Assembly: GCA_964016885.1 (NCBI GenBank)
Contig: OZ024742.1
Span: 6,696,001 to 6,760,000, forward strand
Source: Eledone cirrhosa
Taxonomy: Eukaryota
Reading direction: 5' to 3'
Length of the DNA: 64,000 nt
The position numbers were made by a program, and so were the translations under genes. Of this stretch, positions 1 through 64,000 are shown piece by piece; within the stretch, counting starts at the first letter, position 1; each line of letters begins with the position of its first letter. The notes beneath the pieces were generated by a model. The model ran no database searches. It saw only the letters and a list, made by a program, of their open reading frames with translations, and was not told where the DNA came from.

Positions 1-378
1 TATAGCTGTAAGGAGAGGAAGTGGAAGGACCTTTATATTGTATGAAGTGTCGTGGATGGTGTTATAGGGACTGTAAGGAGAGGAATTTGAAGGCCTCAGT
101 CGTGGGGACTGTGAGGTATTATATGTCTTTATATCATGGGGTTTACTTGTTGAAGACTGACACGGCTAACCAACAATATAAAAAATGTGGAGTGCATCCT
201 ACCTGAAGATGCTGCTCCGTGAGGTGGGTGTGACTGATACAGTGAGTGATGCTGGCTCTATTCCGTGGCAATACTTCCACCATTATAACGGCACAGTTGA
301 GCTATAATCCTCCTTCTCCATTTCCAACTATTTTTATTATTCAGTTTTTAAAAATACAAACCATTATATATTTAAACT

Positions 379-567
379 GGGGCGGTGGATTGGCAGTATC
401 GGTAGAGAGTCGGACACCATGCTTTCTAGCATAGAGTTACGCCCCTTGCCATTCTGAGTTCAAATCCCGCCGAGGTTAACTTTGCCTTTCATCCTTACGG
501 GGTTGATAAAATAAAGTACCAGTAATGCACTGAGATAATTGCTGGCCTTGTGCCAAAAGTAGAAACA
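379..567 (+). mobile_element. tRNA-derived SINE, full length, with 16-bp target-site duplication
   Basis: A-box-like TGGCAGTATCGG (391-402), B-box GAGTTCAAATCC (456-467), central GCCTTTCATCC..GGGGTTGATAAAATAAAGTACCAG block; ATTATATATTTAAACT repeated at 363-378 and 568-583; three more copies in the window. Confidence 0.9.
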
Positions 568-619
568 ATTATATATTTAAACTAAAATGTGTTTAAACTA
601 GTCGGGTAGCTCTGTACGA

Positions 620-1130
620 TGGTCATGTGACTAGGTAAGGCTAACACCAGTGATCTCCCCTTCTTACCTCTCAACTGAAGTTACATGACTAGGTAAAGCC
701 AACACCAGTGGTTTCCCCCTTTTTACGTCTCAACAGAGGTCATGTGACCAGGTAAGGCCTAAACTAGTGATCTCCCCCTTCGTAGCTCTCAACAGTGGTC
801 ATGTGATTAGGTAAGGCCAACACCAGTGGTCTCCCCTTCATTACCTCTTAACAGCGGTCAGGTAACTAGGTAAGGCCAACACCAGTGGTCTCCCCTTCAT
901 TACATCTTAACAGCGGTCAGGTAACTAGGTAAGGCCAACACCAGTGGTCTCCCCTTCATTACATCTTAACAGCGGTCAGGTAACTAGGTAAGGCCAACAC
1001 CAGTGGTCTCCCCTTCATTACATCTTAACAGCGGTCAGGTAACTAGGTAAGGCTAACACCAGTGGTCTTCCCCTTCTTATCTCCTAACAGAGGTCACTTG
1101 ACTAGGTAAAGCCTGCACCGGTTATCTCCC
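620..1130. repeat. 59-bp minisatellite, about 9 copies
   Basis: Unit GGTCAGGTAACTAGGTAAGGCCAACACCAGTGGTCTCCCCTTCATTACATCTTAACAGC; central copies near-identical, flanking copies diverged. Confidence 0.92.
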
Positions 1131-1264
1131 CCTCTCATACTTGACTTGAAGTATTGATTGGTTGTTAAACAGTATACTGTAAAGGCCGTCTGTCTAGAAG
1201 ATATTGAACAGTGATCGAAGTAAGAAGATTTAGAAGAGCAAAAGTATTGATTGGATTAGGTGAA

Positions 1265-4200
1265 CAAATACATATATATACAGACTTATATATACACAGT
1301 CATATACATATATATACAGACATATACATATATACACATACATATATATAAACCAGACATATACATATACATACATATACATATATACAGACATATACAT
1401 ATATATATACATACATATACATATATACACAGACATATACATACATACACAGACATATACATATATACACAGATATATACATACATACACAGACATATAC
1501 ATATATACACAGGCATATACATACACACACAGACATATACATATATACACAGACATATACATACACAGACATATACATATATACACAGACATATACATAT
1601 ATACACATATATATACATACATACACACACATATACATATATACACAGACATATACATATATACACAGACATATACATATATACACAGACATATACATAT
1701 ATACACATACATATACATACACAGACATATACATATATACACAGACATATACATATATACACATACATATACATACATACACACACATATACATACATAC
1801 ACACACATATACATATATACACAGACATATACATATATACAGACATATACATATATACACAGACATATACATACACACACAGACATATACATATATACAC
1901 AGACATATACACACACACACAGACATATACATACACACACAGACACATACACACACAGACATATACATACATACACAGACATATACATACACAGACATAT
2001 ACATACATACACAGACATATACATACATACACACACATATACATATATACACAGACATATACATACATACACAGACATATACATACATACATAGACATAT
2101 ACATACACACACAGACATATACATACACAGATACACTCACACACATATACATACACACTGAGACATATACATATATACACAGACATATACACACACACAC
2201 AGACATATACATATATATACAGACATACATACATACATACATACACAGACATATACATACACACACAGACATATACATACACACACAGACATATACATAC
2301 ACACACAGACATATACATACGTACACACACATATACATATATACACAGCCATATACATACATACACACACATATACATATATACACAGCCATATACATAC
2401 ATACACAGACATATACATACACAGACATATACATACATACACACACATACATAAACAGACATATATACATACACAGACATATACACACACACACAGACAT
2501 ATACATACATACACAGACATATACATATATACACAGACATATACATACACAGACTTATACATACATACGCTGACATATACATACATACACACACATACAT
2601 ATACATACACAGACATATACATACACACACAGACATATACATATATACATAGACATATACATACACACACAGACATATACATCCACACACAGACATATAC
2701 ATATATACACATACATATACATACATACACACACATATACATATATACACAGACATATACATGTATACAGACATATACATATATACACACACATATACAT
2801 ATATACACAGATATATACATATATACACAGACATATACACACAGACATATACATATATACACAGACATATACATATATACACAGACATATACATACATAC
2901 ACACACATATACATATATACACAGACATATACATACATACACAGACATATACATACATACACAGACATATACATACATACACAGACATATACATATATAC
3001 ACAGACATATACACACACACACAGACATATACATACACACACAGACATATACATACACAGACATTTACATACATACACAGACATATACATATATACACAG
3101 ACATATACATACATACACAGAGATATACATATATACACAGACATATACATATATACACATACACAGACATACATACCCAGACATATACATACATACACAG
3201 ACATATACATATATACACATACATATACATACATACACACACATATACATACATACACAGACATATACACACATGCACAGACACATACATATATACACTG
3301 ACATATACACACACAGACATATACACACATGCACAGACACATACATATATACACTGACATATACACACACAGACATATACATACACACGCAGTCATATAC
3401 ATACACACACAGACATATACATATATACACAGACATATACATATATACACAGATATATACATACAGACACATACATATACATACACACACATACATATAC
3501 ATATATACACATACATATACATACACAGACATATACATACAGACACAGACATATACATATATACACACAGACATATACATATATACACAGATATATACAT
3601 ACATACACATACATATACATACACACACATACATATACATACACAGACATATACATACACACACAGACATATACATACACACACATACATATACATACAC
3701 AGATACACTCACACACATATACATACACACTGAGACATATACATATATACACAGACATATACACACACACAGACATATACATATATATACAGACATACAT
3801 ACATACATACACAGACATATACATACACACACAGACATATACATACACACACAGACATATGCATACACACAGAGACATATACATACACACACAGACATAT
3901 ACATACATACACACACATATACATATATACACAGCCATATACATACATACACAGACATATACATATATACACAGACATATACATACACACACAGACATAT
4001 ACATCGACACACAGACATATACATACATACACAGACATATACATACATACACAGACATATACATACACACACAGACATATACATCCACACACAGACATAT
4101 ACATACATACACAGGCATATACATACACACACAGACATATACATACACAGACATATACGTACATACACATACATATACATATATACACAGACATATACAT

Positions 4201-7200
4201 ACATACACATACATATACATATATACACAGACATATACATACACAGACATATAAATACACAGACATATACATACACACACATACATACACAGACATATAC
4301 ATACACACACAGACATATACATATATACACAGACATATACATATATACACAGACATATACATACATACATATATACACAGACATATACATACATACATAT
4401 ATACACAGACATATACATACATACATACATACACAGATATATACATACACTGACATATACATACACACACATACATATACATACACATACATATACATAC
4501 ATACACAGACATATACATACACATACATATACATACATACACAGACATATACATACACATACATATACATACACAGACATATACATACACAGACATATAC
4601 ATATATACACAGACATATACATACACACACAGACATATACATACACAGACATATACATACACACACAGACATATACATATATACACAGACATATACATAT
4701 ATACACAGACATATACATACATACACACACATATACATACACTGACATATACATACACACACATACATATACATACACATACATATACATACATACACAG
4801 ACATATACATATATACACAGACATATACATACATACACAGACATATACAAACATACATATATACACAGGCATATACATACATACATATATACACAGACAT
4901 ATACATACATACATACACAGACATATACATACACTGACATATACATACACACACATACATATACATACACATACATATACATACATACACAGACATATAC
5001 ATACACATACATATACATACATACACAGACATATACATACACGTACATATACATACATACACAGACATATACATACACAGACATATACATATATACACAG
5101 ACATATACATACACAGACATATACATACATACACAGCCATATACAATATACATACATACACAGACATATACATACACACATACATATACATACATAGTCA
5201 TATACATACATACACAGACATATACATACACAGACATATACATACAGACACATACATATACATACATACACAGACATATACATACACACACATACATATA
5301 CATACACACACATATACATACATATATATACAGACATATATATACACAGACATATACATATATATACATACATACATACATACACAGACATATACATATA
5401 TACACAGACATATACATATATACACAGACATATACATATATACACAGACATATACATACATACACAGACATATACATATATACACAGACATACACATACA
5501 CACAGACATATACATATATACACAGACACATACATGCATACACATACATACACAGACATATACATACATAGACAGACATATACATATATACACAGACCTA
5601 TACATACACACACAGACATATACATATATACACAGACCTATACATACATACACAGACATATACATACACACACAGACATATACATACACACACAGACATA
5701 TACATACACACAGAGACATATACACACACACACAGACATATACATATATACACAGACATATACATACACAGACATATACATACATACACAGGCCTATACA
5801 TACATACACAGACATATACATATATACACAGACATATACATATATACACAGACATATACATACATACACAGACATATACATATATACACAGACATACACA
5901 TACACACAGACATATACATATATACACAGACACATACATGCATACACATACATACACAGACATATACATACATAGACAGACATATATATATATACACAGA
6001 CCTATACATACACACACAGACATATACATATATACACAGACCTATACATACATACACAGACATATACATACACACACAGACATATACATATATACACAGA
6101 CATATACATATATACACAGACATATACATATACATACAGACATATACATACACACACAGACATATACATACACACACAGACATATACATACACACACAGA
6201 CATATACATATATACACAGACATATACTTATATACACAGACATATACATATATACACAGACATATACATACATACACAGACATATACATACATACACAGA
6301 CATATACATACATACACAGACATATACATATATACACAGACATATATATACATACACAGACATATACATATATACACAGACATATACATACATACACAGA
6401 CATATACATACATACACAGACATATACCTTACATACACAGACATATACATACATACACATACATACACAGACATATACATATATACACAGACATATACAT
6501 ACATACACAGACATATACATACACACACAGACATATACTTACATACACAGACACCCTGATTACACCTTCAGATTTATGCCAGTGATTATCATGGCACTGG
6601 GGTATGTTAGTAACTGCCTCAATACAAATCTTGAGAAGCTGGGCTTCACAGGAACAGAAAGAACATAACTAGTTAGGAAATTACAAGTATAATCCATTAA
6701 TGAACAGTAAAAATATGTAAAACATTCCAGAAATGTTGCAAATAACTGCATATACACATGTACAGATACAAAGCATATACACATGCACACATACAACTCA
6801 AAACATACACATCCACACATACAATAACATCCATATCTACACATGCATGCGTACATACATATCTACCTAGTTGATGTTGTGTAAATTCCAATGAGAGAGT
6901 CTTGTGTCTATGTTAGAAACTGACTCTCTATTGGCAAAACTTTGTGAAATTATAAAACCAGAAGAACATACACAGACATATACATACATACACAGACATA
7001 TACACACATACACAGACACATACATACACAGACATATACATATATACACAGACATATAGACATACAGACATATACAGACACATACAGGCATATATATATA
7101 TATACACAGACATATACATACACACACAGACATATACATACATACACAGACATATACATACACACACATACATATACATACACAGACATATACATACACA

Positions 7201-7285
7201 CACATACATATACATACACAGACATATACATACATACACAGACATATACATATATACACAGACATATACATACACACATAGACAT
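1265..7285. repeat. CATA-derived minisatellite (~20-bp unit ACACAGACATATACATAT/CA, 16-bp variants), interrupted at 6552-6966
   Basis: Direct inspection; produces spurious YIHT/VCMY ORFs in many frames. Confidence 0.95.
6552..6966 (+). mobile_element. 5'-truncated 3' end of an R4/Dong-type RLE non-LTR retrotransposon
   Basis: Closely matches the reverse complement of 32339-32762 (HPDY.FRFMPVII.ALGYVSNCLNTNLEKLG plus 3' UTR ending ATAAAACCAGAAGAA). Confidence 0.85.
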
Positions 7286-7890
7286 ATGGTGGCTGCCAAC
7301 TCGTTTTCGAGTACGGCCACTACTTTATATCCATGTAGGAGAACCCCTACCGACGCGGAACGAGTGTGACCTTTTAGTCCAGCCAGCGTATTGAAAACTC
7401 TGGTACAAACACTACACCTGTGACAATTATTGACACATAGTGCTGGGCCCATTGTACCATGTGACGACAAGTGCAGAGAGATCTCCAGATATAAAACAAT
7501 GCCTGTGCCGTGAAGCTTTTATAGTGAGCAAAGGCACTGCACAAACCAGTCCCACTCTCTTAACCAAGATGATATTTACCAAAAAGTAGAACAAGTCAAC
7601 ATCATTGGATACCATCAGGGTTGCAGGTGTTATATCAGAGTTTTCCTTCTCCTAGAATTCTGCCTTGACAAAGGCTAAGGAGTCATCTCTCCCGGTGATT
7701 TTGGATGGCCATTGACTCTTAAGAGCTCCTTTGCCCTTTAACAGGTTTTGTTTTTAGTCCTGCAGGATGTCCAAAGTCACCCTCCTCACCAAGAAACCTT
7801 GGTGGGGTTGCCAGTTTCGTCGCCAACGACCCGACCATGAGACAGGTTGTACTGGGATACATGTTACCAGTAGCACCAACTGGTGACCTG
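7286..7890 (-). mobile_element. Probable non-autonomous bipartite RTE-derived element (5'-UTR-like part joined to a 3' end with a C2H2 remnant)
   Basis: Minus strand has CTAGGAGAAGGAAAACTCTGAT (resembles RTE 5' UTRs), then CSVCTRVFNTLAGLKGHTR (RTE-type C-terminal zinc finger) and tail TACTCGAAAACGAGTTGGCAGCCACCAT; related sequence at 7971-8012 and 22160-22390. Confidence 0.55.
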
Positions 7891-8214
7891 ACATAAACAT
7901 ACATACATACATACACACATACATGCACACATACATACACGCATACAGAATACATGCATACATACACACATGATGGCTTCCCCCTCGTTATCGAGTATGG
8001 CCATTGCACGAGGAGAAAAAAAAAATTAATAAATAAATAAAAAAGAAAATAAAAATTAAAAAAAATATATATATACATACACACATAGACATATACATAC
8101 ATACATACATACACAGATACACACACAGACATATACATGCACACACATACATATACATACACACACATATACATACACACTGAGACTCTCTCTCACACAC
8201 ATATATACAGATAG

Positions 8215-8273
<59 letters not shown>

Positions 8274-8485
8274 AGACAAGTACATACAGATTAGCCTAGA
8301 TTATCTCATAAACACATACAGATATAGACACACACACATATAGACACACACATATATATAGACAAACACACATATAGAAACACACATATATAGATATAGA
8401 CACACACACATATGGACACACACATATATAGACACACACATATAGAGTCAGACAAATAAACTGGAATAGACATTGGCTCCTTCCC

Positions 8486-8907
8486 GCACCACCACTACCA
8501 CCACCACCCCCACCACCCCACCCCCACCACTACCACCACCACTACCACTACCACCACCAGCACCACCACCACCGCCACTACCACCACTACCACGACCACT
8601 ACCACCACCACCACCACCAGCACCACCACCAGCACCACCACCACCGCCACTACCACCACTACCAGCACCAGCACCACTATTACTACCACTACCACCACCA
8701 CTACCACCACTACCACCACCACCACCACCACTAACACCACTACCACCACTACCACCACTACCACCACCAGCACCACTATTACTACCACCACCACCACTAC
8801 CAGCACCAGCACCACTATTACTACCACCGCCACCACCACCACAACCACCACCACCACTACCAGCACCAGCACCACTATTACTACCACCACCACCACCACC
8901 ACCACCA
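8486..8907. repeat. Imperfect (CCA/CTA)n trinucleotide repeat
   Basis: Direct inspection; explains the poly-Pro and poly-Val ORFs. Confidence 0.95.
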
Positions 8908-9179
8908 AAAAATTTCCTTCTGCATACATTACCCCCCTTCTCTCACTGACTGTTATAATTCATGAAATGCTTTCCTATATAAATTGTAGTATCATACATA
9001 TTAAAATCTCTATAACTGGTACATTAAGCAACGTTTTTCTTACTCACACATTCTCTATTGAATTTATTACGTTTTCGCATTTTCTCATTATTAGGGTATA
9101 AATGTTAAATTTTCTCTTAGGTTAATCACTACCTTGATTAAATCTTAACCATTTAACATCTCAGGGTATGTCATATATC

Positions 9180-9242
9180 ATTATATTTTGTCTGATGAGG
9201 ACGTACTGTTGTACATCCGAAATATGTATAATAAAATGTAAT
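9180..9242 (+). ncRNA. Minimal type I hammerhead ribozyme motif (PLE pLTR type)
   Basis: Stem I ATTATATTTTGT/ATAAAATGTAAT (12 bp with 2 G.U), CTGATGA 9192-9198, stem II GGACGTAC-TGTT-GTACATCC, GAAA 9219-9222, near-palindromic stem III ATATGTAT, predicted cleavage after A9230. Confidence 0.8.
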
Positions 9243-9379
9243 TGATCAAAAGAAGATCTATTTTATTAATATTTATATTCTAATATTAATAACTCCAGAA
9301 AATTATTTAACCGTAGAGTGCTTCCAATCTACTGTAAAACTCATTCTTTGATATACTCATTGAATTTTGTTTAACTCTT

Positions 9380-9414
<35 letters not shown>

Positions 9415-9774
9415 AAAATGGGGAGAAATCTGATGATGTGTGTGTGTTAAGGTTTGTAACGTATGCACGTCCACAATTTCAAACGGATTCTATTCAAAGT
9501 CGGGACAATTATTGCTTTTGGTCAGGAAATCCATCCACAATAAGGGCAAAAATTGATCATGATCATTCCCCCTCTCTATAATTTAACTGCTTTACTCTCT
9601 CTGTCGCTCTTCACTCCCTATATGACAACACTGCATTAGAGCGTTCCGTATTGAGCGTTCCATATTGAGCGTTCCGTATTGACATACGGCTTATGTGGGG
9701 CATTTTCAATCGGCTTATTGCAAATAACAACCCGCAAAATAACACTTCATATAACAGATTAATGCTATAGACAT

Positions 9775-11040
9775 ATGAATCGGAATGTAACCCGTGAACT
9801 TTTTCCTGGGCAAAATTATTCGAACAGACATGACCTCATTGCCACAGTGTTCAGACTGAAACTGGCTAAAGTCATGGCTTTAATCAAAAAGGGTCAGGTA
9901 TTTGGGGCTGTAAAATGTGACATGTTCACCGTCGAATGGCAAAATCGAGGGCTGCTACATGCTCACATTTTGATTTGGTTAACTGATAAAATCAATTCAA
10001 ATGCCATAGACAGCTTCATTTCGGCTGAAATCCCTAACCCAGCAACTGACCAGGAATTACATGACATCGTCAAAGCTAACATGGTCCGTGTGCGTCGGGT
10101 CCTAATGAGCATCACACGTATCTGAAAGGGAGACCGTGCAGTAAGGGATACCCCCAAAAATGTGTTGACCACACTCAGACTCGTGGCGACGGGTACCCCC
10201 TGTACAGGCGGAGACGGTCCGAGAACGGTGACTTCACCACAACAGTAAAGGGAGGTCAAGTCGACAATAGATGGGTGGTCTCTTACTGCCCTCTTCTCTT
10301 GAAGATGTCCAACGCCCACATCAACGTTGAGTTTTGATAAAATACATATGCAAATATGTAAATAAGGGCTCTGATGCCGCAATGTTCGCATTTCAAGCTA
10401 AAAATAGCAGGGACGAGGTCACAGAATACCTGGCGGGGCGGTACATCAGTAGCAATGAAGCTTTTTGGCACCTATTTGGTTTACCCCTACACCAACGGCA
10501 CCCCGCCATCGTATAGCTTGCGGTACATTTGGAAAATGGGCAAAGGGTTTACTTTACGGACCAAACCCCACCAAGTTGGCCGCCGATCCGAAAGAGAACA
10601 CTCTGGCGGGTTTCTTCAAACTTTACCAGTTCGATACATTTACGCAAACAATTGTGTACCCCCAGGTTCCATCCTACTTTATATGGTCGAAAAACACTTG
10701 GGTGCGAAGAAAGTCATGTCAGGCTGTTGAAAGATATCCTGGTGTAAAATTTGACAGCTGTCTTGTAAGGGTTTACACTGTGCCCCCAAGTCAGCACGAG
10801 TGCTTTCTTCATCTCCGCCTTCTTCTGCATGAAGTTGTAGGCCGACAATTTTTTCAGGACATCAAAACTGTTGATGGAGAAATATGTGATACGTACCGGG
10901 AAGCCTGCTTTTGCGAGGTCTTTTGGAAGATGATTCGCAATGGGATTCCACTTTAGCAGAGGGTGCTTTGTTGAAATCACCTAAAGGTCTACGGAAACTC
11001 TTTGCCATTTTGCTTCAAAAGTGTGAATTGGGTGATCCAC
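9775..11040 (+). pseudogene. Decayed Helitron RepHel fragment (HUH Rep domain and downstream region)
   Basis: VEWQNRGLLHAHILIWL (HUH motif 2), IKYICKYVNKGSD (YxxKY motif 3), RYISSNEAFW, LRLLL..V.G..F.DIKTVDG, split over several frames with stops. Confidence 0.9.
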
Positions 11041-12457
11041 CCTCAATAAAAAACGCCCCCCCCCCCAATAAAAACGGAGCCCCCAATAAAAAATGGAGCC
11101 TCCACCCCCCAGATAAAAAAGGGAACCCCCTCATAAAAACCGGACCCTTCTCCCCCCAAAATAAAAAAACAGATCCCCCAATAAAAAACCGAGTCGCCCC
11201 CCCCCCCAATAAAAAACGGACTCCCCCAATAAAAAACGGATTCCAAATAAAAAAAAGCCCCCCACAAATAAAAAACGGACCTTCAATAAAAAATGACCTC
11301 CTCCACCCCAAATAAAAAACGGATCCCCCAATAAAAATCGGACCCCACCCCCAATAAAAAGAACGGATTCCAAATAAACATCTCCCCACAAATAAAAAAC
11401 GGACCCTCCAAATAAAAAACTGATTCCCCCAATAAAAAAACGGACCCACCCATAAAAAACGGACGCCCCCAACAAAAAACGGATCCCCCCAAATAAAAAA
11501 ACGAACCCCACACCCGTAAAAAACGGACCCCCTCCCCCAAAAAACGGACCGCCCCAAGCAATAAAAACGGATCCCCCCAAATAAAAATGGACACCCCAAT
11601 AAAAAACGGACATCCCCAAATAAAAAACGGATTCCAAATAAAAAGCACCCCCCAATAAAAAACGGAACCCACCCAATAAAAAATGGATCTCCCCACTCCC
11701 CCCAATCAACAAAGGTTACCAAATAAAAAAACGCCCTCCCCTCCCCTAAAATCAAAAACGGATCCCCCATAAGAAACGGCCCCCCACAAAAAAAAAACGG
11801 ACCCCCTCATAAAAAACGGATACCCCCAAATAATAAACAGACTCCCCCAATAAAAACCGGACCCCCTATAAAAAACGGACCCGCCAAAATAAAAAACGGA
11901 TTCCAAATAACCCCCCCCCCCCTCACAATAACCCAACCCCATAAAAAACGGACCCCCAAAATAAAAAAACGGATTCCAAACAAAAAACGGATCCCCCCAA
12001 ATAAAAATCGGATCCCTCAATGTAAAACGGACCCCCAAATTAAAAACGAACCTCCCAATAAAAAACGCCCCCCCCATAAAAAATGGACCCCACCATAAAA
12101 ATTGGATTCCAAATAAAAAACGCCCCAGCCCCCAATAAAAAACGGACCCCCCCCAAAAAAAACGGATTCCAAATAAAAATAACGCCCCTCCCGAATTGAA
12201 AAACGGATCCCCCAATTGAAAGACGGATCCCCCCATAAAAAACGGACCCCCAAATAAAAAACGGACCCCCCCAATAAAAAACGGACCACCCCAATAAAAA
12301 ACAAACCCCTCTCCCCAATAAAAAAAAACGGATTCGCCCGGATAAAAAACGGACCCCCAATAAAAAACGGAGCCGTCAATAAAAAACAGACTCCCCCCAA
12401 TAAAAAACGGATCCCCCCCAATAAAAAACGGACCCGCCCCCCAATAAAAAACGGATC
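11041..12457. repeat. Degenerate ~19-bp satellite CCCCCAATAAAAAACGGA
   Basis: Direct inspection; begins where Helitron homology ends. Confidence 0.9.
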
Positions 12458-13340
12458 TCCTGAAAAGTTCTCTCTGACCATCATTGACTCTCAAAAGTTC
12501 TCTCTGACCATCATTGGCCCTCAAAAGTTCTCTCTGACCATCATTGGCCCTCAAAAGTTCTCTCTGACCATCATTGGCCCTCAAAAGTTCTCTCTGACCA
12601 TCACTGGCCCTGAATAGTTCTCTCTGACCATCATTGGCCCTGAATAGTTCTCTCTGATCATCATTGGCCCTGAATAGTTCTCTCTGACCATCATTGGCCC
12701 TCAAAAGTTCTCTCTGACCATCATTGGCCCTCAAAAGTTCTCTCTGACCATCACAGGCCCTCAAAAGTTCTCTCTGACCATCACTGGCCCTGAATAGTTC
12801 TCTCTGACCATCATTGGCTCTCAAAAGTTCTCTCTGACCATCACTGGCCCTCAAAAGTTCTCTCTGACCATCACTGGCCCTCAAAAGTTCTCTGACCATT
12901 ACTGGCCCTGAATAGTTCTCTCTGACCATCATTGGCCCTCAAAAGTTCTCTCTGACCATCACTGGCCCTCAAAAGTTCTCTCTGACCATCACTGGCCCTG
13001 AATAGTTCTCTCTGACCATCATTGGCCCTCAAAAGTTCTCTCTGACCATCATTGGCCCTCAAATGTTCTCTCTGACCATCATTGGCCGTCAAAAGTTCTC
13101 TCTGACCATCATTGGCCCTCAAAAGTTCTCTCTGACCATCACTGGCCTTGAATAGTTCTCTCTGGCCATCACTGGCCCTCAATAGTTCTCTCTGACCATC
13201 ACTGGCCCTCAAAAGTTCTCTCTGACCATCATTGGCCCTCAAAAGTTCTCTCTGACCATCACTGGCCCTCAAAAGTTCTCTCTGACCATCACTGGCCCTC
13301 AAAAGTTCTCTCTGACCATCACTGGCCCTCAATAGTTCTC
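12458..13340. repeat. 30-bp minisatellite CTCAAAAGTTCTCTCTGACCATCA(T/C)TGGCC, about 29 copies
   Basis: Exact 30-bp period, one 2-bp deletion near 12890, degenerate copies to about 13500. Confidence 0.95.
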
Positions 13341-13734
13341 TCTGACCATCACTGGCCCTCAGTAACCGTCACTGCATTTCACTGGCCCTCAAAACTTCTC
13401 GTTTGTCCTCACTAGTTCACATCGGCTCTTAAAACTTTCTTACTCACTCTCATTGGACCCCAAAAGCTCTCACTGACCATCACTGGTCCTCAGTACCCCT
13501 TACAGATCATTCGAAATGATTGAGTGTGATATGGTTGATGTTCCGCTTAAAGAGTTGCACGTTATCTCCTGTAGAAATGTTGTAAGGAACGAGAAGTAGT
13601 GTTTTATAACTATAAAGAACTGTGCATCTCCTGCTGTATTTTATAACTATATGCAATTGTGCATCTGCAACAGAGGTTTTATAAACCGAGGTATATAAGC
13701 TGCAATTTATTCTTGTCTCAGTTGTGAATGAGTA

Positions 13735-13783
13735 AACATCACTGATGATGGATACAAATCCTGAAACACTAGCGTCTGGCGTT
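13735..13783 (+). ncRNA. Minimal hammerhead ribozyme motif downstream of a TATA-like box
   Basis: AACATCA-CTGATGA(13742)-T-GGAT-ACAA-ATCC-T-GAAA(13763)-CACTAGCG-TC-TGGCGTT; stem III close to palindrome ACGCTAGCGT; GTATATAAGC at 13691-13700. Confidence 0.75.
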
Positions 13784-14412
13784 CTCCCATGTCTACTGTG
13801 GCAGGTGTGACAAGATCACAGCTTAAATCATCATGTATGTATATTATATATATAAATATCTTATATGCCTCTATAAACATCTCTATTATAATCACGCTCT
13901 GTTAGTATTTCTGATAGTTACATGTAGTAACAATAAAAGGGGAAGAGGAACAGGACCACATCTGTGGAAGTGAGGCTGTTGTGTGTGTGTTTGAGGAGGG
14001 GCTGCTGGTTTATTTCTGGCGTGTGTGTCCGCCCGTGTGATAAGGGGCTGCTGGTTTATTTCTGGTGTGAGTGACAAGAACTGGCTACTATATATATTAT
14101 TCCCTTCTGGGTAAATAGTACTTAATTGTGGGTCTTAATTTTGTAGAGTCCTTAATAGAAATATTTCCAGGCTCTGAAGGGAAGGATTACTGTTTGAGAT
14201 GTGGATCTAGCTATATTAACGAGACACTTTCGTGGGGAGAGACCCTCCGTTAATATGAGGCTTATCATTCTAAGGCTATGGTGAGGGCTCTAACAGGGTA
14301 CTGCTCATATTGGAGGAAGCTGAAATACAATGATTATTCTTTATATAAGCAGTGCTTGTGTATTTTTGTGGGGCTTTCGAGAGAGACAACATGGGCATGC
14401 GGTTATATATAT

Positions 14413-14462
<50 letters not shown>

Positions 14463-14980
14463 ATATTTGGGGAGGGTCATATTTGCGTAATATTGCCAGA
14501 ATTAATAACAGAACACACTCACTGTTTGGTTGGTTTTCGCTTCTCGCTGTCTTTTATATATATATATCTGCGATCTAACTTACTCGGTCCTCAATGTTGC
14601 CATTGACTGACCGGCGGTCAAAAATAATACAGATACAATATAGACACAAACACATATATATAGTTTACATAATTTACATAAATCTTTCGTTGCACATCTG
14701 CAACATCGTCAGTGGTGTTATATTCATTGTTCCTCCTGTTGTGTTGTATGTCTACGCCATTTTTTTTTTTTTTTGTTCAGTCTGTCTATATATTTATTTA
14801 TTTATTTGCTTGTTTGTTTATCTTATTTTATTTTGTCTTCTTTGCGCATGCGTTTGCGTGTGTGTATAGTGTGATGTGTGACTAGTGTGTATAGTGTTGT
14901 GTCTGCTGGGTGACTAGTGTGTGTTTATGTGCTTGTGTATGTATTTATTTATCTTATTTTATTTAATTTTATTTACTTAT

Positions 14981-15856
14981 TTATACTTCTCTTAGGTCAG
15001 TGTTGTTTGTTTGGGTGTTGTTGTTGTTCCACTCATTCTTTCTGTTTAGCTTTGGTCTTCTAATTTCTATTTCACTGGCCTCTCTGATTTGCCTATCTGC
15101 TGGGTCATTCCTATGTTTAGATATTATTCTAATTTCTATGTTGTCTATGTTACCGTCATGTTGTTGTCTAGCATGTTCGTATAGTACTGACCCGTTTTTT
15201 CGTCCTTTTAGTTCCCCCCAGTGTTGGTCTATCCTTTCACCTATGCTACGAGCTGTCTCACCTATGTATGTTGTTGTCATGTTTCTGCAAGTACCCTCTG
15301 TACATCTTATGCTATAGACTACGTTTCTAGTTTTACAGTTTATCCGGGGGTTCACCTTACAAATGATACATTTCCTATTGGTACAGTGGGTTTTCTTAAA
15401 AGGGTAGGTTTTGCTGATCAGGGATTTTATGGTGGTTCCTGGCTTTTCTACCACCTTTATTTTTAAGTGGGTCTTTCTCAGGGCCTTTCTACACTGGTTA
15501 GCTAATTTCCCTCCAGGGGTGGCGTCCACAAACATGACAATCTGATATCTCTGGTTGTCGTACCATGATGTGGCCTTCCCTATCTTATGTCTAGCCCTAT
15601 CTAAGCTATTCCATGATTTGCTCCTGTATAGTGGGCAAATTCCTTTCATGTCCAGTTCTATGAGGGTCTTATACTTTTCCATGGCTCCTTCGTATACTCT
15701 GACTCTGTCTCTTTGGTTGTAGCCAGAGAACTGCATGCGGTTGATGAAGTGTTGGATGTGTCCTTCCATTTCTGTTGGGTCGCACATGCTGGACACATTC
15801 TTCATCACTCGTACCAAATCTGCGATCAGAATATTAAACTTAACACTACTGGACAT
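14981..15856 (-). CDS. PLE ORF fragment (RT thumb end, Cys-rich linker, GIY-YIG endonuclease), left arm
   Basis: VVYSIRC...YIGETARSIGERIDQH...REASEI...LN: GIY-YIG motif with conserved R, H, E, N; no RT catalytic core. Confidence 0.85.
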   Translation of the reverse strand: MSSSVKFNILIADLVRVMKNVSSMCDPTEMEGHIQHFINRMQFSGYNQRDRVRVYEGAMEKYKTLIELDMKGICPLYRSKSWNSLDRARHKIGKATSWYDNQRYQIVMFVDATPGGKLANQCRKALRKTHLKIKVVEKPGTTIKSLISKTYPFKKTHCTNRKCIICKVNPRINCKTRNVVYSIRCTEGTCRNMTTTYIGETARSIGERIDQHWGELKGRKNGSVLYEHARQQHDGNIDNIEIRIISKHRNDPADRQIREASEIEIRRPKLNRKNEWNNNNTQTNNTDLREV

Positions 15857-16755
15857 TGCTGATACTCAAAAACTCAGCAATGTCCAGTAGTGCTAAGTTT
15901 AATATTCTGATCGCAGATTTGGTAAGAGTGATGAAGAATGTGTCCAGCATGTGCGACCCAACAGAAATGGAAGGACACATCCAACACTTCATCAACCGCA
16001 TGCAGTTCTCTGGCTACAACCAAAGAGACAGAGTCAGAGTATACGAAGGAGCCATGGAAAAGTATAAGACCCTCATAGAACTGGACATGAAAGGAATTTG
16101 CCCACTATACAGGAGCAAATCATGGAATAGCTTAGATAGGGCTAGACATAAGATAGGGAAGGCCACATCATGGTACGACAACCAGAGATATCAGAGTGTC
16201 ATGTTTGTGGACGCCACCCCTGGAGGGAAATTAGCTAACCAGTGTAGAAAGGCCCTGAGAAAGACCCACTTAAAAATAAAGGTGGTAGAAAAGCCAGGAA
16301 CCACCATAAAATCCCTGATCAGCAAAACCTACCCTTTTAAGAAAACCCACTGTACCAATAGGAAATGTATCATTTGTAAGGTGAACCCCCGGATAAACTG
16401 TAAAACTAGAAACGTAGTCTATAGCATAAGATGTACAGAGGGTACTTGCAGAAACATGACAACAACATACATAGGTGAGACAGCTCGTAGCATAGGTGAA
16501 AGGATAGACCAACACTGGGGGGAACTAAAAGGACGAAAAAACGGGTCAGTACTATACGAACATGCTAGACAACAACATGACGGTAACATAGACAACATAG
16601 AAATTAGAATAATATCTAAACATAGGAATGACCCAGCAGATAGGCAAATCAGAGAGGCCAGTGAAATAGAAATTAGAAGACCAAAGCTAAACAGAAAGAA
16701 TGAGTGGAACAACAACAACACCCAAACAAACAACACTGACCTAAGAGAAGTATAA
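15856..16755 (+). CDS. PLE ORF fragment (RT thumb end, linker, GIY-YIG endonuclease), right arm
   Basis: Same protein as left arm except V/A and I/S; frame stays open through the palindrome loop (LLILKNSAMS). Confidence 0.85.
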   Translation: MLILKNSAMSSSAKFNILIADLVRVMKNVSSMCDPTEMEGHIQHFINRMQFSGYNQRDRVRVYEGAMEKYKTLIELDMKGICPLYRSKSWNSLDRARHKIGKATSWYDNQRYQSVMFVDATPGGKLANQCRKALRKTHLKIKVVEKPGTTIKSLISKTYPFKKTHCTNRKCIICKVNPRINCKTRNVVYSIRCTEGTCRNMTTTYIGETARSIGERIDQHWGELKGRKNGSVLYEHARQQHDGNIDNIEIRIISKHRNDPADRQIREASEIEIRRPKLNRKNEWNNNNTQTNNTDLREV

Positions 16756-17017
16756 ATAAGTAAATAAAATTAAATAAAATAAGATAAATAAATACATACA
16801 CAAGCACATAAACACACACTAGTCACCCAGCAGACACAACACTATACACACTAGTCACACATCACACTATACACACACGCAAACGCATGCGCAAAGAAGA
16901 CAAAATAAAATAAGATAAACAAACAAGCAAATAAATAAATAGATATATAGACAGACTGAACAAAAAAAAAAAAAATGGCGTAGACATACAACACAACAGG
17001 AGGAACAATGAATATAA

Positions 17018-17060
17018 CACCACTGACGATGTTGCAGATGTGCAACGAAAGATTTATGTA
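17018..17060 (+). ncRNA. Hammerhead-like motif in the PLE 3' repeat (mirror copy at ~14676-14717, minus)
   Basis: CTGACGA(17023)-T-GTTGCA-GATG-TGCAAC-GAAA(17047)-GATT-TA; perfect stem II, weak stem I. Confidence 0.65.
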
Positions 17061-17334
17061 AATTATGTAAACTATATATATGTGTTTGTGTCTATATTGT
17101 ATCTGTATTATTTTTGACCGCCGGTCAGTCAATGGCAACATTGAGGACCGAGTAAGTTAGATCGCAGATATATATATATAAAAGACAGCGAGAAGCGAAA
17201 ACCAACCAAACAGTGAGTGTGTTCTGTTATTAATTCTGGCAATATTACGCAAATATGACCCTCCCCAAATATAACAATATCTGTTTCGACACACGATTTC
17301 ATATAAAAAACCTCGCAAAACTAATTCATCGCCG

Positions 17335-17384
<50 letters not shown>

Positions 17385-17392
<8 letters not shown>

Positions 17393-17948
17393 GTACATAC
17401 ATATATGTATACAGACGTACTGTAGTATGTATATATATATACATACCTGCACACATATATATATGTACGTATGGATTCACCGAACATTTATTATAATGCT
17501 CGGTGTGTTTGTAAACAAACATCCCGTATTAAGCCGTAGTGTCTAGCAACCATCGTTGCTCGTTTGTTCAACACTGACAAAGGAACGTTGTACTAGTTTC
17601 AAGCTTATTATCTATCGTCAGCAACGTAAACCTTCCTGCCAGATTGTTGAACGTATATACTTACCTTATGCATATTAACGGCTGAGTAGCCCAATTTGCA
17701 TATCGAGTGGGTTAATCGGCCGGGTAAAACGATAAACGATAAACGGAGAAAATGAAACGAAATTTCATTTCCCACTCTTAGTACGGCTGTTACTTACGGT
17801 TTAATACGGGATGTTTGTTTACAAACACAGCGAGCATTATAATAAATGTTCGGTGAATCCATACGTACTCATATATATGTGTGCATGTATGTATATATAT
17901 ATACATACTACTGTACGTCTGTATACATATATGTATGTACGTGTACAT
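17385..17948. repeat. ~150-bp inverted repeat (17385-17538 / 17795-17948) enclosing a hammerhead; pLTR-like remnant
   Basis: GGATTCACCGAACATTTATTATAATGCTCG..CATCCCGTATTAA occurs reverse-complemented about 260 bp downstream. Confidence 0.8.
17585..17627 (-). ncRNA. Minimal hammerhead ribozyme motif
   Basis: Minus strand ACGTTG-CTGACGA-TAGATAATAAGCTT-GAAA-CTAG-TA-CAACGT: perfect 6-bp stem I, palindromic stem III ACTAGT, weak stem II. Confidence 0.75.
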
Positions 17949-18019
17949 ACTTATATTTGGTGGACAGCACGGGCGCGGGTGAGAGCGGTGTGGACGAGAG
18001 AGGGGGGGAGGGTAACCTC

Positions 18020-18600
18020 TGCGGATGAAATGGCTGACTAGGGAAAGGGCCTGGGACTCAAAGTCAGCATCTCGGCTACAGAGGCGGCGGATCCTGAGGA
18101 GTTGGGAGCAGGAAATAGTGTTTAATGTGTGGGTGGGGTGGGAGAAGGTGAAGTCGAGGTAGGAGTGGAAGTCGGTGGGTTTGAAGAAGGCGGAGGTGAT
18201 GAGGGAGTGGTGGGAGGGGTGGAAGGCGACGGAGATGTCTAAGAAGTGGACGTGGGTGGTGGAGATAGAGGTGGTGAAGTAGAGGGAGGGGTGGAAAGAG
18301 CAGAAGAAGGAGAGAAAGGAGTCGAGCTGTTCTCGGGTGAGGGTCGTGGCTCCGATACAGTCGTCGATGTAACGACCGTACAGTTCGGGCGTGGGGCCGG
18401 TGTACTGGGCAAAGATTTGGGCCTCAACATGGCCAACAAAAAGGTTGGCATAGTTTGGACCCATTCTTGTACCCATGGCTACCCCCGTGACCTGTTGGTA
18501 AAACTCACCCGAGAAGGAGAAACGGTTGAGGGTGAGGACCAGCTCGGCGAGGCGAAGGAGGGTGGGGTGGAGGGGATGGGGGAGGGGCGAAGGTCGAGGT
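18020..18600 (-). pseudogene. PLE reverse transcriptase fragment (resembles Neptune-type PLEs)
   Basis: FYQQVTGVAMGTRMGPNYANLF, GRYIDDC, FLDI, FKPTDFHSYL, SQLLRIRRLCS. Confidence 0.88.
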
Positions 18601-18639
18601 AGATATATATATATTAGACATATTACGTGTTAGATTCCC

Positions 18640-19723
18640 GGACTTCCACACGGGAATATACCGCGACGATGGACTGACCTTATCGAACCATAAAAGTGGT
18701 CAAGACCTCTACTGGTTTACTTAGCTTCTACCTTCAATGAGTTAGGACTTAGGATAACAGTAGCTACCAACCTCTCTAGCGTAGATTTCTTAGACATTAA
18801 TTTAGACTTTCGCACACACCTACAGACCCTTCCATAAGCTAAACGAAAAACTCAATTACATTCACAAGGACTCATGCAACCCTCCCACTGATTTTAGAAA
18901 CTTCGTAAATAATATCAGTACTAGAATCTCAAACCTATCCTCTAATATCTTTGACAGGGCGGCACCCTACTATAACACGGCGTTAGCTAACAGCGGCTTC
19001 TCGCAACCTATCACTTACTCTCCCACTAACAACAACAGCAATAAGAAAAGAAAGCGTAACAATAGACAAACTATCTGGTTCGCTCCTCCCTTCTCAGTCA
19101 ACGTTAAAACCTATGTAGGCAAAAGAATTCTAGCCCTCTTAGATAGACACTTTCTCATAGGTCATAAATACCGCTCCATCTTTAACCGACACAAAGTAAA
19201 ACTAGGATACTCCTGCGCTAAGAACATGAAGGCTGACATCACCAACAGCCCTAAGAGCAACACCCCATCAGGGTGCTATTGCCGTAAGCCCAAAGCTTGT
19301 CCCCTTCAACAGCAATGCAACACACCCGCTGTAGTTTATGAAGCTGTGGTCACTTCCAACCGACCAAATCAACCACAGGAGGTCAAATCCTATGTGGGTA
19401 TGGCGGAGGGCCAATTTAAGTAAAGCATCCTGAACCACCAGTCTACCTTTAGGTACCCGGACAGACGTTCATCCACGAAACTCGCGAGCCACGTATGGTC
19501 CCTCAAGGACTCAAGTATAGACTACTCCATTCAATGGAAAGCCATCACTAAGTCCAAGCCATACGCAAGGGCCAATCCGTGGTGTGGACCATGTATTGAT
19601 AAACAAATAAATATTCTAAAGAGATTGCGCAATAGTGATTGCCTAAACATGAGGACTGAATTCTTCACACGTTGTCCACACGTCTGGAAACACCTCTTAC
19701 ATAACTTCAAAGCTCCGGATTGA
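18640..19723 (+). pseudogene. PLE RT C-terminal half plus GIY-YIG, decayed (resembles Naiad-type PLEs)
   Basis: GIYRDDGL at 18653, VDFLDI, IWFAPPFS, KLGYSC, CYCRKPKACPLQQQC, VVY..YVGMAEG.FK*..NH, C..C, LNMRTE...CPH; frameshift near the start and TAA at 19421; ends TGA 19721-19723. Confidence 0.85.
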
Positions 19724-19892
19724 ATTACAACAACATCCTAATTTTCTTATCAACTAAAAAATGTTCGGACTTTCGAAGTTATCTCCCTTACACCTCTCGC
19801 ACGCATTTTAGTATTGCCTGTGTGAAGTGATCGTTTCTGCGCATGCGCGTTCGTACAGTTGTCCTTCCTGTTCCGTATAACAATGTCTATTA

Positions 19893-19930
19893 CGAGCTGA
19901 GGATCCGCTAAGCTGAAACAATAGTTCTCG
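19893..19930 (+). ncRNA. Degenerate hammerhead motif in the 3' repeat of the upstream PLE
   Basis: CGAG-CTGAGGA-TCCGCTAAGCT-GAAA-CAATAG-TT-CTCG, 170 nt after the PLE stop codon. Confidence 0.55.
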
Positions 19931-19994
19931 GTATGGTGAACTAACTGTTGTGTAACCACTTATATATATATATATATATATATAATATACAAAT

Positions 19995-21030
19995 GAAAGG
20001 TATAGAAAGTATTGTAGCAAGAAGCCAACAGTATTCCATAATATATAAGTGACTATAGCGTCAAAATGGGAAAATAGTTAACGTAAGATGTGGGAAAAAT
20101 AATTCAAACTCAATTCAAAAAGAAACAGGATATAGATTTATCCAACAGAATTTAGTGAAATCCATGGAAAAATCAATAGAGCCTTAACTCATGATAAAAT
20201 AAAGTTTAAAATACTCATCCTTCAATTTGGCACAACTACAAATGCTCTGTATAGTCTTGAAAAAGACTATTTCACGAAAACTTTCAGTGGAGATGGTCAC
20301 GGTTGGAATACGATCATTAGCAGAGCTCAACACGATAGCCAGATTCTCACTGATTAATATGCCAAAAAGAGAATTTAAAAGCAGGCTAGTTTAACATCAT
20401 GCGTGATTATGAAAATAAAACGCACGTGTGGAAAAACAGGGCTGGTGACGTCAGAATGAGATGAATGTTTGTTTACATGAAACAACAGTCAAAAACATTC
20501 CGAAAAAACTCTACAATAAGGAGTTCAGCAAAAAGCAATATTATCGCGTTTTTTTTTTTAAATACCGGGTTTAGTCACAAATAATTTAAGCACTCTAGGA
20601 AAGAAATCCGAGTATAAATATATAAATAAAAGGTATAGAAAGTATTGTAGCAAGAAGCCAACAATATTCTATAATATATAAGTGACTATAGCGTCAAAAT
20701 GGGAAAATAGTTAACGTAAGATGTGGGAAAAATAATTCAAACTCAATTCAAAAAGAAACAGGATATAGATTTATCCAACAGAATTCAGTGAAATCCAGGG
20801 AAAAATAAATAGAGCCTTAACTCATGATAAAATAAAGTTTAAAATACTCATCCTTCAATTTGGGACAACTACAAATGCTCTGTATAATCTTGAAAAAAAG
20901 TATTTCAAGAAAACTTTCTGTGGAGATGGTCACGGTTGGAATACGATCATCAGCAGAGCTCAACACGATAGCCAGATTCTCACTGATTAATATGCCAAAA
21001 AGGGAATTTAAAAGCTGGCTAGTTTAACAT
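19995..21030 (+). repeat. Two copies (19995-20398, 20628-21030) of an unclassified ~400-bp element; third copy at 30909-31308
   Basis: AAAGGTATAGAAAGTATTGTAGCAAGAAGCC...GGCTAGTTTAACAT repeated; each copy begins after a TA-rich tract. Confidence 0.85.
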
Positions 21031-21174
21031 TTCCCGGACACTTGCACCCCTCCCCTTTCCATTCACATTTTTTAAAATTCTGTTTTTATTTATTTTGATT
21101 TCTATTTTCCCCGTCCTTTCATGTTCTTCCAATTAACTCCCCTCCTCACCCCCTCACGGAGCCCCCGCACCCTG

Positions 21175-21240
21175 CTTTTCTGATGAAGGACTTATGTCCG
21201 AAACGTCGTAACCTCCTCCACTTTACCAAGCGAAAAGCTA
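21175..21240 (+). ncRNA. Hammerhead-like core in a probable solo PLE terminal repeat
   Basis: CTGATGA(21180)-A-GGAC-TTAT-GTCC-GAAA(21200)-CGTCG-TA; no adjacent stem I, though GCTTTT could pair with AAAAGC at ~21233. Confidence 0.55.
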
Positions 21241-21360
21241 ATGACACCATGTACTATTGACTTTTGCGTGTGTTTGTCTGTTTTTTGCTATATATGTATG
21301 TGTATATATATATATATATAGTATAAAAGAGAAAACACAGGTATATATATATATATACCC

Positions 21361-21449
<89 letters not shown>

Positions 21450-21873
21450 GGTGTGTGTGTACAGAGTGAAAGAGAGAGAGAAATTGGATGTGAGTACGAT
21501 AAGATGGCAGTTGATAGTGTAAGAAGGGTTACCCTACTCGAGGAAAGCAACACAGTACAACATGTTTTCAAAGTTCAGGGTATATAATGATTGAAAAGTA
21601 TAGAAACAGCAACCAACTTGAAACCTCAGTGAAGAGGTGTCTGAGAAGGGGGATGTGTGAAGTTAATTTGGATTTACTCACATGGAAATAGCAATTATTG
21701 TCTTTTGCCATTCCTTATTAATACAGCAGCTCAAAGTTTACATTAACAGTAATTTTACGCATGCACTACTCTACTCAGGTCCGCATTAATTTTACATTGT
21801 GTTAACACGCAGAACTTCGAGCTTGTTTGTGTGCGTGTATATATGTATATATTTACACACACACACACGCAGG

Positions 21874-21910
<37 letters not shown>

Positions 21911-21911
21911 G

Positions 21912-21957
<46 letters not shown>

Positions 21958-22159
21958 CACACACACACATATATATATATATAAATATATACATATATAT
22001 ATATACTGTCCACTCTTTCACTCTGTCTAGGAGGTTTTATCCCCAAGCTTTTAAACTATTCTTCATAGTTAAATCTGTTAACTTTAACCTAAAATACATT
22101 AAATATTCATACCTTTCTCACCGGTTCTGAACGTAGATTGTATATATATACATATATAT

Positions 22160-22390
22160 ATGATGGCTGCCACCTCGTTATCGAGTATAGCTATTGCACG
22201 ATATACGATTATTAATAAGTATTAATTAATTCTATCCCTCAATGCCTGTGCGTGAAGATAGTTTATAAAGTGAGGAAAGACTGTGCACTGAGCCAATCCC
22301 ACTCTCTGAGCGACAGTAGCTATAACCCGAAAAGAAGAAAAGATGAACATCATCGGTAACTACTGAGCCGCAGGTTTATATCGGAGCTAT
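22160..22390 (-). mobile_element. Shorter relative of the RTE-derived element at 7286-7890
   Basis: Shares TGATGGCTGCCACCTCGTTATCGAGTA and AATGCCTGTGC..CCAATCCCACTCTCT..CAGGTTTATATCGGAG blocks. Confidence 0.6.
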
Positions 22391-22700
22391 ATGTATATAT
22401 ATATATATATATATACATATGAAACTACATACATGTTGCAACTCTCTATATATATATATATATCACACACACGCATATACATATACATCTAAAGAGAGAA
22501 AGGGAGGTGTAGAGAGAGGGAGAGTGAGATAGGTCGTTATACAGAGAGAAGTACAAGATAATCAGATAGAGAGACAGAGAGAGAGAGAATGGCGACGAAC
22601 GCTGGTTCACACACACACACACACAAACACATACATATATAAAGACAGAGAGAGAGAGAGAGATAGAGAGAGATCTGCGCGTTCTTTATTGTTCTCCATT

Positions 22701-22808
22701 CTTTCTACTTTTGGCACAAGGCCAGCAATGACCCAATACATTACTGGTACTTTATTTTATTGATCCCGTAATGATGAAAGGCAAAGTTAACCTCGACGGG
22801 ATTTTAAC
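22701..22808 (-). mobile_element. 3' part of the tRNA-derived SINE
   Basis: Reverse complement of 458-566. Confidence 0.8.
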
Positions 22809-23114
22809 TTTGCCTTAAAATAGTCAAAGTAACTAGTGAAGATTTAGGCCAGTACATACGTATGCGCCGACGGACATACACATACATATACATACGCACA
22901 CACAAATACATACACACACACACAAACATAACACATATATATACACACACACGCGCGCGTGTGTGTGTGTGTAAACCTTATGCATTTCTAGAGTATTTTC
23001 ACCAAACTTAAGACATAGCTCACTTATGTACTCCGGATGGTCATGGGTACTTTCATTTTTCCAGATATTGATTATAGGGTCTCCCGGCAGATAACCCCCT
23101 TTAAACACTTCCTT

Positions 23115-23705
23115 GGAGTCGACTACTTCACCTACCTAGGAAGCTCCATTAACAATGAGGACACCATGGTCAGTGAACTGCAATGTAGAATGGGAAAGGC
23201 TTCAGCAGCATTTAACCAGCTTGACAATATCTGGAAGAGCAGGAAATTCACCCTTAAAACAAAGATGAGATTCTACAACAGCAACCTGCTGTCCACACTC
23301 TTGTACGGAAGTGAAACATGGCACCTTAAGACCAGCCAAGAGAAGAAGTTGGACGCATTCGATTCCAGGTGTCTGCGAAAGATGCTGGGGATTAAATGGA
23401 GTGACCATGTAACAAACCAGGAAGTCAGGAACCGCACCAACCAGCAGCTAGTCTCTTCTACCATCTGCAGGCGACGCCTGGGCTGGTTTGCACACGCTTG
23501 CAGACTTTCCCCGGAGAGACTGGCGAACCAAGTACTTAAATGGAGCCCGGGGGGGGGGGGGGGGGCAGACGGAGAGAGCGACCCAAAATGAACTGGCGCC
23601 AGACAGTTGAGAGGGACCTGCGGGTGACAAACAGACAATAGCGGGACGCTGTGCAACTGGCTGCAACGCGGGAGCTTCTGAGTCTGAGTTGGAGTCGACT
23701 GAAGC
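23115..23705 (+). pseudogene. 5'-truncated RTE-clade LINE, C-terminal ORF fragment (family distinct from 25179-28313)
   Basis: [44 protein letters not shown]; frameshift in a poly-G run at ~23550. Confidence 0.85.
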
Positions 23706-23709
23706 ACTG

Positions 23710-23980
23710 CAGTGCAGTGCAACAACACGTCATAACTTCTGGAGTTCGCAACCGATTTTCACAAAAGTTGACACATGGGCTACGTTTGGTATACAGATGA
23801 ATGTGAACTCTCAGAATTGGCACATATTGAGTAGGGGACCTCTGGGGGCAGGAACCCCGTTTGGAAAAACCGATGATTTTGTAAAAGTATAGTTTTCGAA
23901 GCAGCACTGAAGTATTGACATAAATGGTATACATAACTGCTATTTAATACGCGAGCAACGCCGGGTACCTCTGCAAGTTT
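23710..23980 (+). mobile_element. Probable non-autonomous Helitron-like element
   Basis: Ends with GC-rich CGAGCAACGCCGGGTACCTCTGCAAG, resembling a Helitron 3' hairpin plus CTAG-like terminus. Confidence 0.45.
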
Positions 23981-24220
23981 TATATAAACTGCATTAGGAA
24001 AGAATTAGCGACAGAAAATTATTATGTTTATTTAAGTGATCGCCACCTGAAGTGATGACATCACACACTCTCTCTTTCTATGTATATATGGTAGTTGAAG
24101 TGGTGGTGGTGGTGGCAACGATATACCGGGAGTGCAACTTTGAAAATAAGTCAATTTTAAATTATTTTTGTTTACGAAATTTAGTAGATAAATTATGTAA
24201 TATTAATTCATTATTTATTC

Positions 24221-24312
24221 CGTGGATTGGCAGTATCGGTAGAGGGTCGGACGCCATGCTTTGACGCATAGAGTTACGACCCTTTCCATTCTGAGTTCAA
24301 ATCCCACTGAGA
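24221..24312 (+). mobile_element. 5' head of the tRNA-derived SINE, truncated
   Basis: Matches 384-472 including A and B boxes. Confidence 0.8.
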
Positions 24313-24935
24313 CAGACAGAGAAATTGCTGGTTATATATATAAGTAGACTAGCAGAAATCCGCCCACGGGTGGTTTTCTGCTAGTATATATATTACACAC
24401 ACAGAAATGTATATATATTTCTGTAGCACTCCTCAATTCCCCCCTCTCTCCCTCCCGCTATCCCCCTCTTGTAGTCTGTCTCTTTCTTTCACTCTCACTC
24501 TCTCTACGCGTGCGCAAAAAACATTCGCACGCGCGCACGTGTTTTAGCGTCTATTCACTCTCTCTCTCTCCCTCTCTCCCTCCCGCTATACCCCTCTCGT
24601 AGTCTGTCTCTTTCTTTCACTCTCACTCTCTCTCTACGCGTGCGCAAAAAACATTCGCACGCGCGCACGTGTTTCCACTGTCGGACAGACAGATAGAGAA
24701 ATTGCTGGTTATATATTATAAGGAGATATCGTCTTTTTTTAATGTATCATGGATTATGTTACTGATTACATAAGACAGTGTAACAACGTCTTCGTTTAAT
24801 TTCTGTTTATATTGTCAATTACGATTTTATTTGATGTATCATATCTACATGTATATATACTTGCGTATAATATCAATATACACACTACACATGCTAGCAG
24901 AAAACCACCCTAAAGGTGGTTTTTCTGCTACTATA
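24312..24935. repeat. Composite non-autonomous repeat: two palindromes and a ~105-bp direct duplication
   Basis: CTAGCAGAAA..TTTCTGCTAG hairpins at 24348-24385 and 24894-24931; 24440-24543 repeated at ~24570-24673; AGAGAAATTGCTGGTTATATAT twice. Confidence 0.6.
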
Positions 24936-25081
24936 AATAATATAAAATATATAATATATAAAGGTACACTCTTTAGTTTTTTATGCCCTTGAGAAGCCCT
25001 TTCGGGCGAAACGTATGTAGGTGCTGCTTTAAATAAACATATTTTAACGGTTTTCTTCTCCTTTATATACTTCTCCATATG

Positions 25082-25162
<81 letters not shown>

Positions 25163-25166
<4 letters not shown>

Positions 25167-28100
25167 CTATCTATCTATCTAAGGCGGGTAGAATTCCCGA
25201 GATCCATGGACGAGTTCTCTCCAGCGGTCTCTGTCCCCCATTATCGCTGCCATATCCTGCATCTCCAACAGACCAGTGTCTGTCCTTAGGGCATCAACAT
25301 ATGTTAACCTTGGTCTTCCTCTTCTAGTGTGTCCATGTAGGGGCTCCCAAAGGAGCACTGAGTGCAATGTCAACTCTGGATGTCGGTGAGCATGTCCAGC
25401 CAACCTCAGTCTCCTCTGTGTCACTTTTGAGCTGACTTTTGGGATGCTCCCATACAGCTCTGAGTTTTTCATCCTCAGTGTATACTGATTAATGTTCAGA
25501 GCCATCCTCAGCATTCTCGTGTAGCACCCATCCACCATCTGAGTGAGTCTCTTGGTCAGTGTCCAAGTCTCAGACCCATACAGCAGCACAGACTCCACTA
25601 CAGCAATGAAGAGGCGGACTTTCAGGTCTCTACGAAAGTCCGACTTCCACACCGATCTCAAGCTGTGACACGCCGCCCAGGCCTTGCTCTTCCTCTCAAC
25701 CACATCATCTTCCGTATTCCCAATCTTTGCTCCCAAATACAGGAAGTCCTCAACCAATTCCAGCAGCTTCCCGCCTACATTAGTGATCCCCTCTGGCTTC
25801 TCAACATTCTCTACCAGATATTTTGTTTTAGTCTCATTCATTCTCAGCCCCACACTCATCGACACAGTCTCAACCTCCCGCATCAAATCCTCTGCCTCCT
25901 TCACTGTATTTGTCACCAAAACTATGTCATCGGCAAATTCAGCATCCGATACCTTTTTCGCCCCAACTCTCCTGCTCTGAGCCGGTGCTACAGTAAAGCC
26001 AGAGTCCTGGTGTTTCTCCAGTGCAAGGCGCATACAATAGTCCACTACGATGATAAAAAGGTAGGGAGCCAATGTATCTCCCTGGAGCACTCCAGCCAGT
26101 ATCTCAAAGAACTCTGTCATCCCATCAGGTGTAATGACTTGGGCTTTGGTGTTGGTGTAGAGCAGTGATATCAGGTCCACTATCCTCTTGGGGATTCCAT
26201 AAGCCTGTAAGATCTTCATCAGGCAGTAACGGTCCACAGAATCAAAGGCCTTCCTAAAGTCAATGAAAACCATGACCGCAGGAAGGCACTTTGCTCTAGC
26301 TCCCTCTAATATCCTCCTCAGCATCAGGATGTGACTGGTGGTTGATCTACCCTCTCTGAAGCCGTTCTGGTTGTCCCTGAGCTTCTTCTCCATCTCAGGC
26401 TGGATCCTGTTAAGAATCATCCTGTTGAGGGTCTTTGCCACAAGTGACGTCAGTGAGATCCCCCGGTAGTTGTTGGTGTTAGAGAGATCTCCCTTCTTTG
26501 ACACTGGGACGATGTTACTGATCCTCCACTGATTCGGGGCAACTCCTTTCTCCAGTGCCCCGTTACAGAACCCCAGGATGATATCATCAAAATCACACCT
26601 CTTCATCACCTCTGATGCCACTCCATCTTCTCCATGAGCCTTGCCCTCCTTGATCTTCTTCTTGGCTCTCTGAAGCTCCTCTCTGGTGAAGGACTCTGTC
26701 TCAACATCCAGTTCCTCAAACAGCCGCCTGATCTCCCCAGTGCTCTGGGCTGTGGAGGGTGGCTCTCCTAGTAGGGTCCTAAAATAGTCTAGCCATTTCC
26801 TCTTCCTATCCTCGGGCCCCGTTCCCTGGATCTGACTCGAACACCTTTTCTTCCTCCCTGTGATCTCGTTGATGATCATCCAGCTCTCCTTACATCCAGA
26901 TCTGTCAACCGCTCTCTCCACACTTCTGATCTTCTCTATCAGTGCCTCCTCTCTGACCTCAGTGTAAGCGGTACAGAGCTCTTCCCTCATCACCTCCACA
27001 GTCTCCATCCTCTCCTCCGTAGGATCAGCATAGAATTGGTCCCTGGCAGCTTTCAGGTGTTCTCTGGCTGCACACACTTTTGGGTTTGCAGAGCTGAGGT
27101 GCTTCCCTTTGTTCTTTTTCCTCGGCACCAGGGTTTCACTTGCTTTCGCCACTGCATTGGTGAAGTGCCCGTACCTCCTCGTCACACTCTCCTCAGTCCA
27201 TCCAATCTCTCTCTCCTCTGACTCTCCACACAGAGCACTAAACCTGTTTCTCACTTCCACTGTGAACCTCTCCTGTAGCTTATCATCTTCCTTGAAAGCT
27301 CCCCAGTCATAGATTGTTCTCCGGGGCTGAGCCTTGCTCTTTCTTAAGCTCACGCGGACCTCACTCATAACAAGCCGGTGGTCACTACCTAGTGTACTGA
27401 AATAGCTGTATGGTTCCGTGTTCAGAACACTATTCCGCCACTTTTTCCTCACCAGAATGAAATCAATCTGGGACTTGGACAGGTGCATATCTGAGATGTA
27501 GGTCCACATCTTCCCCAGATTCTTCCTAAACCTTAGGTTGGTCACCATCAAGTTCGCCTCCAGCAGGGTGTCTCTCAGTAGTCTTCCATTTCTGTTGGTG
27601 TTGTTATGGAAGTACCAGCAAGGATCTTCACTGCTCTCCTTACTCAGATGTGCATTGAAGTCCCCCAAAACAAGCAGGATATTGTGTGCCTGAGTGGTGT
27701 TGACAGCTCTACACACCTCCTCATGGAACTCCCCGGCATTCACATCACTGCCCCCCTCGGTTGGACTATAGGCTGAGATGACTGTCAGTCTTGGGTTTCC
27801 ATTGAAGGTCACCCTCAACACTCGCGGGGAGATAGGCATTATTTCCCTCACCAACAGATTGGTTTTTGCACTAAACACAAAACCCACTCCTCCCACTGCA
27901 GCATTTGTTGTGTTCTTCACTGCCGATGTAGTGATGAGCTGGCTCTTCCTCCCGATCATCACACTCCTCACGGGCTCATCGTGTAGAATCCTGTGTTCTT
28001 GGATCGCAAGTATCTGTATACCACTCTCCTCGAACAGATGTCCCAACTCCTCTCTCTTCTCCAGCGTTCGAATAGTCCTCACATTCAAAGTGCCCATTTT

Positions 28101-28488
28101 GATGGCTCTCCTGCAGGACAAAACTGCATTCTTTATATTTGTCTCAGAGACAGCTGATCCATCATCCACTGGCCCTCTCTGTGGCTCTAAGCCAGCAGAG
28201 TCATAACGACCAGACTGCTCCTTGACAGTGTAATTAGGGGCTCTAACCCTAGTGCTGTTAGATCGACTCTCCATATTTCTTTTCAATGGATGACAATACC
28301 TTACCGGCGCCACTCGAATAAGGTAGTTATTTAACCCATAAATGGAGCCCTAACAGGTACTACCACCCTGGGCCAGGGCAGACCTGGGAGTCATGACAAC
28401 TAAGGGGTAACTCCACATTCCCCACATCTCCTGAACTCCCGAACTGGAGCCTTGCCACTGGATGTAGTTTAATGTCATACCCAGGACA
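25163..28488 (-). mobile_element. Apparently full-length RTE-clade LINE inserted in (TA)n
   Basis: ~210-nt 5' UTR, single intact ORF, (TAGA)n tail, long (TA)n on both sides. Confidence 0.92.
25179..28274 (-). CDS. RTE LINE ORF: APE endonuclease plus reverse transcriptase (1031 aa from the first ATG; frame open to 28313)
   Basis: APE: [37 protein letters not shown]: [51 protein letters not shown]-terminus [12 protein letters not shown]. No stops or frameshifts. Confidence 0.96.
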
Positions 28489-28511
28489 TATGTATGTATG
28501 TATATACATAT

Positions 28512-28581
<70 letters not shown>

Positions 28582-28666
28582 TTGAGATAAGCAGAACAAG
28601 CAAAATTCAAACAATATTTTAAAATAAATAAAAAAATATAATTTAAATATTTACCTACTCCAGTTG

Positions 28667-28746
28667 CTTTTACCGATCGGTTTCACTTCACAAAACATTA
28701 GAAATCCATGGGGACCTCCAATGGAAAAGTCAAGATCATCAGAGAT
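28667..28746 (-). ncRNA. Hammerhead-like motif with extended stem II
   Basis: Minus strand CTGATGA-(51 nt)-GAAA-CCGATCGG-TA; perfect palindromic stem III ACCGATCGGT; weak stem I. Confidence 0.5.
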
Positions 28747-29827
28747 ATATATATATATATATTTATTTATATATTTATCTATCTTTCTGTCTGTCTCTCT
28801 CATTCTTATATAATATATCTGTTAGAACACGAAAAGTGTGAAACAACAGAATGTTCACTTTTCGTGTTCTAACATATATGCCTAACATCTTCATAAATTT
28901 TCCCGGGATAGCCGTGGTGGTGGTGATCGTATGTCATTGGCTAATTTTCAACCAATCAGAGTAAGTGTTGATATATATATATACTATTCCCCCTCTCTCT
29001 ATATATATCTTACGCTTTACACTCCTCCCCTTCAATAACACATTTCCCCCTCTCTATATATCTCTTCCACTGTTACTTACGCCTGTTTCTCTCTATCTGT
29101 TCCGTCTCTATATATATATCTCTTACTCTTTCGCTTTGCACTCCTCCCCTTCAATACCATCTCTCCCCCTCTCTATATATTTGTTACTCTATCGCTGCAC
29201 GCTCCTCTCCTTCAATATATCAATTACACACGCTTTACACTCCTTTATCCCCAGCGCCCCTATATATACACCCCCCTCCCGCATCTATATTTTAATGTTC
29301 CGTTGCACCGTGAATATATGTGTCTATATATATATACATATATATTGTATATACACATTCATGTATGTGTATACACACTCATGTATGTATATACACTGGT
29401 TTTATGTGTGTATTGTAAATTTGTACTGTTAAAACACGAAACTAACATTCGATTGACACTTTACCTGTACAGGCAATAGTTATTAGAATGCTGTTGAAGT
29501 GTGTATATATTTTTGGGGGACATCCTGTATATACACACATTATATATAATACAATAAACAGATAAATACACACATATATATATGAGCTTATTTAATTATA
29601 AATATTGTGAATTTTTAACTCAGTTCAATTATATATATAAATGGCTTCTACAGGACTAGAACTGTTTCATTCGAAAGAAATCATCATAATATTGAGAGGG
29701 GGGACTAGATAAAATATTTCAAATCAAATGTGTATAAGTTATAAGTTAAAATGTATAAATAGAGACGATAGTGGAGGTATATCTGTTTAGTGGAACAGTA
29801 GACGATAGAATTAAATACAGACGAGAA

Positions 29828-30424
29828 TAGTTAATTCTTAGAGTGTAACATATAAAAATAAATACATCTATGTTTAATGTAATAACAGCTATAAATAATT
29901 ACGTAATATTATTATCATATACTCATAGTAACAAAATAATTGTGTTGAAAATTAATATGATGCTTATATGAACGATCAAATCTATAATGATAATTTCTTA
30001 AATATACTAATAGTAAAATAATTTAGTTATCTATTGTTACATTTTCATAGAACTATAATATTAACAATCGTATTGCATTATCAAATTTTTATCACTACAA
30101 ACTTTCATATTGGAATTACCTTAAGCCACTTATTATTACTTCGCTTTCGTACTTTTACAGCTGTAGATATTGCGCTGTATCTTATATCTAATATCAATAT
30201 CTCATGGTAATTTGCATGCAGTGTAAAATAGGTTTATTAATAACTTTAATATGAAATGTATTATACAGGGCTGCGGAGTCGGCCAAAAATTGACTGGCTC
30301 CAACTCAGGATCCGATACTCCATTATTTCCTAAATTTCAGCTCCGCAGCTCTGTTATTATATTAATTAAATTATTTTATAGTTGTAAATCATATTTTTAT
30401 ATGTTACACTCTAAGAATTAACTA
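29828..30424. mobile_element. 597-bp segment bounded by perfect 33-bp inverted repeats
   Basis: TAGTTAATTCTTAGAGTGTAACATATAAAAATA at 29828-29860 and its reverse complement at 30392-30424. Confidence 0.6.
30266..30353. mobile_element. 88-bp hAT-like MITE
   Basis: TIRs CAGGGCTGCGGAG / CTCCGCAGCTCTG; 8-bp flanks GTATTATA / TTATTATA (7 of 8 match). Confidence 0.7.
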
Positions 30425-30602
30425 AGTGAAATAGCGTAAAAATAAAGGCTTCGTTGGTTTAAGCTATTTTTATAAAGGATGCCACAGAATGTACGATATA
30501 TAATGATTACAATATTTTTTAGCAACAACTCTAGTCCCACACTTTTGAAGGTTTATTATAACATTCTGTGGCACTTTTGAGCTTGCGCATTTTTCATGTC
30601 TA

Positions 30603-30665
<63 letters not shown>

Positions 30666-30870
30666 ATATAGAAATGGATTCTACAGGACTAGAACTGTTT
30701 CATTCGGGAGAAATCATCAGGCAGCTAACTGCCCAAGTAATATGGTGGTATTTATATCTTTTCTGGTCGTAGGAGAGGGTGGTGATTGGGATGGGTGGAG
30801 GCCATTAGTTGTTGGGTTTAAAGAAAAAGGAATTCTTTAAAATCTAAACCTATCAAAGAATGGCCTCCAC

Positions 30871-30908
<38 letters not shown>

Positions 30909-31305
30909 GAAAGGTATAGAAATTGTTTTAGCGAGAAGCTAATAGTATTCTATAACATATATGCGACTATGTCGTCAATATGGGAAAAGTAGTTAACGTA
31001 AGATTTATGAAAAATAATTCAAACTCATCTCAAAAGAGAATCAGGATATAAATTCATCCACAGAATTTAGTGAAATCCAGGGAAAAATCAATACACCTTT
31101 AACTCATGATAAAATAAAGTTTAAAACACTTATCCTTCAATTTGGAATAACATCAAATGCTCTGTATAGTCTTAAAGACTATTTCATGAAAACTTTTAGT
31201 GGAGATGGTCACGGTTGGATTTCAATCGTCAGCAGAGCTCAACAGATAACCAGGGCTACCACAGAATTATAAGCCAAAAAGGGAATTCTAAAACTGGCTA
31301 GTTCA

Positions 31306-31370
<65 letters not shown>

Positions 31371-31374
31371 GTAA

Positions 31375-31560
31375 AAATGGATTCTCCAGGACTAGAACTG
31401 TTTCATTCGGAAGAAATCATCGTGGCTTTCTGATGATTTCTCCCGAATTAAACAGTTCTAGTCCTGTAGAATCCATTTCTATATTAAATATTTATACTCT
31501 GCTTTGTATTGAGTAGCTTACTTACAGTGGTTATCCCCGATTGAACCCGGGTTAAACATA
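31375..31560. repeat. Short foldback of a hammerhead-like pLTR sequence; further copies at 29641-29688 and 30662-30730 (minus)
   Basis: ATGGATTCT.CAGGACTAGAACTGTTTCATTCGG.AGAAATCATC, a 9-nt spacer, then its reverse complement; core CTGATGA-TTTCTCCCGAAT-GAAA. Confidence 0.7.
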
Positions 31561-31809
31561 CACTCACACACACACAAATATATATATAAATAAACATATA
31601 TACACGCGACATCAACGTATCATTGCTGTGTCTACGTCAATTGGTGTCCATGAGGGTGTATATTAGGGAATATCTCATGGTTGTCCATGAGGGTGTATAT
31701 TTAGTGTGTATCTCATAGGTGTCGGTAAGGGTCTATATTATGGTATATCTCAGTACCTTATTGAGAGCGTATGAAGGAAAAAGAACAGGAAATTCTATCT
31801 ACCATTATT

Positions 31810-31981
31810 GTGGATTGGCTGTATCGGTAGAAGGTCGGACGCCATGCTTTGACGCATAGAGTTACGGCCCTTGCCATTCTGAGTTCAAATGCCGCCGAGG
31901 TTAACTTACGGGGTCGATAAAATAAAGTACCAGTAATACACTGGGATAATTGCTGGCCTTGTGTCAAAAGTAGAAACAATT
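31810..31981 (+). mobile_element. tRNA-derived SINE copy with a small internal deletion
   Basis: Aligns to 384-569, lacks the GCCTTTCATCC segment. Confidence 0.85.
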
Positions 31982-32338
31982 ATTTGAGATATATTGAATA
32001 TTTTATGTCAACTTTTCATGCTTCTTCAAACCTGTTATGTAATGGCAGACGATATACGGCAGTTTAGCATCCTAACAAATTGTCTATAGGCAGTCAGTAG
32101 TCTGTATTGAACCATATCTCTTCACAGCTCTTCTAATATCTTCTACCATCTTCTAGAGTTATTTCTTGAACAATAACTAATCATTCTTCCAACAAATGGT
32201 TAATTACTTTCTTATTAGCGATGTAATTCCGTCTACATACTAAGCCAAAAATTACAACTCTCAACCTGTATGTATATCTATATATATATATATATATATA
32301 TGTATGAATGTTTGTATGTACTTATGTATGTATGTATG

Positions 32339-35300
32339 TTCTTCTGGTTTTATAAGTTCACAAAGTTTTACCAATAGAGAGAGAGTCGGTTTCTAACATA
32401 GACACAAGACTCTCTCATTGGAAGTTACACAACATCAACTAGGTAGATAGGTATGTATGCATGCATGTGTAGATATGGATGTTATTGTATGTGTGGATGT
32501 GGATGTTTTGAGTTGTATGTGTGCATGTGTATATGCTTTGCATCTGTACATGTGTATATGCAATTATTAGATGCAAAATTTCTGGAATGTTTTACATAAT
32601 TTTACTGTTCTATTAATGGATTGTACTTGTAATTTCCTAACTAGTTGTGTTCTTTCTGTTCCTGTGAAGCCTAGCTTCTCAAGATTTGTATTGAGGCAAT
32701 TACTAACATATCCCAGTGCCCCAATAATCACAGGCATAAATCTGAAGGCGTAATCAGGGTGGAGTATCTGCAAATTTCTCATCAGTTCTGCATAAATATT
32801 CTCCTTTTTACTAATCTTTGATATTATATTGGCATCTCCTGGGCAGCTAATTTCCACTACTGTGCATGCTTTCTTCTCCCTGTCCCATATCATAATATCT
32901 GGTCTGTTATGCCTGCATTTTATTTGGGTTTTTACTGGAACATTCCACCAGTACACTTTCATATTTTGTACATGGATGTCTTCCACATTGCTGTAGCTGT
33001 TAATGTGTTTATTATCGGGGCTATCTTTTTTACGAACTGCATTGTACAGTGTTTTGGCCACTACATCATGCCTCATATGTAGATAGTACCGCGATGACAT
33101 CTTTGGACAGCTGCTGATGACATGGGTGATATCCTCGATGTTAGTTCTGCAGAGTCTGCACTTGATATTACATCTAGGTGTTTTGCCTGCATCCCTATCT
33201 CTTTTGTGAATCAGGTATATCGTGTTAATCTTCTGTTCTTGGATTGCAAAAGCGTATTCTTCAAAGTGGGAGCCAATATAGCGGTTGTTGGTCCAAGATA
33301 GACTACTTTCCTTATCTATATTACTCTCACTCTGGAGCTGCTGGCAACATATCCATGCTTGATATTTTGCTGATAAGCATGCAGTTTTTCATCCATGGAT
33401 TCACTGCGATACTGCTGAGCAACATCCCTGGGTGTGAGTTTTTTTTTATTATCACACAAGGAATATCTCTCAAGGAGTTCCTTCCCAACTCTCATGATCT
33501 TAGCTGTTTCATGCAGATAGACTTGCTCGAGAAACGGGCTCCTACGCTTCGAGGTTCGTAGATGTTGTCGGAGAGATATGATGGGACATTCAAATGTTGT
33601 CTGGACTGATGTTAGGCCTCTGCCTCCCTGCTTACGTTTCAAGTAAAGGCGGTCTATGTCACTGTTGATGTGGAAGTTTCCGGTGTTGTTTAGTATTTTT
33701 CGAGTTCCAACATCAACTGCTCGGATTTCGTCTATCGTCCAATTGAGTATTCCAAACGTTGGTGTTAGGACAAGCACAGCAAACACATTGTGAGCCACTG
33801 TTTTGTTTTGTGTAGAGAGTTCCGATGACCAGATCTTTCTTAATCGGGTGTAGTATTCCCTGGTTACGCGTTCTTTATTACAGATACCATTATAGGATAT
33901 GTTCTCATATATCCCCAAGTATCTCTAGCAGTCCTCATCAGATATCGGTGAAACAGTTAGGCCATTGATGACAATGTTGCTAGATTGGGTAGTTGTTTTT
34001 GCTCGCTTTACAGTCATGTATGAGCATTTATCTTGGCCAAACTCCATTCCTATATCCTTTGAGAACGTTGTAACCAGATCAAGATTTTTCTTCGTCCCAT
34101 CCATATTCTTGGCATAGAGTTTCAGATCGTCCACAAAGAAATTATGGGTTAGGTTCGTATTTCTGTCCTCTTGTGAGCCAATGATGTATCCCTCACATTT
34201 CTTGAGCAGAAAGGACAAGGTGTTTAATGACAAGATGAATAATATCACAGAGAGACTGTCCTCCTGAAATATCTCCTGCAATATTTTATTTTATCAGTGA
34301 AAATAGAGTCCTCCCTCTCTGTCTTTAACCTTAGGATAGTAGCCCAAGAGGAAGACAGCTTCTCTATGGCTCTGACAATAATGTCTGGGACTTTAGCAAG
34401 TTGGAGGGCCGCTATCATCCAAGAGTGGGGAACAGAATCGAAAGCTTTCCTGTAGTCTAGCCAGACTGTAGCCATATTCCCCCTAAGTTGTCGCACCTCC
34501 GACATCGCAGTTTTGTTGATTTGGAGTTGTTCAGCACATCCCCAAACCCCTTTCTTTCCAGCTGCTTGTTCATCTGTGATGATGTTAATATTTTCACAGT
34601 GATCTTGGAGGAATAGGTTCAGGCAGGCTGTATACATCTTATACATCAGGTTCTGGCATGCAATGGGTCGGTAGTTTTTTGCCAAGTGGGTGTCTTTGTT
34701 CTTGGGGACCAGTAATGTTTGTGCTAATGTCAACCATTCTGGTATAAGTGTATCTCCCTTAAGATCTTGTTGGTAGAGGTCAGTAAGATACCTCCGATAG
34801 AATATCAGTTTTTTGTACCAGTAGCCGACAATCATGTCTCTTCCTGGTGTTTTCTTATCTTGGAGTTTTCCTATCACAGTCTCAAAAGTACCCTCACTTA
34901 TTTCGTATGTTTTTGTTGTAGTCTAGGAGCAATAGTTCTTTCGGATTTCTCTTAGCCACACTGCATCTTGGTTGAAATTCTTCCTTTCACCCCATATTTT
35001 GCTCCAAAAGGAATCTATGTTTTTCTGGGATGGGGCCTCAGTGACACTTATTATTTTGCCCTTCATATCTCTATAGACTGATGTTTGGTTTCGTCTGAAT
35101 CTTTTATTAAGCACTTTTCTCTCATCTACCTTCTTCATGTATCGGCGTTTTTCGCTAACAGCTCTCAATTCTTGTTTGAGGGTGATCAGCTTATATTGGA
35201 GAGTTCTGGTTCTACTGTTACCAAACATCGTCTCTATTTTATTTTTCAATCTTTGTTGGTGAGGAGTGAGGTTTTTTTGTGTTTGTTTGCATGTAAGGAG

Positions 35301-35355
35301 CATTGTCACATATCCTATGTTTTTCGTAGGTCAGCACTCTTCTTTTCTATTTTAG
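32339..35355 (-). pseudogene. Decayed R4/Dong-type non-LTR retrotransposon (RT, CCHC knuckle, restriction-like endonuclease)
   Basis: NYRPIAC, WLDYRKAFDSVPH, IFQEDSLS, FFVDDLKLYA, CRLC..EDITHVISSC..RHD, RPDIMIWD..VVEISCP (PD-(D/E) nuclease); several frameshifts and stops. Confidence 0.9.
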
Positions 35356-35569
35356 TTATATGTATGTATGTGTGTATGTATTTATGCATGTATGCGTGTG
35401 TATGTATGTATGTATGTATGCATGTGTATTTATGTATGCATGTGTATGTATGTATATATGTATGTATTTATGTATGTGTATTTATATAAGTATGGGTGTG
35501 TATATGTGTGTGTATCTATATATGTATGTTTGTAGGTATTTAACTATGTAAGTATGTATGATGCATATG

Positions 35570-35800
35570 TGTGTGATATAGATATAGAAAGGGGGATAGT
35601 TTGGTGTTAATTGATGAGAGAGGGGATTGGGAAAGAATGTTGTATGGTTAATGTAGAGAGGGGGATAGTTTGGTGTTAATCTATATAGAGAGGGGTATTG
35701 GAAGAGAGTTCTGTGTAGTAGATTCAAAGAGGGGGAGAGTTTGGTGCTAATTGATATAGAGAGGGGGATTGGAAGAGAGTTTCGTGTAGTAGATATATAT
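35570..35800. repeat. Degenerate GAGAGGGGG..TTTGGTGTTAAT repeat, continuing at 41470-41800 beyond the Tx1-like LINE
   Basis: Shared GAGAGGGGGATTGGAAG.GAG..TT.GTGTAG.AGATATATAT on both sides. Confidence 0.7.
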
Positions 35801-36038
35801 TTCTATTTATTTGCCACCAGGGCATCAAAGATTGGAACAAATACAAAGGGGGGAGTTTACATACATTTAAAAAGACGTGTAAAAACATATAACAAATTAA
35901 ATTTAACAATCGATATCCTCAATAGGGAGGGGCGTTGACATGGGTCGCACACACCCCCGAAAAAAATGTGCAACCCTCCTCTTCATGAGCACAAAGAGCG
36001 GGTGCTTCCTTCCTCTCCTCATTCTTCTCCTCTCTCAC

Positions 36039-39000
36039 CTACAGGCTGATATAGAGAGAAGGCCCATTCACTCGGGCCATTCTCGCTACTTTCACCCATC
36101 TTTCATAAAACTTGCTGGGGTAGAGCACCTCTCTCTTCATTCTGATCCTTCTTCTAAAGTGGTACTTGAAAAAAAAGACCAGTTGTTGGCCGGAGAGATA
36201 GGTGTCTGACCTCAACCCTTTCAACCTTGTCCACCATACAACTTCTTTCGCCATGGCTATCACACAGAGGAAACCGCCTCTCCTTCGTTTTTGAAAGAGG
36301 GAGGCGGTTTGATTGTGACAATGTTCTCGGTGGTCAACCGGATTGGTCCCACCCGCGACAGTAGTCGTTCTACATAGCCCCACAGGTCAGCAACGCCCGG
36401 GCAGTGTACGAATGCGTGTGCGACGGTTTCCTCGTCACGCACGCATCTTGGACAGATCTTCTTCGAGGTGTCCCTACCCGGGCGCCCGTGTCTGTAGAGC
36501 TTGTCCCGAACGGGTAGAGCTCCTCGGTAACATTGCCAAGCCAGGAACTTTTGGAAGTTGTCCATCGGTCCCGGGCCAAGCGTCCTACCGAACAGACTGG
36601 CCAGCTCGTCTTCCTCCATGCCCAGAGCCTGTCCGAGGGCGTCGTCGCACTTACTGCGCACCAACCCTCTATAGAATGTTGAGGTTGAGTCTCCATTGAT
36701 TGCCGGATCCGCTTGACAGAGGCCGTGAGCGCCTGGGCACATTCAATGTGCCAGTCGCCCATTTTTCTCGGTCTTTGCTTGACCCAGGATTGCAGCTCGG
36801 TGAGTGAGACGAGTCTCGGAAAGGCTCGCCTCACAAACAGGGCCCACACCGGCTGACCAGTGAGGAATACCTGGAGGTGCCGTAGCCTTAATGCGTGTCT
36901 ATGCATCGTCAGCCACGGCACCCCAGCCCTCCGTTCGAAGGGTGTTGACAGCAGATGGATCTTCTCACCAAAGGAGCCCGCTTCTTCCAAAGAAATCGGA
37001 AGAGCGCGCGCTCCATTTTGGCGAGTGTTTTCTCTGGGCAAGGCACGACGGTCAAGCGGTAGTAGATGACGGACGCTATATAAGCGTTTGCCACCTCCGC
37101 TTGACCTTTCAGGGATAGTTTGCACTCGGCCCACTTCTGGGCGAGTGCAAACACCTTGCCCGTTACATCGTCCCAGTTTTTCTCCACCTGGAGGTCCGGT
37201 CCGAACCAGACCCCGAGCAGCTTCACCGGTCCCTCCGTCCAGCGTCCGACGATGCCGTCGGAGGGCATCGTTTTGCCCCTCCACGTCCCGAGTTGCAAAC
37301 CGACGGACTTGTCCCGGTTCAGCTTGGCTCCTGTGAACCTTTCATATTCCTCCAGTAAGGTGCCGATCTGCCCGATTTCCGAGGCGCACGACACCATTAC
37401 TGTCACGTCATCGGCGTAGGCCGACACCGTTTTCCGCAATCCCGGTTCCAAGGGGATACCCTGCAACAGCTCCAGCTTCCTTAGTAGTGGCTCGAGAGGC
37501 AGCACATACAGGAGGGAGGAGAGAGGGCATCCCTGTCGAATGGATCGCGTGATTTGGAACGGCTCCGAGAGGTAGCCGTTCACCTTGACCCTCGAGCAGG
37601 TGTTGCTGCTGTGCATTGCAGCAATCCAGCCCCTGAAAACGGGTCCGAAGCCTGCCGCCGCGAGCACCGCATCCAGGTACCGATGGTCAACCCTATCGAA
37701 CGCTTTAGATTGATCCAAGTTGATCAGGGCCCCACCAAAGCCGGGTTCGTTCCCTACCCTCTCTACGATGTATCGCATGAGGTGGAGGTTGTCGTGTATG
37801 GACCTGGACGGGATTGCGCATGTCTGCGCTTCTCCCACCAGGTTCCCGACGACAAGCGCCAACCTCTTCGCTAACACCTTGGCCAAAATCTTTAACTCTG
37901 TGTTTAGCAGAGTTATGGGCCTGAAGTTATCTATGTCATCCCCCTTGTTCTCGTCCTTCCTCACCAGCGTGACTATGCCCTTGGTCACAGAACTGGGAAT
38001 TCTCCCGTTCTGTTGCCAGTTGCAGTAGACCGCCTCGAGGAGACCGGAGAACAAGCCCGGCATCGCTACATAAAGTTCGTATGGTAGACCATCGAGACCC
38101 GGAGATTTGCGTTTGCCGCATTGGCTCAGCGCTTTCCCTATTTCAGCGGCTGAAATCGGCCTCTCGCAGGACTTCGCCTCCCCGTCCGAGAGCCGCGCCA
38201 GACCGTCGAGGTATGGACCGAAATCCGTGGCCCCACCCGGCCCGCCGCCCCTCCCGAACAGTCGTGCAAAGCGCCGTTGAAAGGCCGCGCTCATCCGCTC
38301 AGGTTCAAGGATCACGCGTCCATCCTGGTCCTTCAAAGACCGAATCGTGGACTTGTTTCCACTTTTTGCCTCTGTCACTCGGGCCCAGCTAACAGCTTTG
38401 GCTCCCTCGTTACCCAGAGCACTTGTTTTACTCCTGACAACGCAGCCCTCGAGCTTCGCATCAAAGAACTGGTCTAGGGCCGTTCTTGACGCCAGCACGC
38501 CGGCCACGTTGCCACTCCTAATCGCCTCTTCTACTCTATTTGTTAATTCCCTTTCAGTTCTATTCCTATCTGATGCTAATTCCCGACTAAAACCTATCGA
38601 TTCTATTCTAATTTCTCTCTTGAGAGAGCCCCACCACCTGCTGTTGACAATTGCCCCCGTCAAACGCTGCTTAACTAGTGTGCTAATCCGCTTACTGTAA
38701 GCTTTGTTTGTCGGTAAAGACAAGTTTAGCTTCCAGTAACCGGGTCCCTGTCTATGAGTTCTATCAAGGTTGACCACTCCGGTCAACAACTTGTGATCCG
38801 AATAGTCAACCATGAACATTCGTGGACAGCTTAATATGTCCCTATCCTTATTTCTAACTAGGAACCTATCTAGGTACGACCTGGATGTTCCACTGCGATT
38901 ACTCCACGTCCACCGTGGCACAGTCGGAACATCCAGTCGATATCTATCGGCCAGATCAAATCGGCCGATTAATCGTTTGAGGCTGTTACACCCCCCTCTA

Positions 39001-39473
39001 TCGGGACATGCCCCTACATAGTCCCAACGTGCATCCAGGATACCATTCCAGTCCCCCACTACAAGCAAGGAGCGAGACGTTCCCAGGAAATTCTCCAGGC
39101 GTCGGAAGAAGTCTGGTCGCGGTGTCCCCGATGGGGCATACGCTGCCACCAGCCTGAAAGCTCCACCTTCACCACTGCCGACATCTAAAACCACCAGTCG
39201 ACCCTCCGGGTCCAGGTGTACCTTCTGTGTGGCAAGACCCAGGTATTTTTGCAGCAGAACGACAACCCCACCCCCACCCCTCGGCTGACAGAGAGATGCG
39301 TAGATCTCAAAGTCGTCGAAGATGGGGGCCAGTTGGCGCTCGCTGCTGATCCTGGACTCGCAAATAACCATTACATCCACTCTGTGCGACCTGAGGTCAT
39401 TTGAGAGTTTGCCCTGATTCCAGGACATCCCCAAGCCGCGTGCATTCACACATCCAACTCTTATATTGGCCAT
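36039..39473 (-). pseudogene. Tx1/L1-type ORF2 (APE + RT + zinc-binding C-terminus); open 39473-36909, then frameshifted
   Basis: CVNARGL, ICESR, GDWNG, SYLDRF, SDHKL, PGYWKLN, SPGLDGL, FRPITLLN, DQSKAFDRV, RQGCPLS, AYADD; C-terminus spread over frames 36370-, 36260- and 36039-. Confidence 0.9.
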
Positions 39474-40227
39474 GTGGTGCTGAAGAGGTAAAAAGGAAGA
39501 GGAAAGGAAATTACTTACCTCTTCGTCTCCTGGGGGCCAGGCTGCACAATTTCCATGGGGGTGTTGGAGGGTTGTTTGGTGGGGTGGTGGTTTGTAGTGG
39601 GGTGAGGACATCAGTGTGTGGTGGGATTAGGGTGTTTGGTGGGGTGTGGGTGTCTGGTGTGGGGTGGGGAAACATCTCAATAGGACGCTGTTATGTGGTT
39701 TGGTGCAGTTGGTCCCCACATGCATTGGATGGTTATTTTTCAAAGTTACATAGGTTTCCGTTGGGACCCTAATCATCATTGGGTGCGGTTTGTTCGCTGC
39801 GTAGGTGAAAGTGCTCCCTTCGGTTTCCACCGAAGGATTATTTTCTATCGCTTTCATCAACGTTTTATTGTTCTTGTTAATGTATGTATAGAGTTTTTGT
39901 TGTGTTGTGTTTGTTTTTGTTTGTTGTTCTTGCGGGTGTTTGCGTTTTATAGTACGTGTTATGTTTTGGGGAGGGGTGGTTTTTTTTATTTGTGATGTTT
40001 GTTCTGTTTGTGCTGGTGGCTATGTGTTTGTAGCATTTTTGTTAATGTGGTGCCTTTTTTTTTCCTTTTCACCTGTTGAAAGGGTTCTCCCTCATCGTCA
40101 CTGGGTGACGTTCATACGGAGTCCTCTTCCGTGTTGTTGGGGAGGGGTATATTTTGGGGTTTTGTTGTGGTTGCTTTTGTATTTGTTTTTGGTGGCGAGG
40201 GGTTGGGTGGAACAGTGTTTTGTGTTG

Positions 40228-41466
40228 TTATTTTTCCGTGTTGTTGTTGTGGTGGTGGTGGTGGTTGTGTTGTTGTGTTCGGGGTTGGCAGAAGAGCCTT
40301 TTTTTTTTACTCGTTAATTGAGGACAGGCAGCCCTCAGGTGACCCCTGCTTAAGCAGTGGAAACATGCCGGCCGCCTTCCCTCCACTGAAATGTTTATAT
40401 AAGTTAGCCCGTCCAGAGGCACGCGTTGTGGGATATTCGCTATTCGTTCTGGGCTCATTTGCACCAGAACTTCTACTGTGGTCCCACCAAATACACCTCC
40501 GGAGCACTTTCCTATTGAAATTATCTTGTCTTCGTCCAAGTTTATTATTCCACATAGTATCCACCAAATGTTTACATTTGGTGTGATACTCATTATTTTT
40601 ATTCTTTGTGTCCTTTTTCCCCTGTATGTGGGGTAAAAGGTGAAGTGGGGGGACACAATGGGTGCTATCGAGTACTTTTGAGCTGTTGACTGGTTGTTCA
40701 TCAGCACCGAAATGCTACCAAACAGTTTACCTTTTTGTATGAAGGTTAAGTCCTTCATTGCGTCTTTTAGAACCAGCTCAATCTCATTTTGTGATAATTG
40801 CGCTGGTTTTCTTGTTACGTTCGATATTGTCCTTAAAACCACAGTTTTCAGGACAGCCTCTCTACGTAATTCCTGTGGAGAATTAATGCTAAAAGCACCG
40901 TTTTCACCAAAAGTCACAAATTGATTTGCGTCTTGTAATAGTTGTTTAGCATTTGTTATGTCTATTGGCGTGTATAGTTCGTTTTTTTTTACGGTCTGTG
41001 CAAATGTTGTTTTGGTGTTGTTGTCTTTCGTGTTACTGTCACTGTTAGTAATATTGGTGTTGCTATTGTTGCAGTTGTTGGTTGTGGTGTTGTTGTCATT
41101 GTTCTTGTTGTTGGTGCTGCTATTATTTGCCGGATTTGCTTTCGCGGTTTCGATATTTTCCACGTTTTTCGATGATGCGAGGGGTGATGGCTGCAAGCTT
41201 TGCACTCCTACCTTCCCTCCACCACTTTTCTTAGTGGTCGTGGCACTCACGACAGTGTGCGAGGTGGAAATGGCATCCATTGCCACCAAGTTTACAGTTT
41301 TTAGATGAAAATTGAAAATTTCGCCCCAGAAAGGGGCGAAAATTAGTTGACTCAACGTCTGACGGCCCAGGCAAGGGGTTAAACTAAACAATGTTATTAA
41401 ATTGAGCAATAAACTCACAGTTTTTTTTGACAAAATTCCGTAAAAATCCGGAGCAAAGTAAATCAC
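40228..41466 (-). CDS. Tx1/L1-type ORF1 (gag-like, zinc knuckle); probably frameshifted at a homopolymer near 40300 and continuing to ~39627
   Basis: TFAQTVK, CFHCLSRGHLRAAC (CX2CX4HX4C), position directly upstream of ORF2. Confidence 0.75.
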   Translation of the reverse strand: MIYFAPDFYGILSKKTVSLLLNLITLFSLTPCLGRQTLSQLIFAPFWGEIFNFHLKTVNLVAMDAISTSHTVVSATTTKKSGGGKVGVQSLQPSPLASSKNVENIETAKANPANNSSTNNKNNDNNTTTNNCNNSNTNITNSDSNTKDNNTKTTFAQTVKKNELYTPIDITNAKQLLQDANQFVTFGENGAFSINSPQELRREAVLKTVVLRTISNVTRKPAQLSQNEIELVLKDAMKDLTFIQKGKLFGSISVLMNNQSTAQKYSIAPIVSPHFTFYPTYRGKRTQRIKIMSITPNVNIWWILCGIINLDEDKIISIGKCSGGVFGGTTVEVLVQMSPERIANIPQRVPLDGLTYINISVEGRRPACFHCLSRGHLRAACPQLTSKKKRLFCQPRTQQHNHHHHHNNNTEK

Positions 41467-42556
41467 GTCTATATCAAGTGTTAATTGATATAGAGAGGGG
41501 AATTGTGAGAGAGTGTTGTATGGTTGATATTGAGAGGAAGAGAGTTTGGTAGTGATGGATAGAGGGAGACGATTGATAGAGAGTGTCGTATAGTAGATAT
41601 AGAGAGGGGGAGAGATTGATCTTTATTGATATAGAGAGGGGGATTGGAAGCGAGAGTTTTGTGTAGAAGATATATATATATATCAATTACCACCAAACTC
41701 TCTCTATATATATATTCTACACAAAACTCTCGCTTCCAATCCCCCTCTCTATATCAATAAACATCAATCTCTCCCCTCACTATACCTACTATACAACACA
41801 CTGATTTCCAACAAATTAAATACCCCTTCCACTTATATATATATACTCATATATACATATATATGTGTCTATATAGGGGCAGTGGAACAAAACACACCTC
41901 TATTTGGATATTCGCTACAATTTATGTTTATCGCATATCGAAGTTTTCTGGCCATTTTAAGTGCAAATTGACGAAATTTGCACCCCCCCTCAGATTCAGA
42001 AATCCCTCCACCACCCTGCACATAGGGAGACTGCTACACACACATACATACACACACACACATATATATATACACATACACACGTAAATAAACATATATA
42101 GATACAACATACACATACAGAAAGACAGTGCTAAATATATATACACACGTAGACCCCCCCCCCCCCACACACATATATATACATATATACACATATGCAC
42201 ATATACACATGTAAATAAACAGAGAGACACACAATATAGACATACATAAAGATTGTGCTAAATATATATACACAAAGAGACACACCTACACATATATTCA
42301 CACACATATACACTCGTAACATATACCGAAAGACAGTGGTAAATAGATATACACACATAGGCATACACCTACACGCACATCCACACGTAACATAGACACA
42401 TATAAAGACAGTAATAAATATATACACACACATAGGCATACACCTACACACACATACATACACATATATACACACGTAACATAGACATACATAATGACAG
42501 TAGTAAATATATATACACACGTAGGCATACATCTACACACACACATATATACATAG

Positions 42557-42629
<73 letters not shown>

Positions 42630-42839
42630 TAACATAGACACATATAAAGACAGTATTCAATATATATAAACACATAGACATACGCCTACACACACATACA
42701 TACATATACACATAACATAGACACATATAAAGACGGTAGTATATATATAAATATATACACGCCCTTCCGCCCCCTGGTGTTGATATCCAACAGAGAAGAT
42801 TTTACAAAGCGTGAAATATGTGTAAACCAGAGAGATTAC

Positions 42840-43058
42840 CTCTGATAATGCTTTGTTATTCTTACTAATACTATTATTATTATTACTATTATTATTATTG
42901 TTGTTGTTGTTGTGGCTGTTGTTAATGTTGTGGTTGTTGTTGTTAGTGTTGTTGTTGTTGCTGTTGTTGTTGTGGCTGTTGTTATGATTGTTGTGGTTGT
43001 TGTTGTAAGTAGGGTCGGCTCCATTATTAAGCGATATTGCAGGTTTCTTGAAAACGTC
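42840..43058 (-). CDS. Candidate host-gene exon (219 nt, phase 0/0, Asn-rich)
   Basis: TTCCCAG| acceptor, GAG|GTAATC donor, 73 stop-free codons DVFKKPAISLNNGADPTY-(N-rich)-SISKNNKALSE. Confidence 0.4.
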
Positions 43059-43732
43059 CTGGGAAGTGTATATATACTTTGCCAGTGGGTTTATGACAGT
43101 AGGCGTACGTACGAACATGTGCACACACACACACAAACAAGGAAAAACGCACACGCATATATATGTGTGTTTATATGTACATAAACATACATGTATATAT
43201 TATATATATACGTATATATATATATAGTATATATACAAATATATATTATGAATAAATACAAGCACTCATATATATTATAAATAAATAAATATATATATAT
43301 GTATATAAATTAATATGTATGTGATGAAACACAGATACCAACACATCTGTATATATATATGTATATACATGCATTTCTCAGTATACACACCCAATTGTAT
43401 ATAAATAAACTCCTAAATATATATACGGAAATACAAGTCTCATATACACACAGGATGTATTTGTGTGGTGAGCTACAGATGTAATAGTGTGTACATGCTA
43501 GGGTGTGTGTATGTATATAACTGCATGACTGTGTGTGTGTGTGTGCGGGGGGGGGGCATGCTAGGGTGTGTGTATGTATATGTGTGTGCGTGTGTGGCTA
43601 TACAAATGTGGGTGAGACTGCATGTGTGTGTATGTGTGTATGTAGGTACATGTGTGTGTGTGACTACACAAACATGCGTGTGTTGGTCCATGTGAATGTG
43701 TGCATACATACGTGTGTGTTTGACTGGTGTGA

Positions 43733-46700
43733 GTGTATGTAAGCACTAGTGTGTATGTAAGCACTAGTGTGTATGTAAGCACAAGTGTGTATGTAAGCAC
43801 TAGTGTGTATGTAAGCAGTAGTGTGTGTGTAAGCAGTAGTGTGTATGTAAGCTATAATGTGTATGTAAGCTCTAGTGTGTATGTAAGCACTAGTGTGTGT
43901 GTAAGCACTAGTGTGTATGTAAACACTAGTGTGTATGTAAGCACTAGTGTGTATGTAAGCTCTAGTGTGTATGTAAGCACTAGTGTGTATGTAACCACTA
44001 GTGTGTATGTAAGCACTAGTGTGTATGTAAGCAGTAGTGTGTGTGTAAGCAGTAGTGTGTATGTAAGAAGTAGTGTGTATGTAAGCAGTAGTGTGTATGT
44101 AACCACTAGTGTGTATGTAAGCTATAGTGTGTATGTAAGCTCTAGTGTGTATGTAAGCACTAGTGTGTGTGTAAGCACTAGTGTGTATGTAACCACTAGT
44201 GTGTATGTAAGCTCTAGTGTGTATGTAAGCACTAGTGTGTATGTAACCACTAGTGTGTATGTAAGCAGTAGTGTGTATGTAAGCACTAGTGTGTGTGTAA
44301 GCAGTAGTGTGTATGTAAGCAGTAGTGTGTATGTAAGCACTAGTGTGTATGTAAGCACTAGTGTGTATGTAACCACTAGTGTGTATGTAAGCAGTAGTGT
44401 GTATGTAAGCACTAGTGTGTGTGTAAGCTCTAGTGTGTATGTAAGCAGTAGTGTGTGTGTAAGCAGTAGTGTGTATGTAAGCAGTAGTGTGTATGTAAGC
44501 ACTAGTGTGTATGTAAGCACTAGTGTGTGTGTAAGCACTAGTGTGTGTGTAAGCAGTAGTGTGTATGTAAGCAGTAGTGTGTATGTAAGCAGTAGTGTGT
44601 ATGTAAGCAGTAGTGTGTATGTAAGCAGTAGTGTGTGTGTAAGCAGTAGTGTGTATGTAAGCAGTAGTGTGTATGTAAGCAGTAGTGTGTATGTAAGCAG
44701 TAGTGTGTATGTAAGCAGTAGTGTGTATGTAAGCAGTAGTGTGTGTGTAAGCAGTAGTGTGTATGTAAGCAGTAGTGTGTATGTAAGCAGTAGTGTGTAT
44801 GTAAGCAGTAGTGTGTGTGTAAGCAGTAGTGTGTATGTAAGCAGTAGTGTGTATGTAAGCAGTAGTGTGTGTGTAAGCAGTAGTGTGTATGTAAGCAGTA
44901 GTGTGTATGTAAACACTAGTGTGTATGTAAGCAGTAGTGTGTATGTAAGCACTAGTGTGTATGTAAGCAGTAGTGTGTATGTAAGCTCTAGTGTGTATGT
45001 AAGCAGTAGTGTGTATGTAAGCACTAGTGTGTATGTAAGCACTAGTGTGTATGTAAGCACTAGTGTGTATGTAAGCACGAGTGTGTATGTAAGCACTAGT
45101 GTGTATTTAAGCACTAGTGTGTATGTAAGCACTAGTGTGTGTGTAAGCACTAGTGTGTATGTAAGCACTAGTGTGTGTGTAAGCACTAGTGTGTATGTAA
45201 GCACTAGTGTGTATGTAAGCACTACTGTGTGTGTAAGCAGTAGTGTGCATGTAAGCACTAGTGTGTATGTAAGCACTACTGTGTGTGTAAGCAGTAGTGT
45301 GTATGTAAGCACTAGTGTGTATGTAACCACTAGTGTGTATGTAAGCAGTAGTGTGTATGTAAGCACTAGTGTGTGTGTAAGCACTAGTGTGTATGTAAGC
45401 ACTAGTGTGTATGTAAGCACTAGTGTGTATGTAAGCACTAGTATGTGTGTAAGCAGTAGTGTGTATGTAAGCAGTAGTGTGTATCTAAGAAGTAGTGTAT
45501 ATGTAATCACTAGTGTGTGTGTAAGCACTAGTGTGTGTAAGCACTAGTGTGTGTGTAAGCAGTAGTGTGTATGTAAGCACTAGTGTGTATGTAAGCAGTA
45601 GTGTGTATGTAAGCACTAGTGTGTATGTAAGCACTAGTGTGTGTGTAACCACTAGTGTGTATATAAGCACTAGTGTGTATGTAAGCATTAGTATGTGTGT
45701 AAGCACTAGTGTGTATGTAAGCACTAGTGTGTATGTAAGCATTAGTATGTGTGTAAGCACTAGTGTGTATGTAAGCACTAGTGTTTATGTAAGCACTAGT
45801 GTGTATGTAAGATCTAGTGTGTATGTAAGCACATGTGTGTGTGTAAGCTATAGTGTGTATGTAAGCACTAGTGTGTATGTAAGCACTAGTGTGTGTGTAA
45901 GAAGTTGTGTGTATGTAAGCACTAGTGTGTATGTAAGCACTAGTGTGTATGTAAGCACTAGTGTGTATGTAAGCACGAGTGTGTATGTAAGCACTAGAGT
46001 GTATGTAAGCACTAGTGTGTGTGTAAGCAGTAGTGTGTATGTAAGCAGTAGTGTGTATGTAAGGACTAGTGTGTATGTAAGCAGTAGTGTGTATGTAAGC
46101 ACTATTGTGTATGTAAGCTCTAGTGTGTGTGTAATATCTAGTGTGTACGTAAGCACTAGTGTGTGTGTAAGCAGTAGTGTGTATGTAAGCACTAGTGTGT
46201 ATGTAAGCACGAGTGTGTATGTAAGCACGAGTGTGTGTGTAAGCAGTAGTGTGTATGTAAGAAGTAGTGTGTGCGTAAGCACTAATGTTTATGTAAGCAG
46301 TAGTGTGTATGTAAGCAGTAGTGTGTATGTAAGCTATAGTGTGTATGTAAGCACTAGTGTGTGTGTAAGAAGTAGTGTGTATGTAAGCAGTAGTGTGTAT
46401 GTAAGCACTAGTGTGTATGTAAGCAGTAGTGTGTATGTAAGCTATAGTGTGTATGTAAGCACTAGTGTGTATGTAAGCAGTAGTGTGTATGTAAGCTATA
46501 GTGTGTGTGTAAGCACTAGTGTGTATGTAAGCAGTAGTGTGTATGTAAGCACTAGTGTGTATGTAAGCAGTAGAGTGTATGTAAGCTATAGTGTGTATGT
46601 AAGCACTAGTGTGTGTGTAAGCAGTAGTGTGTATGTAAGCACTAGTTTGTATGTAAGCAGAAGTGTGTATGTAAGCACTAGTGTGTATGTAAGCACTAGT

Positions 46701-49700
46701 GAGTATGTAAGCAGTAGTGTGTATGTAAGCACTAGTGTGTATGTAAGCAGTAGTGTGTATGTAAGCTATAGTGTGTATGTAAGCACTAGTGTGTGTGTAA
46801 GCAGTAGTGTGTATGTAAGCACTAGTGTGTATGTAAGCACGAGTGTGTGTGTAAGCAATAGTGTGTATGTAAGCAGTAGCGTGTATGTAAGCACTAGTGT
46901 GTATGTAAGCACGAGTCTGTGTGTAAGCAGTAGTGTGTATGTAAGCAGTAGTGTGTATGTAAGCTGTAGTGTGTATGTAAGCAGTAGTGTGTATGTAAGC
47001 ACTAGTGTGTATGTAAGATCTAGTGTGTGTGTAAGCAGTAGTGTGTATGTAAGCACTAGTGTGTATGTAAGCACTAGTGTGTATGTAAGCAGTAGTGTGT
47101 TTGTAAACACTAGTGTGTATGTAAGCACTAGAGTGTATGTAAGCACTAGTGTGTGTGTAAGCAGTAGTGTGTATGCAAGCTCTAGTGTGTGTGTAAGCAG
47201 TAGTGTGTATGTAAATTCTAGTGCGTATGTAAGCACTAGTGTGTGTGTAAGCACTAGTGTGTATGTAAGTACTAGTGTGTATGTAAGCAGTAGTGTGTAT
47301 GTAAGCTCTAGTGTGTGTGTAAGCAGTAGTGTGTATGTAAATTCTAGTGGGTATGTAAGCACTAGTGTGTGTGTAAGCACTAGTGTGTATGTAAGCACTA
47401 GTGTGTATGTAAGCACTAGTGTGTGTGTAAGCACTAGTGTGTATGTAAGCAGTAGTGTGTATGTAAGCACTAGTGTGTATGTAAGCAGTAGTGTGTATGT
47501 AAGCTCTAGTGTGTGTGTAAGCAGTAGTGTGTATGTAAATTCTAGTGGGTATGTAAGCACTAGTGTGTGTGTAAGCACTAGTGTGTATGTAAGCACTAGT
47601 GTGTATGTAAGCACTAGTGTGTGTGTAAGCACTAGTGTGTATGTAAGCAGTAGTGTGTATGTAAGCACTAGTGTGTATGTAAGCAGTAGTGTGTATGTAA
47701 GCTCTAGTGTGTGTGTAAGCAGTAGTGTGTATGTAAATTCTAGTGGGTATGTAAGCACTAGTGTGTGTGTAAGCACTAGTGTGTATGTAAGCACTAGTGT
47801 GTATGTAAGCACTAGTGTGTATGTAAGCACTAGTGTGTATGTAAGCACTAGTGTGTGTGTAAGCACTAGTGTGTATGTAAGCAGTAGTGTGTATGTAAGC
47901 AGTAGTGTGTACGTAAGCAATAGTGTGTGTGTAAGCAGTAGTGTGTATGTAAGCACTAGTGTGTATGTAAGCAGTAGTGTGTATGTAAGCACTAGTGTGT
48001 GTGTAAGCAGTAGTGTGTATGTAAGAAGTAGTGTGTATGTAAGCAGTAGTGTGTATGTAACCACTAGTGTGTATGTAAGCTATAGTGTGTATGTAAGCTC
48101 TAGTGTGTATGTAAGCACTAGTGTGTGTGTAAGCACTAGTGTGTATGTAACCACTAGTGTGTATGTAAGCTCTAGTGTGTATGTAAGCACTAGTGTGTAT
48201 GTAACCACTAGTGTGTATGTAAGCAGTAGTGTGTATGTAAGCACTAGTGTGTGTGTAAGCAGTAGTGTGTATGTAAGCAGTAGTGTGTATGTAAGCACTA
48301 GTGTGTATGTAAGCACTAGTGTGTATGTAACCACTAGTGTGTATGTAAGCAGTAGTGTGTATGTAAGCACTAGTGTGTGTGTAAGCTCTAGTGTGTATGT
48401 AAGCAGTAGTGTGTGTGTAAGCAGTAGTGTGTATGTAAGCAGTAGTGTGTATGTAAGCACTAGTGTGTATGTAAGCACTAGTGTGTGTGTAAGCACTAGT
48501 GTGTGTGTAAGCAGTAGTGTGTATGTAAGCAGTAGTGTGTATGTAAGCAGTAGTGTGTATGTAAGCAGTAGTGTGTATGTAAGCAGTAGTGTGTGTGTAA
48601 GCAGTAGTGTGTATGTAAGCAGTAGTGTGTATGTAAGCAGTAGTGTGTATGTAAGCAGTAGTGTGTATGTAAGCAGTAGTGTGTATGTAAGCAGTAGTGT
48701 GTGTGTAAGCAGTAGTGTGTATGTAAGCAGTAGTGTGTATGTAAGCAGTAGTGTGTATGTAAGCAGTAGTGTGTGTGTAAGCAGTAGTGTGTATGTAAGC
48801 AGTAGTGTGTATGTAAGCAGTAGTGTGTGTGTAAGCAGTAGTGTGTATGTAAGCAGTAGTGTGTATGTAAACACTAGTGTGTATGTAAGCAGTAGTGTGT
48901 ATGTAAGCACTAGTGTGTATGTAAGCAGTAGTGTGTATGTAAGCTCTAGTGTGTATGTAAGCAGTAGTGTGTATGTAAGCACTAGTGTGTATGTAAGCAC
49001 TAGTGTGTATGTAAGCACTAGTGTGTATGTAAGCACGAGTGTGTATGTAAGCACTAGTGTGTATTTAAGCACTAGTGTGTATGTAAGCACTAGTGTGTGT
49101 GTAAGCACTAGTGTGTATGTAAGCACTAGTGTGTGTGTAAGCACTAGTGTGTATGTAAGCACTAGTGTGTATGTAAGCACTACTGTGTGTGTAAGCAGTA
49201 GTGTGTATGTAAGCACTAGTGTGTATGTAAGCACTACTGTGTGTGTAAGCAGTAGTGTGTATGTAAGCACTAGTGTGTATGTAACCACTAGTGTGTATGT
49301 AAGCAGTAGTGTGTATGTAAGCACTAGTGTGTGTGTAAGCACTAGTGTGTATGTAAGCACTAGTGTGTATGTAAGCACTAGTGTGTATGTAAGCACTAGT
49401 ATGTGTGTAAGCAGTAGTGTGTATGTAAGCAGTAGTGTGTATCTAAGAAGTAGTGTATATGTAATCACTAGTGTGTGTGTAAGCACTAGTGTGTGTAAGC
49501 ACTAGTGTGTGTGTAAGCAGTAGTGTGTATGTAAGCACTAGTGTGTATGTAAGCAGTAGTGTGTATGTAAGCACTAGTGTGTATGTAAGCACTAGTGTGT
49601 GTGTAACCACTAGTGTGTATATAAGCACTAGTGTGTATGTAAGCATTAGTATGTGTGTAAGCACTAGTGTGTATGTAAGCACTAGTGTGTATGTAAGCAT

Positions 49701-52700
49701 TAGTATGTGTGTAAGCACTAGTGTGTATGTAAGCACTAGTGTTTATGTAAGCACTAGTGTGTATGTAAGATCTAGTGTGTATGTAAGCACATGTGTGTGT
49801 GTAAGCTATAGTGTGTATGTAAGCACTAGTGTGTATGTAAGCACTAGTGTGTGTGTAAGAAGTTGTGTGTATGTAAGCACTAGTGTGTATGTAAGCACTA
49901 GTGTGTATGTAAGCACTAGTGTGTATGTAAGCACGAGTGTGTATGTAAGCACTAGAGTGTATGTAAGCACTAGTGTGTGTGTAAGCAGTAGTGTGTATGT
50001 AAGCAGTAGTGTGTATGTAAGGACTAGTGTGTATGTAAGCAGTAGTGTGTATGTAAGCACTATTGTGTATGTAAGCTCTAGTGTGTGTGTAATATCTAGT
50101 GTGTACGTAAGCACTAGTGTGTGTGTAAGCAGTAGTGTGTATGTAAGCACTAGTGTGTATGTAAGCACGAGTGTGTGTGTAAGCAGTAGTGTGTATGTAA
50201 GAAGTAGTGTGTGCGTAAGCACTAATGTTTATGTAAGCAGTAGTGTGTATGTAAGCAGTAGTGTGTATGTAAGCTATAGTGTGTATGTAAGCACTAGTGT
50301 GTGTGTAAGAAGTAGTGTGTATGTAAGCAGTAGTGTGTATGTAAGCACTAGTGTGTATGTAAGCAGTAGTGTGTATGTAAGCTATAGTGTGTATGTAAGC
50401 ACTAGTGTGTATGTAAGCAGTAGTGTGTATGTAAGCTATAGTGTGTGTGTAAGCACTAGTGTGTATGTAAGCAGTAGTGTGTATGTAAGCACTAGTGTGT
50501 ATGTAAGCAGTAGAGTGTATGTAAGCTATAGTGTGTATGTAAGCACTAGTGTGTGTGTAAGCAGTAGTGTGTATGTAAGCACTAGTTTGTATGTAAGCAG
50601 AAGTGTGTATGTAAGCACTAGTGTGTATGTAAGCACTAGTGAGTATGTAAGCAGTAGTGTGTATGTAAGCACTAGTGTGTATGTAAGCAGTAGTGTGTAT
50701 GTAAGCTATAGTGTGTATGTAAGCACTAGTGTGTGTGTAAGCAGTAGTGTGTATGTAAGCACTAGTGTGTATGTAAGCACGAGTGTGTGTGTAAGCAATA
50801 GTGTGTATGTAAGCAGTAGCGTGTATGTAAGCACTAGTGTGTATGTAAGCACGAGTCTGTGTGTAAGCAGTAGTGTGTATGTAAGCAGTAGTGTGTATGT
50901 AAGCTGTAGTGTGTATGTAAGCAGTAGTGTGTATGTAAGCACTAGTGTGTATGTAAGATCTAGTGTGTGTGTAAGCAGTAGTGTGTATGTAAGCACTAGT
51001 GTGTATGTAAGCACTAGTGTGTATGTAAGCAGTAGTGTGTTTGTAAACACTAGTGTGTATGTAAGCACTAGAGTGTATGTAAGCACTAGTGTGTGTGTAA
51101 GCAGTAGTGTGTATGCAAGCTCTAGTGTGTGTGTAAGCAGTAGTGTGTATGTAAATTCTAGTGCGTATGTAAGCACTAGTGTGTGTGTAAGCACTAGTGT
51201 GTATGTAAGTACTAGTGTGTATGTAAGCAGTAGTGTGTATGTAAGCTCTAGTGTGTGTGTAAGCAGTAGTGTGTATGTAAATTCTAGTGGGTATGTAAGC
51301 ACTAGTGTGTGTGTAAGCACTAGTGTGTATGTAAGCACTAGTGTGTATGTAAGCACTAGTGTGTGTGTAAGCACTAGTGTGTATGTAAGCAGTAGTGTGT
51401 ATGTAAGCACTAGTGTGTATGTAAGCAGTAGTGTGTATGTAAGCTCTAGTGTGTGTGTAAGCAGTAGTGTGTATGTAAATTCTAGTGGGTATGTAAGCAC
51501 TAGTGTGTGTGTAAGCACTAGTGTGTATGTAAGCACTAGTGTGTATGTAAGCACTAGTGTGTGTGTAAGCACTAGTGTGTATGTAAGCAGTAGTGTGTAT
51601 GTAAGCACTAGTGTGTATGTAAGCAGTAGTGTGTATGTAAGCTCTAGTGTGTGTGTAAGCAGTAGTGTGTATGTAAATTCTAGTGGGTATGTAAGCACTA
51701 GTGTGTGTGTAAGCACTAGTGTGTATGTAAGCACTAGTGTGTATGTAAGCACTAGTGTGTATGTAAGCACTAGTGTGTATGTAAGCACTAGTGTGTGTGT
51801 AAGCACTAGTGTGTATGTAAGCAGTAGTGTGTATGTAAGCAGTAGTGTGTACGTAAGCAATAGTGTGTGTGTAAGCAGTAGTGTGTATGTAAGCACTAGT
51901 GTGTATGTAAGCAGTAGTGTGTATGTAAGCACTAGTGTGTGTGTAAGCAGTAGTGTGTATGTAAGCACTAGTGTGTATATAAGCAGTAGTGTGTATTTAA
52001 GCACTAGTGTGTATGTAAGCAGTAGTGTGTATGTAAGCACTAGTGTGTATATAAGCAGTAGTGTGTATGTAAGCACTAGTGTGTATGTAAGCACTAGTGT
52101 GTATGTAAGCACTAGTATGTATATAAGCAGTAGTGTGTATGTAAGCACTAGTGTGTATGTAAGCACTAGTGTGTATGTAAGCACTAGTATGTATATAAGC
52201 AGTAGTGTGTATGTAAGCACTAGTGTGTATGTAACCACTAGTGTGTATGTAAGCACTAGTGTTTATGTAAGCACTAGTGTTTATGTAAGCACTAGTGTGT
52301 ATGTAAGCACTAGTGTGTATGTAAGCAGTAGTGTGTATGTAAGCACTAGTGTTTATGTAAGCACTAGTGTGTATGTAAGCACTAGTGTGTATGTAAGCAC
52401 TAGTATGTATATAAGCAGTAGTGTGTATGTAAGCACTAGTGTGTATGTAAGCACTAGTGTGTATGTAAGCACTAGTATGTATATAAGCAGTAGTGTGTAT
52501 GTAAGCACTAGTGTGTATGTAACCACTAGTGTGTATGTAAGCACTAGTGTTTATGTAAGCACTAGTGTTTATGTAAGCACTAGTGTGTATGTAAGCACTA
52601 GTGTGTATGTAAGCAGTAGTGTGTATGTAAGCACTAGTGTTTATGTAAGCACTAGAGTGTATGTAAGCAATAGTGTGTATGTAAGCAGTAGTGTGTATGT

Positions 52701-55700
52701 AAGCACTAGTGTTTATGTAAGCACTAGTGTGTATGTAAGCACTAGTGTGTATGTAAGCACTAGTGTGTATGTAAGCACTAGTGTGTGTGTAAGCAATAAT
52801 GTGTATGTAAGAACGAGTGTGTGTGTAAGCAGTAGTGTGTATGTAAACACTAGTGTGTATGTAAGCACTAGTGTGTATGTAAGCACTAGTGTGTATGTAA
52901 GCACTAGTGTGTATGTAAGCACTAGTGTGTATGGAAGCACTAGTGTGTGTGTAAGCAATAATGTGTATGTAAGAACGAGTGTGTGTGTAAGCAGTAGTGT
53001 GTATGTAAGCACTAGTGTGTATGTAAGCACTAGTGTGTATGTAAGCACTAGTGTGTATGTAATCACTAGTGTGTATGTAAGCACTAGTGTGTATGTAAGC
53101 ACTAGTGTGTGTGTAAGCAATAATGTGTATGTAAGAACGAGTGTGTGTGTAAGCAGTAGTGTGTATGTAAGCACTAGTGTGTATGTAAGCACTAGTGTCT
53201 ATGTAAGCAGTAGTGTGTATGTAAGCACTAGTGTTTATGTAAGCACTAGTGTGTATGTAAGCAGTAGTGTGTGTGTAAGCAGTAGTGTGTATGTAAGCAA
53301 TAGTGTGTATGTAAGCACGAGTGTGTATGTAATCACGAGTGTGTATGTAAGCACTAGTGTGTATGTAAGCACTAGTGTGTGTGTAAGCAGTAGTGTGTAT
53401 GTAAGCACGAGTGTGTATGTAAGCACGAGTGTGTGTGTAAGCAGTAGTGTGTATGTAAGCAGTAGTGTGTATGTAAGCACTAGTGTGTATGTAAGCACGA
53501 GTGTATATGTAAGCACTAGTGTGTATGTAAGCACTAGTGTTTATGTAAGCAGTAGTGTGTATGTAAGCACTAGTGTGTGTGTAAGCAGTAGTGTGTATGT
53601 AAGCAGTAGTGTATATGTAAGCACTAGTGTGTATGTAAGCACTACTGTGTATGTAAGCAGTAGTGTGTATGTAAGCAGTAGTGTTTATGTAAGCACTAGT
53701 GTGTGTGTAAGCACTAGTGTGTATGTAAGCACTAGTGTGTGTGTAAGCACTAGTGTGTATGTAAGCACTAGTGTATATGTAATCACTAGTGTATGTGTAA
53801 GCTCTAGTGTGTGTAAGCACTAGTATGTATGACAGCTCTAGTGTGTATGTAAGCACTAGTATGTGTGTAAGCACTAGTGTGTGTGTAAGCACTAGTGTGT
53901 ATGTAAGCACTGGTGTGTATGTAAGCACTAGTATGTATGTGAGCACTAGTGTGTGTATAACCACTAGTGTGTATGTAAGCATCAGTATGTGTGTAAGCAC
54001 TAGTGTTTATGTAAGCACTAGTGTGTATGTAAGCAGTAGTGTGTATGTAAGCATTAGTGTGTGTGTACGCAGTAGTGTGTATGTAAGCTCTAGTGTGTAT
54101 GTAAGCACGAGTGTGTGTGTGTAAGCAGTAGTGTATGTAAGCAGTAGTGTGTATGTAAGCACTAGTGTGTATGTAAGCACGAGTGTGTGTGTAAGCACTA
54201 GTGTGTATGTAAGCAGTAGTGTTTACGTAACCACTAGTGTGTGTGTAAGCAGTAGTGTGTATGTAAGCACTAGTGTGTATGTAAGCACTAGTGTGTATGT
54301 AAGGACTAGTGTGTATGTAAGCAGTAGTGTGTATGTAAGCACTAGTGTGTGTGTAAGCAGTAGTGTGTATGTAAGCACTAGTGTGTGTGTAAGCACTAGT
54401 GTGTATGTAAGCACTAGTGTGTATGTAAGCAGTAGTGTGTGTGTAAGCACTAGTGTTTATGTAAGCACTAGTGGGTATGTAAGCACTAGTGTGTATGTAA
54501 GCAGTAGTGTGTGTGTAAGCACTAGTGTGTATGTAAGCACTAGTGGGTATGTAAGCACTAGTGTATATGTAATCACTAGTGTGTGTGTAAGCTCTAGTGT
54601 GTGTAAGCACTAGTATGTATGTCAGCTGTAGTGAGTATGTAAGCACTACAGTGTGTGTAAGCACTAGTGTGTGTGTAAGCACTAGTGTGTATGTAAGCAC
54701 AGGTGTGTATGTAAGCACTAGTATGTATGTGAGCACTAGTATGTGTATAACCACTAGTGTGTATGTAAGCATTAGTATGTGTGTAAGCACTAGTGTTTAT
54801 GTAAGCACTAGTGTGTATGTAAGATCTAGTTTGTATGTAAGCACTAGTGTGTGTGTGTAAGCAGTAGTGTGTGTGTAAGCAGTAGTGTGTATGTAAGGAC
54901 GAGTGTGTATGTAAGCAGTAGTGTGTATGTAAGCACTATTGTGTATGTAAGCTCTAGTGTGTGTGTAAGCACTAGTGTGTGTGTAAGCAGTAGTGTGTAT
55001 GTAAGGTCTAGTGTGTGTGTAAGCAGTAGTGTGTATGTAATTTCTAGTGGGTATGTAAGCACTAGTGTGTGTGTAAGCACTAGTGTGTATGTAAGCACTA
55101 GTGTGTGTGTAAGATCTAGTGTGTATGTAAGCACTAGTGTGTATGTAAGCACTAGTGTGTATGTAAGCACTAGTGTGTATGTAAGATCTAGTGTGTATGT
55201 AAGCACTAGTGTGTATGTAAGCACTAGTGTGTATGTAAGCAGTAGTGTGTGTGTAAGCACTAGTGTTTATGTAAACACTAGTTTGTATGTAAGCACTAGT
55301 GTTTATGTAAGCACTAGTGTGTATGTAAGCACTAGTGTGTATGTAAGCACTAGTGTGTGTGTAGGCAGTAGTGTGTATGTAAGCAGTAGTGTGTATGTAA
55401 GCACTAGTGTGTATGTAAGATCTAGTGTGTATGTAAGCAGTAGTGTGTGTGTAAGCACTAGTGTTTATGTAAGCACTAGTGTGTATGAAAGCAGTTGTGT
55501 GTATGTAAGCAGTAGTGTGTGTGTAAGCACTAGTGTTTATGTAAGCACTATTTTGTATGTAACCACGAGTGTGTCTGTAAGCAGTAGTGTGTATGTAAGC
55601 AGTAGTGTGTATGTAAGCACTAGTGTGTATGTAAGCACTAGTGTGTGTGTAAGCACTAGTGTGTATGTAAGCACTAGTGTGTATGTAAGCACTAGTGAGT

Positions 55701-58700
55701 ATGTAAGCACTAGTGTGTATGTAAGCACTAGTATGTGTGTAAGGAGTAGTGTGTATGTAAGCTCTAGTGTGTGTGTAAGCACTAGTGTGTATGTAAGCAC
55801 TAGTGTGTATGTAAGCACTAGTGTGTGTGTAAGCACTAGTGTGTGTGTAAGCACTAGTGTGTATGTAAGCACTAGTGTGTATGTAAGCACTAGTGTGTGT
55901 GTAAGCACTAGTGTGTATGTAAGCACTAGTGTGTATGTAAGCACTAGTGTGTATGTAAGCACTAGTATGTGTGTAAGCACTAGTGTGTATGTCAGCTCTA
56001 GTGTGTATGTAAGCTCTAGTGTGTGTGTAAGCACTAGTGTGTATGTAAGCACTAGTGTGTATGTAAGCAGTAGTGTGTATGTAAGCACTAGTGTGTATGT
56101 AAGCACTAGTGTGTATGTAACCACTAGTGTGTATGTAAGCAGTAGTGTGTATGTAAGCAATAGTGTGTATGTAAGCAGTAGTGTGTATGTAAGCACTAGT
56201 GTGTATGTAAGCTCTAGTGTGTGTGTAAGCAGTAGTGTGTATGTAAGCAATAGTATATATGTAAGCAGTAGTGTGTATGTAAGCACTAGTGTGTGTGTAA
56301 GCACTAGTGTGTATGTAAGCACTATTGTGTGTGTAAGCAGTAGTGTGTATGTAAGATCTAGTGTGTATGTAAGCAGTAGTGTGTCTGTAAGCACTAGTGT
56401 GTATGTATCACTAGTGTGTATGTAAGAAACTAGTGTGTATGTAAGCACTAGTGTGTCTGTAAGCACTAGTGTGTATGTAAGCACTAGTATGTGTGTAAGC
56501 ACTAGTGTGTATGTAAGCACTAGTGTGTATGTAAGCTCTAATGTGTATGTAAGCACTAGTGTGTATGTAAGCACTAGTGGGTATGTAAGCACTAGTGTGT
56601 GTGTAAGCACTAGTGTGTATGTAAGCACTAGTGTGTATGTAAGCACTAGTGTGTATGTAAGCACTAGTATGTGTGTAAGCAGTAGTGTGTATGTAAGCAG
56701 TAGTGTGTATGTAAGCACTAGTGTGTATGTAAGATCTAGTGTGTATGTAAGCAGTAGTGTGTGTGTAAGCACTAGTGTTTATGTAAGCACTAGTGTGTAT
56801 GTAAGCAGTTGTGTGTATGTAAGCAGTAGTGTGTGTGTAAGCACTAGTGTTTATGTAAGCACTAGTGTGTATGTAAGCACTAGTGGGTATGTAAGCACTA
56901 GTATGTGTGTAAGCACTAGTGTGTATGTAAGCTCTAGTGTGTATGTAAGCTCTAGCGTGTGTGTAAGCACTAGTGTGTATGTAAGCACTAGTGTGTATGT
57001 AAGCACTAGTGTGTGTGTAAGCACTAGTGTGTATGTAAGCACTAGTGTGTGTGTAAGCACTAGTGTTTATGTAAGCACTAGTGTGTATGTAAGATCTAGT
57101 GTGTATGTAAGCACTAGTGTGTGTGTAAGCAGTAGTGTGTGTGTAAGCAGTAGTGTGTATGTAAGGACTAGTGTGTATGTAAGCAGTAGTGTGTATGTAA
57201 GCACTATTGTGTATGTAAGCTCTAGTGTGTGTGTAAGCACTAGTGTGTGTGTAAGCAGTAGTGTGTATGTAAGCTCAAGTGTGTGTGTAAGCAGTAGTGT
57301 GTATGTAATTTCTAGTGGGTATGTAAGCACTAGTGTGTGTGTAAGCACTAGTGTGTATGTAAGCACTAGTGTGTGTGTAAGATCTAGTGTGCATGTAAGC
57401 ACTAGTGTGTATGTGAGATCTAGTGTGTATGTAAGCACTAGTGTGTATGTAAGATCTAGTGTGTATGTAAGCACTAGTGTGTATGTAAGCACTACTGTGT
57501 ATGTAAGCAGTAGTGTGTGTGTAAGCACTAGTGTTTATGTAAACACTAGTGTGTATGTAAGCACTAGTGTTTATGTAAGCACTAGTGTGTATGTAAGCAC
57601 TAGTGTGTATTTAAGCACTAGTGTGTGTGTAAGCAGTAGTGTGTATGTAAGCAGTAGTGTGTATGTAAGCACTAGTGTGTATGTAAGATCTAGTGTGTAT
57701 GTAAGCAGTTGTGTGTATGTAAGCAGTAGTGTGTGTGTAAGCACTAGTGTTTATGTAAGCACTAGTGTGTATGTAAGCACTAGTGGGTATGTAAGCACTA
57801 GTGTGTGTGTAAGCACTAGTGTGTATGTAAGCACTAGTGTGTATGTAAGCACTAGTGTGTATGTAAGCACTAGTATGTGTGTAAGCACTAGTGTGTATGT
57901 AAGCTCTAGTGTGTGTGTAAGCACTAGTGTGTATGTAAGCACTAGTGTGCATGTAAGCACTTGTGTGTGTGTAAGCACTAGTGTGTATGTAAGTAATAGT
58001 GTGTATGTAAGCACTAGTGTGTATGTAAGCACTAGTATGTGTGTAAGCACTAGTGTGTATGTGAGCACTAGTGTGTATGTAAGCACTAGTGTGTATGAAA
58101 GCACTAGTGTGTGTGTATGCACTAGTGTGTATGTAAGCACTAGTGTGTCTGTAAGCACTAGTGTGTATGTAAGCACTAGTATGTGTGTAAGCACTAGTGT
58201 GTATGTAAGCTCTAGTGTGTATGTAAGCACTAGTGTGTATGTAAGCACTAGTATGTGTGTAAGCACTAGTGTGTATGTAAGCACTAGTATGTGTGTAAGC
58301 ACTAGTGTGTGTGTAAGCACTAGTGTGTATGTAAGCACTAGTGTGTATGTAAGCACTTGTGTGTGTGTAAGCACTAGTGTGTATGTAAGTACTAGTGTGT
58401 ATGTAAGCACTAGTGTGTATGTAAGCACTAGTATGTGTGTAAGCACTAGTGTGTATGTGAGCACTAGTGTGTATGTAAGCACTAGTGTGTATGTAAGCTC
58501 TAGTGTGTATGTAAGCACTAGTGTGTATGTAAGCACTAGTGTGTATGTAAGCACTAGTGTGTATGTAAGCACTAGTATGTGTGTAAGCACTAGTGTGTAT
58601 GTAAGCTCTAGTGTGTGTGTGAACACTAGTGTGTCTGTAAGCACTAGTGTGTATGTAAGCACTAGTGTGTGTGTAAGCACTAGTGTGTATGTAAACACTA

Positions 58701-61700
58701 GTGTGTGTGTAAGCACTAGTGTGTATGTAAGCACTAGTGTGTATGTAAGCACTAGTGTGTATGTAAGCACTAGTATGTGTGTAAGCACTTGTGTGTATGT
58801 AAGTTCTAGTGTGTATGTAAGCTCTAGTGTGTGTGTAAGCACTAGCGTGTATGTAAGCACTAGTGTGTATGTAAGCACTAGTGTGTGTGTAAGCACTAGT
58901 GTGTATGTAAGCACTAGTGTGTCTGTAAGCACTAGTGTGTATGTAAGCACTAGTATGTGTTTAAGCACTAGTGTGTATGTAAGCTCTAGTGTGTATGTAA
59001 GCACTAGTGTGTATGTAAGCACTAGTATGTGTGTAAGCACTAGTGTGTATGTAAGCACTAGTATGTGTGTAAGCACTAGTGTGTATGTAAGCTCTAGTGT
59101 GTATGTAAGCACTAGTGTGTATGTAAGCACTAGTGTGTATGTAAGCACTAGTGTGTATGTAAGCACTAGTATGTGTGGAAGCACTAGTGTGTATGTAAGC
59201 TCTAGTGTGTGTGTAAACACTAGTGTGTCTGTAAGCACTAGTGTGTATGTAAGCACTAGTGTGTGTGTAAGCACTAGTGTGTATGAAAGCACTAGTGTGT
59301 GTGTAAGCACTAGTGTGTATGTAAGCACTAGTGTGTATGTAAGCACTAGTGTGTATGTAAGCACTAGTGTGTGTGTAAGCAGTAGTGTGTATGTAAGCAG
59401 TAGTGTGTATGTAAGCACTAGTGTGTATGTAAGATCTAGTGTGTATGTAAGCAGTAGTGTGTGTGTAAGCACTAGTGTGTATGTAAGCACTAGTGTGTAT
59501 GTAAGCAGTAGTGTGTATGTAAGCAGTAGTGTGTATGTAAGCACTAGTGGGTATGTAAGCACTAGTGTGTATGTAACCACTAGTGTGTATGTAAGCAGTA
59601 GTGTGTATGTAACCAATAGTGTGTATGTAAGCAGTAGTGTGTATGTAAGCACTAGTGTGTATGTAAGCTCTAGTGTGTGTGTAAGCAGTAGTGTGTATGT
59701 AAGCAATAGTATATATGTAAGCAGTAGTGTGTATGTAAGCACTAGTGTGTGTGTAAGCACTAGTGTGTATGTAAGCACTAGTGTGTGTGTAAGCAGTAGT
59801 GTGTATGTAAGATCTAGTGTGTATGTAAGCAGTAGTGTGTCTGTAAGCACTAGTGTGTATGTATCACTAGTGTGAATGTAAGAAACTAGTGTGTATGTAA
59901 GCACTAGTGTGTGTGTAAGCACTAGTGTGTATGTAAGCACTAGTGTGTCTGTAAGCACTAGTGTGTATGTAAGCACTAGTATGTGTGTAAGCACTAGTGT
60001 GTATGTAAGCACTAGTGTGTATGTAAGCTCTAATGTGTATGTAAGCACTAGTGTGTATGTAAACACTAGTGGGTATGTAAGCACTAGTGTGTGTGTAAGC
60101 ACTAGTGTGTATGTAAGCACTAGTGTGTATGTAAGCACTAGTGTGTATGTAAGCACTAGTATGTGTGTTAGCACTAGTGTGTATGTAAGCTCTAGTGTGT
60201 GTGTAAGCACTAGTGTGTACGTAAGCACTAGTGTGTATGTAAGCACTTGTGTGTGTGTAAGCACTAGTGTGTATGTAAGTACTAGTGTGTATGTAAGCAC
60301 TAGTGTGTATGTAAGCACTAGTATGTGTGTAAGCACTAGTGTGTATGTGAGCTCTAGTGTGTGTGTAAGCACTAGTGTGTCTGTAAGCACTAGTGTGTAT
60401 GTAAGCACTAGTGTGTATGAAAGCACTAGTGTGTGTGTATGCACTAGTGTGTATGTAAGCACTAGTGTGTCTGTAAGCACTAGTGTGTATGTAAACACTG
60501 GTATGTGTGTAAGCACTAGTGTGTATGTAAGCTCTAGTGTGTATGTAAGCACTAGTGTGTATGTAAGCACTAGTATGTGTGTAAGCACTAGTGTGTATGT
60601 AAGCACTAGTATGTGTGTAAGCACTAGTGTGTATGTAAGCTCTAGTGTGTATGTAAGCACTAGTGTGTATGTAAGCACTAGTGTGTATGTAAGCACTAGT
60701 GTGTATGTAAGCACTAGTATGTGTGTAAGCACTAGTGTGTATGTAAGCTCTAGTGTGTGTGTAAACACTAGTGTGTCTGTAAGCACTAGTGTTTATGTAA
60801 GCACTAGTGTGTATGTAAGCACTAGTATGTGTGTAAGCACTTGTGTGTATGTAAGTTCTAGTGTGTATGTAAGCTCTAGTGTGTGTGTAAGCACTAGCGT
60901 GTATGTAAGCACTAGTGTGTATGTAAGCACTAGTGTGTATGTAAGCACTAGTATGTGTGTAAGCACTTGTGTGTATGTAAGTTCTAGTGTGTATGTAAGC
61001 TCTAGTGTGTGTGTAAGCACTAGCGTGTATGTAAGCACTAGTGTGTATGTAAGCACTAGTGTGTGTGTAAGCACTAGTGTGTATGTAAGCACTAGTGTGT
61101 ATGTAAGCACTAGTGTGTATGTAAGCACTAGTATGTGTGTAAGCACTAGTGTGTATGTAAGCTCTAGTGTGTATGTAAGCTCTAGCGTGTGTGTAAGCAC
61201 TAGTGTGTATGTAAGCACTAGTGTGTATGTAAGCACTAGTGTGTGTGTAAGCACTAGTGTGTATGTAAGCACTAGTGTGTGTGTAAGCACTAGTGTTTAT
61301 GTAAGCACTAGTGTGTATGTAAGATCTAGTGTGTATGTAAGCACTAGTGTGTGTGTAAGCAGTAGTGTGTGTGTAAGCAGTAGTGTGTATGTAAGGACTA
61401 GTGTGTATGTAAGCAGTAGTGTGTATGTAAGCACTATTGTGTATGTAAGCTCTAGTGTGTGTGTAAGCACTAGTGTGTGTGTAAGCAGTAGTGTGTATGT
61501 AAGCTCTAGTGTGTGTGTAAGCAGTAGTGTGTATGTAATTTCTAGTGGGTATGTAAGCACTAGTGTGTGTGTAAGCACTAGTGTGTATGTAAGCACTAGT
61601 GTGTGTGTAAGATCTAGTGTGCATGTAAGCACTAGTGTGTATGTGAGATCTAGTGTGTATGTAAGCACTAGTGTGTATGTAAGATCTAGTGTGTATGTAA

Positions 61701-64000
61701 GCACTAGTGTGTATGTAAGCACTACTGTGTATGTAAGCAGTAGTGTGTGTGTAAGCACTAGTGTTTATGTAAACACTAGTGTGTATGTAAGCACTAGTGT
61801 TTATGTAAGCACTAGTGTGTATGTAAGCACTAGTGTGTATTTAAGCACTAGTGTGTGTGTAAGCAGTAGTGTGTATGTAAGCAGTAGTGTGTATGTAAGC
61901 ACTAGTGTGTATGTAAGATCTAGTGTGTATGTAAGCAGTAGTGTGTGTGTAAGCACTAGTGTTTATGTAAGCACTAGTGTGTATGTAAGCAGTTGTGTGT
62001 ATGTAAGCAGTAGTGTGTGTGTAAGAACTAGTGTTTATGTAAGCACTAGTGTGTATGAAACCACGAGTGTGTGTGTAAGCAGTAGTGTGTATGTAAGCAG
62101 TAGTGTGTATGTAAGCACTAGTGTGTATGTAGGCACTAGTGTGTGTGTAAGGACTAGTGTGTATGTAAGCACTAGTGTGTATGTAAGCACTAGTGTGTAT
62201 GTAAGCATTAGTGTGTATGTAAGCACTAGTGTGTGTGTAAGCACTAGTGTGTATGTAAGCACTAGTGTGTATGTAAGCACTAGTGTGTATGTAAGCACTA
62301 GTATGTGTGTAAGCACTAGTGTGTATGTAAGCTCTAGTGTGTATGTAAGCTCTAGTGTGTGTGTAAGCACTAGTGTGTATGTAAGCACTAGTGTGTATGT
62401 AAGCACTAGTGTGTGTGTAAGCACTAGTGTGTATGTAAGCACTAGTGTGTATGTAAGCACTAGTGTGTATGTAAGCACTAGTATGTGTGTAAGCACTAGT
62501 GTGTATGTCAGCTCTAGTGTGTATGTAAGCTCTAGTGTGTGTGTAAGCACTAGTGTGTATGTAAGCACTAGTGTGTATGTAAGCAGTGGTGTGTATGTAA
62601 GCAGTAGTGTGTATGTAAGCACTAGTGTGTATGTAAGCACTAGTGTGTATGTAACCACTAGTGTGTATGTAAGCAGTAGTGTGTATGTAAGCAATAGTGT
62701 GTATGTAAGCAGTAGTGTGTATGTAAGCACTAGTGTGTATGTAAGATCTAGTGTGTGTGTAAGCAGTAGTGTGTATGTAAGCAATAGTATATATGTAAGC
62801 AGTAGTGTGTATGTAAGCACTAGTGTGTGTGTAAGCAGTAGTGTGCATGTAAGATCTAGTGTGTATGTAAGCAGTAGTGTGTCTGTAAGCACTAGTGTGT
62901 ATGTATCACTAGTGTGTATGTAAGAACTAGTGTGTATGTAAGCACTAGTGTGTCTGTAAGCACTAGTGTGTATGTAAGCACTAGTATGTGTGTAAGCACT
63001 AGTGTGTATGTAAGCACTAGTGTGTATGTAAACTCTAGTGTGTATGTAAGCACTAGTGTGTATGTAAGCACTAGTGTGTATGTAAGCACTAGTGTGTGTG
63101 TAAGCACTAGTGTGTATGTAAGCACTAGTGTGTATGTAAGCACTAGTGTGTATGTAAGCACTAGTGTGTATGTAAGCACTAGTATGTGTGTAAGCACTAG
63201 TGTGTATGTAAGTTCTAGTGTGTGTGTAAGCACTAGTGTGTATGTAAGCACTAGTGTGTATGTAAGCACTTGCGTGTGTGTAAGCACTAGTGTGTATGTA
63301 AGCACTAGTGTGTATGTAAGCACTAGTGTGTATGTAAGCACTAGTATGTGTGTAAGCACTAGTGTGTATGTAAGCTCTAATGTGTGTGTAAGCACTAGTG
63401 TGTCTGTAAGCACTAGTGTGTATGTAAGCACTAGTGTGTATGTAAGCTCTAGTGTGTGTGTAAACACTAGTGTGTCTGTAAGCACTAGTGTGTATGTAAG
63501 CACTAGTGTGTATGTAAGCACTAGTATGTGTGTAAGCACTTGTGTGTATGTAAGTTCTAGTGTGTATGTAAGCTCTAGTGTGTGTGTAAACACTAGCGTG
63601 TATGTAAGCACTAGTGTGTATGTAAGCACTAGTGTGTATGTAAGCACTAGTATGTGTGTAAGCACTTGTGTGTATGTAAGTTCTAGTGTGTATGTAAGCT
63701 CTAGTGTGTGTGTAAGCACTAGCGTGTATGTAAGCACTAGTGTGTATGTAAGCACTAGTGTGTGTGTAAGCACTAGTGTGTATGTAAGCACTAGTGTGTA
63801 TGTAAGCACTAGTGTGTATGTAAGCACTAGTATGTGTGTAAGCACTAGTGTGTATGTAAGCTCTAGTGTGTATGTAAGCTCTAGCGTGTGTGTAACCACT
63901 AGTGTGTATGTAAGCACTAGTGTGTATGTAAGCACTAGTGTGTGTGTAAGCACTAGTGTGTATGTAAGCACTAGTGTGTGTGTAAGCACTAGTGTTTATG
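43733..64000. repeat. 18-bp satellite GTGTGTATGTAAGCACTA (variants AGCAGTA, AGCTCTA), roughly 1100 units, runs off the window
   Basis: Strict 18-bp period with occasional phase slips; internal palindrome CACTAGTG. Confidence 0.98.

What the first reader, a model, noticed from the sequence alone, without database searches (positions are those of the whole stretch)
9180..31480. About ten different minimal hammerhead ribozyme motifs within 22 kb
CTGANGA-stem II-GAAA cores occur at 9192(+), 13742(+), 14712(-)/17023(+), 17621(-), 19897(+), 21180(+), 28742(-), and as a three-copy family at ~29686(-), 30720(-) and 31430(+); a decayed one sits at ~24989(+). Stems differ in sequence yet several keep pairing. 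Stem III is often a (near) palindrome (ACTAGT, ACCGATCGGT, ~ACGCTAGCGT, ~ATACGTAT), as established for PLE minimal hammerheads thought to cleave as dimers. Several have no adjacent ORF, suggesting solo pLTRs or retrozyme-like non-autonomous elements from many lineages. An ORF-based annotation would miss all of them.
Basis: partly seen in the sequence, partly recalled or inferred. Interest (0 to 1): 0.7.

Follow-up and report, generated by a model that had tools for sequence, protein, structure and literature searches.

The report
Hammerhead ribozyme ends of Penelope retrotransposons
This stretch is a pile of broken ends of ten families of jumping genes, each carrying a small RNA motif predicted to cut itself; the motifs are real and very common in this animal genome, and they are of a known kind.

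Summary
Cores are 13 against 2.2±1.5 in shuffles. Each family recurs genome-wide (17 to about 27,000 exact pattern hits, controls 0), and helix I pairing holds across families.

Six families are 3'/pseudo-LTR ends of Penelope-like elements (PLEs), whose reverse transcriptase and GIY-YIG genes I found in other copies. Four are non-coding, partly tandem, retrozyme-like repeats.

- The site at 24989 is not decayed; it has the known U3-A8 core.
- Nine of the 16 copies are damaged.
- The window is about 4 times the genome mean (one core-pattern hit per 9.4 kb), not a unique cluster.

All features match published PLE hammerheads and animal retrozymes. Cleavage and expression are untested. This scan already noted the same system on other pieces of this genome. 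Verdict: real, new members of a known kind, modest interest.

The parts
8940..9381 (+). Family A: 3' end of a PLE with hammerhead (core 9192; helix I 12 pairs, helix III ATATGTAT); matches the family structure; ends in (TA)n
   Evidence: (2,118 hits); PLE ORF upstream of an A hammerhead in L251
13646..13913 (+). Family B: old non-coding repeat with hammerhead (core 13742; U·U at the base of helix II; one mismatch in helix III); about 74% identical to relatives
   Evidence: 65 hits; tandem periods 281 and 293 bp in 2 of 20 loci
14455..15862 (-). Family C: inverted 5'-truncated arm of the PLE insertion, hammerhead core 14712; ends in (TA)n with no tail
15844..17335 (+). Family C: truncated PLE (RT thumb, Cys linker, GIY-YIG in 15844-16755), hammerhead core 17023 (extra U before a 6-bp helix II, 2-bp proximal helix I), then a tail of about 55 bp before (TA)n
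   Evidence: (10,988 hits); 4,147-bp full-length tandem units in L254
17337..17956 (-). Family D: non-coding retrozyme-like unit (core 17621; helix II damaged by one mismatch) with an inverted truncated arm at 17795-17956
   Evidence: (26,979 hits; 420-500 bp tandem arrays)
18806..19960 (+). Family E: broken PLE 3' part (GIY-YIG region to about 19720) and hammerhead core 19897 (helix II and helix III each carry a mismatch), then (TA)n
   Evidence: 3,969 hits; L261: PLE ORF pieces between two E hammerheads 2,532 bp apart
19985..21030 (-).
   Evidence: (534 hits)
21089..21288 (+). Family F (minor subfamily): hammerhead core 21180; helix II intact, helix I weak; ends in (TA)n
   Evidence: (6,583 hits); GIY-YIG region upstream of a main-subfamily F hammerhead in L155
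24956..25076 (+). Family I: PLE 3' end with U3-A8 core TTGAGAA at 24989; helix III ACGTATGT (family ACGTACGT); 2-bp proximal helix I; not decayed
   Evidence: (1,850 hits)
28579..28745 (-). Family G: low-copy non-coding repeat, core 28742, long loop II, helix III ACCGATCGGT; the 5' strand of helix I is replaced by (TA)n in this copy
   Evidence: (17 hits; one 486-bp tandem pair)
29636..29687 (-). Family H fragment; core ATGATGA (C3 lost), 5'-truncated
30662..30858 (-). Family H PLE end, core 30720; helix I broken after one pair
   Evidence: (26,985 hits); full-length element with a 758-codon open frame between two H hammerheads in L257
30897..31309 (-). Family J solo unit, core 31232: helix I 6 bp, helix II 5 bp above U·U with a long loop, helix III 7-8 bp; best candidate for cleavage as a monomer
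31369..31600 (+). Family H head-to-head pair: 31423(-) with the core lost and 31430(+) with TAAA for GAAA

Best explanation
The 22 kb holds the 3' ends of at least six Penelope-like retrotransposon families and four non-coding, retrozyme-like repeat families, each carrying a type I hammerhead motif predicted to self-cleave, which likely piled up here as independent insertions into (TA)n repeats. Shown: the motifs, their families and copy numbers, the PLE genes upstream in other copies, tandem and inverted arrangements, and 3' ends at fixed distances from the core. Inferred from published PLE work: the PLE protein nicks AT-rich DNA and starts reverse transcription at one of two sites just 3' of the hammerhead. 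Copying usually stops early, so even the shortest insertion keeps the ribozyme motif, often with an inverted second arm. The non-coding units D, G, J and B would borrow a PLE enzyme. In source elements the ribozyme would cut tandem transcripts, mostly as a dimer through the self-complementary helix III; H and J could close helix III alone. Most copies in this window are likely inert.
For: Core excess over shuffles. Exact family patterns give 17 to 26,985 hits with reversed controls at 0. Across the 10 families 49 of 60 helix I positions pair with their own partner against 26.2±4.3 when partners are swapped, 0 of 100,000 permutations. Within H, 28 cells are changed on both sides against 16.7±3.5; within J, 10 against 3.0±1.3 with 97.5% of cells paired. 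GIY-YIG lies 512-577 bp upstream in 15 of 30 C loci, and its motif appears upstream in 8 of 20 I loci. PLE ORFs lie beside A, C, E, F and H hammerheads. Inverted partners occur in 13 of 20 E and 14 of 30 H loci, some being two arms of one insertion. (TA)5 lies within 500 nt downstream in 211 of 247 loci against 587 of 2,000 random places, with two clusters of end positions in A, C, E, H and I.
Against: No cleavage or expression data; no RNA holder was listed. Rfam gives no hammerhead hit. None of 12 monomers folded stands out strongly from shuffles (z from -2.1 to +1.3), and few minimum-energy folds are the hammerhead. C and I keep only two contiguous helix I pairs, G has a fixed C·A mismatch at the second pair, and the window's F copy has a weak helix I. 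In H the number of covarying pairs (4) does not exceed shuffles (284 of 500), and related copies can beat the cell-level control without selection. I set the helix III register by eye, and my search patterns fixed most helix II letters. No autonomous partner was found for B, D, G or J. Pfam supports the PLE proteins only weakly (GIY-YIG E 0.019, RVT_1 E 1e-4); the assignment rests on motifs and layout. C and D hold internal TA runs that inflate the (TA)5 count.
Confidence: 0.85

Rival explanations
1. The window is a selected or functional cluster of ribozymes that processes a host transcript crossing the region.
For: 9 core-pattern hits in 22.3 kb against a mean of 2.25 and a maximum of 7 in 20 sampled 20-kb bins; negative-binomial tail about 0.009.
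Against: Strands are mixed and 9 of 16 copies are damaged. The whole 64-kb window has 10 hits against 6.8 expected. With about 134,000 such bins, a 1% tail means about a thousand similar places. No host exon was recognised; the ORFs seen are LINE, Helitron and PLE pieces.
Confidence: 0.04
2. The motifs are structural protein-binding signals or relics in PLE RNA and do not cleave by themselves.
For: C, I, G and the window's F copy have weak helix I. The anole PLE hammerhead cut only with protein, and cleavage was not needed for insertion in vitro (PMC11167929). Minimal hammerheads were weak even as dimers (PMC4209133).
Against: The catalytic core, a UH site and self-complementary helix III persist in ten families with unrelated stems, including the compensated U3-A8 core. 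J keeps three stems with covariation.
Confidence: 0.09
3. The motifs are chance matches in AT-rich repetitive DNA.
For: One hit at 18094(+) lies in a LINE-like fragment with no helix I or palindrome and is probably chance. About 29% of genome-wide core-pattern hits are matched by the reversed control.
Against: and all family searches with control 0.
Confidence: 0.01

Closest known systems
Minimal type I hammerheads of metazoan PLE pseudo-LTRs (Cervera and de la Pena 2014, PMC4209133; parts 1-2 of 4 read, supplements not seen)
   Same: Many consensus families per genome, most copies solo, palindromic positions 15.2-16.2 and loop 3, an extra base before helix II (C, F), the U3-A8 core (I), a 2-bp helix I as in the Drosophila virilis variant (C), and opposite-strand pairs.
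   Different: Six of the ten families have U·U in place of G10.1-C11.1. Counts here are far higher than the 2,000-9,000 per genome given there, though a loose sequence pattern and their descriptor are not like for like.
Animal non-LTR retrozymes (PMC7229834, parts 2-3 of 6 read; bioRxiv 10.64898/2026.07.22.740005, parts 1-2 of 5 read)
   Same: Non-coding tandem units with one type I hammerhead each (D, G, J, perhaps B); U·U at the base of helix II as in the active axolotl HHR_Amex2; co-existence with PLEs.
   Different: J (about 600-640 bp) and G (486 bp) exceed the 150-450 bp of the first paper but fit the 51-972 bp of the second. They have a loop II of about 30 nt or more, and J has a 6-8 bp helix III. 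Circular RNA was not tested.
EN+ PLEs with C-terminal GIY-YIG and Cys linker, Neptune/Nematis type (Craig et al. 2021, PMC8557442, passages read; Frangieh et al. 2024, PMC11167929, parts 1-2 of 4 read)
   Same: RT followed by a Cys-rich linker and GIY-YIG, pseudo-LTRs with hammerhead, inverted 5'-truncated arm, tail at one end, (TA)n targets.
   Different: Tails look longer (about 55 bp in the window's C copy; end clusters about 55-165 bp apart) than the 30-40 bp described. Some 3' untranslated regions are 1.6-3.6 kb long and hold microsatellites. The clade was not fixed by a tree.

Membership tests
Type I hammerhead ribozyme | Core CUGANGA (or U3-A8 variant), GAAA and a UH site in that order | tested here: met
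   for all 10 families; broken in window copies 20320, 29687, 31423, 31430
Type I hammerhead ribozyme | Helices I, II and III (III as hairpin or self-complementary for a dimer) | tested here: met
   short helix I in C and I, mismatch in G; helix II letters largely fixed by my patterns
Type I hammerhead ribozyme | Covariation that keeps the stems | tested here: met
   across families and in J; mixed in H; not run for the other families
Type I hammerhead ribozyme | Match to a curated Rfam hammerhead model | tested here: not met
Type I hammerhead ribozyme | Site-specific self-cleavage | not testable with these tools
   needs in vitro transcription
Type I hammerhead ribozyme | Loop I-loop II tertiary contact | not tested
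   none examined
Penelope-like element (families A, C, E, F, H, I) | RT with C-terminal GIY-YIG upstream of the hammerhead on the same strand | tested here: met
   RT core seen for A, C, E, H, only the endonuclease part for F and I; Pfam weak
Penelope-like element (families A, C, E, F, H, I) | Hammerhead-bearing repeat at both ends of the ORF | tested here: met
   L254 (C), L257 (H), L261 (E); not shown for A, F, I
Penelope-like element (families A, C, E, F, H, I) | Inverted 5'-truncated arm and a tail at one end | tested here: met
Penelope-like element (families A, C, E, F, H, I) | Placement in a named PLE clade by RT tree | not tested
   no reference set at hand; one search gave almost only unnamed relatives
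Non-LTR retrozyme (families B, D, G, J) | Tandem units each with a type I hammerhead | tested here: met
   D 8 of 30 loci, J 7 of 30, G 2 of 17, B 2 of 20, several loci sharing one array; L255, L264
Non-LTR retrozyme (families B, D, G, J) | No protein-coding capacity in the unit | tested here: met
   no ORF of 150 aa within the D or J arrays of L264 and L255; no GIY-YIG motif at a consistent place in B, D, G, J loci
Non-LTR retrozyme (families B, D, G, J) | Expressed as monomeric linear and circular RNA | not testable with these tools
   no RNA holder listed
Non-circularly permuted hammerhead (SGC, CSG, GCS; PMC10085705, passages read) | Blocks in permuted order with three helices | tested here: not met
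   no convincing permuted hit in the window (one GCS parse reuses the J core at 20953); the descriptor needs 4/3/3 pairs and may miss knotted forms

The most novel reading that the evidence does not exclude
This genome carries one of the densest hammerhead loads known, about 226,000 cores above control in 3.0 Gb. Family J is a long-loop, U·U-closed hammerhead with a strong helix III that cuts as a monomer, inside a roughly 630-bp non-coding RNA circle spread by a PLE enzyme; G is a rarer long-loop relative. That would be a larger, dimer-independent class of animal retrozyme.
Probability: 0.3. Interest if true: 0.5.

Novelty: new member of a known kind. Interest (0 to 1): 0.3.

Why it matters
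It is a natural library of hammerhead variants in one genome: G-C versus U·U at the base of helix II, the U3-A8 core, dimer-type versus hairpin helix III, and 2-bp versus 12-bp helix I, each with many copies and often a matching PLE protein. That allows a direct test of which PLE hammerheads cut alone, as dimers or only with protein, which the papers read leave open. The cluster itself is ordinary for this genome.

Tried and rejected
A DNA search of the own genome with the 17023 region returned nothing because common words are skipped; patterns were used instead. The first pattern for 24989 had a wrong spacing and gave 0; the corrected one gave 1,850. The first structure string for J was misregistered and corrected. 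Rfam gave only microsatellite-driven miRNA and weak snoRNA matches. Sequencing runs for the J pair: no RNA holder listed; no reads were laid. A scan for permuted hammerheads in the window and fetched loci found no convincing family. Type III wiring for the weak-helix-I families was not seen in that scan. Lünse et al. on dimer cleavage of PLE hammerheads is not held; I saw only its title and the review's account (PMC6765202, passages), and its variants may already cover the U·U and long-loop forms. Supplements of the cited papers were not read and may list cephalopod examples. Literature searches found no paper devoted to cephalopod hammerheads; the Octopus vulgaris repeat paper PMC13282606 (passages) reports recently active Penelope-like families and does not use the word ribozyme. 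The protein search gave no clade name.
Full report
Setting. The window is G000:C3:6696001-6760000 in a 2,996-Mb genome. Satellites fill 1288-6553 and 43733-64000. Between them lie LINE, Helitron and PLE pieces and many (TA)n runs. Earlier AI notes call this genome cephalopod; I did not test that.

Observation. All listed sites are present. In 9180-31480 the core with a 7-45 nt spacer occurs 13 times against 2.16±1.53 in 300 local dinucleotide shuffles (maximum 8), and a three-stem descriptor gives 4 against 0.08. The total is 16 copies in 10 families. One further core match at 18094(+) has no supporting stems and is treated as chance.

Each motif belongs to a genomic family. Exact pattern hits on both strands, with reversed-pattern controls of 0 in every case: A 2,118, B 65, C 10,988, D 26,979, E 3,969, F 6,583, G 17, H 26,985, I 1,850, J 534. 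These are lower bounds. The generic core with a 7-20 nt spacer gives 317,852 hits against 91,529 for the control. That is one hit per 9.4 kb, and an excess of about 226,000.

How unusual is the window? It has 9 generic hits in 22.3 kb, against 45 in 20 sampled 20-kb bins (mean 2.25, maximum 7) and 13 in the 190 kb of flanks. A negative-binomial fit to those 20 bins puts it near the top 1%. The whole 64-kb window has 10 against 6.8 expected. It is dense but one of many such places.

Structure. Across families, 49 of 60 helix I positions pair with their own 3' strand against 26.2±4.3 for swapped partners (0 of 100,000). Helix III is fully self-complementary in 8 of 10 families and a hairpin in H and J; I chose the register by eye. 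In 43 H copies, cells changed on both sides number 28 against 16.7±3.5, but the number of covarying pairs does not exceed shuffles. In 32 J copies 97.5% of cells pair and 10 cells change on both sides against 3.0±1.3. B, D, E, G, H and J have U·U at the base of helix II (mostly fixed by my patterns), a feature reported for an active axolotl hammerhead (PMC7229834). Family I has TTGANAA in 17 of 20 copies, the U3-A8 covariant described in PMC4209133. Against: C and I have only two contiguous helix I pairs, G has a fixed mismatch, monomer folds are unremarkable, and Rfam has no hit.

State of the window copies. Matching the family structure: 9192, 14712, 17023, 24989, 31232. Marginal: 13742, 21180. 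Damaged: 17621, 19897, 20320, 20953, 28742, 29687, 30720, 31423, 31430. The only intact pair from one family (C) lies on opposite strands, and the one same-strand tandem pair (J, 633 bp apart) has both copies damaged.

What carries them. C sits after a GIY-YIG ORF in the window and in 15 of 30 loci; L254 holds 4,147-bp tandem full-length units. E follows a broken PLE in the window, and L261 has PLE ORF pieces between two E hammerheads. L257 has a 758-codon open frame with RT and GIY-YIG motifs between two H hammerheads 5,966 bp apart. L251 has a PLE ORF ending 1.6 kb before an A hammerhead. L155 links a GIY-YIG region to F. Eight of 20 I loci show the endonuclease motif upstream. Pfam support is weak, and one search found 1,198 mostly unnamed relatives of the H protein among 7,992 candidates scored. 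B, D, G and J show no ORF and form tandem units of about 281-293, 420-540, 486 and 600-640 bp; no autonomous partner was found for them. Inverted arms are common. The 3' ends abut (TA)n in 211 of 247 loci against 587 of 2,000 random places, with two clusters of end positions in A, C, E, H and I. In the window the + arm of C has a tail of about 55 bp that the inverted arm lacks.

Mechanism. Shown: anatomy, families and partners. From the literature: PLEs form truncated, tandem and inverted insertions with a tail and favour (TA)n (PMC8557442). An anole PLE protein nicks AT-rich DNA and starts reverse transcription at two internal sites that define the tail, and its hammerhead cut only with protein (PMC11167929). 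Minimal hammerheads cut weakly and as dimers (PMC4209133; review PMC6765202). Animal retrozymes are proposed PLE derivatives (bioRxiv 10.64898/2026.07.22.740005). Inferred: copying starts just 3' of the hammerhead, so the motif is the part most often left behind, and TA-rich ground gathers many families.

Comparison and novelty. Everything seen fits known PLE hammerheads and non-LTR retrozymes. My searches found no paper on hammerheads in cephalopods, but one key paper and all supplements were out of reach. Earlier notes of this scan describe the same system elsewhere in this genome and a permuted hammerhead, which I did not find in this window. The residual interest lies in the scale and in family J.

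Verdict. Real; new members of a known kind; interest 0.3.

Noticed in passing
window 22149-22389 (minus strand); a longer related copy at about 7170-7970: Abundant repeat ending in (TATG)n or (TA)n (31,918 exact pattern hits, control 0) with a roughly 150-nt motif whose stems covary among three subfamilies (9 of 27 predicted pairs changed on both sides). It has no hammerhead core and no Rfam match. From recall it resembles RTE 5'-UTR-derived non-autonomous elements; this was not confirmed (PMC5786205, passages).
   Followed up: partly
window 25179-28490 (minus strand): LINE with a 1,056-codon open frame (AP endonuclease plus RT). Its 5' region near 28325-28350 resembles the 23-bp RTE-like Ceph-SINE string quoted in PMC5786205.
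   Followed up: partly
L121:2766-5440 (G000:C1:1241766-1244278): Nine near-identical 311-bp hammerhead units in tandem ending in (TA)n, a family not present in the window.
   Followed up: partly
window 9448-13645: Broken Helitron (Helitron_like_N E 1.5e-15) followed by 21-bp and 30-bp minisatellites.
   Followed up: no
window 43733-64000 and 1288-6553: An 18-bp satellite of over 1,100 copies running off the window end, and a 20-bp satellite.
   Followed up: no
L171-L187, upstream of the family G core: A 7-nt stretch in loop II is complementary to a stretch about 33 nt upstream of the core that can also form its own 8-bp hairpin; a possible pseudoknot or switch, seen by eye.
   Followed up: no
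L250, L262, L263, L267, L079: Further hammerhead families with long helix II or loop II, related to A and G, occur in the fetched loci.
   Followed up: no
window 32567-35330 and 36909-40600 (minus strand): Two more LINE remnants with RT, the second also with AP endonuclease.
   Followed up: no

What the first reader, a model, noticed from the sequence alone, without database searches (positions are those of the whole stretch)
14455..17280. 2.8-kb Penelope palindrome whose junction looks like cDNA snap-back priming
Seen: two ~1.4-kb arms differing by about four substitutions and one homopolymer base (counted by eye), joined by an 11-nt loop. The plus-strand PLE frame continues through the loop into the last 7 nt of the left arm (TTG CTG ATA CTC AAA AAC TCA GCA ATG = LLILKNSAM). 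Known: PLE insertions often carry an inverted 5'-truncated copy. Inference: TTGCTGA..TCAGCAA is a native 7-bp micro-hairpin where the nascent cDNA 3' end folded back and primed a copy of itself, so the junction records the mechanism at base resolution. The arm differences argue for a real, recent insertion rather than a read fold-back.
Basis: partly seen in the sequence, partly recalled or inferred. Interest (0 to 1): 0.75.

Follow-up and report, generated by a model that had tools for sequence, protein, structure and literature searches.

The report
Twin-primed Penelope palindrome, not snap-back
This 2.8-kb mirror-image stretch is a young insertion of a common Penelope-like jumping gene; the proposed 7-base hairpin at its centre is not in the element's own sequence, and its sister insertions suggest that the two halves were likely copied separately, one from each end of the chromosome cut, and then likely joined, rather than one copy folding back along itself.

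Summary
The palindrome is in the assembly (1.4-kb arms, 11-nt loop, 4 substitutions, 1 indel), but the 7-bp native hairpin is refuted. The family reads TACCTGA (2,738 exact matches), TAGCTGA (7) and TTGCTGA only here; 4 bp are native, as at 9.5% of element positions.

Of 105 classable head-to-head junctions from 200 sister loci, 101 have one arm with the 3' tail and one without. The tail is on the shorter arm in 63, which a fold-back copy of the longer arm cannot give. Most arm ends lie hundreds to thousands of bases apart, joins average 1.6 nt microhomology (null 0.6), and paired arms share private variants (24 against 0.3 expected).

Best reading (0.68): two target-primed cDNAs from fixed RNA start sites, one source, end-joined. 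Snap-back at this locus stays possible (0.2): its tail is on the longer arm, and short fold-backs (about 30-170 nt) occur in the family. Public contigs did not confirm the junction (inconclusive).

The layout is published, with self-priming proposed; my searches found no twin-priming account for Penelope elements. This scan reached the same reading earlier on other DNA, including this genome.

The parts
14425..14458 (.). (TA)n target microsatellite, left
   Evidence: 233 of 237 family 3' ends abut (TA)n
14455..15862 (-). Left arm: 5'-truncated element copy without tail, ending at the common start site ...ACAATAT (reference position 4075)
15859..15862 (.). 4-nt junction microhomology CTGA, the only native part of the proposed 7-bp stem
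15863..15873 (+). 11-nt loop: native element sequence belonging to the right arm
15859..17338 (+). Right arm: 5'-truncated copy with tail, reaching 15 nt further 5' than the left arm
15859..16755 (+). 3' part of the ORF (RT thumb region, Cys linker, GIY-YIG-type endonuclease); no RT core, so non-autonomous
   Evidence: full 1,210-aa ORF in sister copies L080 and L087
16351..16476 (+). CX4CxxC linker motif, then VVY-C-C-YIG endonuclease core
   Evidence: sequence; motif definitions PMC8557442
16756..17280 (+). pLTR region; the next ORF's ATG lies at 17255
17023..17050 (+). Minimal hammerhead-like core CTGACGA, 6-bp stem II, GAAA; mirror copy at 14685-14712
   Evidence: by eye and fold; no Rfam hammerhead match
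17281..17338 (+). Unmirrored 58-nt tail, the start of the next unit's ORF, ending at the second start site ...CGCTAT
17336..17445 (.). (TA)n target microsatellite, right

Best explanation
The palindrome is a young head-to-head insertion of an endonuclease-bearing Penelope-like element in a (TA)n run, likely made by twin priming: both target ends likely primed reverse transcription on RNA from one source, one at the tail start site and one at the site 58 nt inside it, and the two cDNA 3' ends were likely joined through the 4-nt CTGA/TCAG microhomology. Shown: the structure, the fixed 3' ends at TA-like element sequence, one tail per insertion, the tail on either arm, short microhomology or templated patches at joins, and a common source for the two arms. 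Inferred: cutting of both strands, the order of events, use of a single RNA molecule, and host end joining. The near-symmetry here is either the chance extreme of a broad spread or two RTs stopping at about the same RNA end.
For: One tailed and one untailed arm in 101 of 105 classable junctions (3 both tailed, 1 neither): 79 of 82 in set 1 and 22 of 23 in the window's own sub-lineage. Tail on the shorter arm in 63, the longer in 37, equal in 1. Arm offsets are 50 nt or less in only 6 of 101. Four of these six have the tailed arm shorter or equal (L085, L233, L234, L247), so near-perfect palindromes arise without a tailed longer arm. Tailed short arms often stop near the inner start site: under 100 nt past it in 23 of 63, against 2 of 37 untailed short arms, p=6e-4. 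Clean joins show mean microhomology 1.63 against 0.64 null (52 joins), similar whichever arm is tailed (1.69 and 1.57). Arms disagree at 5 of 156 lineage sites against a null mean of 49. Variants private to the two arms of one insertion number 24 against 0.28 expected, many where the short arm is tailed. In vitro, a Poseidon PLE cleaves and extends both strands, starts at two sites that bound the tail, and is predicted to be a dimer (PMC11167929).
Against: This locus has the tail on the longer arm, a 15-nt offset and a 4-nt stem, which is what snap-back would leave; L242 looks the same (29 nt, 4 nt). Small offsets are in modest excess over independent ends (50 nt or less: 6 against 2.5, p=0.04; 5 nt or less: 3 against 0.3, p=0.004, threshold chosen afterwards). 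Short fold-back patches exist (L225, L103, L091). The pile-up 0-30 nt past the inner site (12 cases) came only from set 1, with 0 in set 2. Shared private variants could also come from an unsampled parent copy or from gene conversion. The window's arms share no private variant, so nothing here is locus-specific proof. The junction was not seen in public contigs.
Confidence: 0.68

Rival explanations
1. cDNA snap-back: the tail-primed cDNA folded back on CTGA/TCAG, copied 1.4 kb of itself and jumped to the (TA)n target at ...ACAATAT.
For: The tail is on the longer arm, the loop is native and the microhomology is 4 nt. Joins with 4 nt or more are enriched, 5 against 0.85. Short fold-backs occur at L225 (31 nt, 3-bp stem), L103 and L091 (167 nt, 4-bp stem). 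Self-priming was proposed for PLE palindromic junctions, though on an antisense template (PMC3846280).
Against: The stem is weak and common, and the junction is unique among more than 2,700 copies that cross the site. Snap-back cannot make the 63 of 101 insertions whose short arm carries the tail. The fold-backs seen are short and stop at other places, whereas this arm stops exactly at the canonical start site, having passed other TA-rich stretches of the pLTR.
Confidence: 0.2
2. A self-primed hairpin or palindromic intermediate whose unequal ends are cut out by the element's endonuclease.
For: The tail was ascribed to EN-mediated resolution (PMC8557442 passage). The Poseidon EN cuts its own pLTR junction in vitro.
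Against: A fixed stagger would put the tail always on the same arm, but the split is 63:37. Loops of kilobases are joined by 0-2 nt. Junctions are nearly all unique (repeats only at L120/L121, L110 and L171), so palindromic templates are not being re-copied.
Confidence: 0.06
3. Read fold-back or assembly artefact.
For: No public contig spans the junction or carries the left arm's private allele at 15843. Small opposite-strand joints appear nearby in RAD reads of another individual.
Against: The two flanks differ, only one arm has the tail as in 101 of 105 sisters, and the arms differ by 4 in 1,407 bases, within the range of young sister pairs.
Confidence: 0.06

Closest known systems
EN+ Penelope-like elements with an inverted 5'-truncated copy and one-sided tail (PMC8557442, passages and Introduction; PMC3846280, parts 1-4 of 5)
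   Same: Head-to-head inverted copy, tail at one end, partial tandems, (TA)n targets, palindromes at the inverted junction, Asn-rich ORF stretch in the family.
   Different: The tail is 43-58 nt rather than 30-40. The published proposals were self-priming or EN resolution; here the tail falls on either arm and more often on the shorter.
Poseidon PAc in vitro (PMC11167929, parts 1-2 of 4)
   Same: Two RT start sites bound the tail, both strands are cut and extended, AT-rich targets, a dimer is predicted.
   Different: This family has a Neptune/Nematis-type Cys linker, and its ends match the target by TA microhomology, whereas PAc starts at sites not homologous to the cut DNA. The parts read do not explain head-to-head arms.
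L1 twin priming (Ostertag and Kazazian 2001, seen only as described in PMC10760644 and bioRxiv 2024.12.14.628481, passages)
   Same: Second priming at the target site, two cDNAs joined by microhomology.
   Different: As I recall it, L1's second primer anneals at variable internal sites and gives an inversion with little overlap. Here both starts are fixed and 43-58 nt apart, and the arms duplicate up to kilobases.
Self-annealing fold-back at L1-induced ends (bioRxiv 2024.12.14.628481, passages)
   Same: Small hairpins with about 2-bp microhomology prime inverted duplications, like the short patches in L225, L103 and L091.
   Different: Those duplicate genomic flank and have no fixed far end.

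Membership tests
EN+ Penelope-like element | Single ORF with RT and C-terminal GIY-YIG endonuclease | tested here: met
   1,210-aa ORF in L080 with DKSG, YPS, QNEG, YVDD, then VVY..YIG. RVT_1 E=3.7e-5, below Pfam's cut-off. No Pfam match for the whole ORF or the EN, so the EN rests on motifs.
EN+ Penelope-like element | CCHH motif with two Cys between GIY and YIG | tested here: met
   VVYSIRCTEGTCRNMTTTYIG, followed by His in RIDQH and LYEH.
EN+ Penelope-like element | pLTRs, partial tandems, inverted copy, one-sided tail | tested here: met
EN+ Penelope-like element | Hammerhead motif in the pLTR | tested here: inconclusive
   Minimal core and stem II present; no Rfam match; cleavage untested.
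EN+ Penelope-like element | RT groups with PLE/telomerase RTs in a tree | not tested
   No tree or homologue search was run; no PDB match.
Neptune/Nematis clades | Extra Cys motif between RT and EN | tested here: met
   CTNRKCIIC; which clade was not resolved.
Snap-back self-primed palindrome | Native 7-bp stem at the turn | tested here: not met
   4 bp only
Snap-back self-primed palindrome | Short arm holds nothing the long arm lacks | tested here: inconclusive
   True at this locus; false in 63 of 101 sister insertions.
Twin-primed insertion | Each arm begins at an RT start site on opposite target strands | tested here: met
   Both arm ends match the family's fixed 3' ends. That these are RT start sites is inferred from PMC11167929.
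Twin-primed insertion | Microhomology or small templated patch at the internal join | tested here: met
Twin-primed insertion | Both cDNAs from one RNA molecule | tested here: inconclusive
   A common source is shown at family level; the same molecule is not separable from the same parent locus or from conversion.
Twin-primed insertion | Target-site duplication | not testable with these tools
   Hidden in (TA)n; no empty allele at hand.

The most novel reading that the evidence does not exclude
Penelope-like elements integrate by built-in twin priming: a dimeric RT-endonuclease starts two cDNAs on one RNA at fixed sites 43-58 nt apart, one from each target strand. The lengths reached set whether the product is a solo copy, a copy with an inverted tail, or a kilobase palindrome. 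Near-perfect palindromes such as this one mark both RTs running to the same RNA end, and cDNA snap-back adds only short patches.
Probability: 0.45. Interest if true: 0.7.

Novelty: new member of a known kind. Interest (0 to 1): 0.42.

Why it matters
The papers read call the origin of PLE tandem/inverted structures an open mechanistic question (PMC8557442). The locus alone settles nothing. A hundred sister junctions give rules that the in vitro Poseidon system can test: one tail per insertion, the tail on either arm, both arms from one source, 1-2 nt joins. They argue against snap-back of a sense-templated cDNA as the main route. It also shows that junction microhomology in one palindrome must be checked against sister copies before being read as a mechanism.

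Tried and rejected
Native 7-bp stem: rejected. Descent from the TAGCTGA variant (5-bp stem): unlikely, since it has 7 exact matches and the two closest copies read TACCTGA; the allele within the window's own sub-lineage was not tabulated separately. Arms from two different parent lineages: three of the four differences are private, and the fourth is shared only with 8 older copies outside the sub-lineage, so this is uninformative. Junction hotspot: the junction occurs once. Rfam gave only sub-threshold miRNA-hairpin matches caused by the palindrome. Pfam on the window ORF and PDB on the full ORF gave nothing. The protein atlas gave no result. Reads: three runs of one sample and two RAD runs gave no spanning record; one contig of X2 over 15827-15857 may be a family contig laid on the left arm. 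No tree, homologue search, structure or complex prediction was run. Supplements were not opened; those of PMC11167929 (Fig. S2) and PMC3846280 may bear on the novelty claim.

Full report
Observation. The window holds inverted arms at 14455-15862 and 15874-17280 around an 11-nt loop. They differ by four substitutions and one homopolymer base. The right arm carries a 298-codon frame with a Cys linker and a VVY..YIG endonuclease core. Both ends abut (TA)n, and the right arm runs on for 58 unmirrored bases. The window lies in a 3.0-Gb genome.

The element. Sister copies have a unit of about 4.1 kb in partial tandems, with an intact 1,210-aa ORF in L080 and L087. It shows DKSG, YPS, QNEG, YVDD, CX4CxxC and VVY-C-C-YIG and a sub-threshold RVT_1 match. 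With the pLTR, tail and a minimal hammerhead-like core (no Rfam match), these are the features that PMC8557442 gives for endonuclease-bearing Penelope-like elements of the Neptune/Nematis type. I ran no tree. One 39-mer has 2,537 exact matches. The window belongs to a young sub-lineage marked by a 7-bp deletion, with 82 exact matches and a median 0.25% divergence from the lineage majority.

None of the 29 other copies has TTGCTGA. Exact counts are 2,738 for TACCTGA, 7 for TAGCTGA and 1 for TTGCTGA, the window itself. The native stem is CTGA/TCAG. It folds at -0.9 kcal/mol as DNA, and 9.5% of element positions have a terminal stem this long within a 3-30-nt loop. Microhomology also cannot separate the mechanisms: a cDNA folding on itself and two cDNA ends annealing leave the same letters. 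Arm offset, tail side and arm ancestry can separate them.

Family survey. I fetched 200 stretches. Set 1 had 160: 31 from the best hits, 9, 80 from the first 100 matches and 40 from the first 100. Set 2 had 40 of the 42 unfetched loci. Each was mapped on the natural copy L080. Excluding the window, 124 of 200 held a head-to-head junction, giving 126 distinct junctions; one further junction could not be refined. Twenty-one were dropped because an outer end was unclassable or ran off the stretch. Of the 105 left, 101 have one arm ending at the inner site (...ACAATAT) and one ending 43-58 nt further in the tail; 3 have two tails and 1 has none. The tail is on the shorter arm in 63, the longer in 37, equal in 1 (set 2 alone 11:11). 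A fold-back copy cannot hold sequence that its template lacks, so snap-back is excluded for those 63. In set 1, 233 of 237 outer ends lie within 16 nt of (TA)n.

Offsets. Only 6 of 101 junctions have arms ending within 50 nt of each other, against 2.5 under shuffled pairing (p=0.04). Within 20 nt it is 3 against 1.0 (p=0.07), and within 5 nt 3 against 0.3 (p=0.004, threshold chosen afterwards). Set 1 alone showed no excess. Four of the six have the tailed arm shorter or equal and no stem (L085, L233, L234, L247). Two resemble the window in having the tailed arm longer (L242 with 4 nt, L108 with 1 nt). Tailed short arms stop under 100 nt past the inner site in 23 of 63, untailed short arms in 2 of 37 (p=6e-4). 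The peak just past that site came from set 1 only.

Joins. Among 85 junctions with both arms at least 95% like the reference, 52 are clean, with mean microhomology 1.63 against 0.64 simulated, and 4 nt or more in 5 against 0.85. The other 33 have extra bases. Several are copies of neighbouring arm sequence and some only reflect divergence from the reference. This resembles microhomology-mediated end joining (own knowledge). Short fold-back patches do occur: 31 nt on a 3-bp stem in L225, about 30-45 nt in L103, 167 nt on a 4-bp stem in L091. L200 looks like internal priming at a TA-like site.

Ancestry of arms. In 21 young insertions (window included) the arms disagree at 5 of 156 lineage-marking sites, against a null mean of 49 and a minimum of 24 in 5,000 draws. 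Among 188 young segments, 24 variants are confined to the two arms of one insertion (3 of them in the rearranged L110), against 0.28 expected, and many are in insertions with the tail on the short arm. The arms therefore share a source. One RNA molecule, one unsampled parent or later gene conversion would all fit. The window's own arms share lineage marks but no private variant. Three of their differences are private and one matches 8 older copies.

Mechanism. The likely route is that the endonuclease cuts both strands of (TA)n and each 3' end primes on element RNA at a TA-like site, one at the tail end and one at the inner site. Each cDNA runs until it stops, and the two ends are joined by short microhomology. 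Long overlaps need strand displacement, tandem RNA units or a second RNA from the same locus (inference). PMC11167929 (parts 1-2 of 4) reports for a Poseidon element that both strands are cleaved and extended, that two start sites bound the tail, and that a dimer is predicted. For this locus the tail is on the longer arm with a 15-nt offset, so snap-back remains possible (0.2). Against it, the arm runs 1.4 kb and ends exactly at the canonical site.

Is it genomic? Three runs of one sample hold the flank, but none of their contigs covers 15844-15858 at 99%. Unique contigs there have depth 4-7, and the tool warns that holes prove nothing. RAD reads of another individual show small opposite-strand joints nearby, which may be library fold-backs or other insertions. 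Distinct flanks, a one-sided tail and typical arm divergence favour a real insertion.

Literature. The layout is known (PMC8557442, passages and Introduction). PMC3846280 (parts 1-4 of 5) infers self-priming from palindromes at inverted junctions. Twin priming is the L1 model (PMC10760644 and bioRxiv 2024.12.14.628481, passages; the original was not held). PMC4209133 (passages) describes minimal hammerheads in pLTRs, and bioRxiv 2026.07.22.740005 (passages) had nothing on priming. Searches listed no paper applying twin priming to PLEs; 'Penelope' with 'twin priming' gave three titles on other subjects, seen as listings only. Subscription papers and supplements were not seen. Earlier notes of this scan reached the same reading in this and other genomes. 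I had logged mine before seeing them, and they are not independent evidence.

Verdict. A real-looking, ordinary product of an abundant PLE family. The base-level snap-back story is refuted as stated, and the interest lies in the family-wide rules rather than in this junction.

Noticed in passing
L225 (about 4122-4152), L103 (about 2997-3050), L091 (3165-3331): Short fold-back patches of about 30-170 nt at a cDNA end, on 3-4-bp stems: better snap-back candidates than the window.
   Followed up: partly
L085 4023-4030; L233 5289-5290; L234 1103-1104: Near-perfect palindromes whose arms stop within 0-4 nt of each other with no native stem; both RTs may have run off one RNA end.
   Followed up: partly
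L110 2995-4864; L171 3960-4158: The same junction occurs twice within one insertion (mirrored in L110, direct in L171): re-copying of a finished join.
   Followed up: no
L200 2735-2946: Second arm starts at an internal TA-like site and overlaps the first arm's end, like classical L1 twin priming.
   Followed up: partly
L064, L124, L212, L222, L170: 40-100-nt pieces from elsewhere in the element sit between the two arms (template jumps).
   Followed up: no
L117, L159: Identical 17-nt inverted tail remnants that stop at the alternative tail end.
   Followed up: no
L080 ORF, aa 250-400: 51% asparagine, recalling the Asn-rich inserts of Adineta vaga Penelope ORFs (PMC3846280).
   Followed up: no
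window 17377-17538 and 17795-17956: 162-nt inverted arms around 256 nt, MITE-like, next to the right (TA)n.
   Followed up: no
window 17793-18629 (-), 18806-19723 (+), 9763-10125 (+): Degenerate RT frame (weak RVT_1), a second PLE-like endonuclease fragment seen by eye, and a Helitron_like_N fragment.
   Followed up: partly
window 43733-64000: An 18-nt satellite of at least 20 kb running off the window; 20-nt (1288-6553) and 30-nt (12459-13361) arrays also present.
   Followed up: no
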